From positions 1 to 36,535 of the IMG/VR virus record IMGVR_UViG_3300037423_002450: 36,535 nt of DNA; one strand, written 5' to 3'. This document shows, piece after piece, positions 1-36,535 of the stretch; the first letter of the stretch is position 1, and every line of letters begins with the position of its first letter. This DNA comes from a virus (Duplodnaviria > Caudoviricetes). The position numbers and the translations under genes were made by a program. A model generated the notes under the pieces. That model saw only the letters and a program-made list of their open reading frames with translations. It had not been told where the DNA came from and searched no databases.

Positions 1-10
1 AAGGTCGCAG
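1..10. repeat. Terminal 10-bp direct repeat AAGGTCGCAG (left copy); candidate cos end or circularisation overlap
   Basis: Identical to 36526-36535, which lies 60 nt upstream of the terS start. Confidence 0.8.
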
Positions 11-119
11 CGCCACCCCCTGCTCGCCCATCCCACACTCGACCCCTCGGCCTGCCGAGTTGTCCATAGGGCGACCTCGCCCACCTCGCTGCCGTGCTCG
101 CGCTCGATGCCCACGCCTT

Positions 120-129
120 CGTGCTACCG
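120..129 (-). promoter_or_regulatory. Putative late promoter CGGTAGCACG, copy 1 (reads across the genome ends into terS/terL)
   Basis: Exact motif copy; GTG at 114 lies 5 nt downstream. Confidence 0.75.
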
Positions 130-144
130 ACGAGGGTGCGGTTT

Positions 145-711
145 TCAGCGCACGCCGAGCGCATCCGCGAGTCGGACCGCGTCGGTCGGGTCCATGCCCG
201 CGTCGAGCGCGGCCATGACCGGGTCGTCGCCGTCGGCCAGCGCCCGCACGACGCCGAGCGGGACCTCCATCTCCGCCGCGAGGTCCTCGAGCGCGCGACC
301 GGACACGGGGGTGATGCCGCCTTCCGCCCAGTCCTCGCCGACGTGGTCGCCGCCCCGCTCGTCGCGCAGCGAGGTGCGCTGGACGTGCTGCGGTCGGCAC
401 CGCGCCGACTCGGCCATGTTCCGCGTGATCGAGGACATGGCCATGAAGAGGTAGTTCGACAGGCTGCTGCGGTCGGGGTCGAACCGCGACTTGCCCTTCT
501 GCCGACGCAGCAGGCCCACGATCACGTCCTGGAAGCCGTCATCCTCGTCGATGCCCAGCCACCGCACCCGCACGTTGAAGCGCTTGTAGTAGATGCGCTT
601 CGCCAGCCCGTAGACCTCGGGGTCGTTCAGGTCGAGGCCCTTCGAGGGGGCGAGCGGGAGGCCGACGCTGCCCTGGTCCCGCCGGCTGGTGGAGGTGTCG
701 CGGCGGTTCAT
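145..711 (-). CDS. Phage-encoded sigma70/ECF-like factor (188 aa), probable late sigma
   Basis: Region-2-like segment DDGFQDVIVGLL..RFDPDRSSLSNYLFMAMSSITRN; C-terminal HTH-like LEDLAAEMEVPLGVV; SD GGAGGG before ATG 711. Confidence 0.7.
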   Translation of the reverse strand: MNRRDTSTSRRDQGSVGLPLAPSKGLDLNDPEVYGLAKRIYYKRFNVRVRWLGIDEDDGFQDVIVGLLRRQKGKSRFDPDRSSLSNYLFMAMSSITRNMAESARCRPQHVQRTSLRDERGGDHVGEDWAEGGITPVSGRALEDLAAEMEVPLGVVRALADGDDPVMAALDAGMDPTDAVRLADALGVR

Positions 712-719
712 GGAATTCC

Positions 720-1132
720 CTCCACGGTCCCGTGGTGGTGGCGTAGCACTGATAGACGGCGTCGAAGCACGCCGATTCCTCGGTGGTACGCTGGTGCTAC
801 GCAGTGGTACGCTACTTGCGTAGCACCGATAGACGAGGTTGAAGCGTTGCAGTTCGGCGGCTCCGCGGCGTGGTACGCGCCCGGCAGCACAATGGACCCG
901 TATAGGGACTCTCCCGAGACAGAGGTGGGCCGAGGTCGGCGACATGCCGGCTCTCCTCTCTCTCCACCCGAGGTCCCCCTAAATAGGTGTCCTCGAAACG
1001 CGTCGCGTAGCACGGGAAAATGCGACGAAAGCGACCTTTGAAACTCTACTGTCGGTGCTACGTGCGCGTACCACGGAAACGGCCGCTCGTGCGCCGTTTC
1101 CATAGGTTCAACGCCGATCGTCGGTACTACGC
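720..1132. other. Putative replication origin: about ten GTGSTACGC iterons in both orientations, lower GC
   Basis: Copies at 741, 783, 794, 804, 818, 870, 1005, 1055, 1066, 1124; 18-mer repeat 741-758/818-835; hairpin 1075-1101; directly downstream of the polymerase-helicase gene. Confidence 0.6.
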
Positions 1133-4100
1133 TCATGCGGCGTCCGTGAACAGCCCGCCCGCCTTCTCCAGCTCGGCCGTCACGCGACCCGCCGTCTCGT
1201 CGTCGTAGACGCCCTCGACGAGGTCGACCGCGCGCCGGAGGATGCGGTAGTGCCGCGGCTGCGGAGCCGAGCGCCCCGTGCCCTGCCGCGTCGGGTACGT
1301 CGGCTCGGGCTTGCCCCCCTTCTTCCGGAACCGCTGCAGCCACCCGCGGTCGAGCCACGTGCGGACGATGGCGTCAGCGTCGTACCCTCGCTCCTCGAGG
1401 AGGTCCTTCAGCGCGTTCGGCAGGAAGGCGAGGAAGGGCCAGCCCTCGTCCTTGTCCCAGACCCCGAGCCATCCGCGATAGGGCGCCCGCGTCTCCTGGT
1501 TCTGCGTGTTGCTGTCGTCGAGCTTGACGATGTGGCGGCCGATGAAGGCCATCTGGTTCGCGCAGGCGTGGGCGTAGACCTCGCGGAGCGCCTCGCTCGC
1601 CTTGTCGGCCTTCTCCGCCGAGTGGACGATCGCCTTCCAGAGCTCCCAGAGGGCGTTCGTCTTGCAGCGCGGCACGCCGAGCTCGCGGCAGATGTCCTCG
1701 CAGACCTGCAGGAGCGCGATCGTGGTCAGGCCGCGCCGCACGACTGCGTCGCCGCCGGCGAGCCGCCCCCACTCCTCATGAGCCCCGCGGAACCGCTCCT
1801 TCAGCCACGCGATGCGACCCTCGCCCTGCAGCCACTGGACGAGCCGGGGGCCGAGGTGGCCGTGGTTCTCCAGGAGCGCGAGGGTCACCTGCTCGGCGAG
1901 TTGGCCGCCCTCCGCGCTCTGCCCGCCGAAGGGCGACCCCCAGAGGACGAAGCACCGGGCGTTCGCGCCGCCCGCCTTCGTGTAGGACGTTGCCGGCGCC
2001 TCGCCGGTCGAGAGCAGCACGGAGCGCCACGTGTTCGAGGCCCGGACGCCGTCGACGCTACCGCGCCCGCGACCCTGCCCCTGCGCGAACATGTAGAGCA
2101 CGTTCCCGATGACCGATGCGTCGTGCACCGCCTTCGTGTCGTCGAGGAAGAGCGGGAGGTCGGCGTTGATGTTGGCGTACCGCTCGATGAAGGCCCTCGT
2201 CGCGTTCCACGGCCGGATCAGGCCGTTGTCGCGGTCGTTCGGGTAGCCCCAGACCGACGCGCCGACGCGAAGCACGGTCGTCTTCCCCTGCGAGGTCGAG
2301 CCCGCCCAATCGACCACCGGGTTCCCAACCCCCGGCAGATGCCGGAGCAGCGGGGGGCCCATCGCGGCGAGCACAGCGATCATCGCGGCCGGGTAGCGGC
2401 TGATCTGTTCGATGGCCGCGCACCACCCCTCCCACGTGCCGGAGGTGCGGTACCCGATGACGAACTGTCGAAGCCCCGGGTCGATCTCAGCCATCCGGAC
2501 CGGCGGATCGGCAACGGGACCGTCGACGCCGATGAACGTGGTCCCCCAGGTGAACCCGCCCTCACGCCACCCGAGCACGGTGGTCGTCTTCCGCTTCGGG
2601 AGGTGCGACTCGTTCTCCGCGAGGAAGGCTTCGATGTAGGCGACGACGTCCCGCGCGCTCTCGCTCGAGACTGGGAGCCCGAACTCGGCCTGCTCGGCGA
2701 GGTGGCGGGCGACCTGCGCAACACGTCGCGGGACCTGTCGCGTCTGCCAGCCGCCGGCGCCGTACCACTGCACGAGCAGCGTCTGCGTGCCGTCGTCGAC
2801 GTCGACGTCGACTCCAACGACGAACAGCGGGCGGGTGCAGATCCGCGTGAGCTCCTCCTGGATCTCGCCGCTCGGGAGCTGCCGCACCTTCACGGACCAC
2901 ACGCCCTGCGCGTCGATCGCGTACCGGAACGGCATCCGCAGTGCGCACGGGATGTTCGCCGTCGCCGCGAGCTCGCCGAGCGACTCGGCCACGTCCGGCT
3001 GCGTCTTGAACCGCTCCTCGTTCGCCGCGGCGCGGGCCGCCCTGGCGACGTCGATCAGCGCGCGTGCGCGCCGCTCCACGAGCTTCTGCAGGCGGTCAGC
3101 GGCCCCGGACTCGACGGTGCGGACGCTCTCAATTTCGGAGAGCACCACGACCGCGTCGATGTTGAACGCCTTGGCGAGACCGTCGATCAGCTTCGGCGCG
3201 AACAGCTCCTCCGTGACGGGCTTGCGCAACGCGCGGGTCGGCGCGCCCTTGAGGCGGCCGATGATGAGCTGCAGCGCGCGCACCGCCGCGTCGGCTTCCT
3301 CCTGGCGACGCTCGGCCTCCTCGCCGCCCTCGGAGGGGGCGTCCGTGTCGCCGGGCGGCGGTGGCTCTTCGGGGATCTCGCCCTCACCCCAGCGCCCCCG
3401 GATCTCCGTCTTCACCAGCGCGCCGGGCACGCCGACGGCGGCCATGGCCTCGACCATCAGGCGCGAGGCCGCCTCCGCGACCTGGGCGGCGGCGGAGGCC
3501 GGGGCGTCGAGGAGGAGGCCGTCGAACATCGGCAGCACCAGCCGCGCACCCAGCGAGCCCAGCCGCTCGTCGAATCGCTCGAGCACCCAGTCGAGGGCCT
3601 CGGCCTCGACCGACGACCACTGCGCCGAGAGCCCCGCCAGAGCCCGCCCGCCGGCGACGGGGATCTTCACGACCCGGCCCGTCAGCGTGCGCACCTCGAA
3701 CACGTCGCCGGCGCGCTCCGCCTCGCGCAGGACCGCTCGGATGTACTGCTGCAGGTCGGGGTAGCGGGCCTTCCATGCCTTCACGAAGGCTTCGGCGACC
3801 CGGGCCGGGGCGTCGACGATGCGCGCGAGTTGCTCGCGCACCGTCTTCACGCTGCCGCCGTTGATCTGCGACAGCGCGAGCCGCTTGACCGTCTTCCGGC
3901 CGAGGGCCGGGTCGAGCGAGGGGAGAACCTCTGCGGCGAGGTCCTCGTAGCACCGCCCGCCGGCGAGCCCCTCCTGCAGCGCCGCGTCCCCGCTGCGCAC
4001 GCCCGCGATGGTGAGATGCGCTGCCGAGTAGTCGGCGTCGATGAACCGGCGGCCCTCCTCGGAGGGGCCGATGTGCACCCGGAGCGCGTTCGCGACGGTC

Positions 4101-4330
4101 TGGGGCAGGAAGTGGATGCGCCCGCTCGGCTCGCGGTGCCACGACCCCGCGTGGAGGAGACCATCCCGGCCGACGCTGCGAAGCGAGTCGCGGAAGCCCT
4201 CGTAGCGAGCCCGAGCCTCCGCCCCGCGCTCCTCCGCGACGCGGGCGTACTCGTCGAGCGCCCGCCCCATCGAGGGGAGCACGCGCATCGGGGCGAGCTG
4301 GCAGAGGACCTCGGCGACGTCGGCGCTCAT
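1133..4330 (-). CDS. A-family DNA polymerase domain fused to DUF927/Cch-like helicase (putative primase-helicase, 1065 aa)
   Basis: Pol A motifs A (IDADYSAAH), B (RKTVK..LSQINGG) and C (PMFDGLLLD); C-terminal Walker A GSTSQGKTT and Walker B LFLDD in a DUF927-type context. Confidence 0.8.
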   Translation of the reverse strand: MSADVAEVLCQLAPMRVLPSMGRALDEYARVAEERGAEARARYEGFRDSLRSVGRDGLLHAGSWHREPSGRIHFLPQTVANALRVHIGPSEEGRRFIDADYSAAHLTIAGVRSGDAALQEGLAGGRCYEDLAAEVLPSLDPALGRKTVKRLALSQINGGSVKTVREQLARIVDAPARVAEAFVKAWKARYPDLQQYIRAVLREAERAGDVFEVRTLTGRVVKIPVAGGRALAGLSAQWSSVEAEALDWVLERFDERLGSLGARLVLPMFDGLLLDAPASAAAQVAEAASRLMVEAMAAVGVPGALVKTEIRGRWGEGEIPEEPPPPGDTDAPSEGGEEAERRQEEADAAVRALQLIIGRLKGAPTRALRKPVTEELFAPKLIDGLAKAFNIDAVVVLSEIESVRTVESGAADRLQKLVERRARALIDVARAARAAANEERFKTQPDVAESLGELAATANIPCALRMPFRYAIDAQGVWSVKVRQLPSGEIQEELTRICTRPLFVVGVDVDVDDGTQTLLVQWYGAGGWQTRQVPRRVAQVARHLAEQAEFGLPVSSESARDVVAYIEAFLAENESHLPKRKTTTVLGWREGGFTWGTTFIGVDGPVADPPVRMAEIDPGLRQFVIGYRTSGTWEGWCAAIEQISRYPAAMIAVLAAMGPPLLRHLPGVGNPVVDWAGSTSQGKTTVLRVGASVWGYPNDRDNGLIRPWNATRAFIERYANINADLPLFLDDTKAVHDASVIGNVLYMFAQGQGRGRGSVDGVRASNTWRSVLLSTGEAPATSYTKAGGANARCFVLWGSPFGGQSAEGGQLAEQVTLALLENHGHLGPRLVQWLQGEGRIAWLKERFRGAHEEWGRLAGGDAVVRRGLTTIALLQVCEDICRELGVPRCKTNALWELWKAIVHSAEKADKASEALREVYAHACANQMAFIGRHIVKLDDSNTQNQETRAPYRGWLGVWDKDEGWPFLAFLPNALKDLLEERGYDADAIVRTWLDRGWLQRFRKKGGKPEPTYPTRQGTGRSAPQPRHYRILRRAVDLVEGVYDDETAGRVTAELEKAGGLFTDAA

Positions 4331-4917
4331 CGAGCCCCGCTGAAGGCCCGCCGCACCAGGGCCTCGACGTGGGCGTCAGGCCGCTTCCGCAGAGCGAGGC
4401 GGATCGGGAACCACATGTCCTCGGCCGGCGCGTCGCCGACGACATCGACGACGAAGGGCTTGCCGAGCGCGGCCGCGTACCCGACTTCGGTGAGCGTGCC
4501 GAAGCAGTCCGGAGCGTCGAGGCGAACGTAGACGACGTCCGCGCGGCGGATCTGCCCGAGCGCGTTGTCGAGCACGAGGTCCGGCGTGGGCGCGTCCATC
4601 GCGTTCGAGGCGCCCCCGATGCCGAGCCCGTGGGTGGAGCGCCCGTGGTAGCTCACGTGGCAGTTGCTGCCGTCGATGTACCAGGGCCCGACGTAGACGA
4701 GGCGCACCTCGCCGAGGGGCGCCCCATGCGGGAGGGGCACGTCGTGCTCGAGCTCGCCCCGCCGCACGTAGTTGTCGTAGCTGGCACCGCTGTCGGGGAC
4801 GCCGTCGAAGGCGGGTCGCCAGTCGTTCGGGCCGATCTTGCCCGCGGCGTAGACCCGAACGATGCGGCGATCGTCGAGGGGGTAGAGAGGTCGGAACGCA
4901 GGCGCGAGGACGTTCAT
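4327..4917 (-). CDS. Nucleoside 2-deoxyribosyltransferase-like / nucleotide N-glycosidase protein
   Basis: VYAAG, IRRADVVYV and GTLTEVGYAAALGKP match the NDT family signature; ATGA overlaps on both sides. Confidence 0.75.
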   Translation of the reverse strand: MNVLAPAFRPLYPLDDRRIVRVYAAGKIGPNDWRPAFDGVPDSGASYDNYVRRGELEHDVPLPHGAPLGEVRLVYVGPWYIDGSNCHVSYHGRSTHGLGIGGASNAMDAPTPDLVLDNALGQIRRADVVYVRLDAPDCFGTLTEVGYAAALGKPFVVDVVGDAPAEDMWFPIRLALRKRPDAHVEALVRRAFSGAR

Positions 4918-5309
4918 GTGGAGATCCGGGCGGGGTTGGGCTGGACGCGCCCGATCGGGCGGCCCATGAGGAGGTGCCACTCTTCGTGGCAGGAGCGGCA
5001 GACCTCGACGACGGGCCAACGGTCGGCCTTGTCGCCGAAGAACTCGCGCGGGGCGAGGTGGTGGAGTTCGAGGACGGTGAAGGCGCCGCAGACGGCGCAG
5101 GGCGCGAAGCGGTCGGAGTCGAAGGTCGGGCTCTCGCGCCACGGGAGCGCGCTGACGTCGAACGCGCCCTTCGGCAGCCACGTACGCCGCGGGTCTGCCG
5201 CTGCGTCGCAGGCGTAGCACCAGGCGCTGACATGCACGCCCGTCGGGATCTGCACCTTGCAGACCACGGCCTCGCCGTCGCACCGCGTGCACCGGAAGGT
5301 GGGCGTCAC
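4914..5309 (-). CDS. HNH endonuclease-like Zn-binding protein
   Basis: CAVCG..LELHH..VCRSCHEEWH plus N-terminal CxxC pairs; GTGA overlap at start. Confidence 0.7.
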   Translation of the reverse strand: MTPTFRCTRCDGEAVVCKVQIPTGVHVSAWCYACDAAADPRRTWLPKGAFDVSALPWRESPTFDSDRFAPCAVCGAFTVLELHHLAPREFFGDKADRWPVVEVCRSCHEEWHLLMGRPIGRVQPNPARIST

Positions 5310-5548
5310 GGCAGGAGCCGCTGCGCAAGGGGGTACCTGGCCGGGTCGACGACGACGCGCTGGACGGGCTGCAGGTCGCGCCCGGTGCTCTCGCAGCGGT
5401 GCCCGACGAGGCGCCCGTCGGCGTCGAAGCCCTGCACGCGGACGTGCTCGTCGCCAGCGTGGAAGACGCGGCCGCGGTGGCGATCGTCCACAGGTGCGCC
5501 GGCGGGCGCTGCAGCGACCCGCCGGAAGAGAGGGTGCTGCGCGCTCAA
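5306..5548 (-). CDS. Hypothetical protein (80 aa, TTG start)
   Basis: Fills the operon with start/stop overlaps on both sides. Confidence 0.5.
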   Translation of the reverse strand: MSAQHPLFRRVAAAPAGAPVDDRHRGRVFHAGDEHVRVQGFDADGRLVGHRCESTGRDLQPVQRVVVDPARYPLAQRLLP

Positions 5549-5733
5549 GCAGGCACCCTGAAGAGGCGCCAGCGGTCGACGGGGAGCGCGTGGTCGTCGA
5601 GCACCGCGAGCGCGGTGGGGCCGTCGACGTCCTCGCGGACCTCGTCGTAGGACGCCGCGCACGCGACGCACCGCCCCGCCTCGTCGAGGTGGTCATGGTC
5701 GCAGAAGCGACGCGGGAGGAGTCGGGTGTCCAT
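5545..5733 (-). CDS. Small Cys/His-rich hypothetical protein
   Basis: 62-aa ORF with CxH..CxxC; operon packing. Confidence 0.55.
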   Translation of the reverse strand: MDTRLLPRRFCDHDHLDEAGRCVACAASYDEVREDVDGPTALAVLDDHALPVDRWRLFRVPA

Positions 5734-5736
5734 GGC

Positions 5737-6219
5737 CTACCCGACCATCCGCGGCTTCGCCTCGACGTCCGCCCGGAGCTGCGCGAGCCGCTGCATCGCG
5801 GCGTCGATCTCGGCGAGGATGCCCGCGCGTTCGCCGTTCGTGAGCGCCGCCCCGCCCTCGCTCTTCGGGTCGGTCGCCGTCGCGACGGAATCCGCGAGCT
5901 GCCCGGTCGCGCGGGTGACCGCCGCGGCGACGCGCAGAAGGTCGCGCCCGCCCGCCTCACCCTCGGGCGCCTTCACGACGACGAAGCCGGCGATGGACGC
6001 GAGCTCGCCGAGCAGCGGCGTCGCGTCGTCCAGCTTCCGGATCAGCCGCGCGAGCACCCACACGGGCATCGACCGCTCGCCGGCGCGCCACCGCGGCACG
6101 TTCGACTTCTCCACGCCGGCCCAGTGGGCGATCTGCGCGTCGGTCAGGTGCGGGTAGGCGAGTCGGAGGTCGTCGAGGATGCGGCGCGAGGTGCCGTCGT
6201 CGGGGATGGGGCTGGGCAT
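5737..6219 (-). CDS. CII-like HTH regulatory protein
   Basis: HTH LTDAQIAHWAGVEKSNVPRWRAGER; helical C-terminus; downstream of cro; SD GGAG. Confidence 0.6.
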   Translation of the reverse strand: MPSPIPDDGTSRRILDDLRLAYPHLTDAQIAHWAGVEKSNVPRWRAGERSMPVWVLARLIRKLDDATPLLGELASIAGFVVVKAPEGEAGGRDLLRVAAAVTRATGQLADSVATATDPKSEGGAALTNGERAGILAEIDAAMQRLAQLRADVEAKPRMVG

Positions 6220-6240
6220 CGAGGTCTCCGTGGGGGCGGG

Positions 6241-6259
6241 TCGGCGGTGTCACCGCCGA
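6241..6259. promoter_or_regulatory. 19-bp palindrome TCGGCGGTG-T-CACCGCCGA upstream of the CII-like gene
   Basis: Perfect 9-bp inverted arms; overlaps a GTCACC half-site. Confidence 0.45.
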
Positions 6260-6466
6260 TGACAAGCGGGCGTGCGAGGTTGGAAACACACCGGAGCAAT
6301 GACGATGGGTTCGAACGGACGGACAAGGAGCGTTCCGCTGGCGACGTGGATCGCGGCGGTCGAGGTGCTCGAGGTGGAGGAGGTGCCGGCCCGTCAGCGG
6401 GGGCCGCTCCGCGTCGTCGACCCGCGCCTCGGTGGTGGTGGCCGAGGCGCTTGGTCGTCTGTCAAC

Positions 6467-6760
6467 TCAGGCGGCCGGGCGGAGCTCCGGACGGGGGTTC
6501 GGGCCGAGGATCTCGTCGTCGGCCGCGAGCTTCAGGGCGTGGATGCGCTCCCAGCCGGTGATCGACAGGACGTCGAGGAGCGCCACGAAGTGGCCGAGCG
6601 TGGGCGCCCGGCCGTGCTGCCAGTCGGGGTTGAACCAGCGGGAGACGGTCGCGACCGTGACGTCGACGTCGCGCGCGACGAGGCGCCGCTGCACGTCGGT
6701 GATAGACCAGCCGAGGCGCTCCCGGCGCTCGGAGAGGAAGAGGGCAAGCGAACGCTGCAC
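6467..6760 (-). CDS. Cro-like XRE HTH protein 1
   Basis: Small HTH (WSITDVQRRL..VTVATVSRW..PTL), divergent from repressor 1. Confidence 0.75.
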   Translation of the reverse strand: MQRSLALFLSERRERLGWSITDVQRRLVARDVDVTVATVSRWFNPDWQHGRAPTLGHFVALLDVLSITGWERIHALKLAADDEILGPNPRPELRPAA

Positions 6761-6763
6761 GTC

Positions 6764-6830
6764 GTCACCTCGCAGGCGACAGTGTCACCCGGAAGGTCAC
6801 ACCCTGTCAAGGGGTCGCCTGCGAGGTACG
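6764..6830. promoter_or_regulatory. Three 17-bp operator-like sites and a leftward TTGACA -35 (switch 1)
   Basis: GTCACC-N5-GGCGAC (6764), GTCACC-N5-GGTCAC (6784), GTCGCC-N5-GGTACG (6814); TTGACA on minus at 6805-6810. Confidence 0.65.
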
Positions 6831-6838
6831 TGGGCGCG

Positions 6839-7747
6839 ATGCCGCTCACGAGCGAGATCGGGTCACTACTACGTCGGGTCCGCGAGGACGCCGGACTCAC
6901 CCGCTCCGAGCTCTCCCGCCGGCTCGGCATCACCCTCACGCAGGTCTCCCGCATCGAGAGCGGTGAGCGTCAGCCGCCTCTCGACACGCTCGAAGCATGG
7001 GCGAACGCCTGCGACAGGTCGGTCCTGCTCGCGTTCCGACGCCCCGACGCCATGCCTGCGGGTGAGCACGAGGCCCTCGTCCAGGACATCATGAACATGC
7101 TCGGCGCCCTGACCAGGTCAGAGGTCGAGGTCGTCCACAAGTGCGTCGAGTCGATGCCGGAAAGTTCGGCGGAAGAGCGAGAGGAACTCCTCGCCCACCT
7201 GCGGAACATCCAGAACGCGAACGCGCTGGCCTGCAAGCAGCGGATGGACCTCATCACCGGAATCGACGACATCGACGAGGCGCTCGCCCGTGCCGAGAAC
7301 GCGATGGCTGCCGACGAAGTAGCCCTCGCCCGCTTGCGGGTGGACGCGGAGGCGACGTCAGGCAGCGCCCGGCGGGGCATCGAACTGGCCATGGAAAGCG
7401 TGCTCGGGTCGCTGCGAGAGAGCGCCGAGTACATCGAGCTTCTGAAGCGATTCCGGCGCCCCAAGGCCCTTCAAGAGATCGAGGTGGCCGTCCGCGAGGC
7501 CGACCAGGCAACGCACGCCGCGGCCGAAGCCCTTGCCGCGGCCGAGCACGAACTACGGCTCTTCGCCAGCACCGAGAGCACCATGCCGCAGCTCGAGTGG
7601 AGCGACGAGTTGCAGCGCCTCAACGGGCGCTATCGCGAGGCGCTCGCCGCGTGGGAGGCCGCCGAGCAGCGGCTCTGGCGCCTACAGCAGGAGAAGAAGG
7701 ACGCGGCCGAGGCCCCCCAGCCCCCAGCACGGTCGGGGCTGCCGTGA
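6839..7747 (+). CDS. CI-like XRE repressor 1 with long coiled-coil C-terminus (302 aa)
   Basis: N-terminal HTH LLRRVREDAGLTRSELSRRLGITLTQVSRIESGERQP. Confidence 0.8.
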   Translation: MPLTSEIGSLLRRVREDAGLTRSELSRRLGITLTQVSRIESGERQPPLDTLEAWANACDRSVLLAFRRPDAMPAGEHEALVQDIMNMLGALTRSEVEVVHKCVESMPESSAEEREELLAHLRNIQNANALACKQRMDLITGIDDIDEALARAENAMAADEVALARLRVDAEATSGSARRGIELAMESVLGSLRESAEYIELLKRFRRPKALQEIEVAVREADQATHAAAEALAAAEHELRLFASTESTMPQLEWSDELQRLNGRYREALAAWEAAEQRLWRLQQEKKDAAEAPQPPARSGLP

Positions 7748-7808
7748 CGGCCGCGCGGCCTCATCGCGACGTGCAGGCAAGATCGTGGATGAACGGGTGC
7801 CTGATGGC

Positions 7809-8078
7809 CTACGCCGCCCGGGTCCTCGTGATGTCCTCGACCCGCGAGCGCGCCAACTCGAGGCCGCGCAGTCGCTCCTCCGGCGACAGCCCGAGCGCCT
7901 CGACGAGCACGGCGTACTGGCCGAGCGTGGGGACACGGTTGAACCGCTCGGACTCCCAGAAGCGGAGGCTCGCCTCGGTGATGCCGGTGACCTCGGGAGC
8001 GACCTCCGCACACCGTCGGGCGAGCCCTCGACGAGAGGTCGTGCCGCGAGCGGCCGAGAGGAAGGCGCCGAACCGCAT
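7809..8078 (-). CDS. Cro-like XRE HTH protein 2 (paralog of 6467-6760)
   Basis: Shares R.PTLG....L...L.....ER...L.LA with Cro-1; divergent from repressor 2. Confidence 0.75.
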   Translation of the reverse strand: MRFGAFLSAARGTTSRRGLARRCAEVAPEVTGITEASLRFWESERFNRVPTLGQYAVLVEALGLSPEERLRGLELARSRVEDITRTRAA

Positions 8079-8123
8079 GGCTGAATCCTACACGCGTCTT
8101 GCAGGTACGCAAGGAAGTGATGC

Positions 8124-8936
8124 ATGGCCACGTCGCTGAAGGAGAAGAACGAGGAGCGAAGCCAGCGGTTCGAGCCGGTGATCGCGCGGGTCCGGCAGCT
8201 CCACGAGGACGCGATCGCGGCGGCCGAGCGAGAGCGGCAGGTGGAGTACGGCGAGGTCTGGCGCGCGGAGCGCACGCGGCCCGTGGATCGCCGTCGGATC
8301 GACCAGGCGCATGAGCAGCTCGCGCAGGCGCAGAAGGAGACGCTCGACCGCTACGCGGTCGCGAAGGACACGGCGGTGCACCTCGTCGAGTCGTTGAGCA
8401 ACGACCCTATGCATGACCACATCTTCGCGACGGCCTTCTCTCTCCTGCAGATCGTGCTCTCGGAGGAGCGCGAGCACGTCAGCCGAATCCGCGGTGCGTC
8501 GGCCGACGTGGAACTGCCCCCCGTGGGGCCGCTGCTGCGCGCGATGCGCATCCACGCGTACCGTCAGCCGACGGTCGGGTACTCGCTTCGCGAGCTCGGC
8601 GCGATCCTCGGACGGAGCGAGGGGGCGCTCCGGCACATCGAGTCCGGGCGCAACGAGCCACCATTCGACTTGGTCGCCCAGTGGGCCACCGCCTGCGGGA
8701 TGCGTCTCGACCTTCGCTTCGAGTCCACGGCATGGGGCGGCGAGGACATCAACCTCATCGAGATCCGGAAGCTCGTGTCGCTGCTCCCGGAGGACGGGCG
8801 GAGGACGATCCGAAACCTCGCGGACGCGTGGAGCAAGATGCCCGACGCGATTCGATGGGACCTCGAGAGGCGCGCCATGGACTACCTCGCAGACGCCCCA
8901 TGGCTGAACAGGCGGGAGGAGGATGACAACGAATAG
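8124..8936 (+). CDS. CI-like XRE repressor 2 with N-terminal helical extension
   Basis: Internal HTH LLRAMR..SLRELGAILGRSEGALRHIESGRNEPPFDLVAQWATAC, similar to repressor 1. Confidence 0.75.
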   Translation: MATSLKEKNEERSQRFEPVIARVRQLHEDAIAAAERERQVEYGEVWRAERTRPVDRRRIDQAHEQLAQAQKETLDRYAVAKDTAVHLVESLSNDPMHDHIFATAFSLLQIVLSEEREHVSRIRGASADVELPPVGPLLRAMRIHAYRQPTVGYSLRELGAILGRSEGALRHIESGRNEPPFDLVAQWATACGMRLDLRFESTAWGGEDINLIEIRKLVSLLPEDGRRTIRNLADAWSKMPDAIRWDLERRAMDYLADAPWLNRREEDDNE

Positions 8937-8975
8937 ACGGGCGTGCTCGTAAAGTAGAAGTCATCTGATACGCGC

Positions 8976-9004
8976 TTGTGCGTACTGTGGAGACTGCGTA
9001 CTAT
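8976..9004 (+). promoter_or_regulatory. Sigma70-type early promoter TTGTGC-N17-TACTAT overlapped by TGCGTACT direct repeats
   Basis: 17-bp spacer; repeats at 8979 and 8996. Confidence 0.6.
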
Positions 9005-9029
9005 GGGGACGCAATCCACGGAGCCGTAC

Positions 9030-9761
9030 ATGCCCACGCCCGAATCCGCCGACCGCGACCTCCGCTTCGCCGAGGTCACCTACCGCGACGCCCTCAGCAA
9101 CGCGTGCACCGCCGAAGACGACCTCACCGACCTCGCCCTCGATCTCGTCGACTCCCTGCAGGGGGCCAACCAGCTCGGGTTCGCCCTGCACGAGTTCGAG
9201 GACGCCTACCTCAACCGCCCGCACCTCCTGCCCACGGCGGGGATGCGGCTCGTGCGCACGGTGGCCCGCTTCGAGCCGGTCGCCGCGGCCACGAAGGAAG
9301 CGATCGGGCACCTCGAAGAGCACCTCGCCGTGGCGCTCGCCCGGCTCACGATCGGCGCCCCGATCGAGCGGTACCCCCTGCCCGGCGACGCGGAGCGAGA
9401 GGAGGCTGCCCGCCTCGAGGACGAGGACGACGCCCGCCGTGCCGCCGAGCGCGAGGCCGCCGCCGAGCGCGCGAAGAAGGAGCGCGAGGCGGCGCAGGTC
9501 GAGGCGCGGAAGCAGATCGCGCTCGACGACGCCGAGAAGACCCGCCGCATGATCGAGGCGCACCCGATGCCCGAGGGGATGCCGCCCCGCTACGCCAGCG
9601 CCAAGCACGCCATCGCCGCGCGCTTCAAGATGTTCGACGACATCCTGCAACTCTCCGGCGAGCAGCTCGTGGAGCTCGCCCGCGCGCTCGACGACATCGT
9701 CGGCGACGCCAAGGCCGAGCCGCTCGCCGGCGCCAAGGAGTCCCCGCGGGTGGCGGTGTAG
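9030..9761 (+). CDS. Hypothetical early protein with a coiled-coil middle
   Basis: SD GGAG, GC-rich third codon positions, first gene after the promoter. Confidence 0.7.
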   Translation: MPTPESADRDLRFAEVTYRDALSNACTAEDDLTDLALDLVDSLQGANQLGFALHEFEDAYLNRPHLLPTAGMRLVRTVARFEPVAAATKEAIGHLEEHLAVALARLTIGAPIERYPLPGDAEREEAARLEDEDDARRAAEREAAAERAKKEREAAQVEARKQIALDDAEKTRRMIEAHPMPEGMPPRYASAKHAIAARFKMFDDILQLSGEQLVELARALDDIVGDAKAEPLAGAKESPRVAV

Positions 9762-9764
9762 GCC

Positions 9765-9965
9765 GTGCTCGACCCCGCCAACATGAGCATCGGCGAGCTC
9801 GCCGCGGCCACCGAGAAGGGCGCGCACGCCGCCGCCTACCTCTTCGAGATCCAGGAGCCCGGCCTCGCCTCCGTCGCCGCCGCCGCCGCCGCGAAGGCCG
9901 CCAGCGAACTCGCTCGGCGCCTGGCTGCCGAGGCGGCGAAGACCGATGGGGAGCGGGCGCCATGA
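9765..9965 (+). CDS. Hypothetical protein
   Basis: Operon packing and codon bias. Confidence 0.55.
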   Translation: MLDPANMSIGELAAATEKGAHAAAYLFEIQEPGLASVAAAAAAKAASELARRLAAEAAKTDGERAP

Positions 9966-10162
9966 TCCTCGTCCTCCTCCTCGCCTGCGAGGTCTCGTGG
10001 ACCTCGCGCTCGGTCGACCTGCCCGCGCCCGGCGCCTGCGTGAGCACGCTGCAGGTCCTCGACCGCCCCGGCGTGGCCGCCTGCGCGCCCGGCCAGCGCG
10101 CCATCGTCAGCGGCGACCCGACGCACCCGCTTCTCTTCTGCCAGTGCCCGGAGACCCCGTGA
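9962..10162 (+). CDS. Small Cys-rich putative lipoprotein
   Basis: MILVLLLAC lipobox-like N-terminus; ATGA/GTGA overlaps. Confidence 0.55.
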   Translation: MILVLLLACEVSWTSRSVDLPAPGACVSTLQVLDRPGVAACAPGQRAIVSGDPTHPLLFCQCPETP

Positions 10163-10368
10163 GCCTCCGCGTCATCGCCGCCGGCCTCCTCACCGAGCCG
10201 ATCGAGGACTTCGACCTCGACCCGGACAAGCCGGTCGTGATCCTCGTCGGCGACATGGCCGACGTCCGCGAGGCCGGCGCGCTCCTCTACAGCGACGTGC
10301 GCCTCGTGCCCCTCGTCGAGCCCGGGCCCCCGCAGCTTCCCCTGTTCGCCTCGGAGACCACCCCATGA
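10159..10368 (+). CDS. Hypothetical protein
   Basis: GTGA/ATGA overlaps and codon bias. Confidence 0.55.
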   Translation: MSLRVIAAGLLTEPIEDFDLDPDKPVVILVGDMADVREAGALLYSDVRLVPLVEPGPPQLPLFASETTP

Positions 10369-10901
10369 ACAAGACCATGGCCTACTTCATTGCCAGCGGA
10401 CGCACGCTCGCGGCGATCAACGACTTCCACGCGCGCCTCGACGCCCACGTCGACTACATGCGCGCCATCGCCAACGAACTCGGATGCGAGCGGATGTGGT
10501 CGTCCGGGGCGGCGGTCACCGGGTTCGACCTGCCGCGCGATCGCGAGCCCCCGACCGGGCTCCGCCGCAACCCGCGCGAGCACCACATGGGCGTGCCCAA
10601 CATGAGGACGCCCGAGGGCAGGGCGATCCGCAAGAGGATGAACGCCGCGCCGCCCGCGCCGTCGACCGAGGAGGTCATGCAGCGCGCCGGGATGCGGGGC
10701 GGCCTCTTCCAGGAGGGCGGCCGCTACTTCATGGCCGGGATCGGCTGGGAGACGTTCGACAGCATCGTCGTCGTGCAGACGCCGGCCGACTCGCAGGGCA
10801 ACCCCCGCGGGGGCGCGCCCGCGGACTGCGAGCGCATCCCGACCTCCCGCTACTGGCTGATCAAGGAGGCCCACGAGGCAGCCTCGAAGGCGGGGTCGTG
10901 A
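10365..10901 (+). CDS. Hypothetical phage protein (178 aa)
   Basis: Protein-like composition; overlaps with both neighbours. Confidence 0.7.
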   Translation: MNKTMAYFIASGRTLAAINDFHARLDAHVDYMRAIANELGCERMWSSGAAVTGFDLPRDREPPTGLRRNPREHHMGVPNMRTPEGRAIRKRMNAAPPAPSTEEVMQRAGMRGGLFQEGGRYFMAGIGWETFDSIVVVQTPADSQGNPRGGAPADCERIPTSRYWLIKEAHEAASKAGS

Positions 10902-11701
10902 TGCTCGACCGTCGTGGCATCGCCATCACCGTGGGCGCCCGCGTCCGCTTTGACTCCTCGCTCGGCGCCCGCGTCGGCACCGTCCGGAGGATCGGCGAGC
11001 TGCGGTGCGGTTCGAACACGAGTATCGAGGCCCTTTGCGACGATGGCGACCCCGCGAACGACGACTCCTTCTCGAACGGCCACCACGTGGCGCGCTGGGT
11101 CGGCTCGGACGGTATCGAGGTGCTCATTCCCGTCGACGCCCGGCCTGGCCCCGCCCTCGTCGAGCAGCAGTCCGGCGACCTCTGCGCCGCGTGCGGCTGG
11201 CGCGCCCGCTTCCCGCTCGGGCCCGACGCCGCGATCGTGTGCCTCGTGTGCGAGCGACCCGCGCTCGACCGCGCCGCCGCCGAGAACGAGACCCGCCGCG
11301 AGCTCCTCGCCGACCAGCAGCGCGCCTTCACCGAGGCGATCGCGTCGATGCAGACGCGGCACGAGCAGGAGGTCGAGACCGTCCGGCGTCGCCTCGTCCT
11401 CTGGAAGCGCGCCGCGCGCCGGCTCCTGGACGAGCGCGACACCCTCGTCGTCGAGGGCCGCGTGCTCGCGAAGGCGCTCGACCGCTACCTCAACGACGTC
11501 CTGGACGTGGGCGGCGACGACGCCGAGCTCGACCACCTCCTCTCCAGCTGGTGGGACACCGTCGGCCTCGCCGCCGAGGACTGCGACCCGCGGACGCGTG
11601 CGGACCCGACGCGGCACTACGACGCCGGCGAGGTGGCGAAGGCGACGGGTAGCGGCGAGGTGGAGAAAGGGCCCTCTTCCGCGCGCACGGAGGCTCCGTA
11701 G
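10901..11701 (+). CDS. Hypothetical protein with beta-rich N-terminus, Zn ribbon (CAAC..CLVC) and coiled coil
   Basis: TGATG overlap, codon bias, CxxC pair. Confidence 0.65.
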   Translation: MLDRRGIAITVGARVRFDSSLGARVGTVRRIGELRCGSNTSIEALCDDGDPANDDSFSNGHHVARWVGSDGIEVLIPVDARPGPALVEQQSGDLCAACGWRARFPLGPDAAIVCLVCERPALDRAAAENETRRELLADQQRAFTEAIASMQTRHEQEVETVRRRLVLWKRAARRLLDERDTLVVEGRVLAKALDRYLNDVLDVGGDDAELDHLLSSWWDTVGLAAEDCDPRTRADPTRHYDAGEVAKATGSGEVEKGPSSARTEAP

Positions 11702-11720
11702 ATGGCCCGCCACGCCCTTA

Positions 11721-11864
11721 CCGCGCTTGCCGCCGGCCCCGACCGCGTCCCAACCGCACCGCCAGCCGCGCTGGCCGCCGACGCTTACCGCGCTGGCCGC
11801 GCGTGCCAACCGCGCTCGCCGCGGCACCAGCCGCACTTGCCGCCTCGCCGGCCGCGCTTGCCGC
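11721..11864 (+). repeat. Helically phased array of CCGCGCTNGCCGC 13-mers (21-23 bp period)
   Basis: Copies at 11721, (11743 degenerate), 11766, 11788, 11810, 11831, 11852. Confidence 0.8.
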
Positions 11865-11950
11865 GGGCGCGCGGTGAGCGGCGGTCGGCGATTCCGACGG
11901 CGCAGGCGTCGGGGCGGGCGTACCTGTACTCGACGAGGACCGAGACGTAG

Positions 11951-12343
11951 ATGGCCGACGGCTCCCACCGCCCCGCACCGCTGGCGACGACCGAGGAGGT
12001 CCTCGAGCACCTCCGCGTGTCGGCGCACACGCTGCGCGCGCTCATGGCGGACACGCCCGAGCACGTGCGCCGGCCGTGGCGGAACGTCGGCGTCGGCAGC
12101 CGGCCGTCGTATCGTTGGCGCCTCGTCGACGTGGAGTCCTGGCTCGAGGAGGTGGAGACGTGGCGTCGTACTCGAAGCGCGGCAACCGCTACCAGATCCG
12201 CTGGCGTGACCCCGACGGGACGAACCGCGGGTACTCCTGCCCCGACCTCACCACCACGAAGAAGATCGTCCGACAGATCGAGGAGTACAGCGCCCTCGGG
12301 CGAGTCTGGCGGAGTCCTCGCGAGGTTGAAGTCCCGTCGCTGA
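11951..12343 (+). CDS. xis: Excisionase / AlpA-like HTH protein
   Basis: LATTEEVLEHLRVSAHTLRAL..YRWRLVDVESWL; immediately upstream of and overlapping int. Confidence 0.65.
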   Translation: MADGSHRPAPLATTEEVLEHLRVSAHTLRALMADTPEHVRRPWRNVGVGSRPSYRWRLVDVESWLEEVETWRRTRSAATATRSAGVTPTGRTAGTPAPTSPPRRRSSDRSRSTAPSGESGGVLARLKSRR

Positions 12344-13287
12344 TCAAGCTCTGCGACGAGTACATCAACGAGACGAAGCGGCTGAAGGCGCCGGGCACGG
12401 CCGAGCAGCGCGAGATCGCGATCGCGAACTTCCTCCGCTTCCTCGGCGCCGACGAGACGCACTGGTACGGGCCCGACGACCTCACCCGGTCGAACCTCTC
12501 CGGCTTCTACGACTACATGATCGGCGAGCGGAAGTGCAGCGCGGTCTACGCCGGCGAGCAGGTCCGCAAGGTCGAGCGGTGGTGGACGTGGCTCGCCGAC
12601 TCGGACGACTGGTGCGACCTCGTGCCGCGCCCGAAGCGCCTCGAGCTCCCGGAGATGCTCCCGACGCCGGCGGCCGTCGCGCCGAGCTGGGAGGAGATGG
12701 ACCGCGTCGTCGAGGCCGCGAACGGCTGGTACCGGAACCTCTTCGTCGTCCTGCGCTACACCGGGCTGCGGAAGTCGCAGGCGATGCGGCTCACGTGGAA
12801 CGACTTCGACCTCGACGCCGGCGAGCTCTACGTCCGCCCCGCGCTGGGCAAGAGCCGCCAGGAGCGCGCCGGCCGGCGCATCCCGATCTCCGCCCACCTC
12901 GTCGAGGCGATGGCCGGGTGGGGCGTCCGCGAGGGCTTCGTCGTCCCCTGCCCGGGCGCGCGCCGGAAGCTCGACCACGAGTCCGTCCAGTACCTCTGGA
13001 AGCGGGCCGGCGCGCGCGAGGCGATCTGGAACACGCGCGTCGAGGACGACCGGCGCGTGCTCGGCCACCCAACGCACGCCTTCCGCAAGGGCATCGAGAG
13101 CGGGCTGCTGCAGCTCGGCGCGAACGCGCTCGCCGTCGAGTACCTCCTCGGCCACAAGCTGCCCGGCGTGCTCACCAGCTACGTTGACCCGACCACGCTG
13201 CCGCTGCGGGACACGATCGACCTCGTGCCGAAGATCGGCGGGCCGGTGAAGGTGAAGCGTCTCCGGAAGCGGGACACGGCCTCGTGA
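12160..13287 (+). CDS. int: Tyrosine integrase
   Basis: TGLR, HAFR, LLGH and catalytic Y (TSYV); N-terminal arm-binding-like YQIRWRDPDG; SD GGAGG. Confidence 0.92.
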   Translation: MASYSKRGNRYQIRWRDPDGTNRGYSCPDLTTTKKIVRQIEEYSALGRVWRSPREVEVPSLIKLCDEYINETKRLKAPGTAEQREIAIANFLRFLGADETHWYGPDDLTRSNLSGFYDYMIGERKCSAVYAGEQVRKVERWWTWLADSDDWCDLVPRPKRLELPEMLPTPAAVAPSWEEMDRVVEAANGWYRNLFVVLRYTGLRKSQAMRLTWNDFDLDAGELYVRPALGKSRQERAGRRIPISAHLVEAMAGWGVREGFVVPCPGARRKLDHESVQYLWKRAGAREAIWNTRVEDDRRVLGHPTHAFRKGIESGLLQLGANALAVEYLLGHKLPGVLTSYVDPTTLPLRDTIDLVPKIGGPVKVKRLRKRDTAS

Positions 13288-13291
13288 GGAC

Positions 13292-13523
13292 CTGTTCGCG
13301 CTGGGTTCGCAGACGCGAACGTGCGAACGGCCGATCGCGAGTGATTCCGGCAGGATGGGCCGGCCCGTTGCTCACTCCATCCAGTAGGTCCGGGTGCGCG
13401 TCGTCGCCCGCCTCGAACCCGTGTTTGCACCGGACGATGCGGGTTTTCAGGAGGCACCGAGGCGCGCGGAAGAGCACCGAAACCGTTCGCGGCGCGGGTA
13501 GCTGTTCGCACCTCGTTCGCACC
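13292..13523. other. Probable attP region with GTTCGC arm-type repeats
   Basis: Downstream of int; GTTCGC/GCGAAC at 13294, 13305, 13315, 13323 and 13485, 13504, 13515. Confidence 0.5.
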
Positions 13524-13883
13524 CGCGGGCGGACGGCCAAGGCGAGCGCCCCTTGTCGCCGAGGAGGGGGAGCATCGTGGCACCCGCGCGGCCGTCGCAG
13601 TTGTTGCTCGCCGTCCGTGTCGTCGCAGAGGAACGCGTGCCCATCGACCTCCTCGCGCCGTCGCCGTCGCCCGCGCCCGCGCTCGTCTGGAGGGGTGCCG
13701 AACCCACGAGGATCGCGTCGCCGTCGATGTCCTCGCGCGAGCGCCGCACGATGGCGGTCGGTCCCCGTCGCAGTCCTCCGCGTCGTCGCGGGCGGACTCG
13801 GACAGCAATGCACCCCGAGATCATCCGGAAACGTCGATGGCGCCGAGCCGATCGCATGGTCGGCTGGTGCTTTCGAGAACACC

Positions 13884-14030
13884 CTACTTCCCCCGCACGC
13901 GGTCGAGCAGCGCCCGCCAGCACCGTCCGCAGAGACCATGGTCCCGCGAGACCACCCAGCGCCGACGGCCGCGCCGCCCGACCGGGTGCACGGCCTTCCG
14001 CCCGCAGAGGCAGAGCTTGGGCGCGGCCAC
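13884..14030 (-). CDS. Small basic Cys-rich protein
   Basis: LCLCGR..LCGRCW; last ORF of the late operon. Confidence 0.45.
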   Translation of the reverse strand: MAAPKLCLCGRKAVHPVGRRGRRRWVVSRDHGLCGRCWRALLDRVRGK

Positions 14031-14032
14031 GG

Positions 14033-14404
14033 CTACGCCCGCGCGCGCCGGGTCCAGCGGGCCGAGACGTTCCGGCCCGTCCAGCGTCGGCGCTCGCCGC
14101 CGGGCACGCGGTCGCGGCGGGCGAGGCGCGCGGGGTCGACCAGCTCCACCGGCGGGAGCTTCGCCTCGACGAGCTGCGCGACGAGCCAGAGCGTCGACGG
14201 CGGCCGCGGCGCCACGCGGAACGGGTCGAGGCGCTCGGCTCGGCTCGGCGGGTCCCAGTCGACGTAGTCGTCGTAGGCGATGTAGTCGGGCTCGGGCTCG
14301 TTCCAGCGGTAGGTGCTCGTCGAGGTCGCGTCGCACGGGACCTTGTCCGCGAGCGTCGAGGTCGACGCCGAGGCCGCGAGCGCGCCGAGGAAGAAGAAGG
14401 CCAT
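14033..14404 (-). CDS. Hypothetical protein with hydrophobic N-terminus
   Basis: Operon packing. Confidence 0.5.
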   Translation of the reverse strand: MAFFFLGALAASASTSTLADKVPCDATSTSTYRWNEPEPDYIAYDDYVDWDPPSRAERLDPFRVAPRPPSTLWLVAQLVEAKLPPVELVDPARLARRDRVPGGERRRWTGRNVSARWTRRARA

Positions 14405-14407
14405 GGG

Positions 14408-14782
14408 CTACGCCGGCCCGGCGATCGGTGCCGGCGCGCCCTTCGGCCCGAAGAGGTGCGACCACCATGCCGCGAAGCCGCGCTCCGGGCTGTCGGCGGT
14501 CGGGGCCTTCCGCGCCTTCGCGCGGTGCTCGGCCACGTCGGCGATCCAGCCGACGAGGAGCTTGAACGCCTGCCCGTCGATCTTCTCGAGGAAGGCGCCG
14601 AGCCCGCCGGGGACGAGCTGGTCGAAGGGGATCGACGCGTCGATCACCGCGGGGATCACGCGCTCGAACTCGTCGCGGGAGGCGCGGCCCTCGACGACGT
14701 CGACGGCGAGGTCCTCGAGCTGGCGCCAGGGGACGTGCGAGAGGAAGGCGGCGAAGAGGGAGAGGACGGTCACGAGGGGCAT
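14408..14782 (-). CDS. Hypothetical membrane-associated protein (lysis module)
   Basis: Hydrophobic N-terminus MPLVTVLSLFAAFL; SD GGAG. Confidence 0.55.
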   Translation of the reverse strand: MPLVTVLSLFAAFLSHVPWRQLEDLAVDVVEGRASRDEFERVIPAVIDASIPFDQLVPGGLGAFLEKIDGQAFKLLVGWIADVAEHRAKARKAPTADSPERGFAAWWSHLFGPKGAPAPIAGPA

Positions 14783-14784
14783 GG

Positions 14785-15036
14785 TCAGGACTCCACAGGG
14801 ACGAGGTCGAGGTAGAACTCGCGGCCGGCGGCGAGCTTGCCGCCCTCGAGGAACGAGGGCAGGACGGCCGGGTTGTCGATGCCGACGTGGAGCGTGCCCC
14901 ACGGGGTGTACTTGCTGAACTCGCGGTTCTCCGGCGAGTTGTCGTAGACGGCGTTGGCGTGGACGACGACGCCCTCGCCGCCGTAGGCGGGCTTGAGGAC
15001 CGAGTCGATGCGGAACTTGCAGCGGATGCGGGTCAT
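14785..15036 (-). CDS. Small hypothetical phage protein
   Basis: MTRIRCKF..EN.EFSKYTP.G..IDNP..GREFYLD; SD GGAG. Confidence 0.7.
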   Translation of the reverse strand: MTRIRCKFRIDSVLKPAYGGEGVVVHANAVYDNSPENREFSKYTPWGTLHVGIDNPAVLPSFLEGGKLAAGREFYLDLVPVES

Positions 15037-15127
15037 CGGGACTCCGAGGAAGGGGCGGCAGGGGCCCGCCCGGGGGTGAGGCGCGCCGCGAGGCGCGCGA
15101 GGAGGACGAGGAGGAGGGCGCGGAGGG

Positions 15128-15652
15128 TCACGGCGCGCTCGCGGCGCACGCGGCACGCAGCTCGTCGACCCGCCGCAGCCACCCGCGCAGGTTCTCCCCC
15201 TGCGTCGGGTCGCGCTCGGCGAGGCCGCGGTAGAACGCGGCGCGCTGGTCGAGGACGAGGCCGGCGAGCTCGGCCGCGTCGCGGGCCTGCACGGCCGCGA
15301 GGGTGACCGGCCCGATCACGCCGTCGACGTGGACGCCGACCGCGCGCTGCAGCCACCGGCCCGCCTGCACGACGCCGGCGTTGACGGCGCCGTCGAACAT
15401 GACGAGGTCGAGCGGCTCGGCGAGGTCGGCGCCGCGGACCGGGCGCCAGTAGTCCTCGTCGTAGATCGCGCGGACCTCCTCGGGGGTGATGAGGCGAACC
15501 GGGCGCGTCGGGAGCGCGTGCCGGGTCCGCCACGCGTCGTAGGTGCGCCACGTGATGCCGCAGGCCGTGGGCCCGCCGCGGTCGGCGGCGCGGTCGCTGT
15601 AGCCGCCCTCGAAGCGGAGGACGACGGCGAGGCAGGCGTCGAAGCGGGTCAT
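15128..15652 (-). CDS. Endolysin, glycoside hydrolase family 108 with C-terminal PG-binding domain
   Basis: EGGY..DRGGPT..GIT, FDGAVNAG, LQRAVGV..DGVIGP.T, GWLRR. Confidence 0.9.
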   Translation of the reverse strand: MTRFDACLAVVLRFEGGYSDRAADRGGPTACGITWRTYDAWRTRHALPTRPVRLITPEEVRAIYDEDYWRPVRGADLAEPLDLVMFDGAVNAGVVQAGRWLQRAVGVHVDGVIGPVTLAAVQARDAAELAGLVLDQRAAFYRGLAERDPTQGENLRGWLRRVDELRAACAASAP

Positions 15653-16143
15653 GGCGTGGCCCCCGCTGCCGCCGCACTCCCCGCCCCCGCCCCCGCCGTC
15701 TCGTCGTCCTGGTACCCGAGCGCGCGCGCGAACAGGGGCGGCATCGCGGCGCCCGGCCGCACGAAGTCGACCTTCAGCCCGAGCCACCCCGCGCAGCCGA
15801 GCACGAGCACGAGCGCCGTCGCCCACGTCGTCCGCACGAGCCACACGCCGGCGGCGCCGTCCGCGGCCTTCCGGAGCGCGGTGAGCGCCGTCACCTTCGT
15901 CTCGGCCACCGCGGCGTCCACCTCGGGGTGCGCGGGCTCCGGCGGCGGCAGGCGGTCGCGGATCTCGACGAGCACGTCGTGGAGGCCGTCGACGTCCTTG
16001 CGCAGCTCGGCGAGCTCGCCGGTCGTCCGCTTCCCGTGCGACCGGATCTCGTGCAGGAGCGCGCGCGCGAGGGGGGAGAGCTCGGCGTCGTAGGGGCCGG
16101 CGCCGTTGGCGGGGCTGTCGGGGATGCGGGCGGGGTCGGCCAT
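15649..16143 (-). CDS. Putative holin-like membrane protein
   Basis: Coiled coil plus TM segment WATALVLVLGCAGWLGL directly upstream of the endolysin; alternative GTG start at 16176. Confidence 0.45.
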   Translation of the reverse strand: MADPARIPDSPANGAGPYDAELSPLARALLHEIRSHGKRTTGELAELRKDVDGLHDVLVEIRDRLPPPEPAHPEVDAAVAETKVTALTALRKAADGAAGVWLVRTTWATALVLVLGCAGWLGLKVDFVRPGAAMPPLFARALGYQDDETAGAGAGSAAAAGATP

Positions 16144-16172
16144 GGCAGGCTCCGAGGGGAGAGGAGAGGCGG

Positions 16173-17174
16173 TCACGCAGCCGCCTTGAGCAAGAACGCC
16201 GCGGAGGCCGCCGTGTTGTCCGGCGCGATGACGTGGTACAGGTCAGTCGCGCCGTTCCGGAGCGTCCTTCCGCCCTGCGCGCCACCGTGCCAGAGGATCG
16301 AGCGGATCAGACCAAGCCGGGCACCGTCGTTCTGGTTGTTCACGGTCGATCGGTGGAATCGCTCGAGGTCGCCGCAGTAGGCCCCCGGCGTGTCCGAGCA
16401 CTCGCCTGCGACGGCCGCGGAGGAGAAGGCGCGGCGCCGCCCACCCGCGTACCAGGTGGCCGCGCCCGGCTGGAACACGCCGCCGTGGTAGGCGCCCGCG
16501 GTCGTTCCGTGGTTCCACATCGTGTTCGACGTGTTGAGCCAGGTGGTCGAGACCGCGGCGCTCGCACCGCTGACGAACATGCCGTAGAGGCGGTTGTCCG
16601 ACTCGCCCGCGCCGACGCCCGTGGAGAGCGGCTCGCCCACCGCGCCGATGTAGATCCACCCGTGCGTCTGTCCCGTGGCGGTCGTGAAGGCCGTGACGAG
16701 AATCGACTCCTCGCCGATGTACACCCGCACGGTGGCGCCAGTGCTGTTCCACGTCGTGCCAAACCCGCGCCAGTAGCCCGAGAACGTCCCGCTCGTCATC
16801 GGGTTCGCGTTGTCCCAGGCGTTGAAGGCGCCCGGCGACTTCACGATCCCGGCCAGCAGGTTGCTCGCCGTGAAGGTGTCGGGCGTGAGCATCGTCGGCG
16901 TCGGCGCGCCAGAGCTGCCGGCGAGGAGGATCGCCGGCGTGAGGCCCATCGACGTCCCGGACGGGCACGCCGAGTTGTAGACGCACTCCGTCGTGCCCGC
17001 GTTCTGGAACCGGGCCCACGTCCAGAGGTGCGTCGAGGGCAGCGCCGTGCCGCGGTAGTCGGTCGTCGAGGTCAGGGCGGCGTAGATCGCGTTGAGGAGC
17101 CCGGCGATCGTCGACGCGGCCGGCACCTGGTCGGCCATCCGGTAGTAGGTCTGGTCGGGAAGCGGGAGGCTCAT
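16173..17174 (-). CDS. Tail fibre / receptor-binding-associated protein
   Basis: T/S/G/A-rich 333 aa at the end of the tail module. Confidence 0.55.
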   Translation of the reverse strand: MSLPLPDQTYYRMADQVPAASTIAGLLNAIYAALTSTTDYRGTALPSTHLWTWARFQNAGTTECVYNSACPSGTSMGLTPAILLAGSSGAPTPTMLTPDTFTASNLLAGIVKSPGAFNAWDNANPMTSGTFSGYWRGFGTTWNSTGATVRVYIGEESILVTAFTTATGQTHGWIYIGAVGEPLSTGVGAGESDNRLYGMFVSGASAAVSTTWLNTSNTMWNHGTTAGAYHGGVFQPGAATWYAGGRRRAFSSAAVAGECSDTPGAYCGDLERFHRSTVNNQNDGARLGLIRSILWHGGAQGGRTLRNGATDLYHVIAPDNTAASAAFLLKAAA

Positions 17175-18025
17175 ACGAGGGTCCCCGTCTGCGCGACGCT
17201 CGCGCTGCGTGTGTTGTTTGCCGTGCCGACGCTCGCGACCTCGTTGATGACCTGGGTCGCGACGACGGCCATGAGGACGAAGGTGCCGACGATCGTGGTC
17301 CCCGAGCGCTTGAGAAGCTGGCCATCCGCGACGGCGCCCATCGTCATGTTCGTCGGGCCGGATGTCTCTCGAAGGCCCCGCACGTCAGGGTTGGGGAAGG
17401 TTCCACCGAGTTGCCCGCCCGCCGCGTCCCCCGACTTCAGCGCCGCGACGAGGTTGGCTTGGATGATCGTCCACGACGTCCCGACCGCGCCCGACGTGCC
17501 CCCGGCGTTGTCCGCGATGGCGACGAAGACGTCGCCCTGGTCAACCGTCGTGCCCGACACGCCGCCGATCTTCCCGGCGACGGAGACGACGTACGCATCG
17601 CCCTTCGCGGCGGCGGGGTAGTTCGGGTTCGCCGAGCAGTCCCGCGTTCCCTTCAGGTCCCAGAGGCCGGTGACCGCGTTGTCGACATAGGTCTTGATCG
17701 CCTTCTGGCTGGCGAGGCGGCTGTCGCTGTTGCCCGCGAGGGTACCGTCCGTGTCGACCTGCCAGAGCGACGAGGCGCCGCCCGAGAAGCCCGCGACGTA
17801 GCCGTCGGTGCCCGTGTGGCCGCTCGAGAGCCACGGCAGGTTCGTGAGCAGCGCGTGGTCGGAGGTGCCGCCCCCGCTCGCCTGGACGGTGAGCGTGCAG
17901 ACGCCGTCGACCGTCGCCGACGTGAGCGTCACGCCCGTGCCGGCCTCGATGACCAGGCGCGTCGCGCGCTCGCCCTGCGTCGCGGGGACGTCGATCGACT
18001 TCGCGTGGACGCGCGTGGTCGCCAT
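17171..18025 (-). CDS. Tail fibre protein
   Basis: LASQKAIKTYVD, KGDAYVVSVAG and GGQLGGTFPNP fibre-type motifs. Confidence 0.65.
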   Translation of the reverse strand: MATTRVHAKSIDVPATQGERATRLVIEAGTGVTLTSATVDGVCTLTVQASGGGTSDHALLTNLPWLSSGHTGTDGYVAGFSGGASSLWQVDTDGTLAGNSDSRLASQKAIKTYVDNAVTGLWDLKGTRDCSANPNYPAAAKGDAYVVSVAGKIGGVSGTTVDQGDVFVAIADNAGGTSGAVGTSWTIIQANLVAALKSGDAAGGQLGGTFPNPDVRGLRETSGPTNMTMGAVADGQLLKRSGTTIVGTFVLMAVVATQVINEVASVGTANNTRSASVAQTGTLV

Positions 18026-19863
18026 CAGCCGACCAGCCGCGCGTCGCGGACGGGGTCCTCGATCAGGAGCAGCTTCAGCCGGATCTGCCCCGACCCGTCG
18101 GTGACGACGGACTCGACGAGGGCGACCTGCTGCGTCCAGGAGAGGTCGGCGTCGGTGATCGTGACGACGTTCCCGCGCTCGAGCCAGCCGTACACGTTCT
18201 CGGGCACGAGGTACTCGACGCGCCGTCGCGCGAAGGCGTACGCCCGCGAGCGCCACGCGAGGATCTTCTGCGCGGTCGTGTCGTCGTAGACGGCGAGGGT
18301 CTCGATGGTCTCCGGGACCACCAGGCGCGAGCCGTCGCCGTTGCGGTAGCGGAGCTGCGAGAGCCGGGCGTGGTACCCGATGAGGCCCGTCGTGACGTCC
18401 CCGAGGTTGTCGGGGTCGATGTCCTCCTCGTCGCCGGCGAGGCGGGCCTTCCCCATGTACGTGCCGGTGCGGATCGAGAGCGCGTACTTCAAGGTGAAGT
18501 CGTTCAGGATCGTGTCGCTGTCGTAGGAGACGTTCGACGCGCGCTCGATGCTCGGGTCCACCGCAGTGGAGAGGTGCGCGACCGCGTCGTTCACGCCCGC
18601 GTCCCACCGCCAGACGATCGGGTAGATGCCGTCCGGGCCGACGACGAGCGACACGGGGAGCAGCGGCAGGAGTTGCTGCGCGATGAACTCCCACGGGGTC
18701 GTCTTCCCGTCGATCGTGAAGTCGAAGAGGAAGCCCGAGAGGAGCGGCTTCGCCGCGGCGAAGCGCCCGCGGTCGATCGGCGCGTTGCTGTAGCCGAGGA
18801 GGAACTCGAGCACGTCGCCGGCCTGCCGCATCGTCGTGCCGTCGGGGCCGATGGCGCCGCCGCCGCCCTCGGTCTCCTCGTCGAGGACGCCGGCGTAGAT
18901 GGGGAGGGACTCGCCCGCGATCGGCTGGAAGCTGTTGTCGATGCTCGCGGGCGTCGACCCGAGGCTGTGCAGCGTCCCGCTGCTGAAGGTGTAGATGACC
19001 GTCGAGTCGTACTCGAAGTCGTCGCTGTCGGAGTTGTCGCGGTCGACGTACCAGGGGAGGATCGCGACGGGGTGGCCCTGCTTGTCGAACGTGTTGAGGA
19101 CGCGGAAGCGGTGGCCGGCCGTGTACTCCTCGGTGTTCAGGTACACCGACGTCGCGGTGACGTGGTGCCCGGCGAACACGGCGGTGATGTGGATGCGCTC
19201 GCCGGCAGCGGGAGGAGTTACCCCCGCATACGCGGTGTTCCGGTGGTCGACGAAAACGGGCTGCGACCCGGTCACCCATCCCGCGCTTGCGACGGCCGCG
19301 CTCACCTTCCCCGGGCAGCCGACGACGATGGGGTAGTAGAGGCCGAGGTCCTCGGTCGCGAGCGACAGGATCATGTCGTCGGTCCAGTTCGAGCCGGTCA
19401 CCGTGAGCGCGGGCGGCGGGATCTCGGCCGAGTCGGCCCACGGCGACGCCTCGATGCTGAAGGACACGGGCTCGTCGCTCGCGCCGTACTCGGGGTCCGA
19501 GAGCCCGCCCGAGATGACGCGGCGCCGGCTCTCGTAGGCCGTGCCCTCGATCCAGCGCGAGAGCTCCGCACGGGCGGCGCCGAGGTCGTGGCCCGCGGCG
19601 ACGAGGGCGGGGACGTCGACGGGGAGGACGCAGGCGATCGCCACGCTCGTGGACGAGCCCGACGCGTCGGCGAGGAAGTCGAGCCCCTCCTCGGCCTCGA
19701 TCGCGTCGAGGACGCCGACGTAGTGGAGGGACGTCCCGTCCTCCTGCTCGACGTCGACCTCGTCGTCCGAGAGCCGGAGCGTGCGCCCCGCGAAGGTCAG
19801 GTCGAGGAGCCAGCGGCAGGTGCGGCCGCGGAGGTCGTTCGGGTGGAGGCGTTCGACGGGCAC
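18025..19863 (-). CDS. Tail tip / hub-like protein (612 aa)
   Basis: Position; C-terminal LERGNVVTITD OB-like segment typical of tip proteins. Confidence 0.55.
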   Translation of the reverse strand: MPVERLHPNDLRGRTCRWLLDLTFAGRTLRLSDDEVDVEQEDGTSLHYVGVLDAIEAEEGLDFLADASGSSTSVAIACVLPVDVPALVAAGHDLGAARAELSRWIEGTAYESRRRVISGGLSDPEYGASDEPVSFSIEASPWADSAEIPPPALTVTGSNWTDDMILSLATEDLGLYYPIVVGCPGKVSAAVASAGWVTGSQPVFVDHRNTAYAGVTPPAAGERIHITAVFAGHHVTATSVYLNTEEYTAGHRFRVLNTFDKQGHPVAILPWYVDRDNSDSDDFEYDSTVIYTFSSGTLHSLGSTPASIDNSFQPIAGESLPIYAGVLDEETEGGGGAIGPDGTTMRQAGDVLEFLLGYSNAPIDRGRFAAAKPLLSGFLFDFTIDGKTTPWEFIAQQLLPLLPVSLVVGPDGIYPIVWRWDAGVNDAVAHLSTAVDPSIERASNVSYDSDTILNDFTLKYALSIRTGTYMGKARLAGDEEDIDPDNLGDVTTGLIGYHARLSQLRYRNGDGSRLVVPETIETLAVYDDTTAQKILAWRSRAYAFARRRVEYLVPENVYGWLERGNVVTITDADLSWTQQVALVESVVTDGSGQIRLKLLLIEDPVRDARLVG

Positions 19864-19868
19864 GCCTC

Positions 19869-19878
19869 CGTGCTACCG
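19869..19878 (-). promoter_or_regulatory. Putative late promoter CGGTAGCACG (leaderless)
   Basis: Exactly 5 nt before GTG 19863. Confidence 0.8.
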
Positions 19879-19888
19879 ACGGACCCTA

Positions 19889-20317
19889 CTACGGGCTGCT
19901 GTCCTCCCCTGCGGGGCCTACGCCGCAGGCGTCTCGACAGTCCACGAACAGGTAGTCCCCAGCCTCCCCCCACGACTCCCCGTCGTAGTAGGCGTCTCGA
20001 TACATGGCGAGCGCGTCGTCGCACGTGCGCACCGCACGCAGTTCCGCAAGGCAGGCCGCGGCCGCGTCGGCGTCGAACTCGCACGGGTCCATCAGCGCCT
20101 CGGCAGCGCTCACGATCTCGCCGCGGTCGTACTCGGGTTCGAGGTCCACGCCTGCGTCCAGGAGGGTGCCATCGCACGTGTTGAGGGCGTTCGCCTCGTA
20201 GCGAATCGCGGGATCGCCGTTCAACGTCTCGATTCTGTATGCCTGGACGGCGAACTCGCGTGGGAAGCTGTCGGCTGTCGGCGTGCAGCCCGCAAGCAGA
20301 GCGAGGAGGAGCAGCAT
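19889..20317 (-). CDS. Cys-rich lipoprotein, moron-like insertion in the tail module
   Basis: MLLLLALLAGC lipobox; GGAGG 9 nt upstream; frame open back to ATG 20548. Confidence 0.65.
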   Translation of the reverse strand: MLLLLALLAGCTPTADSFPREFAVQAYRIETLNGDPAIRYEANALNTCDGTLLDAGVDLEPEYDRGEIVSAAEALMDPCEFDADAAAACLAELRAVRTCDDALAMYRDAYYDGESWGEAGDYLFVDCRDACGVGPAGEDSSP

Positions 20318-20547
20318 GTTCGGCATCCTCCCATGAACGCCCGGGCGGTCAAGGGCTTCAGCCGCGGCGGCCCTCACACGCCGGGTGGCGTGGCGGATCG
20401 CGCGGTCGAGCTGCGCCGCGAGCGCCTTCGCCTGCGCTTCGGTGACCGGCGGGATGCGCGCGATCTCGCGCCGGAAGAACTCGACGTCGCAGTGCTCGGT
20501 CATGCGCACGGTCCCGTCGGGCAGCACCTCGTCGATCGTCCAGTACA

Positions 20548-23500
20548 TCAGACCTCCTCCTCGAGCCGGACCTGCCCGATGCGCAGGATCTCGTCCTTCC
20601 CCTCGCCGCCCTGGACGTTGTCGACGCGCACGGTCTCGGAGAGGACGCGCCCGTAGACGAACATGCGCCGGTCGGTGAGCGTCACGACCGCGCTCCCCGA
20701 GCTGGGCACGCTGATCGCCCCGACGTAGACCACGGGCGTGGTTGCGCCGTGGATGCTGTCGAGCAGGCCGGGCAGGCTCCACGGCATGTCGGCCGGGACG
20801 GCGACGGCGCCACCGGACGTCCAGCCCAAGATCCAGTTCGGCGACGAGAGCGCGAGCGGGGACGTCTCCACGCCGTCGACCCACGAGACCTCGACGGCGC
20901 GCCGAGCCGGCCCGAGCGCGCGGACGTTGCGGATGCCCGTGCGGCCCTCGGTCACCTCGAAGTCGTACGCCCACTCGAGCCCGCGCCCCCACGCGGTCTC
21001 CATGAGGTAGCTGCCCGTGGGGAAGAAGGCGCCGAAGACGAGCGCGCCCAGCTCGAAGTAGCCCTCGGCGGTCGTGTGCGCGGGGATGACGAGCTTCCAC
21101 CGCTTGTAGGTCGCCGTCATCGGCACGATCGCGAGCGCGTCCTTGATCCAGAGGGCCGCCCCGGTGCCGCTCGTCGCCTCCGTGCCGTCGACCTCCTCGA
21201 GGAGGATGCGCGTCTGCAGGGACGAGGAGCCGGACTCCCACTTCCCCGCCGAGTTCGTCTCGATCTTCCGCACCGCCGGCGCAGGCTCGCCGCCGCTCGT
21301 GACGAGCTCGAGGCGGCTCCCGGCGAGGATGTTCGTCGGCAGGTAGTAGGACACGCTCGACCCGCCCGTCGTGTCGGGACGGACCACGCGTCCGTTGCGC
21401 GTCCACTTCAGGTTGACCTGGGCGCGCAGGTCGATGTCCCCCACCTTCGTCCAGATGCCCGCGCCGTTCTGCCCCCAGAGTTCGCACTGCGGGAAGTTCG
21501 CGTCGCCGAGGTAGATGCCGACGAGGGCACCCATGGGGACCGTCGCCTCGTCGCCGAGCTCCCACGCGATCTCGACGTTGCTCGCGTCGGTCGTGCTCCG
21601 CCACCGGCGCCGCGGGCTCGGCGCGACGTCCGGGAAGACGTTCTCCACCCCGTAGTCGTAGACGGGGTCGATGTTCCAGTCCTCGTTCCGGAAGGTCGGC
21701 CCGTCGACCGCGCGGATCGACGTGCCGCCGTCGACGTAGATCGGCTCCGCCGTGTAGCAGCGGCCGAGCAGGTCCGAGTAATTGTCCTGCCCGTAGAGGT
21801 GCTCCTCGGTGTACGCGCCGTGGCTGAAGCACGCCATCGTCGAGTACGACGCGCTGCTGTCGAACTGGCCGAAGCGGAGGCGGTGGCCGACCACCGTGGT
21901 GGACCCGCGGTCGGTGAGCGCCGCCGTCGCGCCCACCTCTGTCCAGTCGCGATCGCCCGAGGCGCCGACCGGGCGGTACCACATCCGCGCCTTGCCGCTG
22001 TAGACGTCGACGAGGATCTGGACCTTCCCGTCGACGCCGGCGGTCGTCGGGACGCTGTCGACGTCGAGGCCGGAGACCGAGTCGTGGAGCGCGATCGACG
22101 CCGCGTTGACCAGGCAGGCGATCTCGTACTCCACGGAGACGCCGTCGTTCACGATGATCTCGGCCCGCCACTGGTTCGTGACGAGCTGGCACTCGAACAG
22201 CGCCGTGACGCCCTGCGCGAGCGTGCCGGTGATGTTCGCGTACGTCCGCATCTCGGTCTGCCCCACCCCGGTGGTGAGGTGGAGACCGTCGCTCGTGAGC
22301 GCCGAGGTGCCCGTCGACGTCGCCGACCACCCCGAGACGTTCGCGGGGTCGTCGTAGGGGAGCCACGTCACCGTGAAGCCCGCGACCGTGTTCGGCCCGA
22401 TCGCGGTGCTCGTCTCCTGCGCGAGACAGACCGTCGTGTACCCGCCGAGCCAGAAGCCCGCGAGGCTGTCGTCCGCGGTGCCCGGGTTGGCGGCGAAGCG
22501 GTGCGCGACGAAGGCGCGGCCGCGGTGCGCGCAGACCGCGAAGTCGTACGGGTAGGTCGCCGTGTCGCCGCCGATCCACGTGCTCACGCCGGCCGAGGGC
22601 GCGGGCCCGCCGCCGAGGTCCGCCCACGTGGCGCCGCGGTCGTACGACGCGCGGACGCTCGCCTCGAAGGTCGTCGACGCGTGGTCCCGGCCCATCACGT
22701 AGACGACGCCGTCCTCGTCGACCCACATCGCGAGGTCGCCCGAGTTGAAGACGCCGCCCGACTCAGTCGCCCACTCCATCACGTCGGCGTCGGTCTGCAG
22801 GTCGCCCGAGTTCGCGTCGCTGATCGCCTGGAACGCGCTCGCCAGTTCGCGCCACGCCGGCGGGTAGCTCGAGCCCGTCGTCGCGAAGTTGGTCACGTAC
22901 CCGACGAGGATCTTCCCGTCGGTGACGACGGCGTCCGGGTACCCGCGGTTGTGGCCGGTGAGCGCGTCGACGTAGTCGAAGGTCGCGCCGAGGTCGTTGC
23001 TCGCGTACTGCCAGATCTGATCCTCGGGCGTGGCGATGTCGCGCACGTGCACGAAGAGGGCGAGCTGGTCGTTCAGCTCGACGACGCGCCTCCGGAGGGG
23101 GAGCTGCGCCGTCGCGTCCAACGCGGTGTCGAGGCAGCCCTTCTGCGCCGGGAGCCATGTCGTGCCCGCGTCGTCGCTGTAGTAGGTGCGGAGCTGCACG
23201 CTCGTGCCGTTCTCCGTCCAGAAGAGGCAGAGGAGCCGCCCGCTCGTGAGCTGGACGAGGCACGGGTAGGGCTCCGTGTACGAGAGCGCCGCGCCCGGGT
23301 CGTAGACCTCGTGCAGGGTCCACGTGCCGGTGCTCGGGTCCCGCGTCCACACGACCGTCTTCTGCGTGTCCTCGCCGACCGCGACGGCGATCGTGCCGTC
23401 GGAGAGCGTGAGCGCGTGCGGGTGCTTCCACTTCCCCGCCGTGTTCGAGTGCCCGACGAACTCGAACCCCGTCAGCGACGCGGGTGGGTCCCAGCCCCGC

Positions 23501-23778
23501 CAGTGCTCGGCGCCGTCGCCCTCGTACTTCCAGACGAGCCGGGCCTGGTCGATGCCGGGGTGCCCGCCGCGGATCGTCTTCACCCGGAGCTGGGCCGAGC
23601 TCGCCTGCGAGCCGCTCGCCTCGAGCACCATCTCCGTGTCCTGCTGCGCCTCGGGGACGCCCGGGCGCGAGCCGGCCTGCGTGAGGGTCGAGCTCGCCGA
23701 CGCGTACGCCGCCCACTTGAAGCGCGGGTCGGGGACGAGGAGACCGCGGAGGACGCTGGGGGTGGTGCCGCTGCCCAT
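20548..23778 (-). CDS. Large tail protein with Asp-box (BNR) beta-propeller (1076 aa)
   Basis: SDDAGTTW, SNDLGATF, SYDRGATW; follows the tape measure gene. Confidence 0.7.
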   Translation of the reverse strand: MGSGTTPSVLRGLLVPDPRFKWAAYASASSTLTQAGSRPGVPEAQQDTEMVLEASGSQASSAQLRVKTIRGGHPGIDQARLVWKYEGDGAEHWRGWDPPASLTGFEFVGHSNTAGKWKHPHALTLSDGTIAVAVGEDTQKTVVWTRDPSTGTWTLHEVYDPGAALSYTEPYPCLVQLTSGRLLCLFWTENGTSVQLRTYYSDDAGTTWLPAQKGCLDTALDATAQLPLRRRVVELNDQLALFVHVRDIATPEDQIWQYASNDLGATFDYVDALTGHNRGYPDAVVTDGKILVGYVTNFATTGSSYPPAWRELASAFQAISDANSGDLQTDADVMEWATESGGVFNSGDLAMWVDEDGVVYVMGRDHASTTFEASVRASYDRGATWADLGGGPAPSAGVSTWIGGDTATYPYDFAVCAHRGRAFVAHRFAANPGTADDSLAGFWLGGYTTVCLAQETSTAIGPNTVAGFTVTWLPYDDPANVSGWSATSTGTSALTSDGLHLTTGVGQTEMRTYANITGTLAQGVTALFECQLVTNQWRAEIIVNDGVSVEYEIACLVNAASIALHDSVSGLDVDSVPTTAGVDGKVQILVDVYSGKARMWYRPVGASGDRDWTEVGATAALTDRGSTTVVGHRLRFGQFDSSASYSTMACFSHGAYTEEHLYGQDNYSDLLGRCYTAEPIYVDGGTSIRAVDGPTFRNEDWNIDPVYDYGVENVFPDVAPSPRRRWRSTTDASNVEIAWELGDEATVPMGALVGIYLGDANFPQCELWGQNGAGIWTKVGDIDLRAQVNLKWTRNGRVVRPDTTGGSSVSYYLPTNILAGSRLELVTSGGEPAPAVRKIETNSAGKWESGSSSLQTRILLEEVDGTEATSGTGAALWIKDALAIVPMTATYKRWKLVIPAHTTAEGYFELGALVFGAFFPTGSYLMETAWGRGLEWAYDFEVTEGRTGIRNVRALGPARRAVEVSWVDGVETSPLALSSPNWILGWTSGGAVAVPADMPWSLPGLLDSIHGATTPVVYVGAISVPSSGSAVVTLTDRRMFVYGRVLSETVRVDNVQGGEGKDEILRIGQVRLEEEV

Positions 23779-23783
23779 GCGTC

Positions 23784-23793
23784 CGTGCTACCG
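23784..23793 (-). promoter_or_regulatory. Putative late promoter CGGTAGCACG (leaderless)
   Basis: Exactly 5 nt before ATG 23778. Confidence 0.8.
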
Positions 23794-23804
23794 ACCGAGG
23801 CCCG

Positions 23805-26006
23805 TCACGCCCGGTTCGATCGGTGCCCGGCCTGCTTGCCCTCGGCGATCGCCTTCGAGATCGGGTCGCCCATCAGCAGTCCGTCTGCCTTCCACCGCTG
23901 GACCTGCCGCGTGTGCCGGTACACGGACACGGCGACGACGGTGCCGCCGGAGGGGCTCACCCCGGCGTTCGCGCGGCGGAGGTCCTCGTCGCCGAACATG
24001 CCGCGCCCGGTCGGGTTCAGCATGAACTCGTGCGACCGCGCCGTGACGTTCATCTCGTCGGGCGCGAGGTCGATCGGACCGCCGATGTGGAAGGACGGGT
24101 TCTCTGCCGCGATGGCGCCGAGCTGCGTCGCGCCCGCTGCGGCGGCGATGCCCGCGAAGGCCGCGCCGACGATCGGCCCGGCCGGGCCGCCGGTCTGCAG
24201 GCCGTCGTTCCACGCCGCCACGATCGACGAGGCCAGGTTGATCGCGGCCTCGGCCATGCGCGCGCGCTTCGACGCGGCGAACGCCTTCGCGGCCGCCTTC
24301 CGCTGGGCGTCGATCCGCTCCTGCAGCTCCTTCTTCTGGGCGGCCGTGTAGTACGCGTCGCCCGCGACGAGCTGCTGCTGGAGGCGGTCGGCCGCGTCCT
24401 CGGCGTGGTTGTAGGTCGCCTCGTAGGCCGACGCGATCTGGTCGAGGCCCCGGCTCGTGTAGCCGGCGACCTTCATCGCCGTGTCCTCGGCCTGCTTGAT
24501 CTGCAGCTTCGCCGCGCGCGCGGCGTAGGCCGCCTGGATGGCGGCCGCGTCCTTCGCGATCTGCGACTCGTCGAGGTGCGCGGCCTTGGCGGCGTCGAGG
24601 TACTCCCGGAGCGCGCGCTCCTTGTCGACGGCGAGCTGCTCGTACGCGGTGCGCTCGTTGGCCGTGCTCGCGGTGACCAGGTCCTCGGCCTTCTGCACGG
24701 CCGCGCGCCGGGCGTCCGCCTCCGCGTCGAGGCCCTTCTCCAGCTCCGCCCGGGCGCGCGCGCGGAGCTCGGCCATGTCCTTCTCGGTGGCCTGGTCGAT
24801 CTTCCCCGCGGCGAGGAGCGCCTCGGCCCACTCGTCGATCTTCGCGATCGTCTTGTCGTACTCAGCCTGCGCTTTCGACTGCGCGGCCTCGCTTTCGATG
24901 AGCGCGGCCGCGATCTCCTCGCGCGCGCGCTTCGCGGCGTCGAGGATCTTCTGCTGCTCGGCGGCGACCTTCGACTCGTTCTTCAGGGCCTCGGTCGCCT
25001 TCTCGGTCGTGGCGATGTGGTCGCGCCCCTTCCGGATGAGGTCGTCGAGCGTGTCGGCGAGGCCCGAGGCGTCGTAGGCCGTCCCCGCCATCGAGGAGCC
25101 CCACTCGACCACCGCGTCGGTGATCGTCTTCGGCGCCGTGCCGAGCGCGTCGACGGCGTGGTCGATGGACGCGCGCGCGGTCTCGAACGAGTCGGGGAGC
25201 TTCGCGCCGGTGTAGTCGGCGACCGCCTCGATCCCGTGGAGCATCGCGTCCAGCGGGATCAGGGGCGTCTCGAGCGCGCCTGCGAGCGGGCCGACGAGGA
25301 GCTGGATGAGCGACCCGATGCCGACCGTGGCGAAGTCCTTCAGGAGGTTCCGCCCCTTCGCCCACTTCTCGAACCACGCCTCCGCGGTGAGCGCGGCGCC
25401 GACCACGGCGTCGGTGAGCTTCTCGACGGTGGGCGCGACGTTCGCGCCGACGGTCACGACGAAGCGGTCGAAGATCGCGTCGATCGCGGTGCCCGAGGCC
25501 GCGAGCGCGTCGAGGCTCTTCTGCGTCTCCTTCGGCACCGCCGGGTAGAAGTCGCTCCCGATGTCCTTGAAGCCGCGGAGCTTCTTCTGCGCGTCGGCCG
25601 CGGCGAAGCCCGCCTCGACGAGGCCCGCGGTGAGCGCGCCCATGGCGAGCGTCGTCCCCGCGACCGTCGCGCCGGCGCCCGCGAGCCCGGCCACGAACAC
25701 GGTCACCGGGTCGACGAGCGCACCCACGGCCTGCCCGAGCGCGCTCGCCTTCTCCGTCATCTCGCCGAAGCCCGCCGCCTTGGCGCCCTTCTCGAGGAAC
25801 GTGAAGGTGCTCGTCCACTCGCCCTTCGTCTGCTTGGCTGCGTCGCGCGCGGACTTCTCGGCCCGCTTCATCTGGCGGTCGAGCTGGCCGACGAGCGTCC
25901 GCGCCTCCTTCCCGCCGATGTCCGGGACCTTGGCGAGCTCGGCCCGGAACGCGTCGAGCTTCGCGACCCACTCGACGCCCACGACCTCGTTGCTTCCGCC
26001 CGGCAT
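23805..26006 (-). CDS. Tail tape measure protein
   Basis: Ala-rich helical 733 aa with hydrophobic stretches and C-terminal FHIGG..E..LN motif. Confidence 0.8.
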   Translation of the reverse strand: MPGGSNEVVGVEWVAKLDAFRAELAKVPDIGGKEARTLVGQLDRQMKRAEKSARDAAKQTKGEWTSTFTFLEKGAKAAGFGEMTEKASALGQAVGALVDPVTVFVAGLAGAGATVAGTTLAMGALTAGLVEAGFAAADAQKKLRGFKDIGSDFYPAVPKETQKSLDALAASGTAIDAIFDRFVVTVGANVAPTVEKLTDAVVGAALTAEAWFEKWAKGRNLLKDFATVGIGSLIQLLVGPLAGALETPLIPLDAMLHGIEAVADYTGAKLPDSFETARASIDHAVDALGTAPKTITDAVVEWGSSMAGTAYDASGLADTLDDLIRKGRDHIATTEKATEALKNESKVAAEQQKILDAAKRAREEIAAALIESEAAQSKAQAEYDKTIAKIDEWAEALLAAGKIDQATEKDMAELRARARAELEKGLDAEADARRAAVQKAEDLVTASTANERTAYEQLAVDKERALREYLDAAKAAHLDESQIAKDAAAIQAAYAARAAKLQIKQAEDTAMKVAGYTSRGLDQIASAYEATYNHAEDAADRLQQQLVAGDAYYTAAQKKELQERIDAQRKAAAKAFAASKRARMAEAAINLASSIVAAWNDGLQTGGPAGPIVGAAFAGIAAAAGATQLGAIAAENPSFHIGGPIDLAPDEMNVTARSHEFMLNPTGRGMFGDEDLRRANAGVSPSGGTVVAVSVYRHTRQVQRWKADGLLMGDPISKAIAEGKQAGHRSNRA

Positions 26007-26698
26007 CAGCGACCTCCCATCCGACGCACGAAGTCACCGGCCATCGTCTTCGCCAGCGCCTTGATCTTCAGGCGCGCGGGCTTCCGGACGTAGTCGGCGA
26101 GGAGGTACCCGGTGCCCGGGTCGGCGACGACCTTCCCCTGCGCGGCGCCGGCGGCGAGCACGTACCACTTCGCCGGGTCGAGTCCTTCCCCGTTGCGCTT
26201 CCCGTCGCGCTTCTTCCCCCACCAGGGATCGCCCGGGGGCGGCAGCACGGGCAGGTCCTTCCGCTTCCACGCCCACCATTCCGCCTGCTCGACGGCCTTC
26301 GCACGGAGCGTCGTGCGCCACGGGCGGTGCACGAAGGCCGCCAGCGGGACGGTGCGCCCGCCGGCCACGCGCTTCTTCCCGCCGTTGGCCCCGGACCCGC
26401 CGAGCTTCCCCGCCTGCACCGTGCGGGTGTCGACGCTGCCGACGCCGACGCGGACCTCGTCGCGGCTCGCGTCCACGGTCGTGACGACCTCGATGTCGCC
26501 TGACTTCCCGGTGCGACGCGTGACGCCCATGCCCCCGTACCAGGCGGCCTCGGCGTCGTCGGCGATCTCCTGCGCGCCCCCTTCGAGCTTCGCGACGGCG
26601 GTGGCGTTCGCCGCCTCCATCGCCCGGCGCACGTGCCCCTCGAGGTCACCGTGGAGCACGACCGTCGTGTTCCCCTCGCGGTAGCGGGTGATCGGCAT
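26006..26698 (-). CDS. Putative neck / tail-completion (HK97 gp10-like) protein
   Basis: Basic protein, RRTG motif after an N-terminal helix; tail module. Confidence 0.45.
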   Translation of the reverse strand: MPITRYREGNTTVVLHGDLEGHVRRAMEAANATAVAKLEGGAQEIADDAEAAWYGGMGVTRRTGKSGDIEVVTTVDASRDEVRVGVGSVDTRTVQAGKLGGSGANGGKKRVAGGRTVPLAAFVHRPWRTTLRAKAVEQAEWWAWKRKDLPVLPPPGDPWWGKKRDGKRNGEGLDPAKWYVLAAGAAQGKVVADPGTGYLLADYVRKPARLKIKALAKTMAGDFVRRMGGR

Positions 26699-26703
26699 CG
26701 GCC

Positions 26704-26713
26704 CGTGCTACCG
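26704..26713 (-). promoter_or_regulatory. Putative late promoter CGGTAGCACG (leaderless); its TAG is also the stop of the frameshifted chaperone
   Basis: Exactly 5 nt before ATG 26698. Confidence 0.8.
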
Positions 26714-26914
26714 CCGCCGGCCCCGCTCGAGGGCGGCGGCGCGCCGCCGCATCTCCTTCTCGAGCTCGGCCGCCTCGTAGCGCTCCCACGCCATCATGAG
26801 CGCCTGGTCCTCGCGCGGGAGCTTCGAGAACCAGTGCACGTCGCCGTTGCCGAACCGGAGCGAGAGCCGCAGCGCCGTGCGGACTACGTGCCCGTTCCGG
26901 CCTCGGATTTTCCC
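26708..26914 (-). CDS. -1 frameshift extension of the tail assembly chaperone (gpGT-like)
   Basis: Slippery G GGA AAA at 26914-26908; -1 frame open to TAG 26708. Confidence 0.75.
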   Translation of the reverse strand, partial: GKIRGRNGHVVRTALRLSLRFGNGDVHWFSKLPREDQALMMAWERYEAAELEKEMRRRAAALERGRRR

Positions 26915-27261
26915 ATCGCGGCCTGGACCTCCTTCTCGCGCGGGAAGGTCGCCTCGAGCAGCTCGGGGAAGAGCTGGCTCGCCGCGCCGATGATGTCCTC
27001 GACCGCCCAGCCCTTCTCGCGGAGCGCCGCGTACACCTCGCCCCCGTACTCGGCGAGGTCGCCGCGGACGCTGGCGCTCACGCCCGACCGGACGCCGAAG
27101 GCGACCTCGGGGACGCAGGCCGCGACCATCGCCGCGGAGGCGCGCGCGAGCGGGACGCCCCCGCGCTTCGCCTTCGCGTTGTAGGTGAGGACGAGGTCCT
27201 CGCGGACGTCGACGGGCGGCAACTCGACCGCGAAGTCGCGGCCCTTGATCTGGATCTTCAT
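26884..27261 (-). CDS. Tail assembly chaperone (gpG-like)
   Basis: Follows the tail tube gene and ends just after the slippery site. Confidence 0.75.
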   Translation of the reverse strand: MKIQIKGRDFAVELPPVDVREDLVLTYNAKAKRGGVPLARASAAMVAACVPEVAFGVRSGVSASVRGDLAEYGGEVYAALREKGWAVEDIIGAASQLFPELLEATFPREKEVQAAMGKSEAGTGT

Positions 27262-27290
27262 GGAGCGTCCTCTCTACGAAGCGGGGCGGA

Positions 27291-27818
27291 TCAGGTGAGC
27301 GTCGACCAGTCCGTCGCCGCGGTGCCGTACGGCAGGCCGGTGCCCTTCAGCGAGAACTGCGAGGGGTCGCCCTCGGCGAAGTCGAGCTCGAACATGACGT
27401 ACTTGTAGGTCACGACGTTGTCGTTCGTGCCCGAGAAGTTCGTGCGCTCGACCGTCCAGCTCCACTGCAGCGTGTAGATGTCGCCCCCCGAGACCGGGAA
27501 CGTGGACGTCGCCGTGCTCCACAGTCCCTTCTGCATGATGGCCTCGAAGAGCGTCGCGGTCGTGCCGTCGCCGAGGAAGTGCACGGCGTCGGCCGTGAAC
27601 TCGATCCCGAACTCCTTGTCCTCGGTGTTGCGACCCGCGTAGATGATCCCCCGGCTCTTGTAGATCTTCCGGTCCTTCTGGGCGTTGTTCAGGCCGGTGA
27701 TCTTGATGGCGCCGTTGGTGTAGAGGACCGTCAGCGTCTTCGGCGTCCCCGCGGTGCCGTCGGTGAGCGTCATGACGCCGTCGCGCGGGATGATCGGGGT
27801 CGCTGCGTTGCCAGGCAT
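27291..27818 (-). CDS. Major tail tube protein
   Basis: 175 aa, Thr-rich, beta-type; directly precedes the chaperone. Confidence 0.7.
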   Translation of the reverse strand: MPGNAATPIIPRDGVMTLTDGTAGTPKTLTVLYTNGAIKITGLNNAQKDRKIYKSRGIIYAGRNTEDKEFGIEFTADAVHFLGDGTTATLFEAIMQKGLWSTATSTFPVSGGDIYTLQWSWTVERTNFSGTNDNVVTYKYVMFELDFAEGDPSQFSLKGTGLPYGTAATDWSTLT

Positions 27819-27841
27819 GGGGAAGCCTCGGGAGTCGCCGT

Positions 27842-27851
27842 CGTGCTACCG
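27842..27851 (-). promoter_or_regulatory. Putative late promoter CGGTAGCACG (leadered)
   Basis: 23 nt before the tail tube ATG, with SD GAGG in between. Confidence 0.8.
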
Positions 27852-27863
27852 GCGGGCGCGGGC

Positions 27864-28280
27864 CTACTGCAGGGTGAAGCGGTGGCCGACCTCGAACGTG
27901 GCCGTGCCGAGGACCCACCCGTCCACCGTCGCCCGGCGGGTGAGGCGCTTCACGAGCACGTGCTTCGTCGAGATCGCCACGACCTTCTTCACGAGGTCCT
28001 GCTCGGCGTCCGTGGCCGCGTCGTAGTCGCCGTTCTGCGCGTCGGCGCGCAGCCGGTGCGCCCACTGGACCTCGATCGTCGAGTACACGAGCGCGCCCTC
28101 GGAGAGGCCCTGCCGCCCGTCGCGCACCTCGGTCGTCGGGACACCCACCGCGAAGGAGTGGTGCAGGAGTGAGTCGGTGTCCCGGCCGAACAGCTCGGGC
28201 GCGAACCGGCTCTGCGTCCACCCCGAGAGGGTGCGGATGGCCGCCACGACGAGCGCGCGGATGGTCGCGATGTCGGCCAT
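27864..28280 (-). CDS. Putative tail terminator
   Basis: 138 aa, just upstream of the tail tube gene. Confidence 0.55.
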   Translation of the reverse strand: MADIATIRALVVAAIRTLSGWTQSRFAPELFGRDTDSLLHHSFAVGVPTTEVRDGRQGLSEGALVYSTIEVQWAHRLRADAQNGDYDAATDAEQDLVKKVVAISTKHVLVKRLTRRATVDGWVLGTATFEVGHRFTLQ

Positions 28281-29029
28281 CAGTCGAACCCGCCCAGCCA
28301 GACCGACGGGTTGCCCGCGCGCTTGCGCCGCCCGTCGGAGGCGCCGGCGTCCGTCGCGTCGTACTCGAACACGAGGCCGTCCCACGCGTCCTTGAACTGC
28401 GCGCGGTAGTCGTCGGCCTTCTCCTTCCAGGTCTCGTTGAGCGTCGTCCGGAGGTGCTCGAAGACGAGCGCGAGCGTGAGGAGCAGGAGCGGCTCGCGCA
28501 GCGCGCTCGGCTCCATGACCAGGTTCCAGATCGACCCCTTTCCGGCGAGCCGCCCGTGGATGGTGACGACGGCCTCGTCGATGAAGTCCTGGAAGTCCGT
28601 CAGCGCCGAGATGGGAGCCGCCCCGTTCGGGTCGAGCGCGCCCTCGCGGCGGAAGAGGTCGGGGTCGGCCACCACGGGGAAGAACGCCGCCTTCACGAGC
28701 CCGGCCGCGTTCCGCACCACCTTCGTCTTCCCGTTGACGACGAGGCTCCACTCGACGCGCCAGCCCATCCCGCGCGAGCGCGTCGTCGGCACGAGGGCCG
28801 CCGCGAGCGTGTACGTGGGGATGCCGTCGTCGTCGACGGTGACGGCCGCGGCGTCGACGACGACCGTGCCCGAGGCGTCGTACACCGACACCGTCGAGCC
28901 CGCCTCGGTGACGGCGACGATCGCGCCGTTCTGCCAGAGGGGGCAGGACAGGTCGTTGTCCTGCCCCTGCACCAGGTAGTTCGGCATCAGGAGCCGGGCC
29001 GTGATGAAGCTGGTCTCCGCGCCGCTCAT
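28280..29029 (-). CDS. Putative head-tail adaptor
   Basis: Beta-rich N-terminus plus helical adaptor-like C-terminus; synteny. Confidence 0.55.
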   Translation of the reverse strand: MSGAETSFITARLLMPNYLVQGQDNDLSCPLWQNGAIVAVTEAGSTVSVYDASGTVVVDAAAVTVDDDGIPTYTLAAALVPTTRSRGMGWRVEWSLVVNGKTKVVRNAAGLVKAAFFPVVADPDLFRREGALDPNGAAPISALTDFQDFIDEAVVTIHGRLAGKGSIWNLVMEPSALREPLLLLTLALVFEHLRTTLNETWKEKADDYRAQFKDAWDGLVFEYDATDAGASDGRRKRAGNPSVWLGGFD

Positions 29030-29034
29030 GCCGC

Positions 29035-29044
29035 CGTGCTACCG
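29035..29044 (-). promoter_or_regulatory. Putative late promoter CGGTAGCACG (leaderless)
   Basis: Exactly 5 nt before ATG 29029. Confidence 0.8.
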
Positions 29045-29052
29045 GCGGGGGC

Positions 29053-29937
29053 CTACCAGCCCAGCCACGTGTTCGCGGCCGAGTCGAGGCACACGAGCAC
29101 GACGCCCTTCCCCGAGGCGCTGCCGAAGGCCGCGTTCGCCGCGCCGCCGTTGATCGAGCCGCCGGCCGGCGGGTAGACCTTCAGGATCTTGTTCGCCACG
29201 CCGTTGCCGATGAAGATCATCCGGCCGGTGACCTTGTCGGAGGCGTGCACGATCACGCCCTTCGTGTCGTCCGCGCCGGTCGTCGGGTAGACGCGCCCGG
29301 TGCCGGCCGGCAGCGCCGCGGCGTCGGCGTTCGTCGAGCCGGCGGCCGCGGTGCTGCCGCCCAGCGCGAGCGGCGCGTCGATGTCGTCCACGAGCTCGGC
29401 CGTGCCGCTCCCGGTGAAGCGCGGGCGCTTGTTGGCCGCCGAGGCGAGGCCGGCCAGCGCGTCGAGCTCGGCGTCGTGCGCCTGCACGTCCGTGCCGATC
29501 ACGAGGCCGAGCGTGGTCCGCTGGGCCGCCGCGTTCGCGTCGTCGACGAGCGCGCGGCCCGCGGCGGTGAAGTCGGCGAGGGAGGCGGTGCCCGAGCCCG
29601 TGAAGTAGGGCAGCTTGTCCGCCGCGCTGGTGAGCCCCGCGATCGCCGCGAGCTCGGCGTCCGCGATGGCGTTCACGAGCGCGTTCCAGGTCGTGCCGCC
29701 GTTGTGCGTGATGTACACCGCGTCGGTCGGGCCGCTCGCGTCCTCACGGAGGTAGAGCATCGTCGCCGAGCTGTCCCGGCCGTAGCCGCCGCTCGGCGCG
29801 CCCGTGCCGGCGATGATCTCGACGTAGGCGGCGGAGCTCGCGTCGCGCGCGTCGGAGACGCGGAGGAAGCCGACCTTGATCCCCTTCGGGGTGATGTTCT
29901 CGGCGAGGCGGGGAGGATTCGAGGGGGTCTCGGCCAT
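29053..29937 (-). CDS. Fibre-repeat protein in the head module (head fibre / decoration?)
   Basis: Two DAEL.A.AGL.SAA.K.P.FTGSGTA repeats; SD GGAG. Confidence 0.6.
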   Translation of the reverse strand: MAETPSNPPRLAENITPKGIKVGFLRVSDARDASSAAYVEIIAGTGAPSGGYGRDSSATMLYLREDASGPTDAVYITHNGGTTWNALVNAIADAELAAIAGLTSAADKLPYFTGSGTASLADFTAAGRALVDDANAAAQRTTLGLVIGTDVQAHDAELDALAGLASAANKRPRFTGSGTAELVDDIDAPLALGGSTAAAGSTNADAAALPAGTGRVYPTTGADDTKGVIVHASDKVTGRMIFIGNGVANKILKVYPPAGGSINGGAANAAFGSASGKGVVLVCLDSAANTWLGW

Positions 29938-29979
29938 CGTGCACTCCGGGTGGAGCACCGCCGTGGAGGCGGCACGGCC

Positions 29980-29989
29980 CGTGCTACCG
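29980..29989 (-). promoter_or_regulatory. Putative late promoter CGGTAGCACG (leadered)
   Basis: 42 nt before ATG 29937. Confidence 0.75.
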
Positions 29990-30003
29990 ACGGCCGCGAG
30001 GCC

Positions 30004-30198
30004 CTACCGCTTCCCCTCGTCGCGGAGCTTCCGGTCGGTCCGGAGCATCGACTCGCGCGCCACGCGCTGCGCGTCCTTCGGCTTCGTGCCCGACGCGATG
30101 AGATCGCGGGCGACGCGGTCCATGACCTGCCGATCGCCCGGCCGCTCGCCGCCGCTCGCCGGCTGCGCCGGTCGGTTCCGGGGGTCTCGCTCGTTCAC
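30004..30198 (-). CDS. Small basic hypothetical protein
   Basis: GTGA overlap, 64 aa. Confidence 0.55.
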   Translation of the reverse strand: MNERDPRNRPAQPASGGERPGDRQVMDRVARDLIASGTKPKDAQRVARESMLRTDRKLRDEGKR

Positions 30199-30938
30199 GC
30201 CTTCTTCTCCTTCGCGCTCGTCTCGCCCTCGCCCTCGCCCTCGCCCGGGTCCTCCTCGAGCGTCCGCTTCGCGTTCCGCTTCGGGGCGACCTTCTCGCCC
30301 CTCGCCTTGCGCAGGTACGTCTCGAGCACCGCGATCTCCGCCTCGGCCGCTTCGACGCGGAACGCGTGCGTGCCGGCGCCGTTGCTCCGCGCGAGGATCT
30401 GCTGGGCGATCGCGAGCTTCTTCTTCGCCTTCGTGAGCAGCGTCGCCGCGACGTCGTACGGGCAGGGCGGGAGCTTCCCGCTCGAGACGAGCGAGTCGAG
30501 CCACGCGGCGTAGGCTTCCTGGTCGGTCTCGGTCTTCGCGGACCCGACCGTGGCGGTCTCGAACACGGAGATCCACGCCTCGGCGATCTCGTCCCGCCCG
30601 CCCGGCTTCGTCTCGACGACGTTCATGTACGACTCACCGTCGGGCGCCCACTCGTAGGGGATGACGCGGCGGCCCTGCGTCTCGAGCTTCGCGCGCACGT
30701 TCGCGAACAGGACCTTCCCGTCGCGGATGGCGATGCCGTTCACGCCGGCCTTCATCTGCTGGATCGACAGCGCGGGGACCAGGCGGCCGCCGATCACCTG
30801 CCAGCGGCGCGGGTGGAAGATCCAGATGAACTGCGGGGAGTCGAGCAGGAAGGGGTGCGTGAGTCCGGTCGCCGAGGTGGCGAAGTCGGGCGTCCGCTTC
30901 GGGTCACGGGTCGCGGGGGCGCTGGTGCGTTCGGCCAT
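30195..30938 (-). CDS. Hypothetical late protein (247 aa)
   Basis: Strong SD GGAGAGGA, codon bias. Confidence 0.75.
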   Translation of the reverse strand: MAERTSAPATRDPKRTPDFATSATGLTHPFLLDSPQFIWIFHPRRWQVIGGRLVPALSIQQMKAGVNGIAIRDGKVLFANVRAKLETQGRRVIPYEWAPDGESYMNVVETKPGGRDEIAEAWISVFETATVGSAKTETDQEAYAAWLDSLVSSGKLPPCPYDVAATLLTKAKKKLAIAQQILARSNGAGTHAFRVEAAEAEIAVLETYLRKARGEKVAPKRNAKRTLEEDPGEGEGEGETSAKEKKA

Positions 30939-30950
30939 GGGTCCTCTCCG

Positions 30951-30990
30951 AAAACGAGAACGGGTCGCTCCGTGCTACCGGAGCGACCCG
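30951..30990 (-). terminator. Intrinsic terminator after the major capsid gene, with the late promoter motif at its apex
   Basis: 12-bp stem CGGGTCGCTCCG/CGGAGCGACCCG, loop GTAGCA, followed by TTCTCGTTTT. Confidence 0.75.
30971..30980 (-). promoter_or_regulatory. Putative late promoter CGGTAGCACG (leadered)
   Basis: 32 nt before ATG 30938. Confidence 0.75.
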
Positions 30991-31066
30991 CATCGAGGAC
31001 GCAGAAGGCCCGCGGAAACCGGAGAGGACGCTCGTGGACGTCCGCGGGCCCGCTGCGCCAGCTCGG

Positions 31067-31969
31067 CTACGCGACGCGCGACTTCACGGTCTGGCCGGCG
31101 TTGTCGATCGCCTTCGCGGCGCCGATGATGCAGGCGAACGTGTAGTCGGTCATGAGGCCGCGGGAGCGGCGCTGCTCCTCGAGGCGGGCGCGCCCGAGGG
31201 TGAACGAGTCGCGCACCGCCGGGAGCGGGGCGTCCGCCCACGCGATGCCGCCGCGCCCGAGGATGCAGCCGGCGTGGTTGACGCCGGCGTCCGAGGTCGG
31301 CACGCGCGTCGACGTGAAGAAGTCGATCGACCCGTAGTTGCCCTTCGCGGACTCGAGGCCCTTGTTGATCACGCCGTTGAGCGTGAGCGCCGGGGCGAAG
31401 CCGAGCGAGAGCGTGTCGACCTCGAGGTCGCCCCACTGCTCGGGGTGCAGCTCCGCGAGGAGCGCGCCCGTGACGTCGCGCATCGCGAGCTGCGTCTTCG
31501 TGTCGATGACGTCCGCCCAGGTGAGCGCGCTCCCGGCGTTGCCGCCGATGTCGGTGAAGTCGTCGCCGATGTTGGCGAGGACGTCGATGAGCGTCTGCGC
31601 GTAGGTGATCGCGAGGTCCTCGGCGAACTTCGCCTTCCCGAGCATCCCGGCCGCGAGGTACCCGGCGAAGTCGTCGAGGGTGTAGACCTTCGACTTCGGG
31701 GCGATCGTCACCTCGGTCGCGTCGGTGGTGAGCGCCGTCGACGCCTTCTCCGCGCCCGGCGTGTGGTCCGTCATCAGGTTGTACCCGCCGAGCCCGACGT
31801 GCGGCACGCGCACGACGTTGCTGTTCGGCGCGCTCGCCTGCGCGTAGAACCACGCGGGGTGCGTGAGCACGCTCCCGTCGCGGGCCGCGAGGAGCATCAG
31901 GAACTCGGTCGACACGACCTCGTCCGCCATGAGGTCGGCGATGGCGGAGGGAGTGATCTCGTTGGCCAT
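31067..31969 (-). CDS. Major capsid protein
   Basis: 300 aa after portal and scaffold; LHPEQW.DL HK97-fold-like segment; own promoter, SD and terminator. Confidence 0.8.
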   Translation of the reverse strand: MANEITPSAIADLMADEVVSTEFLMLLAARDGSVLTHPAWFYAQASAPNSNVVRVPHVGLGGYNLMTDHTPGAEKASTALTTDATEVTIAPKSKVYTLDDFAGYLAAGMLGKAKFAEDLAITYAQTLIDVLANIGDDFTDIGGNAGSALTWADVIDTKTQLAMRDVTGALLAELHPEQWGDLEVDTLSLGFAPALTLNGVINKGLESAKGNYGSIDFFTSTRVPTSDAGVNHAGCILGRGGIAWADAPLPAVRDSFTLGRARLEEQRRSRGLMTDYTFACIIGAAKAIDNAGQTVKSRVA

Positions 31970-31995
31970 GGGGCGCTCCGTTCGGTGAGTCGCCC

Positions 31996-32005
31996 CGTGC
32001 TACCG
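31996..32005 (-). promoter_or_regulatory. Putative late promoter CGGTAGCACG (leadered)
   Basis: 26 nt before the capsid ATG, SD GGAG. Confidence 0.8.
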
Positions 32006-32032
32006 GCGTCCGCGGAGGCCCCTCCGCGCACC

Positions 32033-32629
32033 CTACTTCTCGAGCCCCAACCGCTTGCGCACGTCCTTCCACGCCGCCCAGTTGCCCGTCCGGACGGCCT
32101 CGTCGCGGGCCTTGCGGACCTCGTCGGCCGTCGGCTGCCCGGGCGCGCCCGGAGTCTGCGTGCCGCTGCCGACGACCTTCGGCTGCACCTTCCCGGCACC
32201 GCCGCCGTTGCCGCCGCCGGCGAGCCACGGGCGGAGGATCGCCGGCGCCTCCTCGGGCTTCGCCTTCAGCGACTCGACCCACGCCTTCCGCGCGGGGCGG
32301 TCCTTCTCGGGGAGCGCGCCGTACTTCGACTCGAAGCTCTCGATCACGTCGGTGTCGGTCGTGCCGAGCGCGCCCGAGAGCTCGGTGAACACGGCGAAGC
32401 GGTTGGTCGCCGCCTCGGCCTTCCCCTTCCACTCGTTGAGTTGCGTCGTGAGCACGTCCACGGTGGCGCCGCGCTCGGTCGCCTTCTGCAGCTCACCCTT
32501 CAGCCGCGCGACCTCGGCGTCGGCCGCGTTCTTCGCGGTGACCGTCGCCTGGTAGGTCTCGTAGGGGATCGGCTGCGCGCCGCCCCCTCCACCGCCTCCA
32601 CCCCCGCCGTTGCCGCCGCCTTCGTTCAT
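32033..32629 (-). CDS. Capsid scaffolding protein
   Basis: Coiled coil, Gly-rich linkers, basic C-terminal helix; between portal and capsid. Confidence 0.7.
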   Translation of the reverse strand: MNEGGGNGGGGGGGGGGAQPIPYETYQATVTAKNAADAEVARLKGELQKATERGATVDVLTTQLNEWKGKAEAATNRFAVFTELSGALGTTDTDVIESFESKYGALPEKDRPARKAWVESLKAKPEEAPAILRPWLAGGGNGGGAGKVQPKVVGSGTQTPGAPGQPTADEVRKARDEAVRTGNWAAWKDVRKRLGLEK

Positions 32630-32643
32630 CGAGGTCCTCTCCG

Positions 32644-34326
32644 CTACCCTTCCGTGCTACCGCCGGCCGACGGATTTTCCGGAGCGGTCGGCGCCTGACC
32701 CGCGGCGGCGTTCGCCGCCTTCGCGACCACGGCGGCGTGCTTCGCCTGGTACTCGGAGACGGTGAGCTTCCCGTCCTCGCCACCGATGGGCGCGAGCCCC
32801 TGCGCCGCGCGCGCCTCGTCGACGGTGACGATCGACGCGATGTCGGTCGACGTGAGCGCGATCGACGGCTGGCTGGGCTCCGGCGCGGTGGGCGCGCCCG
32901 CGCCCGGGCCGGCCGCCGGCGTCGGCTCCGCGGGCTCGAACTGCGCGTTCACCGCCTCGATCTTCTTCAGCGCCTCGAGCGCCTCCCGATCGTCCAGCCC
33001 CGGGTGGAGCTGCCTGTACGCGGAGACCTTGTCGATGAGCCCGAGCTTCAGCAGACCCTCCATCCGCGCGAGCTCGGCCGCGAGCTCGGCGGGGTCGCGC
33101 GGCAGGCTCTTGTACTCGATGCGCCAGCCGTCGACGGGGCCTCCGCGGAGGCCCGACACGAGCCGGAGGAGGCGGATGTCGCTGCGCCGGAACACGGGCG
33201 CGTAGGCGCGCTGCGCGTCGCGCTGCGCCTCGCGGCTCACGGCCAGTGACATCGCGGAGCGCACGTCGCTCTCCCGGCGGCTCACGCCCACCGTCGAGAG
33301 CGCCATCTCGACGAGGCGCCGCTCGTAGCGCTCGATCGCGGCGAAGAAGCGGTCCGGGTCGACGGGCGCGCCCCACTGGCCGACCTGGATGCTGTTCTGC
33401 CCGACGGCGTCCTCGATCGCCTTCAGGATCACAAGCGTCGCCGGGTCGGCGACGGCCTCCTTCCGGCGACCGTCCTCCTCGACGTCGCCCTGATCCGGCG
33501 CAGCGCCCGCGGCCCATCGCTGCGCCCAGCTCGCCTGCCGCAGCGCGTGGCCGAAGAACGAGTAGTACACGCCGAGCTGCAGGGCGCCCTCGAACACCTC
33601 GCGCCCGGTGTACGGGTCGAGCGCGTAGCCGGTCTCCGCCGCGTGGTAGGCGACGTAGGGGAGCACGGGCTTGCCCTGCACGAGGAAGGGGTAGTTCTCG
33701 CCGGAGAAGTCCTCGTGCCCGTCCTTCCCGAGGACGCGGGCCGTCACGTCGAAGCCCCGGTCGTCGCGCGCCACGTAGAGCCGCTTCCGCGGGTCGCACA
33801 CGAGCTGCACCCACTTCGTCGGGTCGTCCGGGTCCTCGATCCACTCGGCGAGGGCGAGCGGCTGCGCAGGCGAGAGCGGCGAGGAGACGACGCTCACGAG
33901 GTCGGGGAACACGAGCCGGAACGCGGGGGCGCCGTTGTCGTCGAGGTCGACGCGGACGAACATGTCGTTCAGGCCGATGCAGTCGCGCTGGTTCCGCTGC
34001 GCGAGCTGCCAGAAGCCGGCCTCGAGGACGGCCTCCGCGGTGTCCTCGCCGCCGGCCGGCGGGTTGATCTCGGGGATGTCGCGGTAGAGCCCGGCGAGCT
34101 GGCTCGTCACGTACCAGGCCGGGTTCGCCGTCATGTCGACGATGCGCACCGCCTTCGCGCGCGTGGTCCCGATCGCCTTCACGAGGCGGGACTCCACGTC
34201 GGGGTGGTGCATCGAGTACATGACCCGACGCCGGAGGCGGGTGTGCTCGACGCGAGCGGCCTCGGCCGCGCTCTTCGGCGCCGGCGGGGCGGGGAGCGGC
34301 GGGGGCGCGGTGTCGTCGGCGAACAT
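32644..34326 (-). CDS. Portal protein
   Basis: 560 aa directly after terL; C-terminal TVDEARAAQGLAPI.G motif. Confidence 0.8.
   Translation of the reverse strand: MFADDTAPPPLPAPPAPKSAAEAARVEHTRLRRRVMYSMHHPDVESRLVKAIGTTRAKAVRIVDMTANPAWYVTSQLAGLYRDIPEINPPAGGEDTAEAVLEAGFWQLAQRNQRDCIGLNDMFVRVDLDDNGAPAFRLVFPDLVSVVSSPLSPAQPLALAEWIEDPDDPTKWVQLVCDPRKRLYVARDDRGFDVTARVLGKDGHEDFSGENYPFLVQGKPVLPYVAYHAAETGYALDPYTGREVFEGALQLGVYYSFFGHALRQASWAQRWAAGAAPDQGDVEEDGRRKEAVADPATLVILKAIEDAVGQNSIQVGQWGAPVDPDRFFAAIERYERRLVEMALSTVGVSRRESDVRSAMSLAVSREAQRDAQRAYAPVFRRSDIRLLRLVSGLRGGPVDGWRIEYKSLPRDPAELAAELARMEGLLKLGLIDKVSAYRQLHPGLDDREALEALKKIEAVNAQFEPAEPTPAAGPGAGAPTAPEPSQPSIALTSTDIASIVTVDEARAAQGLAPIGGEDGKLTVSEYQAKHAAVVAKAANAAAGQAPTAPENPSAGGSTEG
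32653..32662 (-). promoter_or_regulatory. Putative late promoter CGGTAGCACG (leadered; inside the last portal codons)
   Basis: 23 nt before the scaffold ATG, SD GGAGAGGA. Confidence 0.75.
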
Positions 34327-34331
34327 CGCGT

Positions 34332-34341
34332 CGTGCTACCG
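34332..34341 (-). promoter_or_regulatory. Putative late promoter CGGTAGCACG (leaderless)
   Basis: Exactly 5 nt before ATG 34326. Confidence 0.8.
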
Positions 34342-34352
34342 GCGCACCGCGA

Positions 34353-35840
34353 TCAGAAGCTCAACGAGCCCGCGGTCGCCGTCCGGGTCTGCCCGCGCGC
34401 GATCCAGTAGTCGAGCGCGTAGCGCAGCGCGTCGACGAGGTGGCCGGCGGGGTCGTCGCTGCCGCCTCGGTACTCCTGGAGCGCCTTGATCAGGGAGGTG
34501 CACCGCGGGTGGATCGTGACCTGCCCGGACCGGAGCAGGGCGCGGTGGAGCCACGAGACGCCGCGGTAGATGGACCCGCGCGGGCTCGACCCGGCACCTG
34601 TCTTCGCCGTCCAGATCGGCGGGGTCAGCGCCTCGTGCTTCTTCAGGCCGAGTTCGCGGCCGAGCTCGTAGGCGAGGTCGCGGTTCGACTTGCGGTTGAT
34701 GCGGCCGCGCCCGCCGTAGTGCGTGATGTCGCCGGTGACGCGCTTCAGGTTCGACCAGGCGATCGGCTTCCCCTTGAACCGGTGCCGCCCGAGCATCGCG
34801 AGGATCTCCTTCGCGTCCTTCTCGGCGGGGGAGTCGCGGTCGGCCTCGTAGACGTCGAGGACGTAGACCGACGGGTACTCGGTGCGCTCGTCGACGGCGA
34901 CGAGCACGGCCGTCTCGGTGAACGCCTTCGTGCCGTGGTCGATGCCGAGGGAGAGGACCTCGGTGCCGTCCAACCGGAAGTCGTGGACGTGCTTGCTCTC
35001 GGAGAACGTCTCGGAGAAGGCGCCGTCGACGACGATCTCGTCCCAGCCCCCGTTGACGACGATCTCCCGGTACTGGCGGGGCACGGCCTTGATCTGCTCG
35101 GCGATCCACGCCTCGTCGCAGAGGGTGCCGTCCCAGAGGCGCCGGATCTCCCCGTCGGCGAAGCGGAAGAGGTCCTGGTCCATCGGGAAGTTGAGGTCCT
35201 CGATGAGCCCGTCCGCGCACATGTCCCGCTCCCACTGCAGGTCGCCCGGCGCGTTGATGGGGGTCATCGCGTGCGAGATCTCGCCGTTGCGGCGGAAGAC
35301 GCGCCGCTCGAGCTCGCGGTAGTGCTCCATCAGGCAGGGCTCGTCGATCAGGACGTGGTCGAGTTCGGCGCCGGCGTGCGCGAGCGGGCCCTGCTTCATC
35401 GTGCGCCAGCCGACCGAGGAGCCGTCCGGCCAGATGAGCGTGGGCGAGTCCTTCCCCCACCCCCGCGCGTCGTCCCAGCTCGGCTGCTGCCGCAGCTCCT
35501 CGGGCCCGAGCATCTCCCGGAACTGGTGCATGAGCGGGACGGCCTGCTTCCACGAGACCGTCACGATCCACTGCTTCGTCGGCCCACGCCGCCGGTTCAG
35601 GTCGGGGCGGAACGGGTGCCGCTTGCGCGCGCGCATCGCGACGTCGGCGAGGGCGACGCGCGACTTCCCGCCGCCGTTCCCGAGGCGGAGGAGCTTCCGC
35701 GGCGACTTCGAGCGGAGGTACTTCTCCTGCGCGATCGTCCACCGGGCGTGCGCGAGGGGGTCGCGGTCGACGTGCTGCCGGAGGTTCCGGAGCGCGTGCA
35801 CGAGCGCGGCCAGCGGGTCGACGCCCGGGGCGAGCGTCAT
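34353..35840 (-). CDS. terL: Terminase large subunit
   Basis: Walker A GNGGGKS, Walker B VLIDE, nuclease GIDHG and HLVDALRY. Confidence 0.9.
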   Translation of the reverse strand: MTLAPGVDPLAALVHALRNLRQHVDRDPLAHARWTIAQEKYLRSKSPRKLLRLGNGGGKSRVALADVAMRARKRHPFRPDLNRRRGPTKQWIVTVSWKQAVPLMHQFREMLGPEELRQQPSWDDARGWGKDSPTLIWPDGSSVGWRTMKQGPLAHAGAELDHVLIDEPCLMEHYRELERRVFRRNGEISHAMTPINAPGDLQWERDMCADGLIEDLNFPMDQDLFRFADGEIRRLWDGTLCDEAWIAEQIKAVPRQYREIVVNGGWDEIVVDGAFSETFSESKHVHDFRLDGTEVLSLGIDHGTKAFTETAVLVAVDERTEYPSVYVLDVYEADRDSPAEKDAKEILAMLGRHRFKGKPIAWSNLKRVTGDITHYGGRGRINRKSNRDLAYELGRELGLKKHEALTPPIWTAKTGAGSSPRGSIYRGVSWLHRALLRSGQVTIHPRCTSLIKALQEYRGGSDDPAGHLVDALRYALDYWIARGQTRTATAGSLSF

Positions 35841-36466
35841 GCCGGCAGCCCCGCGAGCACCTTCCGCCGGAGCAGGTCGGGCAGGCTGGTGAGCAGCTCG
35901 GTGACGAGGGCGACCTTCTCGTCCTCGCCCATGTGCGAGAGGTTCTGCGCCCGGACGGCCTCGTCGCGCTGGCGGATGCTCTCGACGAGCTCATGCTCCC
36001 GCTGCAGGAGCCGGTCGGCCGCGACGTAGGAGTGCCCGGCCTGCGCCTGCCGCCGCATCCGGCGGGTCTCCTTCAGGATGGCCTCGAGGCTCGTGTCGAC
36101 GGGCCCCTCCTCCGCGTCGACCTCGGGCAGGGGGACGCGATCCAGGCCGAGGAGCTGCGCCTCCATCCCGAGCAGGCGGGCCGCCGGGCTGTAGTCCCCG
36201 TCCTTCACCGCCTTCTCGCGCATCCGCCGGGCGTCGCCGAGGAGCAGCGCCCGGCGCTCCTCGAGCCCGGCCTTCTCCTCGGCGGCGAGCTCCTTCAGGA
36301 TCGCCTCGCGGTCCCGGTACAGCGTGCGCCGCGAGGCACCGGTCTTCCTCGCGAGGTCGGCGACGAGGGGCTCCGTCCACCCCTTCGTGCGGATCATCTC
36401 CTCGACGAGCACGCGGCGCCGCTTCGCAGTGACGACGCTGTTCGACCGCGGCCGCTTCAGTGCCAT
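35837..36466 (-). CDS. terS: Terminase small subunit
   Basis: N-terminal HTH LARKTGASRRTLYRD, helical; ATGA overlap with terL. Confidence 0.75.
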   Translation of the reverse strand: MALKRPRSNSVVTAKRRRVLVEEMIRTKGWTEPLVADLARKTGASRRTLYRDREAILKELAAEEKAGLEERRALLLGDARRMREKAVKDGDYSPAARLLGMEAQLLGLDRVPLPEVDAEEGPVDTSLEAILKETRRMRRQAQAGHSYVAADRLLQREHELVESIRQRDEAVRAQNLSHMGEDEKVALVTELLTSLPDLLRRKVLAGLPA

Positions 36467-36525
36467 CCGATGCCGCCGGTCGAACTTTCGGCTTTTTGGA
36501 AACGGCCCTGCGCGCGAGGCTGGAC

Positions 36526-36535
36526 AAGGTCGCAG
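36526..36535. repeat. Terminal 10-bp direct repeat AAGGTCGCAG (right copy)
   Basis: Identical to 1-10. Confidence 0.8.

What the first reader, a model, noticed from the sequence alone, without database searches (positions are those of the whole stretch)
120..34341. Invariant 10-mer CGGTAGCACG before 11 late genes: a gene-by-gene, -10-only late promoter system
Seen: exact plus-strand CGTGCTACCG starts at 120, 19869, 23784, 26704, 27842, 29035, 29980, 30971, 31996, 32653 and 34332. All copies are in the same orientation and all are immediately upstream of minus-strand late genes. I saw none inside early genes. A rough composition estimate gives about 0.1 chance copies per strand. The consensus extends to CG-N-CGGTAGCACG in 9 of 11 copies, and I see no shared sequence at the -35 position. 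Most late genes lacking the motif overlap the upstream stop codon. Known: lambdoid temperate phages use one antiterminated late promoter, whereas -10-only late promoters are known from T4 gp55. Inference: this small temperate phage gives nearly every structural unit its own phage-specific promoter.
Basis: partly seen in the sequence, partly recalled or inferred. Interest (0 to 1): 0.92.

Follow-up and report, generated by a model that had tools for sequence, protein, structure and literature searches.

The report
Mini-sigma late promoters of myxobacterial phages
A small integrating bacterial virus repeats one ten-letter DNA word in front of its head and tail gene blocks and carries a shortened sigma factor beside its packaging genes, which likely reads that word as a one-box late promoter, a T4-like strategy also seen here in its uncultured relatives from myxobacteria.

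Summary
In detail: 11 exact copies of CGGTAGCACG, all on the late strand (chance 0.12). Five lie 5 nt before a start codon and have no Shine-Dalgarno sequence. Five lie 23-42 nt upstream with one in between. One precedes terS across the circular junction. No -35 conservation and no shared hairpin were found. This pattern fits a -10-only promoter (T-12, A-11, C-7), with five mRNAs predicted leaderless.

ORF 145-711 encodes a sigma70 region-2 protein with no recognisable sigma4. Twelve other phages or prophages pair a homologue with a late-strand GGTA-core motif; five host genomes tested carry Myxococcota markers. Six relatives (three complete) lack both gene and motif. One relative with an intact sigma2+sigma4 factor has a two-box promoter instead.

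'Gene-by-gene' is overstated: 11 sites serve 25 late ORFs. The strategy is known (T4 gp55, phiEco32 gp36). The variant is a likely ECF-derived mini-sigma in small temperate phages, with no gp33/gp45 detected. Some family members, though not this one, end in a beta-clamp-like motif. No transcript or binding data exist.

The parts
120..129 (-). Motif copy; predicted terS-terL promoter, 173-nt leader across the circular junction
   Evidence: orthologous sites 106-141 nt before terS in G001, G004, G006
34332..34341 (-). Motif copy 5 nt before the ATG of the putative portal gene (34326); predicted leaderless
   Evidence: same placement in G001, G004, G006, G438, L036, L039
32653..32662 (-). Motif copy in the last codons of the putative portal, 23 nt before the putative scaffold gene (32629), with SD
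31996..32005 (-). Motif copy 26 nt before the putative major capsid gene (31969), with SD
30971..30980 (-). Motif copy 32 nt before ORF 30938, with SD; lies in the loop of a terminator-like hairpin
30960..30991 (-). 13-bp terminator-like hairpin after the putative capsid gene, enclosing the motif; same arrangement in G001 and G004
29980..29989 (-). Motif copy 42 nt before ORF 29937 (tail-fibre-like PHROG hits), with SD
29035..29044 (-). Motif copy 5 nt before ATG 29029; predicted leaderless
27842..27851 (-). Motif copy 23 nt before ORF 27818 (putative tail tube, by position), with SD
26704..26713 (-). Motif copy 5 nt before ATG 26698; predicted leaderless; its TAG is the stop of the upstream frameshift ORF
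23784..23793 (-). Motif copy 5 nt before ATG 23778 (1076-aa BNR-repeat protein, after the tape measure gene); predicted leaderless
19869..19878 (-). Motif copy 5 nt before GTG 19863; predicted leaderless; heads 8 ORFs including the muramidase
145..711 (-). 188-aa sigma70 region-2 protein (P0001) with an acidic four-helix C-terminal domain; predicted late sigma factor
35837..36466 (-). Putative small terminase (by position; 54-61% identical in G001, G004, G006, L034)
34353..35840 (-). Large terminase
14033..34326 (-). Late (head, tail, lysis) gene array served by ten of the sites
11951..13287 (+). Excisionase-like gene and tyrosine integrase (temperate lifestyle)
5737..8936 (.). CII-like and several Cro/CI-type HTH genes (lysogeny switch region)
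741..1132 (.). Four 26-32-nt repeats in both orientations containing CGTAG(C/T)AC; a separate element, likely replication-origin iterons
36526..36535 (.). 10-bp repeat of bases 1-10: circular junction

Best explanation
The word CGGTAGCACG is likely the single recognition box (an extended -10 element, C-15 G G T-12 A-11 G C A C-7 G) of eleven late promoters, and it is likely read by host RNA polymerase carrying the phage's own shortened sigma factor encoded at 145-711. Shown: the copies, their strand, spacing and Shine-Dalgarno partition; the lack of upstream conservation; the sigma region-2 homology; the gene's place at the end of the replication genes just before terS; and co-occurrence of gene and motif in relatives. 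Inferred: after induction the sigma gene is made late in the early transcript. Its region 2 docks on the host beta' clamp helices, recognises CGG upstream and flips out A-11 and C-7, and starts RNA about 12 nt after the T. Five mRNAs would then begin at their start codon and the rest carry short SD leaders. A -35 contact is not needed, since relatives with 126-135-aa proteins use the same or nearly the same word. The factor likely descends from a two-domain ECF sigma that lost or degraded sigma4.
For: Spacing: 5 of 11 sites have ATG/GTG exactly 12 nt after the T and no SD; 5 of 5 sites 23-42 nt upstream have an SD; +1 is a purine in 10 of 11.

Profile: over 31 hand-picked sites in four phages, -15..-11, -8 and -7 are invariant (they were also the selection pattern), -10 varies, -9 is C or A in 30 of 31, and nothing from -65 to -19 exceeds 0.23 bit. 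This parallels the ECF sigma-L -10 consensus T-12 G-11 N C/A A G-7 with C-G upstream (PMC6372665, passages).

Protein: Pfam Sigma70_r2 E=0.028 and TIGR02937 E=5e-6 for P0001. 22 of 30 homologues hit Sigma70_r2 (13 over the cut-off) and 0 of 30 hit region 4. Model residues 25-108 match sigma2 domains at Z 6-7.2, rmsd 2.3-3.8 A. Atlas score 0.95.

Co-occurrence: a homologue plus a late-strand GGTA-core motif in G001, G002/G004, G006, G431, G438, G460, G461, G503, G504, G506, G507 and G527. Neither in G505, G515, G516 (complete) or G511, G512, G517, G518 (partial, some read only in part).

Contrast: L043 has a sigma2+sigma4 factor over the TIGR02937 cut-off and three TGAGCCGATC-N13-CGTA sites.

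Not a host word: 366 CGGTANNAC in the 10.4-Mb host genome against 1818 for the reversed control, but 8 on the late strand of its 33-kb prophage.
Against: No transcript, 5' end or binding is shown. P0001 alone scores below the Pfam and NCBIfam cut-offs, and the top fold hit was a non-sigma (3t38, Z 7.5), tied with the sigmas. P0001 keeps a C-terminal helical domain that weakly resembles sigma4 (Z up to 4.0, tied with unrelated folds), so it is not strictly sigma2-only. G446 has a 119-aa homologue but no clear motif in the part held, and G433 (another phage type) has a homologue and no motif. G507 shows only 2 sense against 2 antisense matches. In G006, G446 and G461 the sigma gene is not next to terS. 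Per-phage motif variants were chosen after looking, so their chance figures are not corrected for that. The sigma4/two-box contrast rests on one phage and three sites. Kin share traits, so co-occurrence is not independent evidence of a functional link.
Confidence: 0.85

Rival explanations
1. The word is a promoter, but is read by a host alternative sigma, or by host holoenzyme with a separate phage activator; the sigma-like ORF does something else, such as acting as a decoy on core polymerase.
For: The GTA core resembles host ECF -10 boxes (PMC6372665). Several small early ORFs have no assigned function. G446 has the gene without a clear motif.
Against: The -10..-6 letters differ from phage to phage within one host order, which a fixed host sigma would hardly allow. 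The word is under-represented in the host genome. There is no conserved upstream site at -22 to -55 as used by Lpa, Ogr or Mu C. Relatives without the gene lack the word.
Confidence: 0.08
2. The word acts in RNA: an endonuclease site, an antitermination hairpin or a non-canonical ribosome-binding signal inside one long late transcript.
For: It is strictly on the sense strand; five copies are 5 nt before a start codon; its ends (CG...CG) can pair; one copy sits in the loop of a 13-bp hairpin conserved in three phages.
Against: Over 34 sites, pairing around the motif equals that of shuffled flanks (mean z 0.12, none above 2). Copies farther from the start keep a normal SD, and orthologous copies lie 79-141 nt from the start. 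This reading does not explain the link with a sigma gene or the two-box form in L043.
Confidence: 0.04
3. The word is a double-stranded operator for a phage repressor or replication protein that silences late genes, related to the repeats at 741-1132.
For: GTAGCAC also occurs five times at 743-1061, in both orientations; the genome has several HTH genes.
Against: The 741-1132 repeats have another 5' context (CGTAG, not GGTAG), a 26-32-nt conserved body and mixed orientation. G001 has the same 10-mer but no reverse GTAGCAC in its 16-kb locus. The fixed 11-13-nt distance to start codons points to initiation.
Confidence: 0.03

Closest known systems
T4 gp55 and T4 late promoters (PMC2988020, passages and first part of the introduction; PMC7892883, search listing only)
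   Same: Small phage sigma with similarity confined to domain 2; many one-box promoters about one turn upstream of +1; no -35 conservation.
   Different: GC-rich CGGTAGCACG instead of an 8-bp TATA box; ECF-like rather than gp55 sequence; no gp33 or gp45 hit among 42 ORFs; 36.5-kb temperate genome instead of a large lytic one; no clamp-binding tail on this protein.
phiEco32 gp36 and phage 7-11 sigma (PMC12276001, PMC4331800; passages)
   Same: Phage-encoded distant sigma homologue that reads a short word centred near -11.5 in front of middle and late genes.
   Different: Those are lytic 77-kb-class podophages with AATGTA and a gp79/anti-sigma helper; no such helper was identified here; the word and protein family differ.
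ECF (group 4) sigma factors, e.g. M. tuberculosis sigma-L (PMC6372665, passages)
   Same: Region-2 sequence (TIGR02937) and the -10 pattern T-12, x-11, N, C/A, A, x-7 with G just upstream; relative L043 is a full two-domain ECF-type factor with a two-box promoter.
   Different: No recognisable sigma4 helix-turn-helix and no -35 box in this phage and its closer kin.
Late activators of temperate phages: P2 Ogr, P1 Lpa, Mu C, RinA (PMC3152322, PMC12867686; passages); lambda Q and phiC31 phage-specific promoters (recalled, no paper retrieved)
   Same: Temperate phage; regulator gene placed just before terS; several late promoters in P2, P1 and Mu.
   Different: Those work with host sigma70 and bind upstream (-22 to -55) or antiterminate; here the conserved word is the -10 box itself and the regulator is a sigma homologue.

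Membership tests
sigma70 family / ECF group 4 | Region-2 (sigma2) domain | tested here: met
   Pfam E=0.028, TIGR02937 E=5e-6 (below cut-offs); 22 of 30 homologues hit, 13 over the cut-off; fold Z 6-7.2 to sigma2
sigma70 family / ECF group 4 | Region-4 helix-turn-helix | tested here: inconclusive
   No region-4 HMM hit in P0001 or 30 homologues; C-terminal four-helix model matches sigma4 domains at Z 3.2-4.0, tied with unrelated folds; 11 D/E against 4 K/R in the last 55 aa; no room for it in the 119-135-aa relatives
sigma70 family / ECF group 4 | Two-box (-35 plus -10) promoter | tested here: not met
   No conservation upstream of -18 in 31 sites, nor a shared 5-mer in 9 of 10 phages tested; met only in L043
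sigma70 family / ECF group 4 | Binds core RNA polymerase and directs initiation | not testable with these tools
   Needs biochemistry; the complex-prediction queue was full
T4 gp55 late system | One-box late promoter without -35 | tested here: met
   (by sequence only)
T4 gp55 late system | 8-bp TATA box consensus | tested here: not met
   The motif is CGGTAGCACG; T4 consensus per PMC2988020
T4 gp55 late system | gp55 sequence family | tested here: inconclusive
   Only a generic sigma PHROG at E=0.029; no PDB sequence hit to a sigma with P0001; chain F of the gp45-dependent complex at Z 6.0, rank 27, tied with other sigmas
T4 gp55 late system | gp33 co-activator, gp45 clamp and a C-terminal clamp-binding epitope | tested here: not met
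   No such hit among 42 ORFs at E<=0.05 (divergent forms could be missed); P0001 tail lacks the motif
phiEco32 gp36 system | AATGTA promoter word | tested here: not met
phiEco32 gp36 system | gp79 helper protein | not tested
   No direct search with gp79
Activator-dependent late promoters (Ogr, Lpa, Mu C, RinA) | Conserved activator site at -22 to -55 | tested here: not met

The most novel reading that the evidence does not exclude
Temperate phages of uncultured Myxococcota have re-evolved the T4 late-transcription design from an ECF sigma. Sigma4 and the -35 box were lost together, the -10 box was lengthened and retuned phage by phage, and part of the family gained a C-terminal QxxLF tail that would tether the mini-sigma to the host beta clamp (5 of the 64 closest sequences against 1 of 488 controls), coupling late genes to replication without gp33 or gp45. 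The 119-135-aa members would be natural stand-alone single-domain sigma factors with orthogonal 10-bp promoters.
Probability: 0.3. Interest if true: 0.75.

Novelty: new variant of a known kind. Interest (0 to 1): 0.5.

Why it matters
The family offers a set of matched pairs: about a dozen very small sigma factors, each with its own -10 word sharing a GGTA core, plus one relative that retains sigma4 and a -35 box. That makes two questions testable: how little of a sigma factor suffices for specific initiation, and which region-2 residues set the -10..-6 letters. It also places a gp55-like strategy in small temperate phages of a host group with no cultured relative in the GenBank phage set searched. 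The strategy itself is known, and this scan already holds 45 notes matching the same search words, which limits the surprise.

Tried and rejected
Searches that found nothing useful:
- Word-index search with P0001 returned only itself; the family appeared only in the HMMER search of 1.84 billion representatives (199 hits).
- Single-protein scans of viral contigs with the capsid and terminase proteins, and one with the narrow sigma alignment, gave no loci.
- A 15-base pattern scan of viral contigs gave 22 loci; 21 held a single copy of the 10-mer and one held two in opposite orientations, so they were treated as chance and not used.
- No tblastn match for P0001 or terL in 50,697 GenBank phage records.
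- No Rfam match and no sigma70 consensus promoter in the window.
- No RNA holder was listed for 28000-36500, so no 5' ends could be examined.
- The complex prediction (sigma2 with the host beta' clamp helices) never ran because the queue was full; no verdict.
- Foldseek gave no match at E<=0.001 for either model; no family could be named for the C-terminal domain.

Readings rejected:
- Hairpin-loop element.
- Stop-codon context: the TAG is a gene's stop at only 1 of 11 sites.
- Ribosome-binding signal.

Rows left out of counts:
- G380, a host-type two-domain ECF outside a phage.
- G003 and G007, where the sigma position lies off the contig and no clear motif was seen.
- G005, G524, L034, L036, L039 and L040, which have a motif but are fragments without a sigma gene.
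- Of 66 new capsid loci, those of 7 kb or more (47, leaving out two already held) were analysed, and 25 records were searched whole.
- The phylum-wide sample found the family in 1 of 401 genomes at E<=1e-15; the order-wide search in 8 of 154 at E<=1e-8.

Nine literature searches listed no paper on this phage group or motif. The library lacks most subscription journals, and no supplements were read.
Full report
Observation. CGGTAGCACG occurs 11 times, at exactly the stated coordinates, always on the minus strand; shuffles give 0.12 and never 11. The record is a 36,535-base virus contig, 72% GC, whose first and last ten bases are identical, so it closes to a circle. It encodes a tyrosine integrase, an excisionase-like protein, CII-like and Cro/CI-type regulators, a polymerase-primase/helicase fusion, a terminase, a tape measure protein and a muramidase. 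It is therefore a temperate tailed phage. Portal, scaffold, capsid and tail-tube labels are by position and synteny, not by database hits.

Anatomy of the sites. My gene caller gives 25 late ORFs from terS (36466) to 14033. Ten have the motif within 45 nt, and the split is clean. Five have the start codon 5 nt after the 10-mer and no Shine-Dalgarno sequence (34326, 29029, 26698, 23778, 19863). Five have it 23-42 nt away and all five carry GGAG/GAGG. ATG or GTG occupies 2.2% of positions, so five at one offset is not chance. Numbering those start codons +1 puts the motif at C-15 G G T-12 A-11 G C A C-7 G-6, and the same position is a purine at 10 of 11 sites. The eleventh copy (120) lies 15 nt after the stop of ORF 145-711 and 173 nt before terS across the junction. 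The last site heads eight ORFs, so this is one promoter per block rather than per gene. Nothing is conserved in the -35 zone, and there is no common hairpin (34 sites, mean z 0.12). The exception is the copy after the capsid gene, which sits in the loop of a terminator-like stem here and in two relatives.

ORF 145-711 (P0001, 188 aa) scores weakly as Sigma70_r2 and TIGR02937. It has 199 homologues among 1.84 billion representatives. Of 30 close ones scanned, 22 hit region 2 and none region 4, and many are only 100-135 aa long. The AlphaFold model (pLDDT 83.8) matches sigma2 domains over residues 25-108 at Z 6-7.2, with one non-sigma tied at the top. The C-terminal 60 residues form a four-helix, strongly acidic domain with only weak, non-specific likeness to sigma4. 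I read it as a decayed sigma4; this is inference. The gene closes the leftward replication region directly before terS, the place of Q- or RinA-type regulators (Q recalled; RinA from PMC3152322).

Relatives. Terminase and capsid alignments and a sigma profile gave related phages. G001 has the same 10-mer (7 sense, 0 antisense for CGGTAG[CA]ACG in 20 kb) and a 135-aa homologue; G004 has CGGTA[CT]CAC (8 and 0) and a 129-aa homologue. G006 is a 33.4-kb prophage between tRNA-Pro repeats in a 10.4-Mb genome. It has 8 CGGTANNAC on the late strand and 1 opposite, and the only strong sigma-family match of that genome lies inside it. In the same bacterial order, 8 of 154 genomes match the profile. Of the seven besides G006, four are syntenic phages with a motif: G431 CCCGGTAGGT (6/0), G461 CGGTAGGG (6/0), G460 CTCGGGTAG (3/0) and G438 CCGGTAnGG (5/0). 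G446 has the gene but no clear motif, G433 is another phage type without a motif, and G380 is a host-type ECF. All five host genomes tested carry 18-41 MYXO-CTERM matches against 0 of 14 control genomes, which points to Myxococcota; the window's own host is inferred from this.

Among 25 further virus records, five hold the gene, and each shows a GGTA-core word: G503 4/0, G504 4/1, G506 4/1, G507 2/2, and G527 with four CGGTAGCAC copies. Seven records re-examined with a broader profile showed neither gene nor repeated word; three are complete (G505, G515, G516) and two were read only to 20 kb. The other negative records are fragments and say little. The near-leaderless site before the portal gene recurs with T-to-start distances of 11-13 in G001, G004, G006, G438, L036 and L039. 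It also appears at the matching distance from the capsid gene in five more records (gene identity inferred). One relative, L043, encodes a 170-aa factor with region 2 and a region-4-type helix-turn-helix. It has instead three intergenic late-strand TGAGCCGATC-N13-CGTA sites, the only one of ten phages with a shared upstream word. That is the expected contrast, but it is a single case. Variants were picked after inspection; the fixed CGGTA core in non-coding DNA is sense-biased in most, not all, loci.

Mechanism. Most likely the phage protein replaces the host sigma on core polymerase and reads one extended -10 box. The register matches ECF sigma-L, which flips bases -11 and -7 and has the consensus T-G-N-C/A-A-G with C-G upstream (PMC6372665, passages). 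Shown are sequence, placement, homology and co-occurrence. Core binding, base flipping, start sites, timing and leaderless translation are inferred. Rivals (host sigma or activator, RNA element, operator) are each contradicted by at least one test listed above.

Comparison and novelty. It works like T4 gp55: a sigma confined to domain 2, with one-box late promoters and no -35 (PMC2988020). It also works like phiEco32 gp36 (PMC12276001; PMC4331800). It is not a member of the T4 system (different word, no gp33 or gp45 detected) and fails the two-box test for a normal ECF. Several late promoters in a temperate phage are known from P2, P1 and Mu. What differs is a sigma-based, one-box version in small temperate phages of uncultured myxobacteria, with sigma4 absent or decayed and the word varying by phage. 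A side result raises the ceiling: 5 of the 64 closest family sequences end in Q-x-x-[LM]-F within the last 22 residues, against 1 of 488 control proteins (a relaxed pattern written after seeing the tails gives 10 of 64 against 3 of 488). This resembles the QL[SD]LF clamp-binding consensus that Mu C uses for late transcription (PMC12867686, passages). P0001 lacks it, and those homologues have no genomic context here. Nine literature searches listed nothing on this group; earlier unreviewed notes of this scan describe similar sigma-plus-motif phages in other groups.

Verdict: a real feature, most likely the late-promoter system of a phage-encoded mini-sigma (0.85); new variant of a known kind; interest 0.5.

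Noticed in passing
window 741-1132: Four 26-32-nt repeats (two per orientation) plus shorter GTGGTACGC repeats between the replicase gene and the sigma gene; they share GTAGCAC with the promoter word. Likely origin iterons; whether the shared core is functional is unexplained.
   Followed up: partly
proteins P0021, P0031, P0037, P0049, P0055 (also P0015, P0017, P0027, P0072, P0073): Sigma-family homologues ending in beta-clamp-binding-like motifs (QLCLF, QLMLF, QAQLF, QIGLF, QCSLF); absent from the window's protein.
   Followed up: partly
window 1133-4330 (-): 1065-aa fusion of a family-A polymerase-like N-terminal part with a DUF927/Cch-type primase-helicase.
   Followed up: no
window 30960-30991 (-); L053:9416-9453; L057:6966-7001: The promoter word lies in the loop of the terminator-like hairpin after the capsid gene in three phages, so read-through would stop where a new transcript starts.
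   Followed up: partly
window 26908-26914 (-): G GGA AAA slippery site at the end of ORF 27261-26884; the -1 frame is open to the TAG inside the 26704 motif, as in tail-chaperone frameshifts.
   Followed up: yes
window 36466-36535; L053, L061, L034 before terS: A conserved C/G run followed by A5-6 and AAAGT(T/C) just upstream of terS, a candidate packaging site.
   Followed up: no
L043:8547, 11465, 13536: Two-box late promoter candidates TGAGCCGATC-N13-CGTA with a two-domain ECF-type phage sigma at L043:7347-7859.
   Followed up: yes
G006:C5:411736-445170: Prophage bounded by tRNA-Pro repeats, with its sigma gene moved to the attL end; the genome record is titled Alphaproteobacteria but carries 41 MYXO-CTERM matches.
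   Followed up: yes
L152 (G503): Sigma homologue with a long C-terminal extension that looks by eye like a winged helix; C-terminal parts vary widely across the family.
   Followed up: no
L030 (G005) and L096 (G524): Fragments with motif variants CGGTAGGTC (6 sense, 0 antisense) and CGGTAGCAG (4, 0) but no sigma gene in the DNA held.
   Followed up: partly

Follow-up and report, generated by a model that had tools for sequence, protein, structure and literature searches.

We identified a single gene that joins a minimal family A DNA polymerase (PolA) core to a DUF927/Cch-type helicase in a 36,535-nt stretch of phage DNA (the whole stretch analysed, hereafter the window). This fused gene is probably the phage's one-gene replication initiator, in which the PolA core would prime in the place of an ordinary primase. 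The priming reading draws on the displacement of an archaeo-eukaryotic primase (AEP) domain, iterons downstream of the gene, a short last thumb helix, fusions of sister cores to primase-partnered helicases and the lack of any other primase in the window. The record carries an integrase, and the element is a temperate tailed soil phage, likely of Myxococcota.

The fused gene and its polymerase core

The start codon of the fused gene overlaps the stop codon of the preceding nucleoside 2-deoxyribosyltransferase-like gene (ATGA), to which it is translationally coupled (Table 1). In the encoded protein, Pfam detected DNA_pol_A at aa 82-314 (E 3.9e-11, above cut-off), DUF927 at aa 471-761 (E 1.4e-35) and Cch HTH_56 at aa 950-1004 (E 2e-4, below cut-off), with no match to an exonuclease domain. 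Its best solved-structure relatives were SaPIbov1 Rep (8TCH, E 2.8e-29), Cch (5DGK) and Taq polymerase. An independent contig (run X5) matched positions 2852-3728, bridging the fusion, without difference, and positions 1-5853 were matched equally by one contig of run X2, which is possibly the source. Misassembly therefore does not account for the fusion. GC3 across the three parts of the gene was 0.95, 0.95 and 0.94. A sequence-only reading had described an exonuclease-less Pol A core, a linker and a DUF927 helicase, an architecture that Pfam, AlphaFold2 and the independent contig confirmed.

Table 1. Features of the fused gene and its surroundings in the window
Feature	Position	Strand	Basis or detail
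Sigma-70 region-2-like gene, downstream	145..711	(-)	TIGR02937, E 5e-6, below cut-off
Likely replication origin	742..1131	no strand	Repeat clusters and low GC
Fused replication gene: minimal PolA core + DUF927/Cch-type helicase	1133..4330	(-)	1065 aa
DUF927 + AAA+ helicase + Cch-type winged helix	1319..2920	(-)	Pfam, conservation, structure
All-helical N-domain of helicase module, about aa 337-457	2960..3322	(-)	Model
Pro/acidic flexible linker, about aa 316-336	3323..3385	(-)	pLDDT <50 at 321-334
Minimal family A polymerase core, aa 1-315	3386..4330	(-)	Two-helix thumb and motif residues
Nucleoside 2-deoxyribosyltransferase-like gene	4327..4917	(-)	Weak Pfam PF05014, E 1.2e-5, below cut-off

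The AlphaFold2 model of residues 1-319 (pLDDT 96.1) has a complete PolA fold, disposing of the earlier concern that the N-terminal domain might lack one. It matched Aquifex Pol I and Klenow with VIA Z scores of 25.6 and 25.5 over 303-307 residues, compared with Z 15.0 for T7 RNA polymerase (RNAP). Key core residues are the hairpin R71, motif A D100/H105, motif B R145/K149/L153/N157, helix-Q E242 and motif C D270. Aligned with DYSQIE, YG and HDE of Klenow, the motifs read D100-Y-S-A-A-H105, K149...N157-G and F269-D270-G271, exactly as first reported from the sequence, and both catalytic Asp residues are present. D100 is kept in 100/101 and D270 in 99/101 family cores (the misses being gaps), K149 in 101/101, and R71 and E242 also persist across these 101 divergent cores. 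The motif changes relative to Pol I are real, but they are not private to this protein: they are family signatures common to TV-Pol-like proteins.

In Pol I, the Glu710/Tyr766 pair holds fidelity; most family members have His/Asn instead. A conserved bulky His (H105) stands in place of the motif A gate Glu, and the helix-Q Glu (E242) occurs in 101/101 family cores versus 0/63. Given this large His and the new invariant Glu, the earlier suggestion that the core could use rNTPs is unsafe, being neither backed nor excluded, and dNTP or mixed use appears as likely as rNTP use. An equivalence of E242 with T7 RNAP D787 was unconfirmed by profile comparison (only 0.2%) and by the literature searched; H784 of T7 RNAP we take to correspond to Q849.

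The last thumb helix appears from sequence to be shorter than that of Pol I, as in CCPol and T7 RNAP, where shortening has been linked to de novo initiation (PMC7581432, PMC10061031). The R71-R84 spacing, measured on the sequence rather than on superposed coordinates, is 13 here, 16 or 18 in 66/88 family cores and 22 in 38/55 canonical cores. However, 14/55 canonical cores have a spacing of ≤19, which counts against the thumb argument for priming. Compared with canonical bacterial Pol I, the fused protein lacks the exonuclease domains (scores far below cut-offs), E710/Y766 and the full thumb. Alignment of divPolA2 with the family was not convincing at motifs B and C.

Helicase module, candidate origin and neighbouring genes

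The helicase module conserves Walker A G682-K683, Walker B D730, E777 and R792, and matched the SaPIbov1 Rep/Cch fold (Foldseek E 2e-24, TM 0.77 on target). The model indicates a DUF927-AAA+-winged-helix fold with intact Walker A/B motifs and Arg finger. Its N-domain is common to standalone and AEP-fused relatives and has no OB fold in the model; domain comparison and the model revealed no OB fold, zinc finger or PriCT bundle in the fused protein as a whole. Similarity to AEP-fused helicases starts at the linker (aa 321-365).

Within the first 400 bp past the stop codon, CGTAGCAC is present in 11 copies within one mismatch (5 exact), in both orientations and in two clusters that flank a ∼130-bp spacer. 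The count of 11 in the window compares with at most 7 in 50 shuffles. The 300 bp poorest in GC in the whole window also lie here (61% vs ∼71%), with modest AT-richness at the centre (52-55% GC at 980-1069). SaPI origins share this build, with iterons directly after the gene (PMC9371898). In agreement, all DUF927 relatives with enough flanking sequence (15/15) have an element-specific 8-mer cluster directly past the stop codon that exceeds all 20 Markov shuffles.

The fused gene is the only replication gene between a cII-like gene and the sigma-like gene, which, judged by its sequence, is likely a late-gene regulator that ends the replication region. No other primase was found among 43 ORFs by Pfam or 30 by PHROGs, and four home-built AEP/Toprim profiles run over all six frames returned none (their best score, E 0.022, fell on the repressor ORF). 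The earlier remark that no other primase was recognisable therefore holds for the window, which was the scope of the search and belongs to a record rated 66% complete. An 80-aa beta-rich ORF (5306-5548), considered as a candidate MP-like SSB (a protein that binds single-stranded DNA), had no Atlas match.

Relatives of the helicase and of the core

In 4/5 best helicase relatives, at 43-53% identity, the N-terminus is the AEP Prim-Pol domain PF09250. For the further 119 relatives listed, the precomputed Pfam column gave 7 with PF09250, 7 with DUF3854, 1 with Toprim/CHC2, 1 with AEP-TOTE and none with PolA. By these domain orders, the PolA core occupies the AEP Prim-Pol position of the closest helicase relatives. 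About 85/119 listed relatives (590-750 aa) lack a fused primase, and home-built AEP/Toprim profiles detected no primase in 16 genome loci of unfused relatives. This helicase lineage can thus apparently do without a primase of its own. A decayed AEP on a DUF927 helicase beside a family gene (locus L075) was considered and found unsupported (E 0.024-0.07).

The core belongs to a family in which 44/85 members exceed 430 aa, with a helicase-like domain in 38 of these 44: DUF927 (1), DnaB (3), RepA (2), VapE (7), D5 (4), CyRepA1-like (10), unnamed P-loop (9) and degenerate SF2-like (2), the last three classes resting partly on home-built profiles. The D5 fusions among sister cores include L108, P0048 and P0113. 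Within a 7-protein clade containing the fused protein (UFBoot 89), DUF927, RepA and DnaB fusions occur together with standalone forms. One Myxococcota class contributed 22 loci, of which 19 show a helicase-like domain (11 fused, 8 next door) and 3 are truncated by contig ends. Close relatives of the core were absent from viral contigs and from GTDB contigs compared with the polymerase alignment, and INPHARED phages and PLSDB plasmids contained only canonical PolA. Longer PolA fusions, sought in proteins of 1587-4530 aa only, gave a single Pol theta-like match, and further PolA-DUF927 fusions may exist. Atlas neighbours of the core are unnamed clusters, some from Nucleocytoviricota, which we note as a lead only.

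Genes of this kind are already described. TV-Pols (Iyer 2008, PMC2579912) are minimal PolA cores fused to D5 helicases, as in Sputnik V13 (PMC2579912, PMC3671162); they are predicted to prime and proposed to displace AEP prim-pols (PMC2579912, PMC3671162). The fused protein likewise has a minimal nuclease-less core with a two-helix thumb, hairpin Arg, two palm Asp residues and fingers RxxxK, without a fused exonuclease, and the core lies N-terminal to a helicase on a mobile element or virus, although this helicase is DUF927 and not D5. The TV-Pol-like protein MAP_030 of Ma-LMM01 and two Polaromonas plasmid proteins carry D-x4-H, Q-x2-E and x-D-G, as does the family. In contrast to TV-Pols, the fused protein has no N-terminal helical TV-Pol domain, and its host element is a temperate tailed phage whose origin is SaPI-like. 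Size and transposase context suggest that MAP_030 is the Ma-LMM01 TV-Pol; MAP_178 was set aside because it is the replicative polymerase of that phage. Profile-profile comparison of the family with MAP_030 and four others, stand-ins rather than the published set, gave 96.4% (E 1e-9), and three stand-ins formed its sister on a long branch (UFBoot 92; MAP_030 left out for gaps). Even so, the family profile scores 170 bits on Klenow versus 7.8 bits on MAP_030, placing the core far nearer Pol I. No TV-Pol-like genes were found in 44 genomes searched. The myxobacterial radiation of the PolA-core family, the DUF927 partner and the relocated acidic residue are new.

In the literature searched, CCPol-MP alone among PolA-type DNA primases has been demonstrated experimentally, and CCPol alone is primer-dependent, needing the OB-fold protein MP (PMC7581432). 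The SCCmec CCPol-MP-Cch2 system resembles the fused protein in its PolA catalytic domain, self-loading helicase, downstream origin and short last thumb helix. However, CCPol keeps E710, F762 and part of the exonuclease domain, where the fused protein has H105, L153 and N157, and it is a separate chain working with MP, whereas the fused protein is one chain without MP. The hallmark of CCPol-MP/PolA-SSB systems, a separate gene for an OB-fold SSB that lies between those for the polymerase and the helicase, is missing here, where the model shows an all-helical intervening domain. The helicases that accompany intact CCPols are of the D5 type, and DUF927-linked examples are RRM-only and judged inactive (PMC10061031). 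SaPIbov1 Rep/Cch (8TCH, 5DGK; PMC9371898) shares the fold, the ATPase motifs and iterons right after the gene, in both orientations around an AT-richer centre, but it has either a stand-alone primase, Pri, or none, rather than a fused PolA core. AEP- or Toprim-fused DUF927 primase-helicases (PMC4889955; P0180, P0182, P0183, P0185) have the same helicase module behind an unrelated N-terminal catalytic fold and a helical bundle that the fused protein lacks.

Role of the polymerase core

The single-chain PolA-type primase-helicase first suggested from the sequence gained from AEP displacement, iterons, the short thumb helix and sister fusions, while priming itself stays a prediction. Its counter-example is L070 (= P0033), a standalone member with the H/N/E signature in the same operon as a Zn-finger-Toprim-RepA primase-helicase, where another enzyme may prime. 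This neighbour, together with the inability of CCPol alone to prime and the lack of an OB fold here, speaks against priming and for a primer-dependent polymerase tethered to the helicase, acting in strand displacement or gap filling on primers from host DnaG or origin-crossing transcripts. Such an enzyme would also fit the absence of an accessory template-binding domain, the many helicase relatives without fused primase and a fold nearer Pol I (Z 25) than T7 RNAP (Z 15). We nevertheless regard it as rather unlikely: the core sits in the AEP position of its nearest relatives, a Toprim/AEP primase was detected in only 1/19 helicase-linked family loci, the thumb helix is short and no proofreading domain was found in 75 family proteins scanned, which is poor for a replicase.

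Near-constant linkage to primase-partnered helicase types, and not to repair genes, makes it improbable that an active core has another role, such as extension of a template-poor or terminal-transferase-like kind, bypass of lesions, or second-strand or end repair in excision and integration, even with the His/Asn fidelity-pair change and with an integrase or serine recombinase adjoining 8 family loci. A promoter-specific single-subunit RNA polymerase for late genes was suggested by GGTAGCACG, which has 11 copies (0.18 expected), each on the minus strand and immediately ahead of late genes, and has 7 bases (GTAGCAC core) in common with the origin repeat. This role is very improbable, as the core has no promoter-binding N-terminal domain and a profile-comparison probability of 0.2% with T7 RNAP, the sigma-like gene adjoins, and sister cores are found on elements without late genes. 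Equally hard to credit is a catalytically dead relic serving as a scaffold: three motifs differ from Pol I, but both catalytic Asp residues, K149, R71 and E242 are kept across the family and the fold is complete.

If the core primes, as we favour, the DUF927-AAA+-winged-helix part would, by homology with SaPIbov1 Rep and Cch, form a hexamer that binds the CGTA(G/C)CAC repeats at 742-1131, melts the spacer and moves 3′-5′. Tethered by the flexible linker, the PolA core would receive the unwound single strand, with the helicase providing the template holding that MP provides for CCPol. The shortened thumb helix may leave room for the triphosphate of the first nucleotide, and joining of the first two nucleotides would fall to D100/D270. 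Because the thumb is small and an exonuclease is lacking, the products would be short primers or short DNA tracts, leaving bulk synthesis to host Pol III.

TV-Pol priming was predicted in 2008 and, in the literature searched, demonstrated for no system but the atypical CCPol-MP pair, in which the Pol I gate is retained and a partner is required (PMC7581432). Here, enzyme, helicase and probable origin lie within 3.6 kb, so a single construct suffices to check the prediction, and the near relatives that carry a fused AEP offer natural controls. If true, a 315-aa self-priming PolA core would be useful for primer-free amplification. More tentatively, and with considerable doubt, the fused protein could represent a third self-sufficient replicative primase class, derived from Pol I and without an SSB partner, that swaps freely with AEP/Toprim domains on at least 7 helicase types, has a His gate with the active-site Glu relocated from motif A to helix Q, synthesises primers of RNA or mixed composition and is an extant intermediate linking Pol I with T7-like RNA polymerases. 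The exchange of the gate for His and a helix-Q Glu poses a sharp structure-function question about sugar selection and chain initiation by PolA enzymes.

The fused gene and its phage

The replication gene is a single minus-strand ORF encoding 1065 aa, as the sequence-only reading had described, and Pfam gives no exonuclease domain in its product, which agrees with the bare PolA core proposed there. A model of residues 1–319, built from a 60-sequence alignment (pLDDT 96.1), is predicted by structure comparison to form a complete PolA polymerase domain, through Z scores of 25.5–25.6 to Klenow and Aquifex Pol I and 15.0 to T7 RNA polymerase. In the model of residues 320–1065 (pLDDT 92.0), a disordered linker is followed by an all-helical N-domain and a helicase fold, and Foldseek matches this model to SaPIbov1 Rep and Cch (E 2e-24 and 1e-22), in support of the proposed helicase module. 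Across 76 aligned sequences there is no variation at Walker A K683, Walker B D730 or E777, and almost none at R792. The polymerase–helicase junction is spanned, with zero differences, by a contig from a run that carries no possible-source flag.

Genes for an integrase, repressor/Cro-like and cII-like proteins, an endolysin, a tape measure and a tail fibre indicate a temperate tailed phage, present in soil and rhizosphere metagenomes (6 in all, of which 4 may be the source). Since Myxococcota account for 6/16 genome loci bearing the nearest helicases, the host is likely a myxobacterium. The fused gene is the sole replication gene between the cII-like and sigma-like genes, and a six-frame scan of the window gave no AEP or Toprim primase, so that the earlier failure to recognise another primase holds. 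It is translationally coupled to a nucleoside 2-deoxyribosyltransferase-like gene, whose product may change nucleotide pools; a small Cys-rich ORF upstream has an HNH-like motif and no family match, and two divergent repressor/Cro-like HTH pairs lie in tandem at 6272–8936. Contigs from two runs end exactly at position 1 and from two others exactly at 36535; the record, rated 66% complete, may be nearer complete than this estimate, or these ends may be branch points.

Coordinates of features in the window, the fused protein (aa) and related loci
Feature	Position	Strand	Remark
Fused gene	1133-4330	minus	one ORF
DNA_pol_A	aa 82-314		Pfam
DUF927	aa 471-761		Pfam
Cch winged helix	aa 950-1004		Pfam, weak
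Sigma-like gene	145-711		
2-Deoxyribosyltransferase-like gene	4327-4917	minus	
Cys-rich ORF	4914-5305	minus	
HTH pair 1	6467-6760 / ~6839-7747		repressor/Cro-like
HTH pair 2	7809-8078 / 8124-8936		repressor/Cro-like
GGTAGCACG sites	121-128 and 19870-34340	minus	11 sites
TV-Pol-type candidates	L028 5287-6792; L119 37-1653; L006 10747-12267; L120 1451-3304		
Phe-gate sub-branch	L075 4251-14000; L106		

The polymerase core and its active site

A full HMMER scan yielded a family of ~310-aa PolA cores, and we aligned 164 cores (147 from the scan, 13 from genomes and 4 TV-Pol-like). Glu stands at position 242 (Klenow A852) in 101 of them, and in these the gate position, 105 (Klenow E710), is never Glu/Asp (His 74, Gln 16, Phe 8); in the remaining 63, residue 105 is always Glu/Asp and residue 242 never Glu. 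Asn occupies position 157 (Klenow Y766) in 72/101. As the 105/242 split follows two clades, it reflects one evolutionary event rather than many. The altered motifs reported earlier are real and are an old family signature; the alignment suggests that the active-site carboxylate was relocated from 105 to 242 rather than lost. The proposed rNTP use does not follow, because the gate Glu is replaced by His, which is not small, unlike the Gly that opens the gate in the engineered variants Taq E615G and Klenow E710G (accessible text of PMC9533422). In one sub-branch the gate residue is Phe, and Gly/Cys takes the place of Tyr766.

The TV-Pol definition covers minimal PolA cores carried by mobile elements, with a D5 helicase attached in some of them, e.g. 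Sputnik V13 (Iyer 2008, PMC2579912, accessible text), and TVpol–helicase fusions are described as numerous (Yutin 2013, PMC3671162, likewise). TV-Pol-like stand-ins have D-x4-H, Q-x2-E and x-D-G in common with the family cores, align with them at 96.4% probability and are sister to them in the tree (UFBoot 92, on a long branch), making TV-Pol membership of the fused protein's core likely, not proven. Membership with CCPol-MP fails on MP and on the gate residues. Some Polaromonas plasmid proteins, and some from phages of Microcystis and Vibrio, also look TV-Pol-type; their annotation reads ‘Clp protease N-terminal domain’ or ‘hypothetical’.

Of 85 family cores from the scan, 41 are ≤430 aa (standalone or fragments) and 44 longer, and in 38/44 a helicase-like domain precedes or follows the core: by Pfam DnaB (3), RepA/AAA_25 (2), VapE (7) and D5/DUF5906 (4); CyRepA1-like (10; 4 by NCBIfam below cut-off, others by our own profile); and unnamed P-loop (9) and degenerate SF2-like (2) domains, two classes weakly named since their profiles were built from these very proteins. 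DUF927 occurs once among these cores, in the fused protein itself. Its clade mixes DUF927, RepA, DnaB and standalone forms. In one Myxococcota class 23/182 genomes match at E 1e-47, a few being canonical PolA. A large sister group on integrative elements of myxobacteria-like genomes carries the core C-terminal to a CyRepA1-like SF2 helicase (P0019, P0020, P0025, P0030; L073, L104, L118). The literature covered, with subscription journals, figures and most supplements outside its scope, describes no PolA-core–DUF927 fusion or His/Glu swap; both are absent from the accessible text of Czernecki 2023, Yutin 2024 and Kazlauskas 2016, and that of Rice 2023 (PMC10061031) lists DUF927 only beside RRM-only, probably inactive proteins.

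Priming or tethered synthesis

We favour, with reasonable though incomplete confidence, a reading in which a TV-Pol-type primase(-polymerase) is joined to a self-loading helicase of SaPI/Cch type that has an origin of its own. An AEP Prim-Pol is N-terminal in 4/5 best relatives of residues 440–1010, and the fused protein resembles such AEP-fused forms from residues 321–365 onward, i.e. from the linker, so the PolA core occupies the place that a primase has in these nearest relatives. TV-Pol was predicted to be a prim-pol by the same displacement argument (Iyer 2008, in the text accessible), and dNTP priming was shown for CCPol-MP, with no other TV-Pol characterised as stated in the available part of that paper (Bebel 2020, PMC7581432). 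Between the hairpin Arg and the Arg that precedes motif A, the fused protein has a stretch of 13 residues, against 16 or 18 in 66/88 family cores and 22 in 38/55 canonical cores; this matches the shortened thumb helix, a feature connected with de novo initiation in accessible parts of Bebel 2020 and Rice 2023.

That the core is instead a tethered, primer-dependent polymerase appears unlikely. What counts most against a role purely as primase is locus L070, where a family gene lies upstream of a Zn-finger–Toprim–RepA protein; at L074 the neighbour's N-terminal 450 aa lack annotation and could hide another primase. The comparison of helicase relatives covers 120 of 125 matches, with only the 7993 best candidates scored; precomputed domains in the other 119 relatives among the matches listed gave Prim-Pol 7, DUF3854 7, Toprim 1, AEP-TOTE 1 and PolA 0. 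The majority of relatives among these matches are standalone helicases of 590–750 aa, and home-built profiles found no AEP/Toprim in their 16 loci, which weakens the claim that the helicase needs its own primase. Across 22 family loci a helicase-like gene is fused in 11 and adjoining in 8 (3 are cut off), and an integrase or serine recombinase lies near 8. At L075 the family gene directly follows a DUF927 helicase encoded on its own, a split parallel of the fused gene, and its position between this helicase and a large serine recombinase is SCC-like.

Probable origin repeats and significance

SaPI origins have 6–12 iterons directly downstream of rep, opposed around an AT-rich centre and bound by the winged helix (PMC9371898). 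The 420 bp past the fused gene's stop are the window's lowest-GC part and hold CGTAGCAC in 5 exact and 6–7 one-mismatch copies, in both orientations; 0/1000 Markov controls reached 5 exact copies. In 15/15 helicase relatives whose flank is long enough, a cluster of an 8-mer particular to each lies directly past the stop, above all 20 shuffles each, by a margin of only 1 copy in 4/15. GGTAGCACG occurs 11 times (0.18 expected), always on the minus strand and a short way ahead of late-gene starts, with 6 nt to the ATG/GTG in 6 cases; it looks like a per-gene late promoter for leaderless transcripts and may be recognised by the sigma-like protein. Because GTAGCAC is common to both motifs, some origin-repeat copies may be regulatory.

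The fused gene offers a clean, compact test of the 2008 TV-Pol priming prediction, and the apparent relocation of its active-site acid is the other part of its value.
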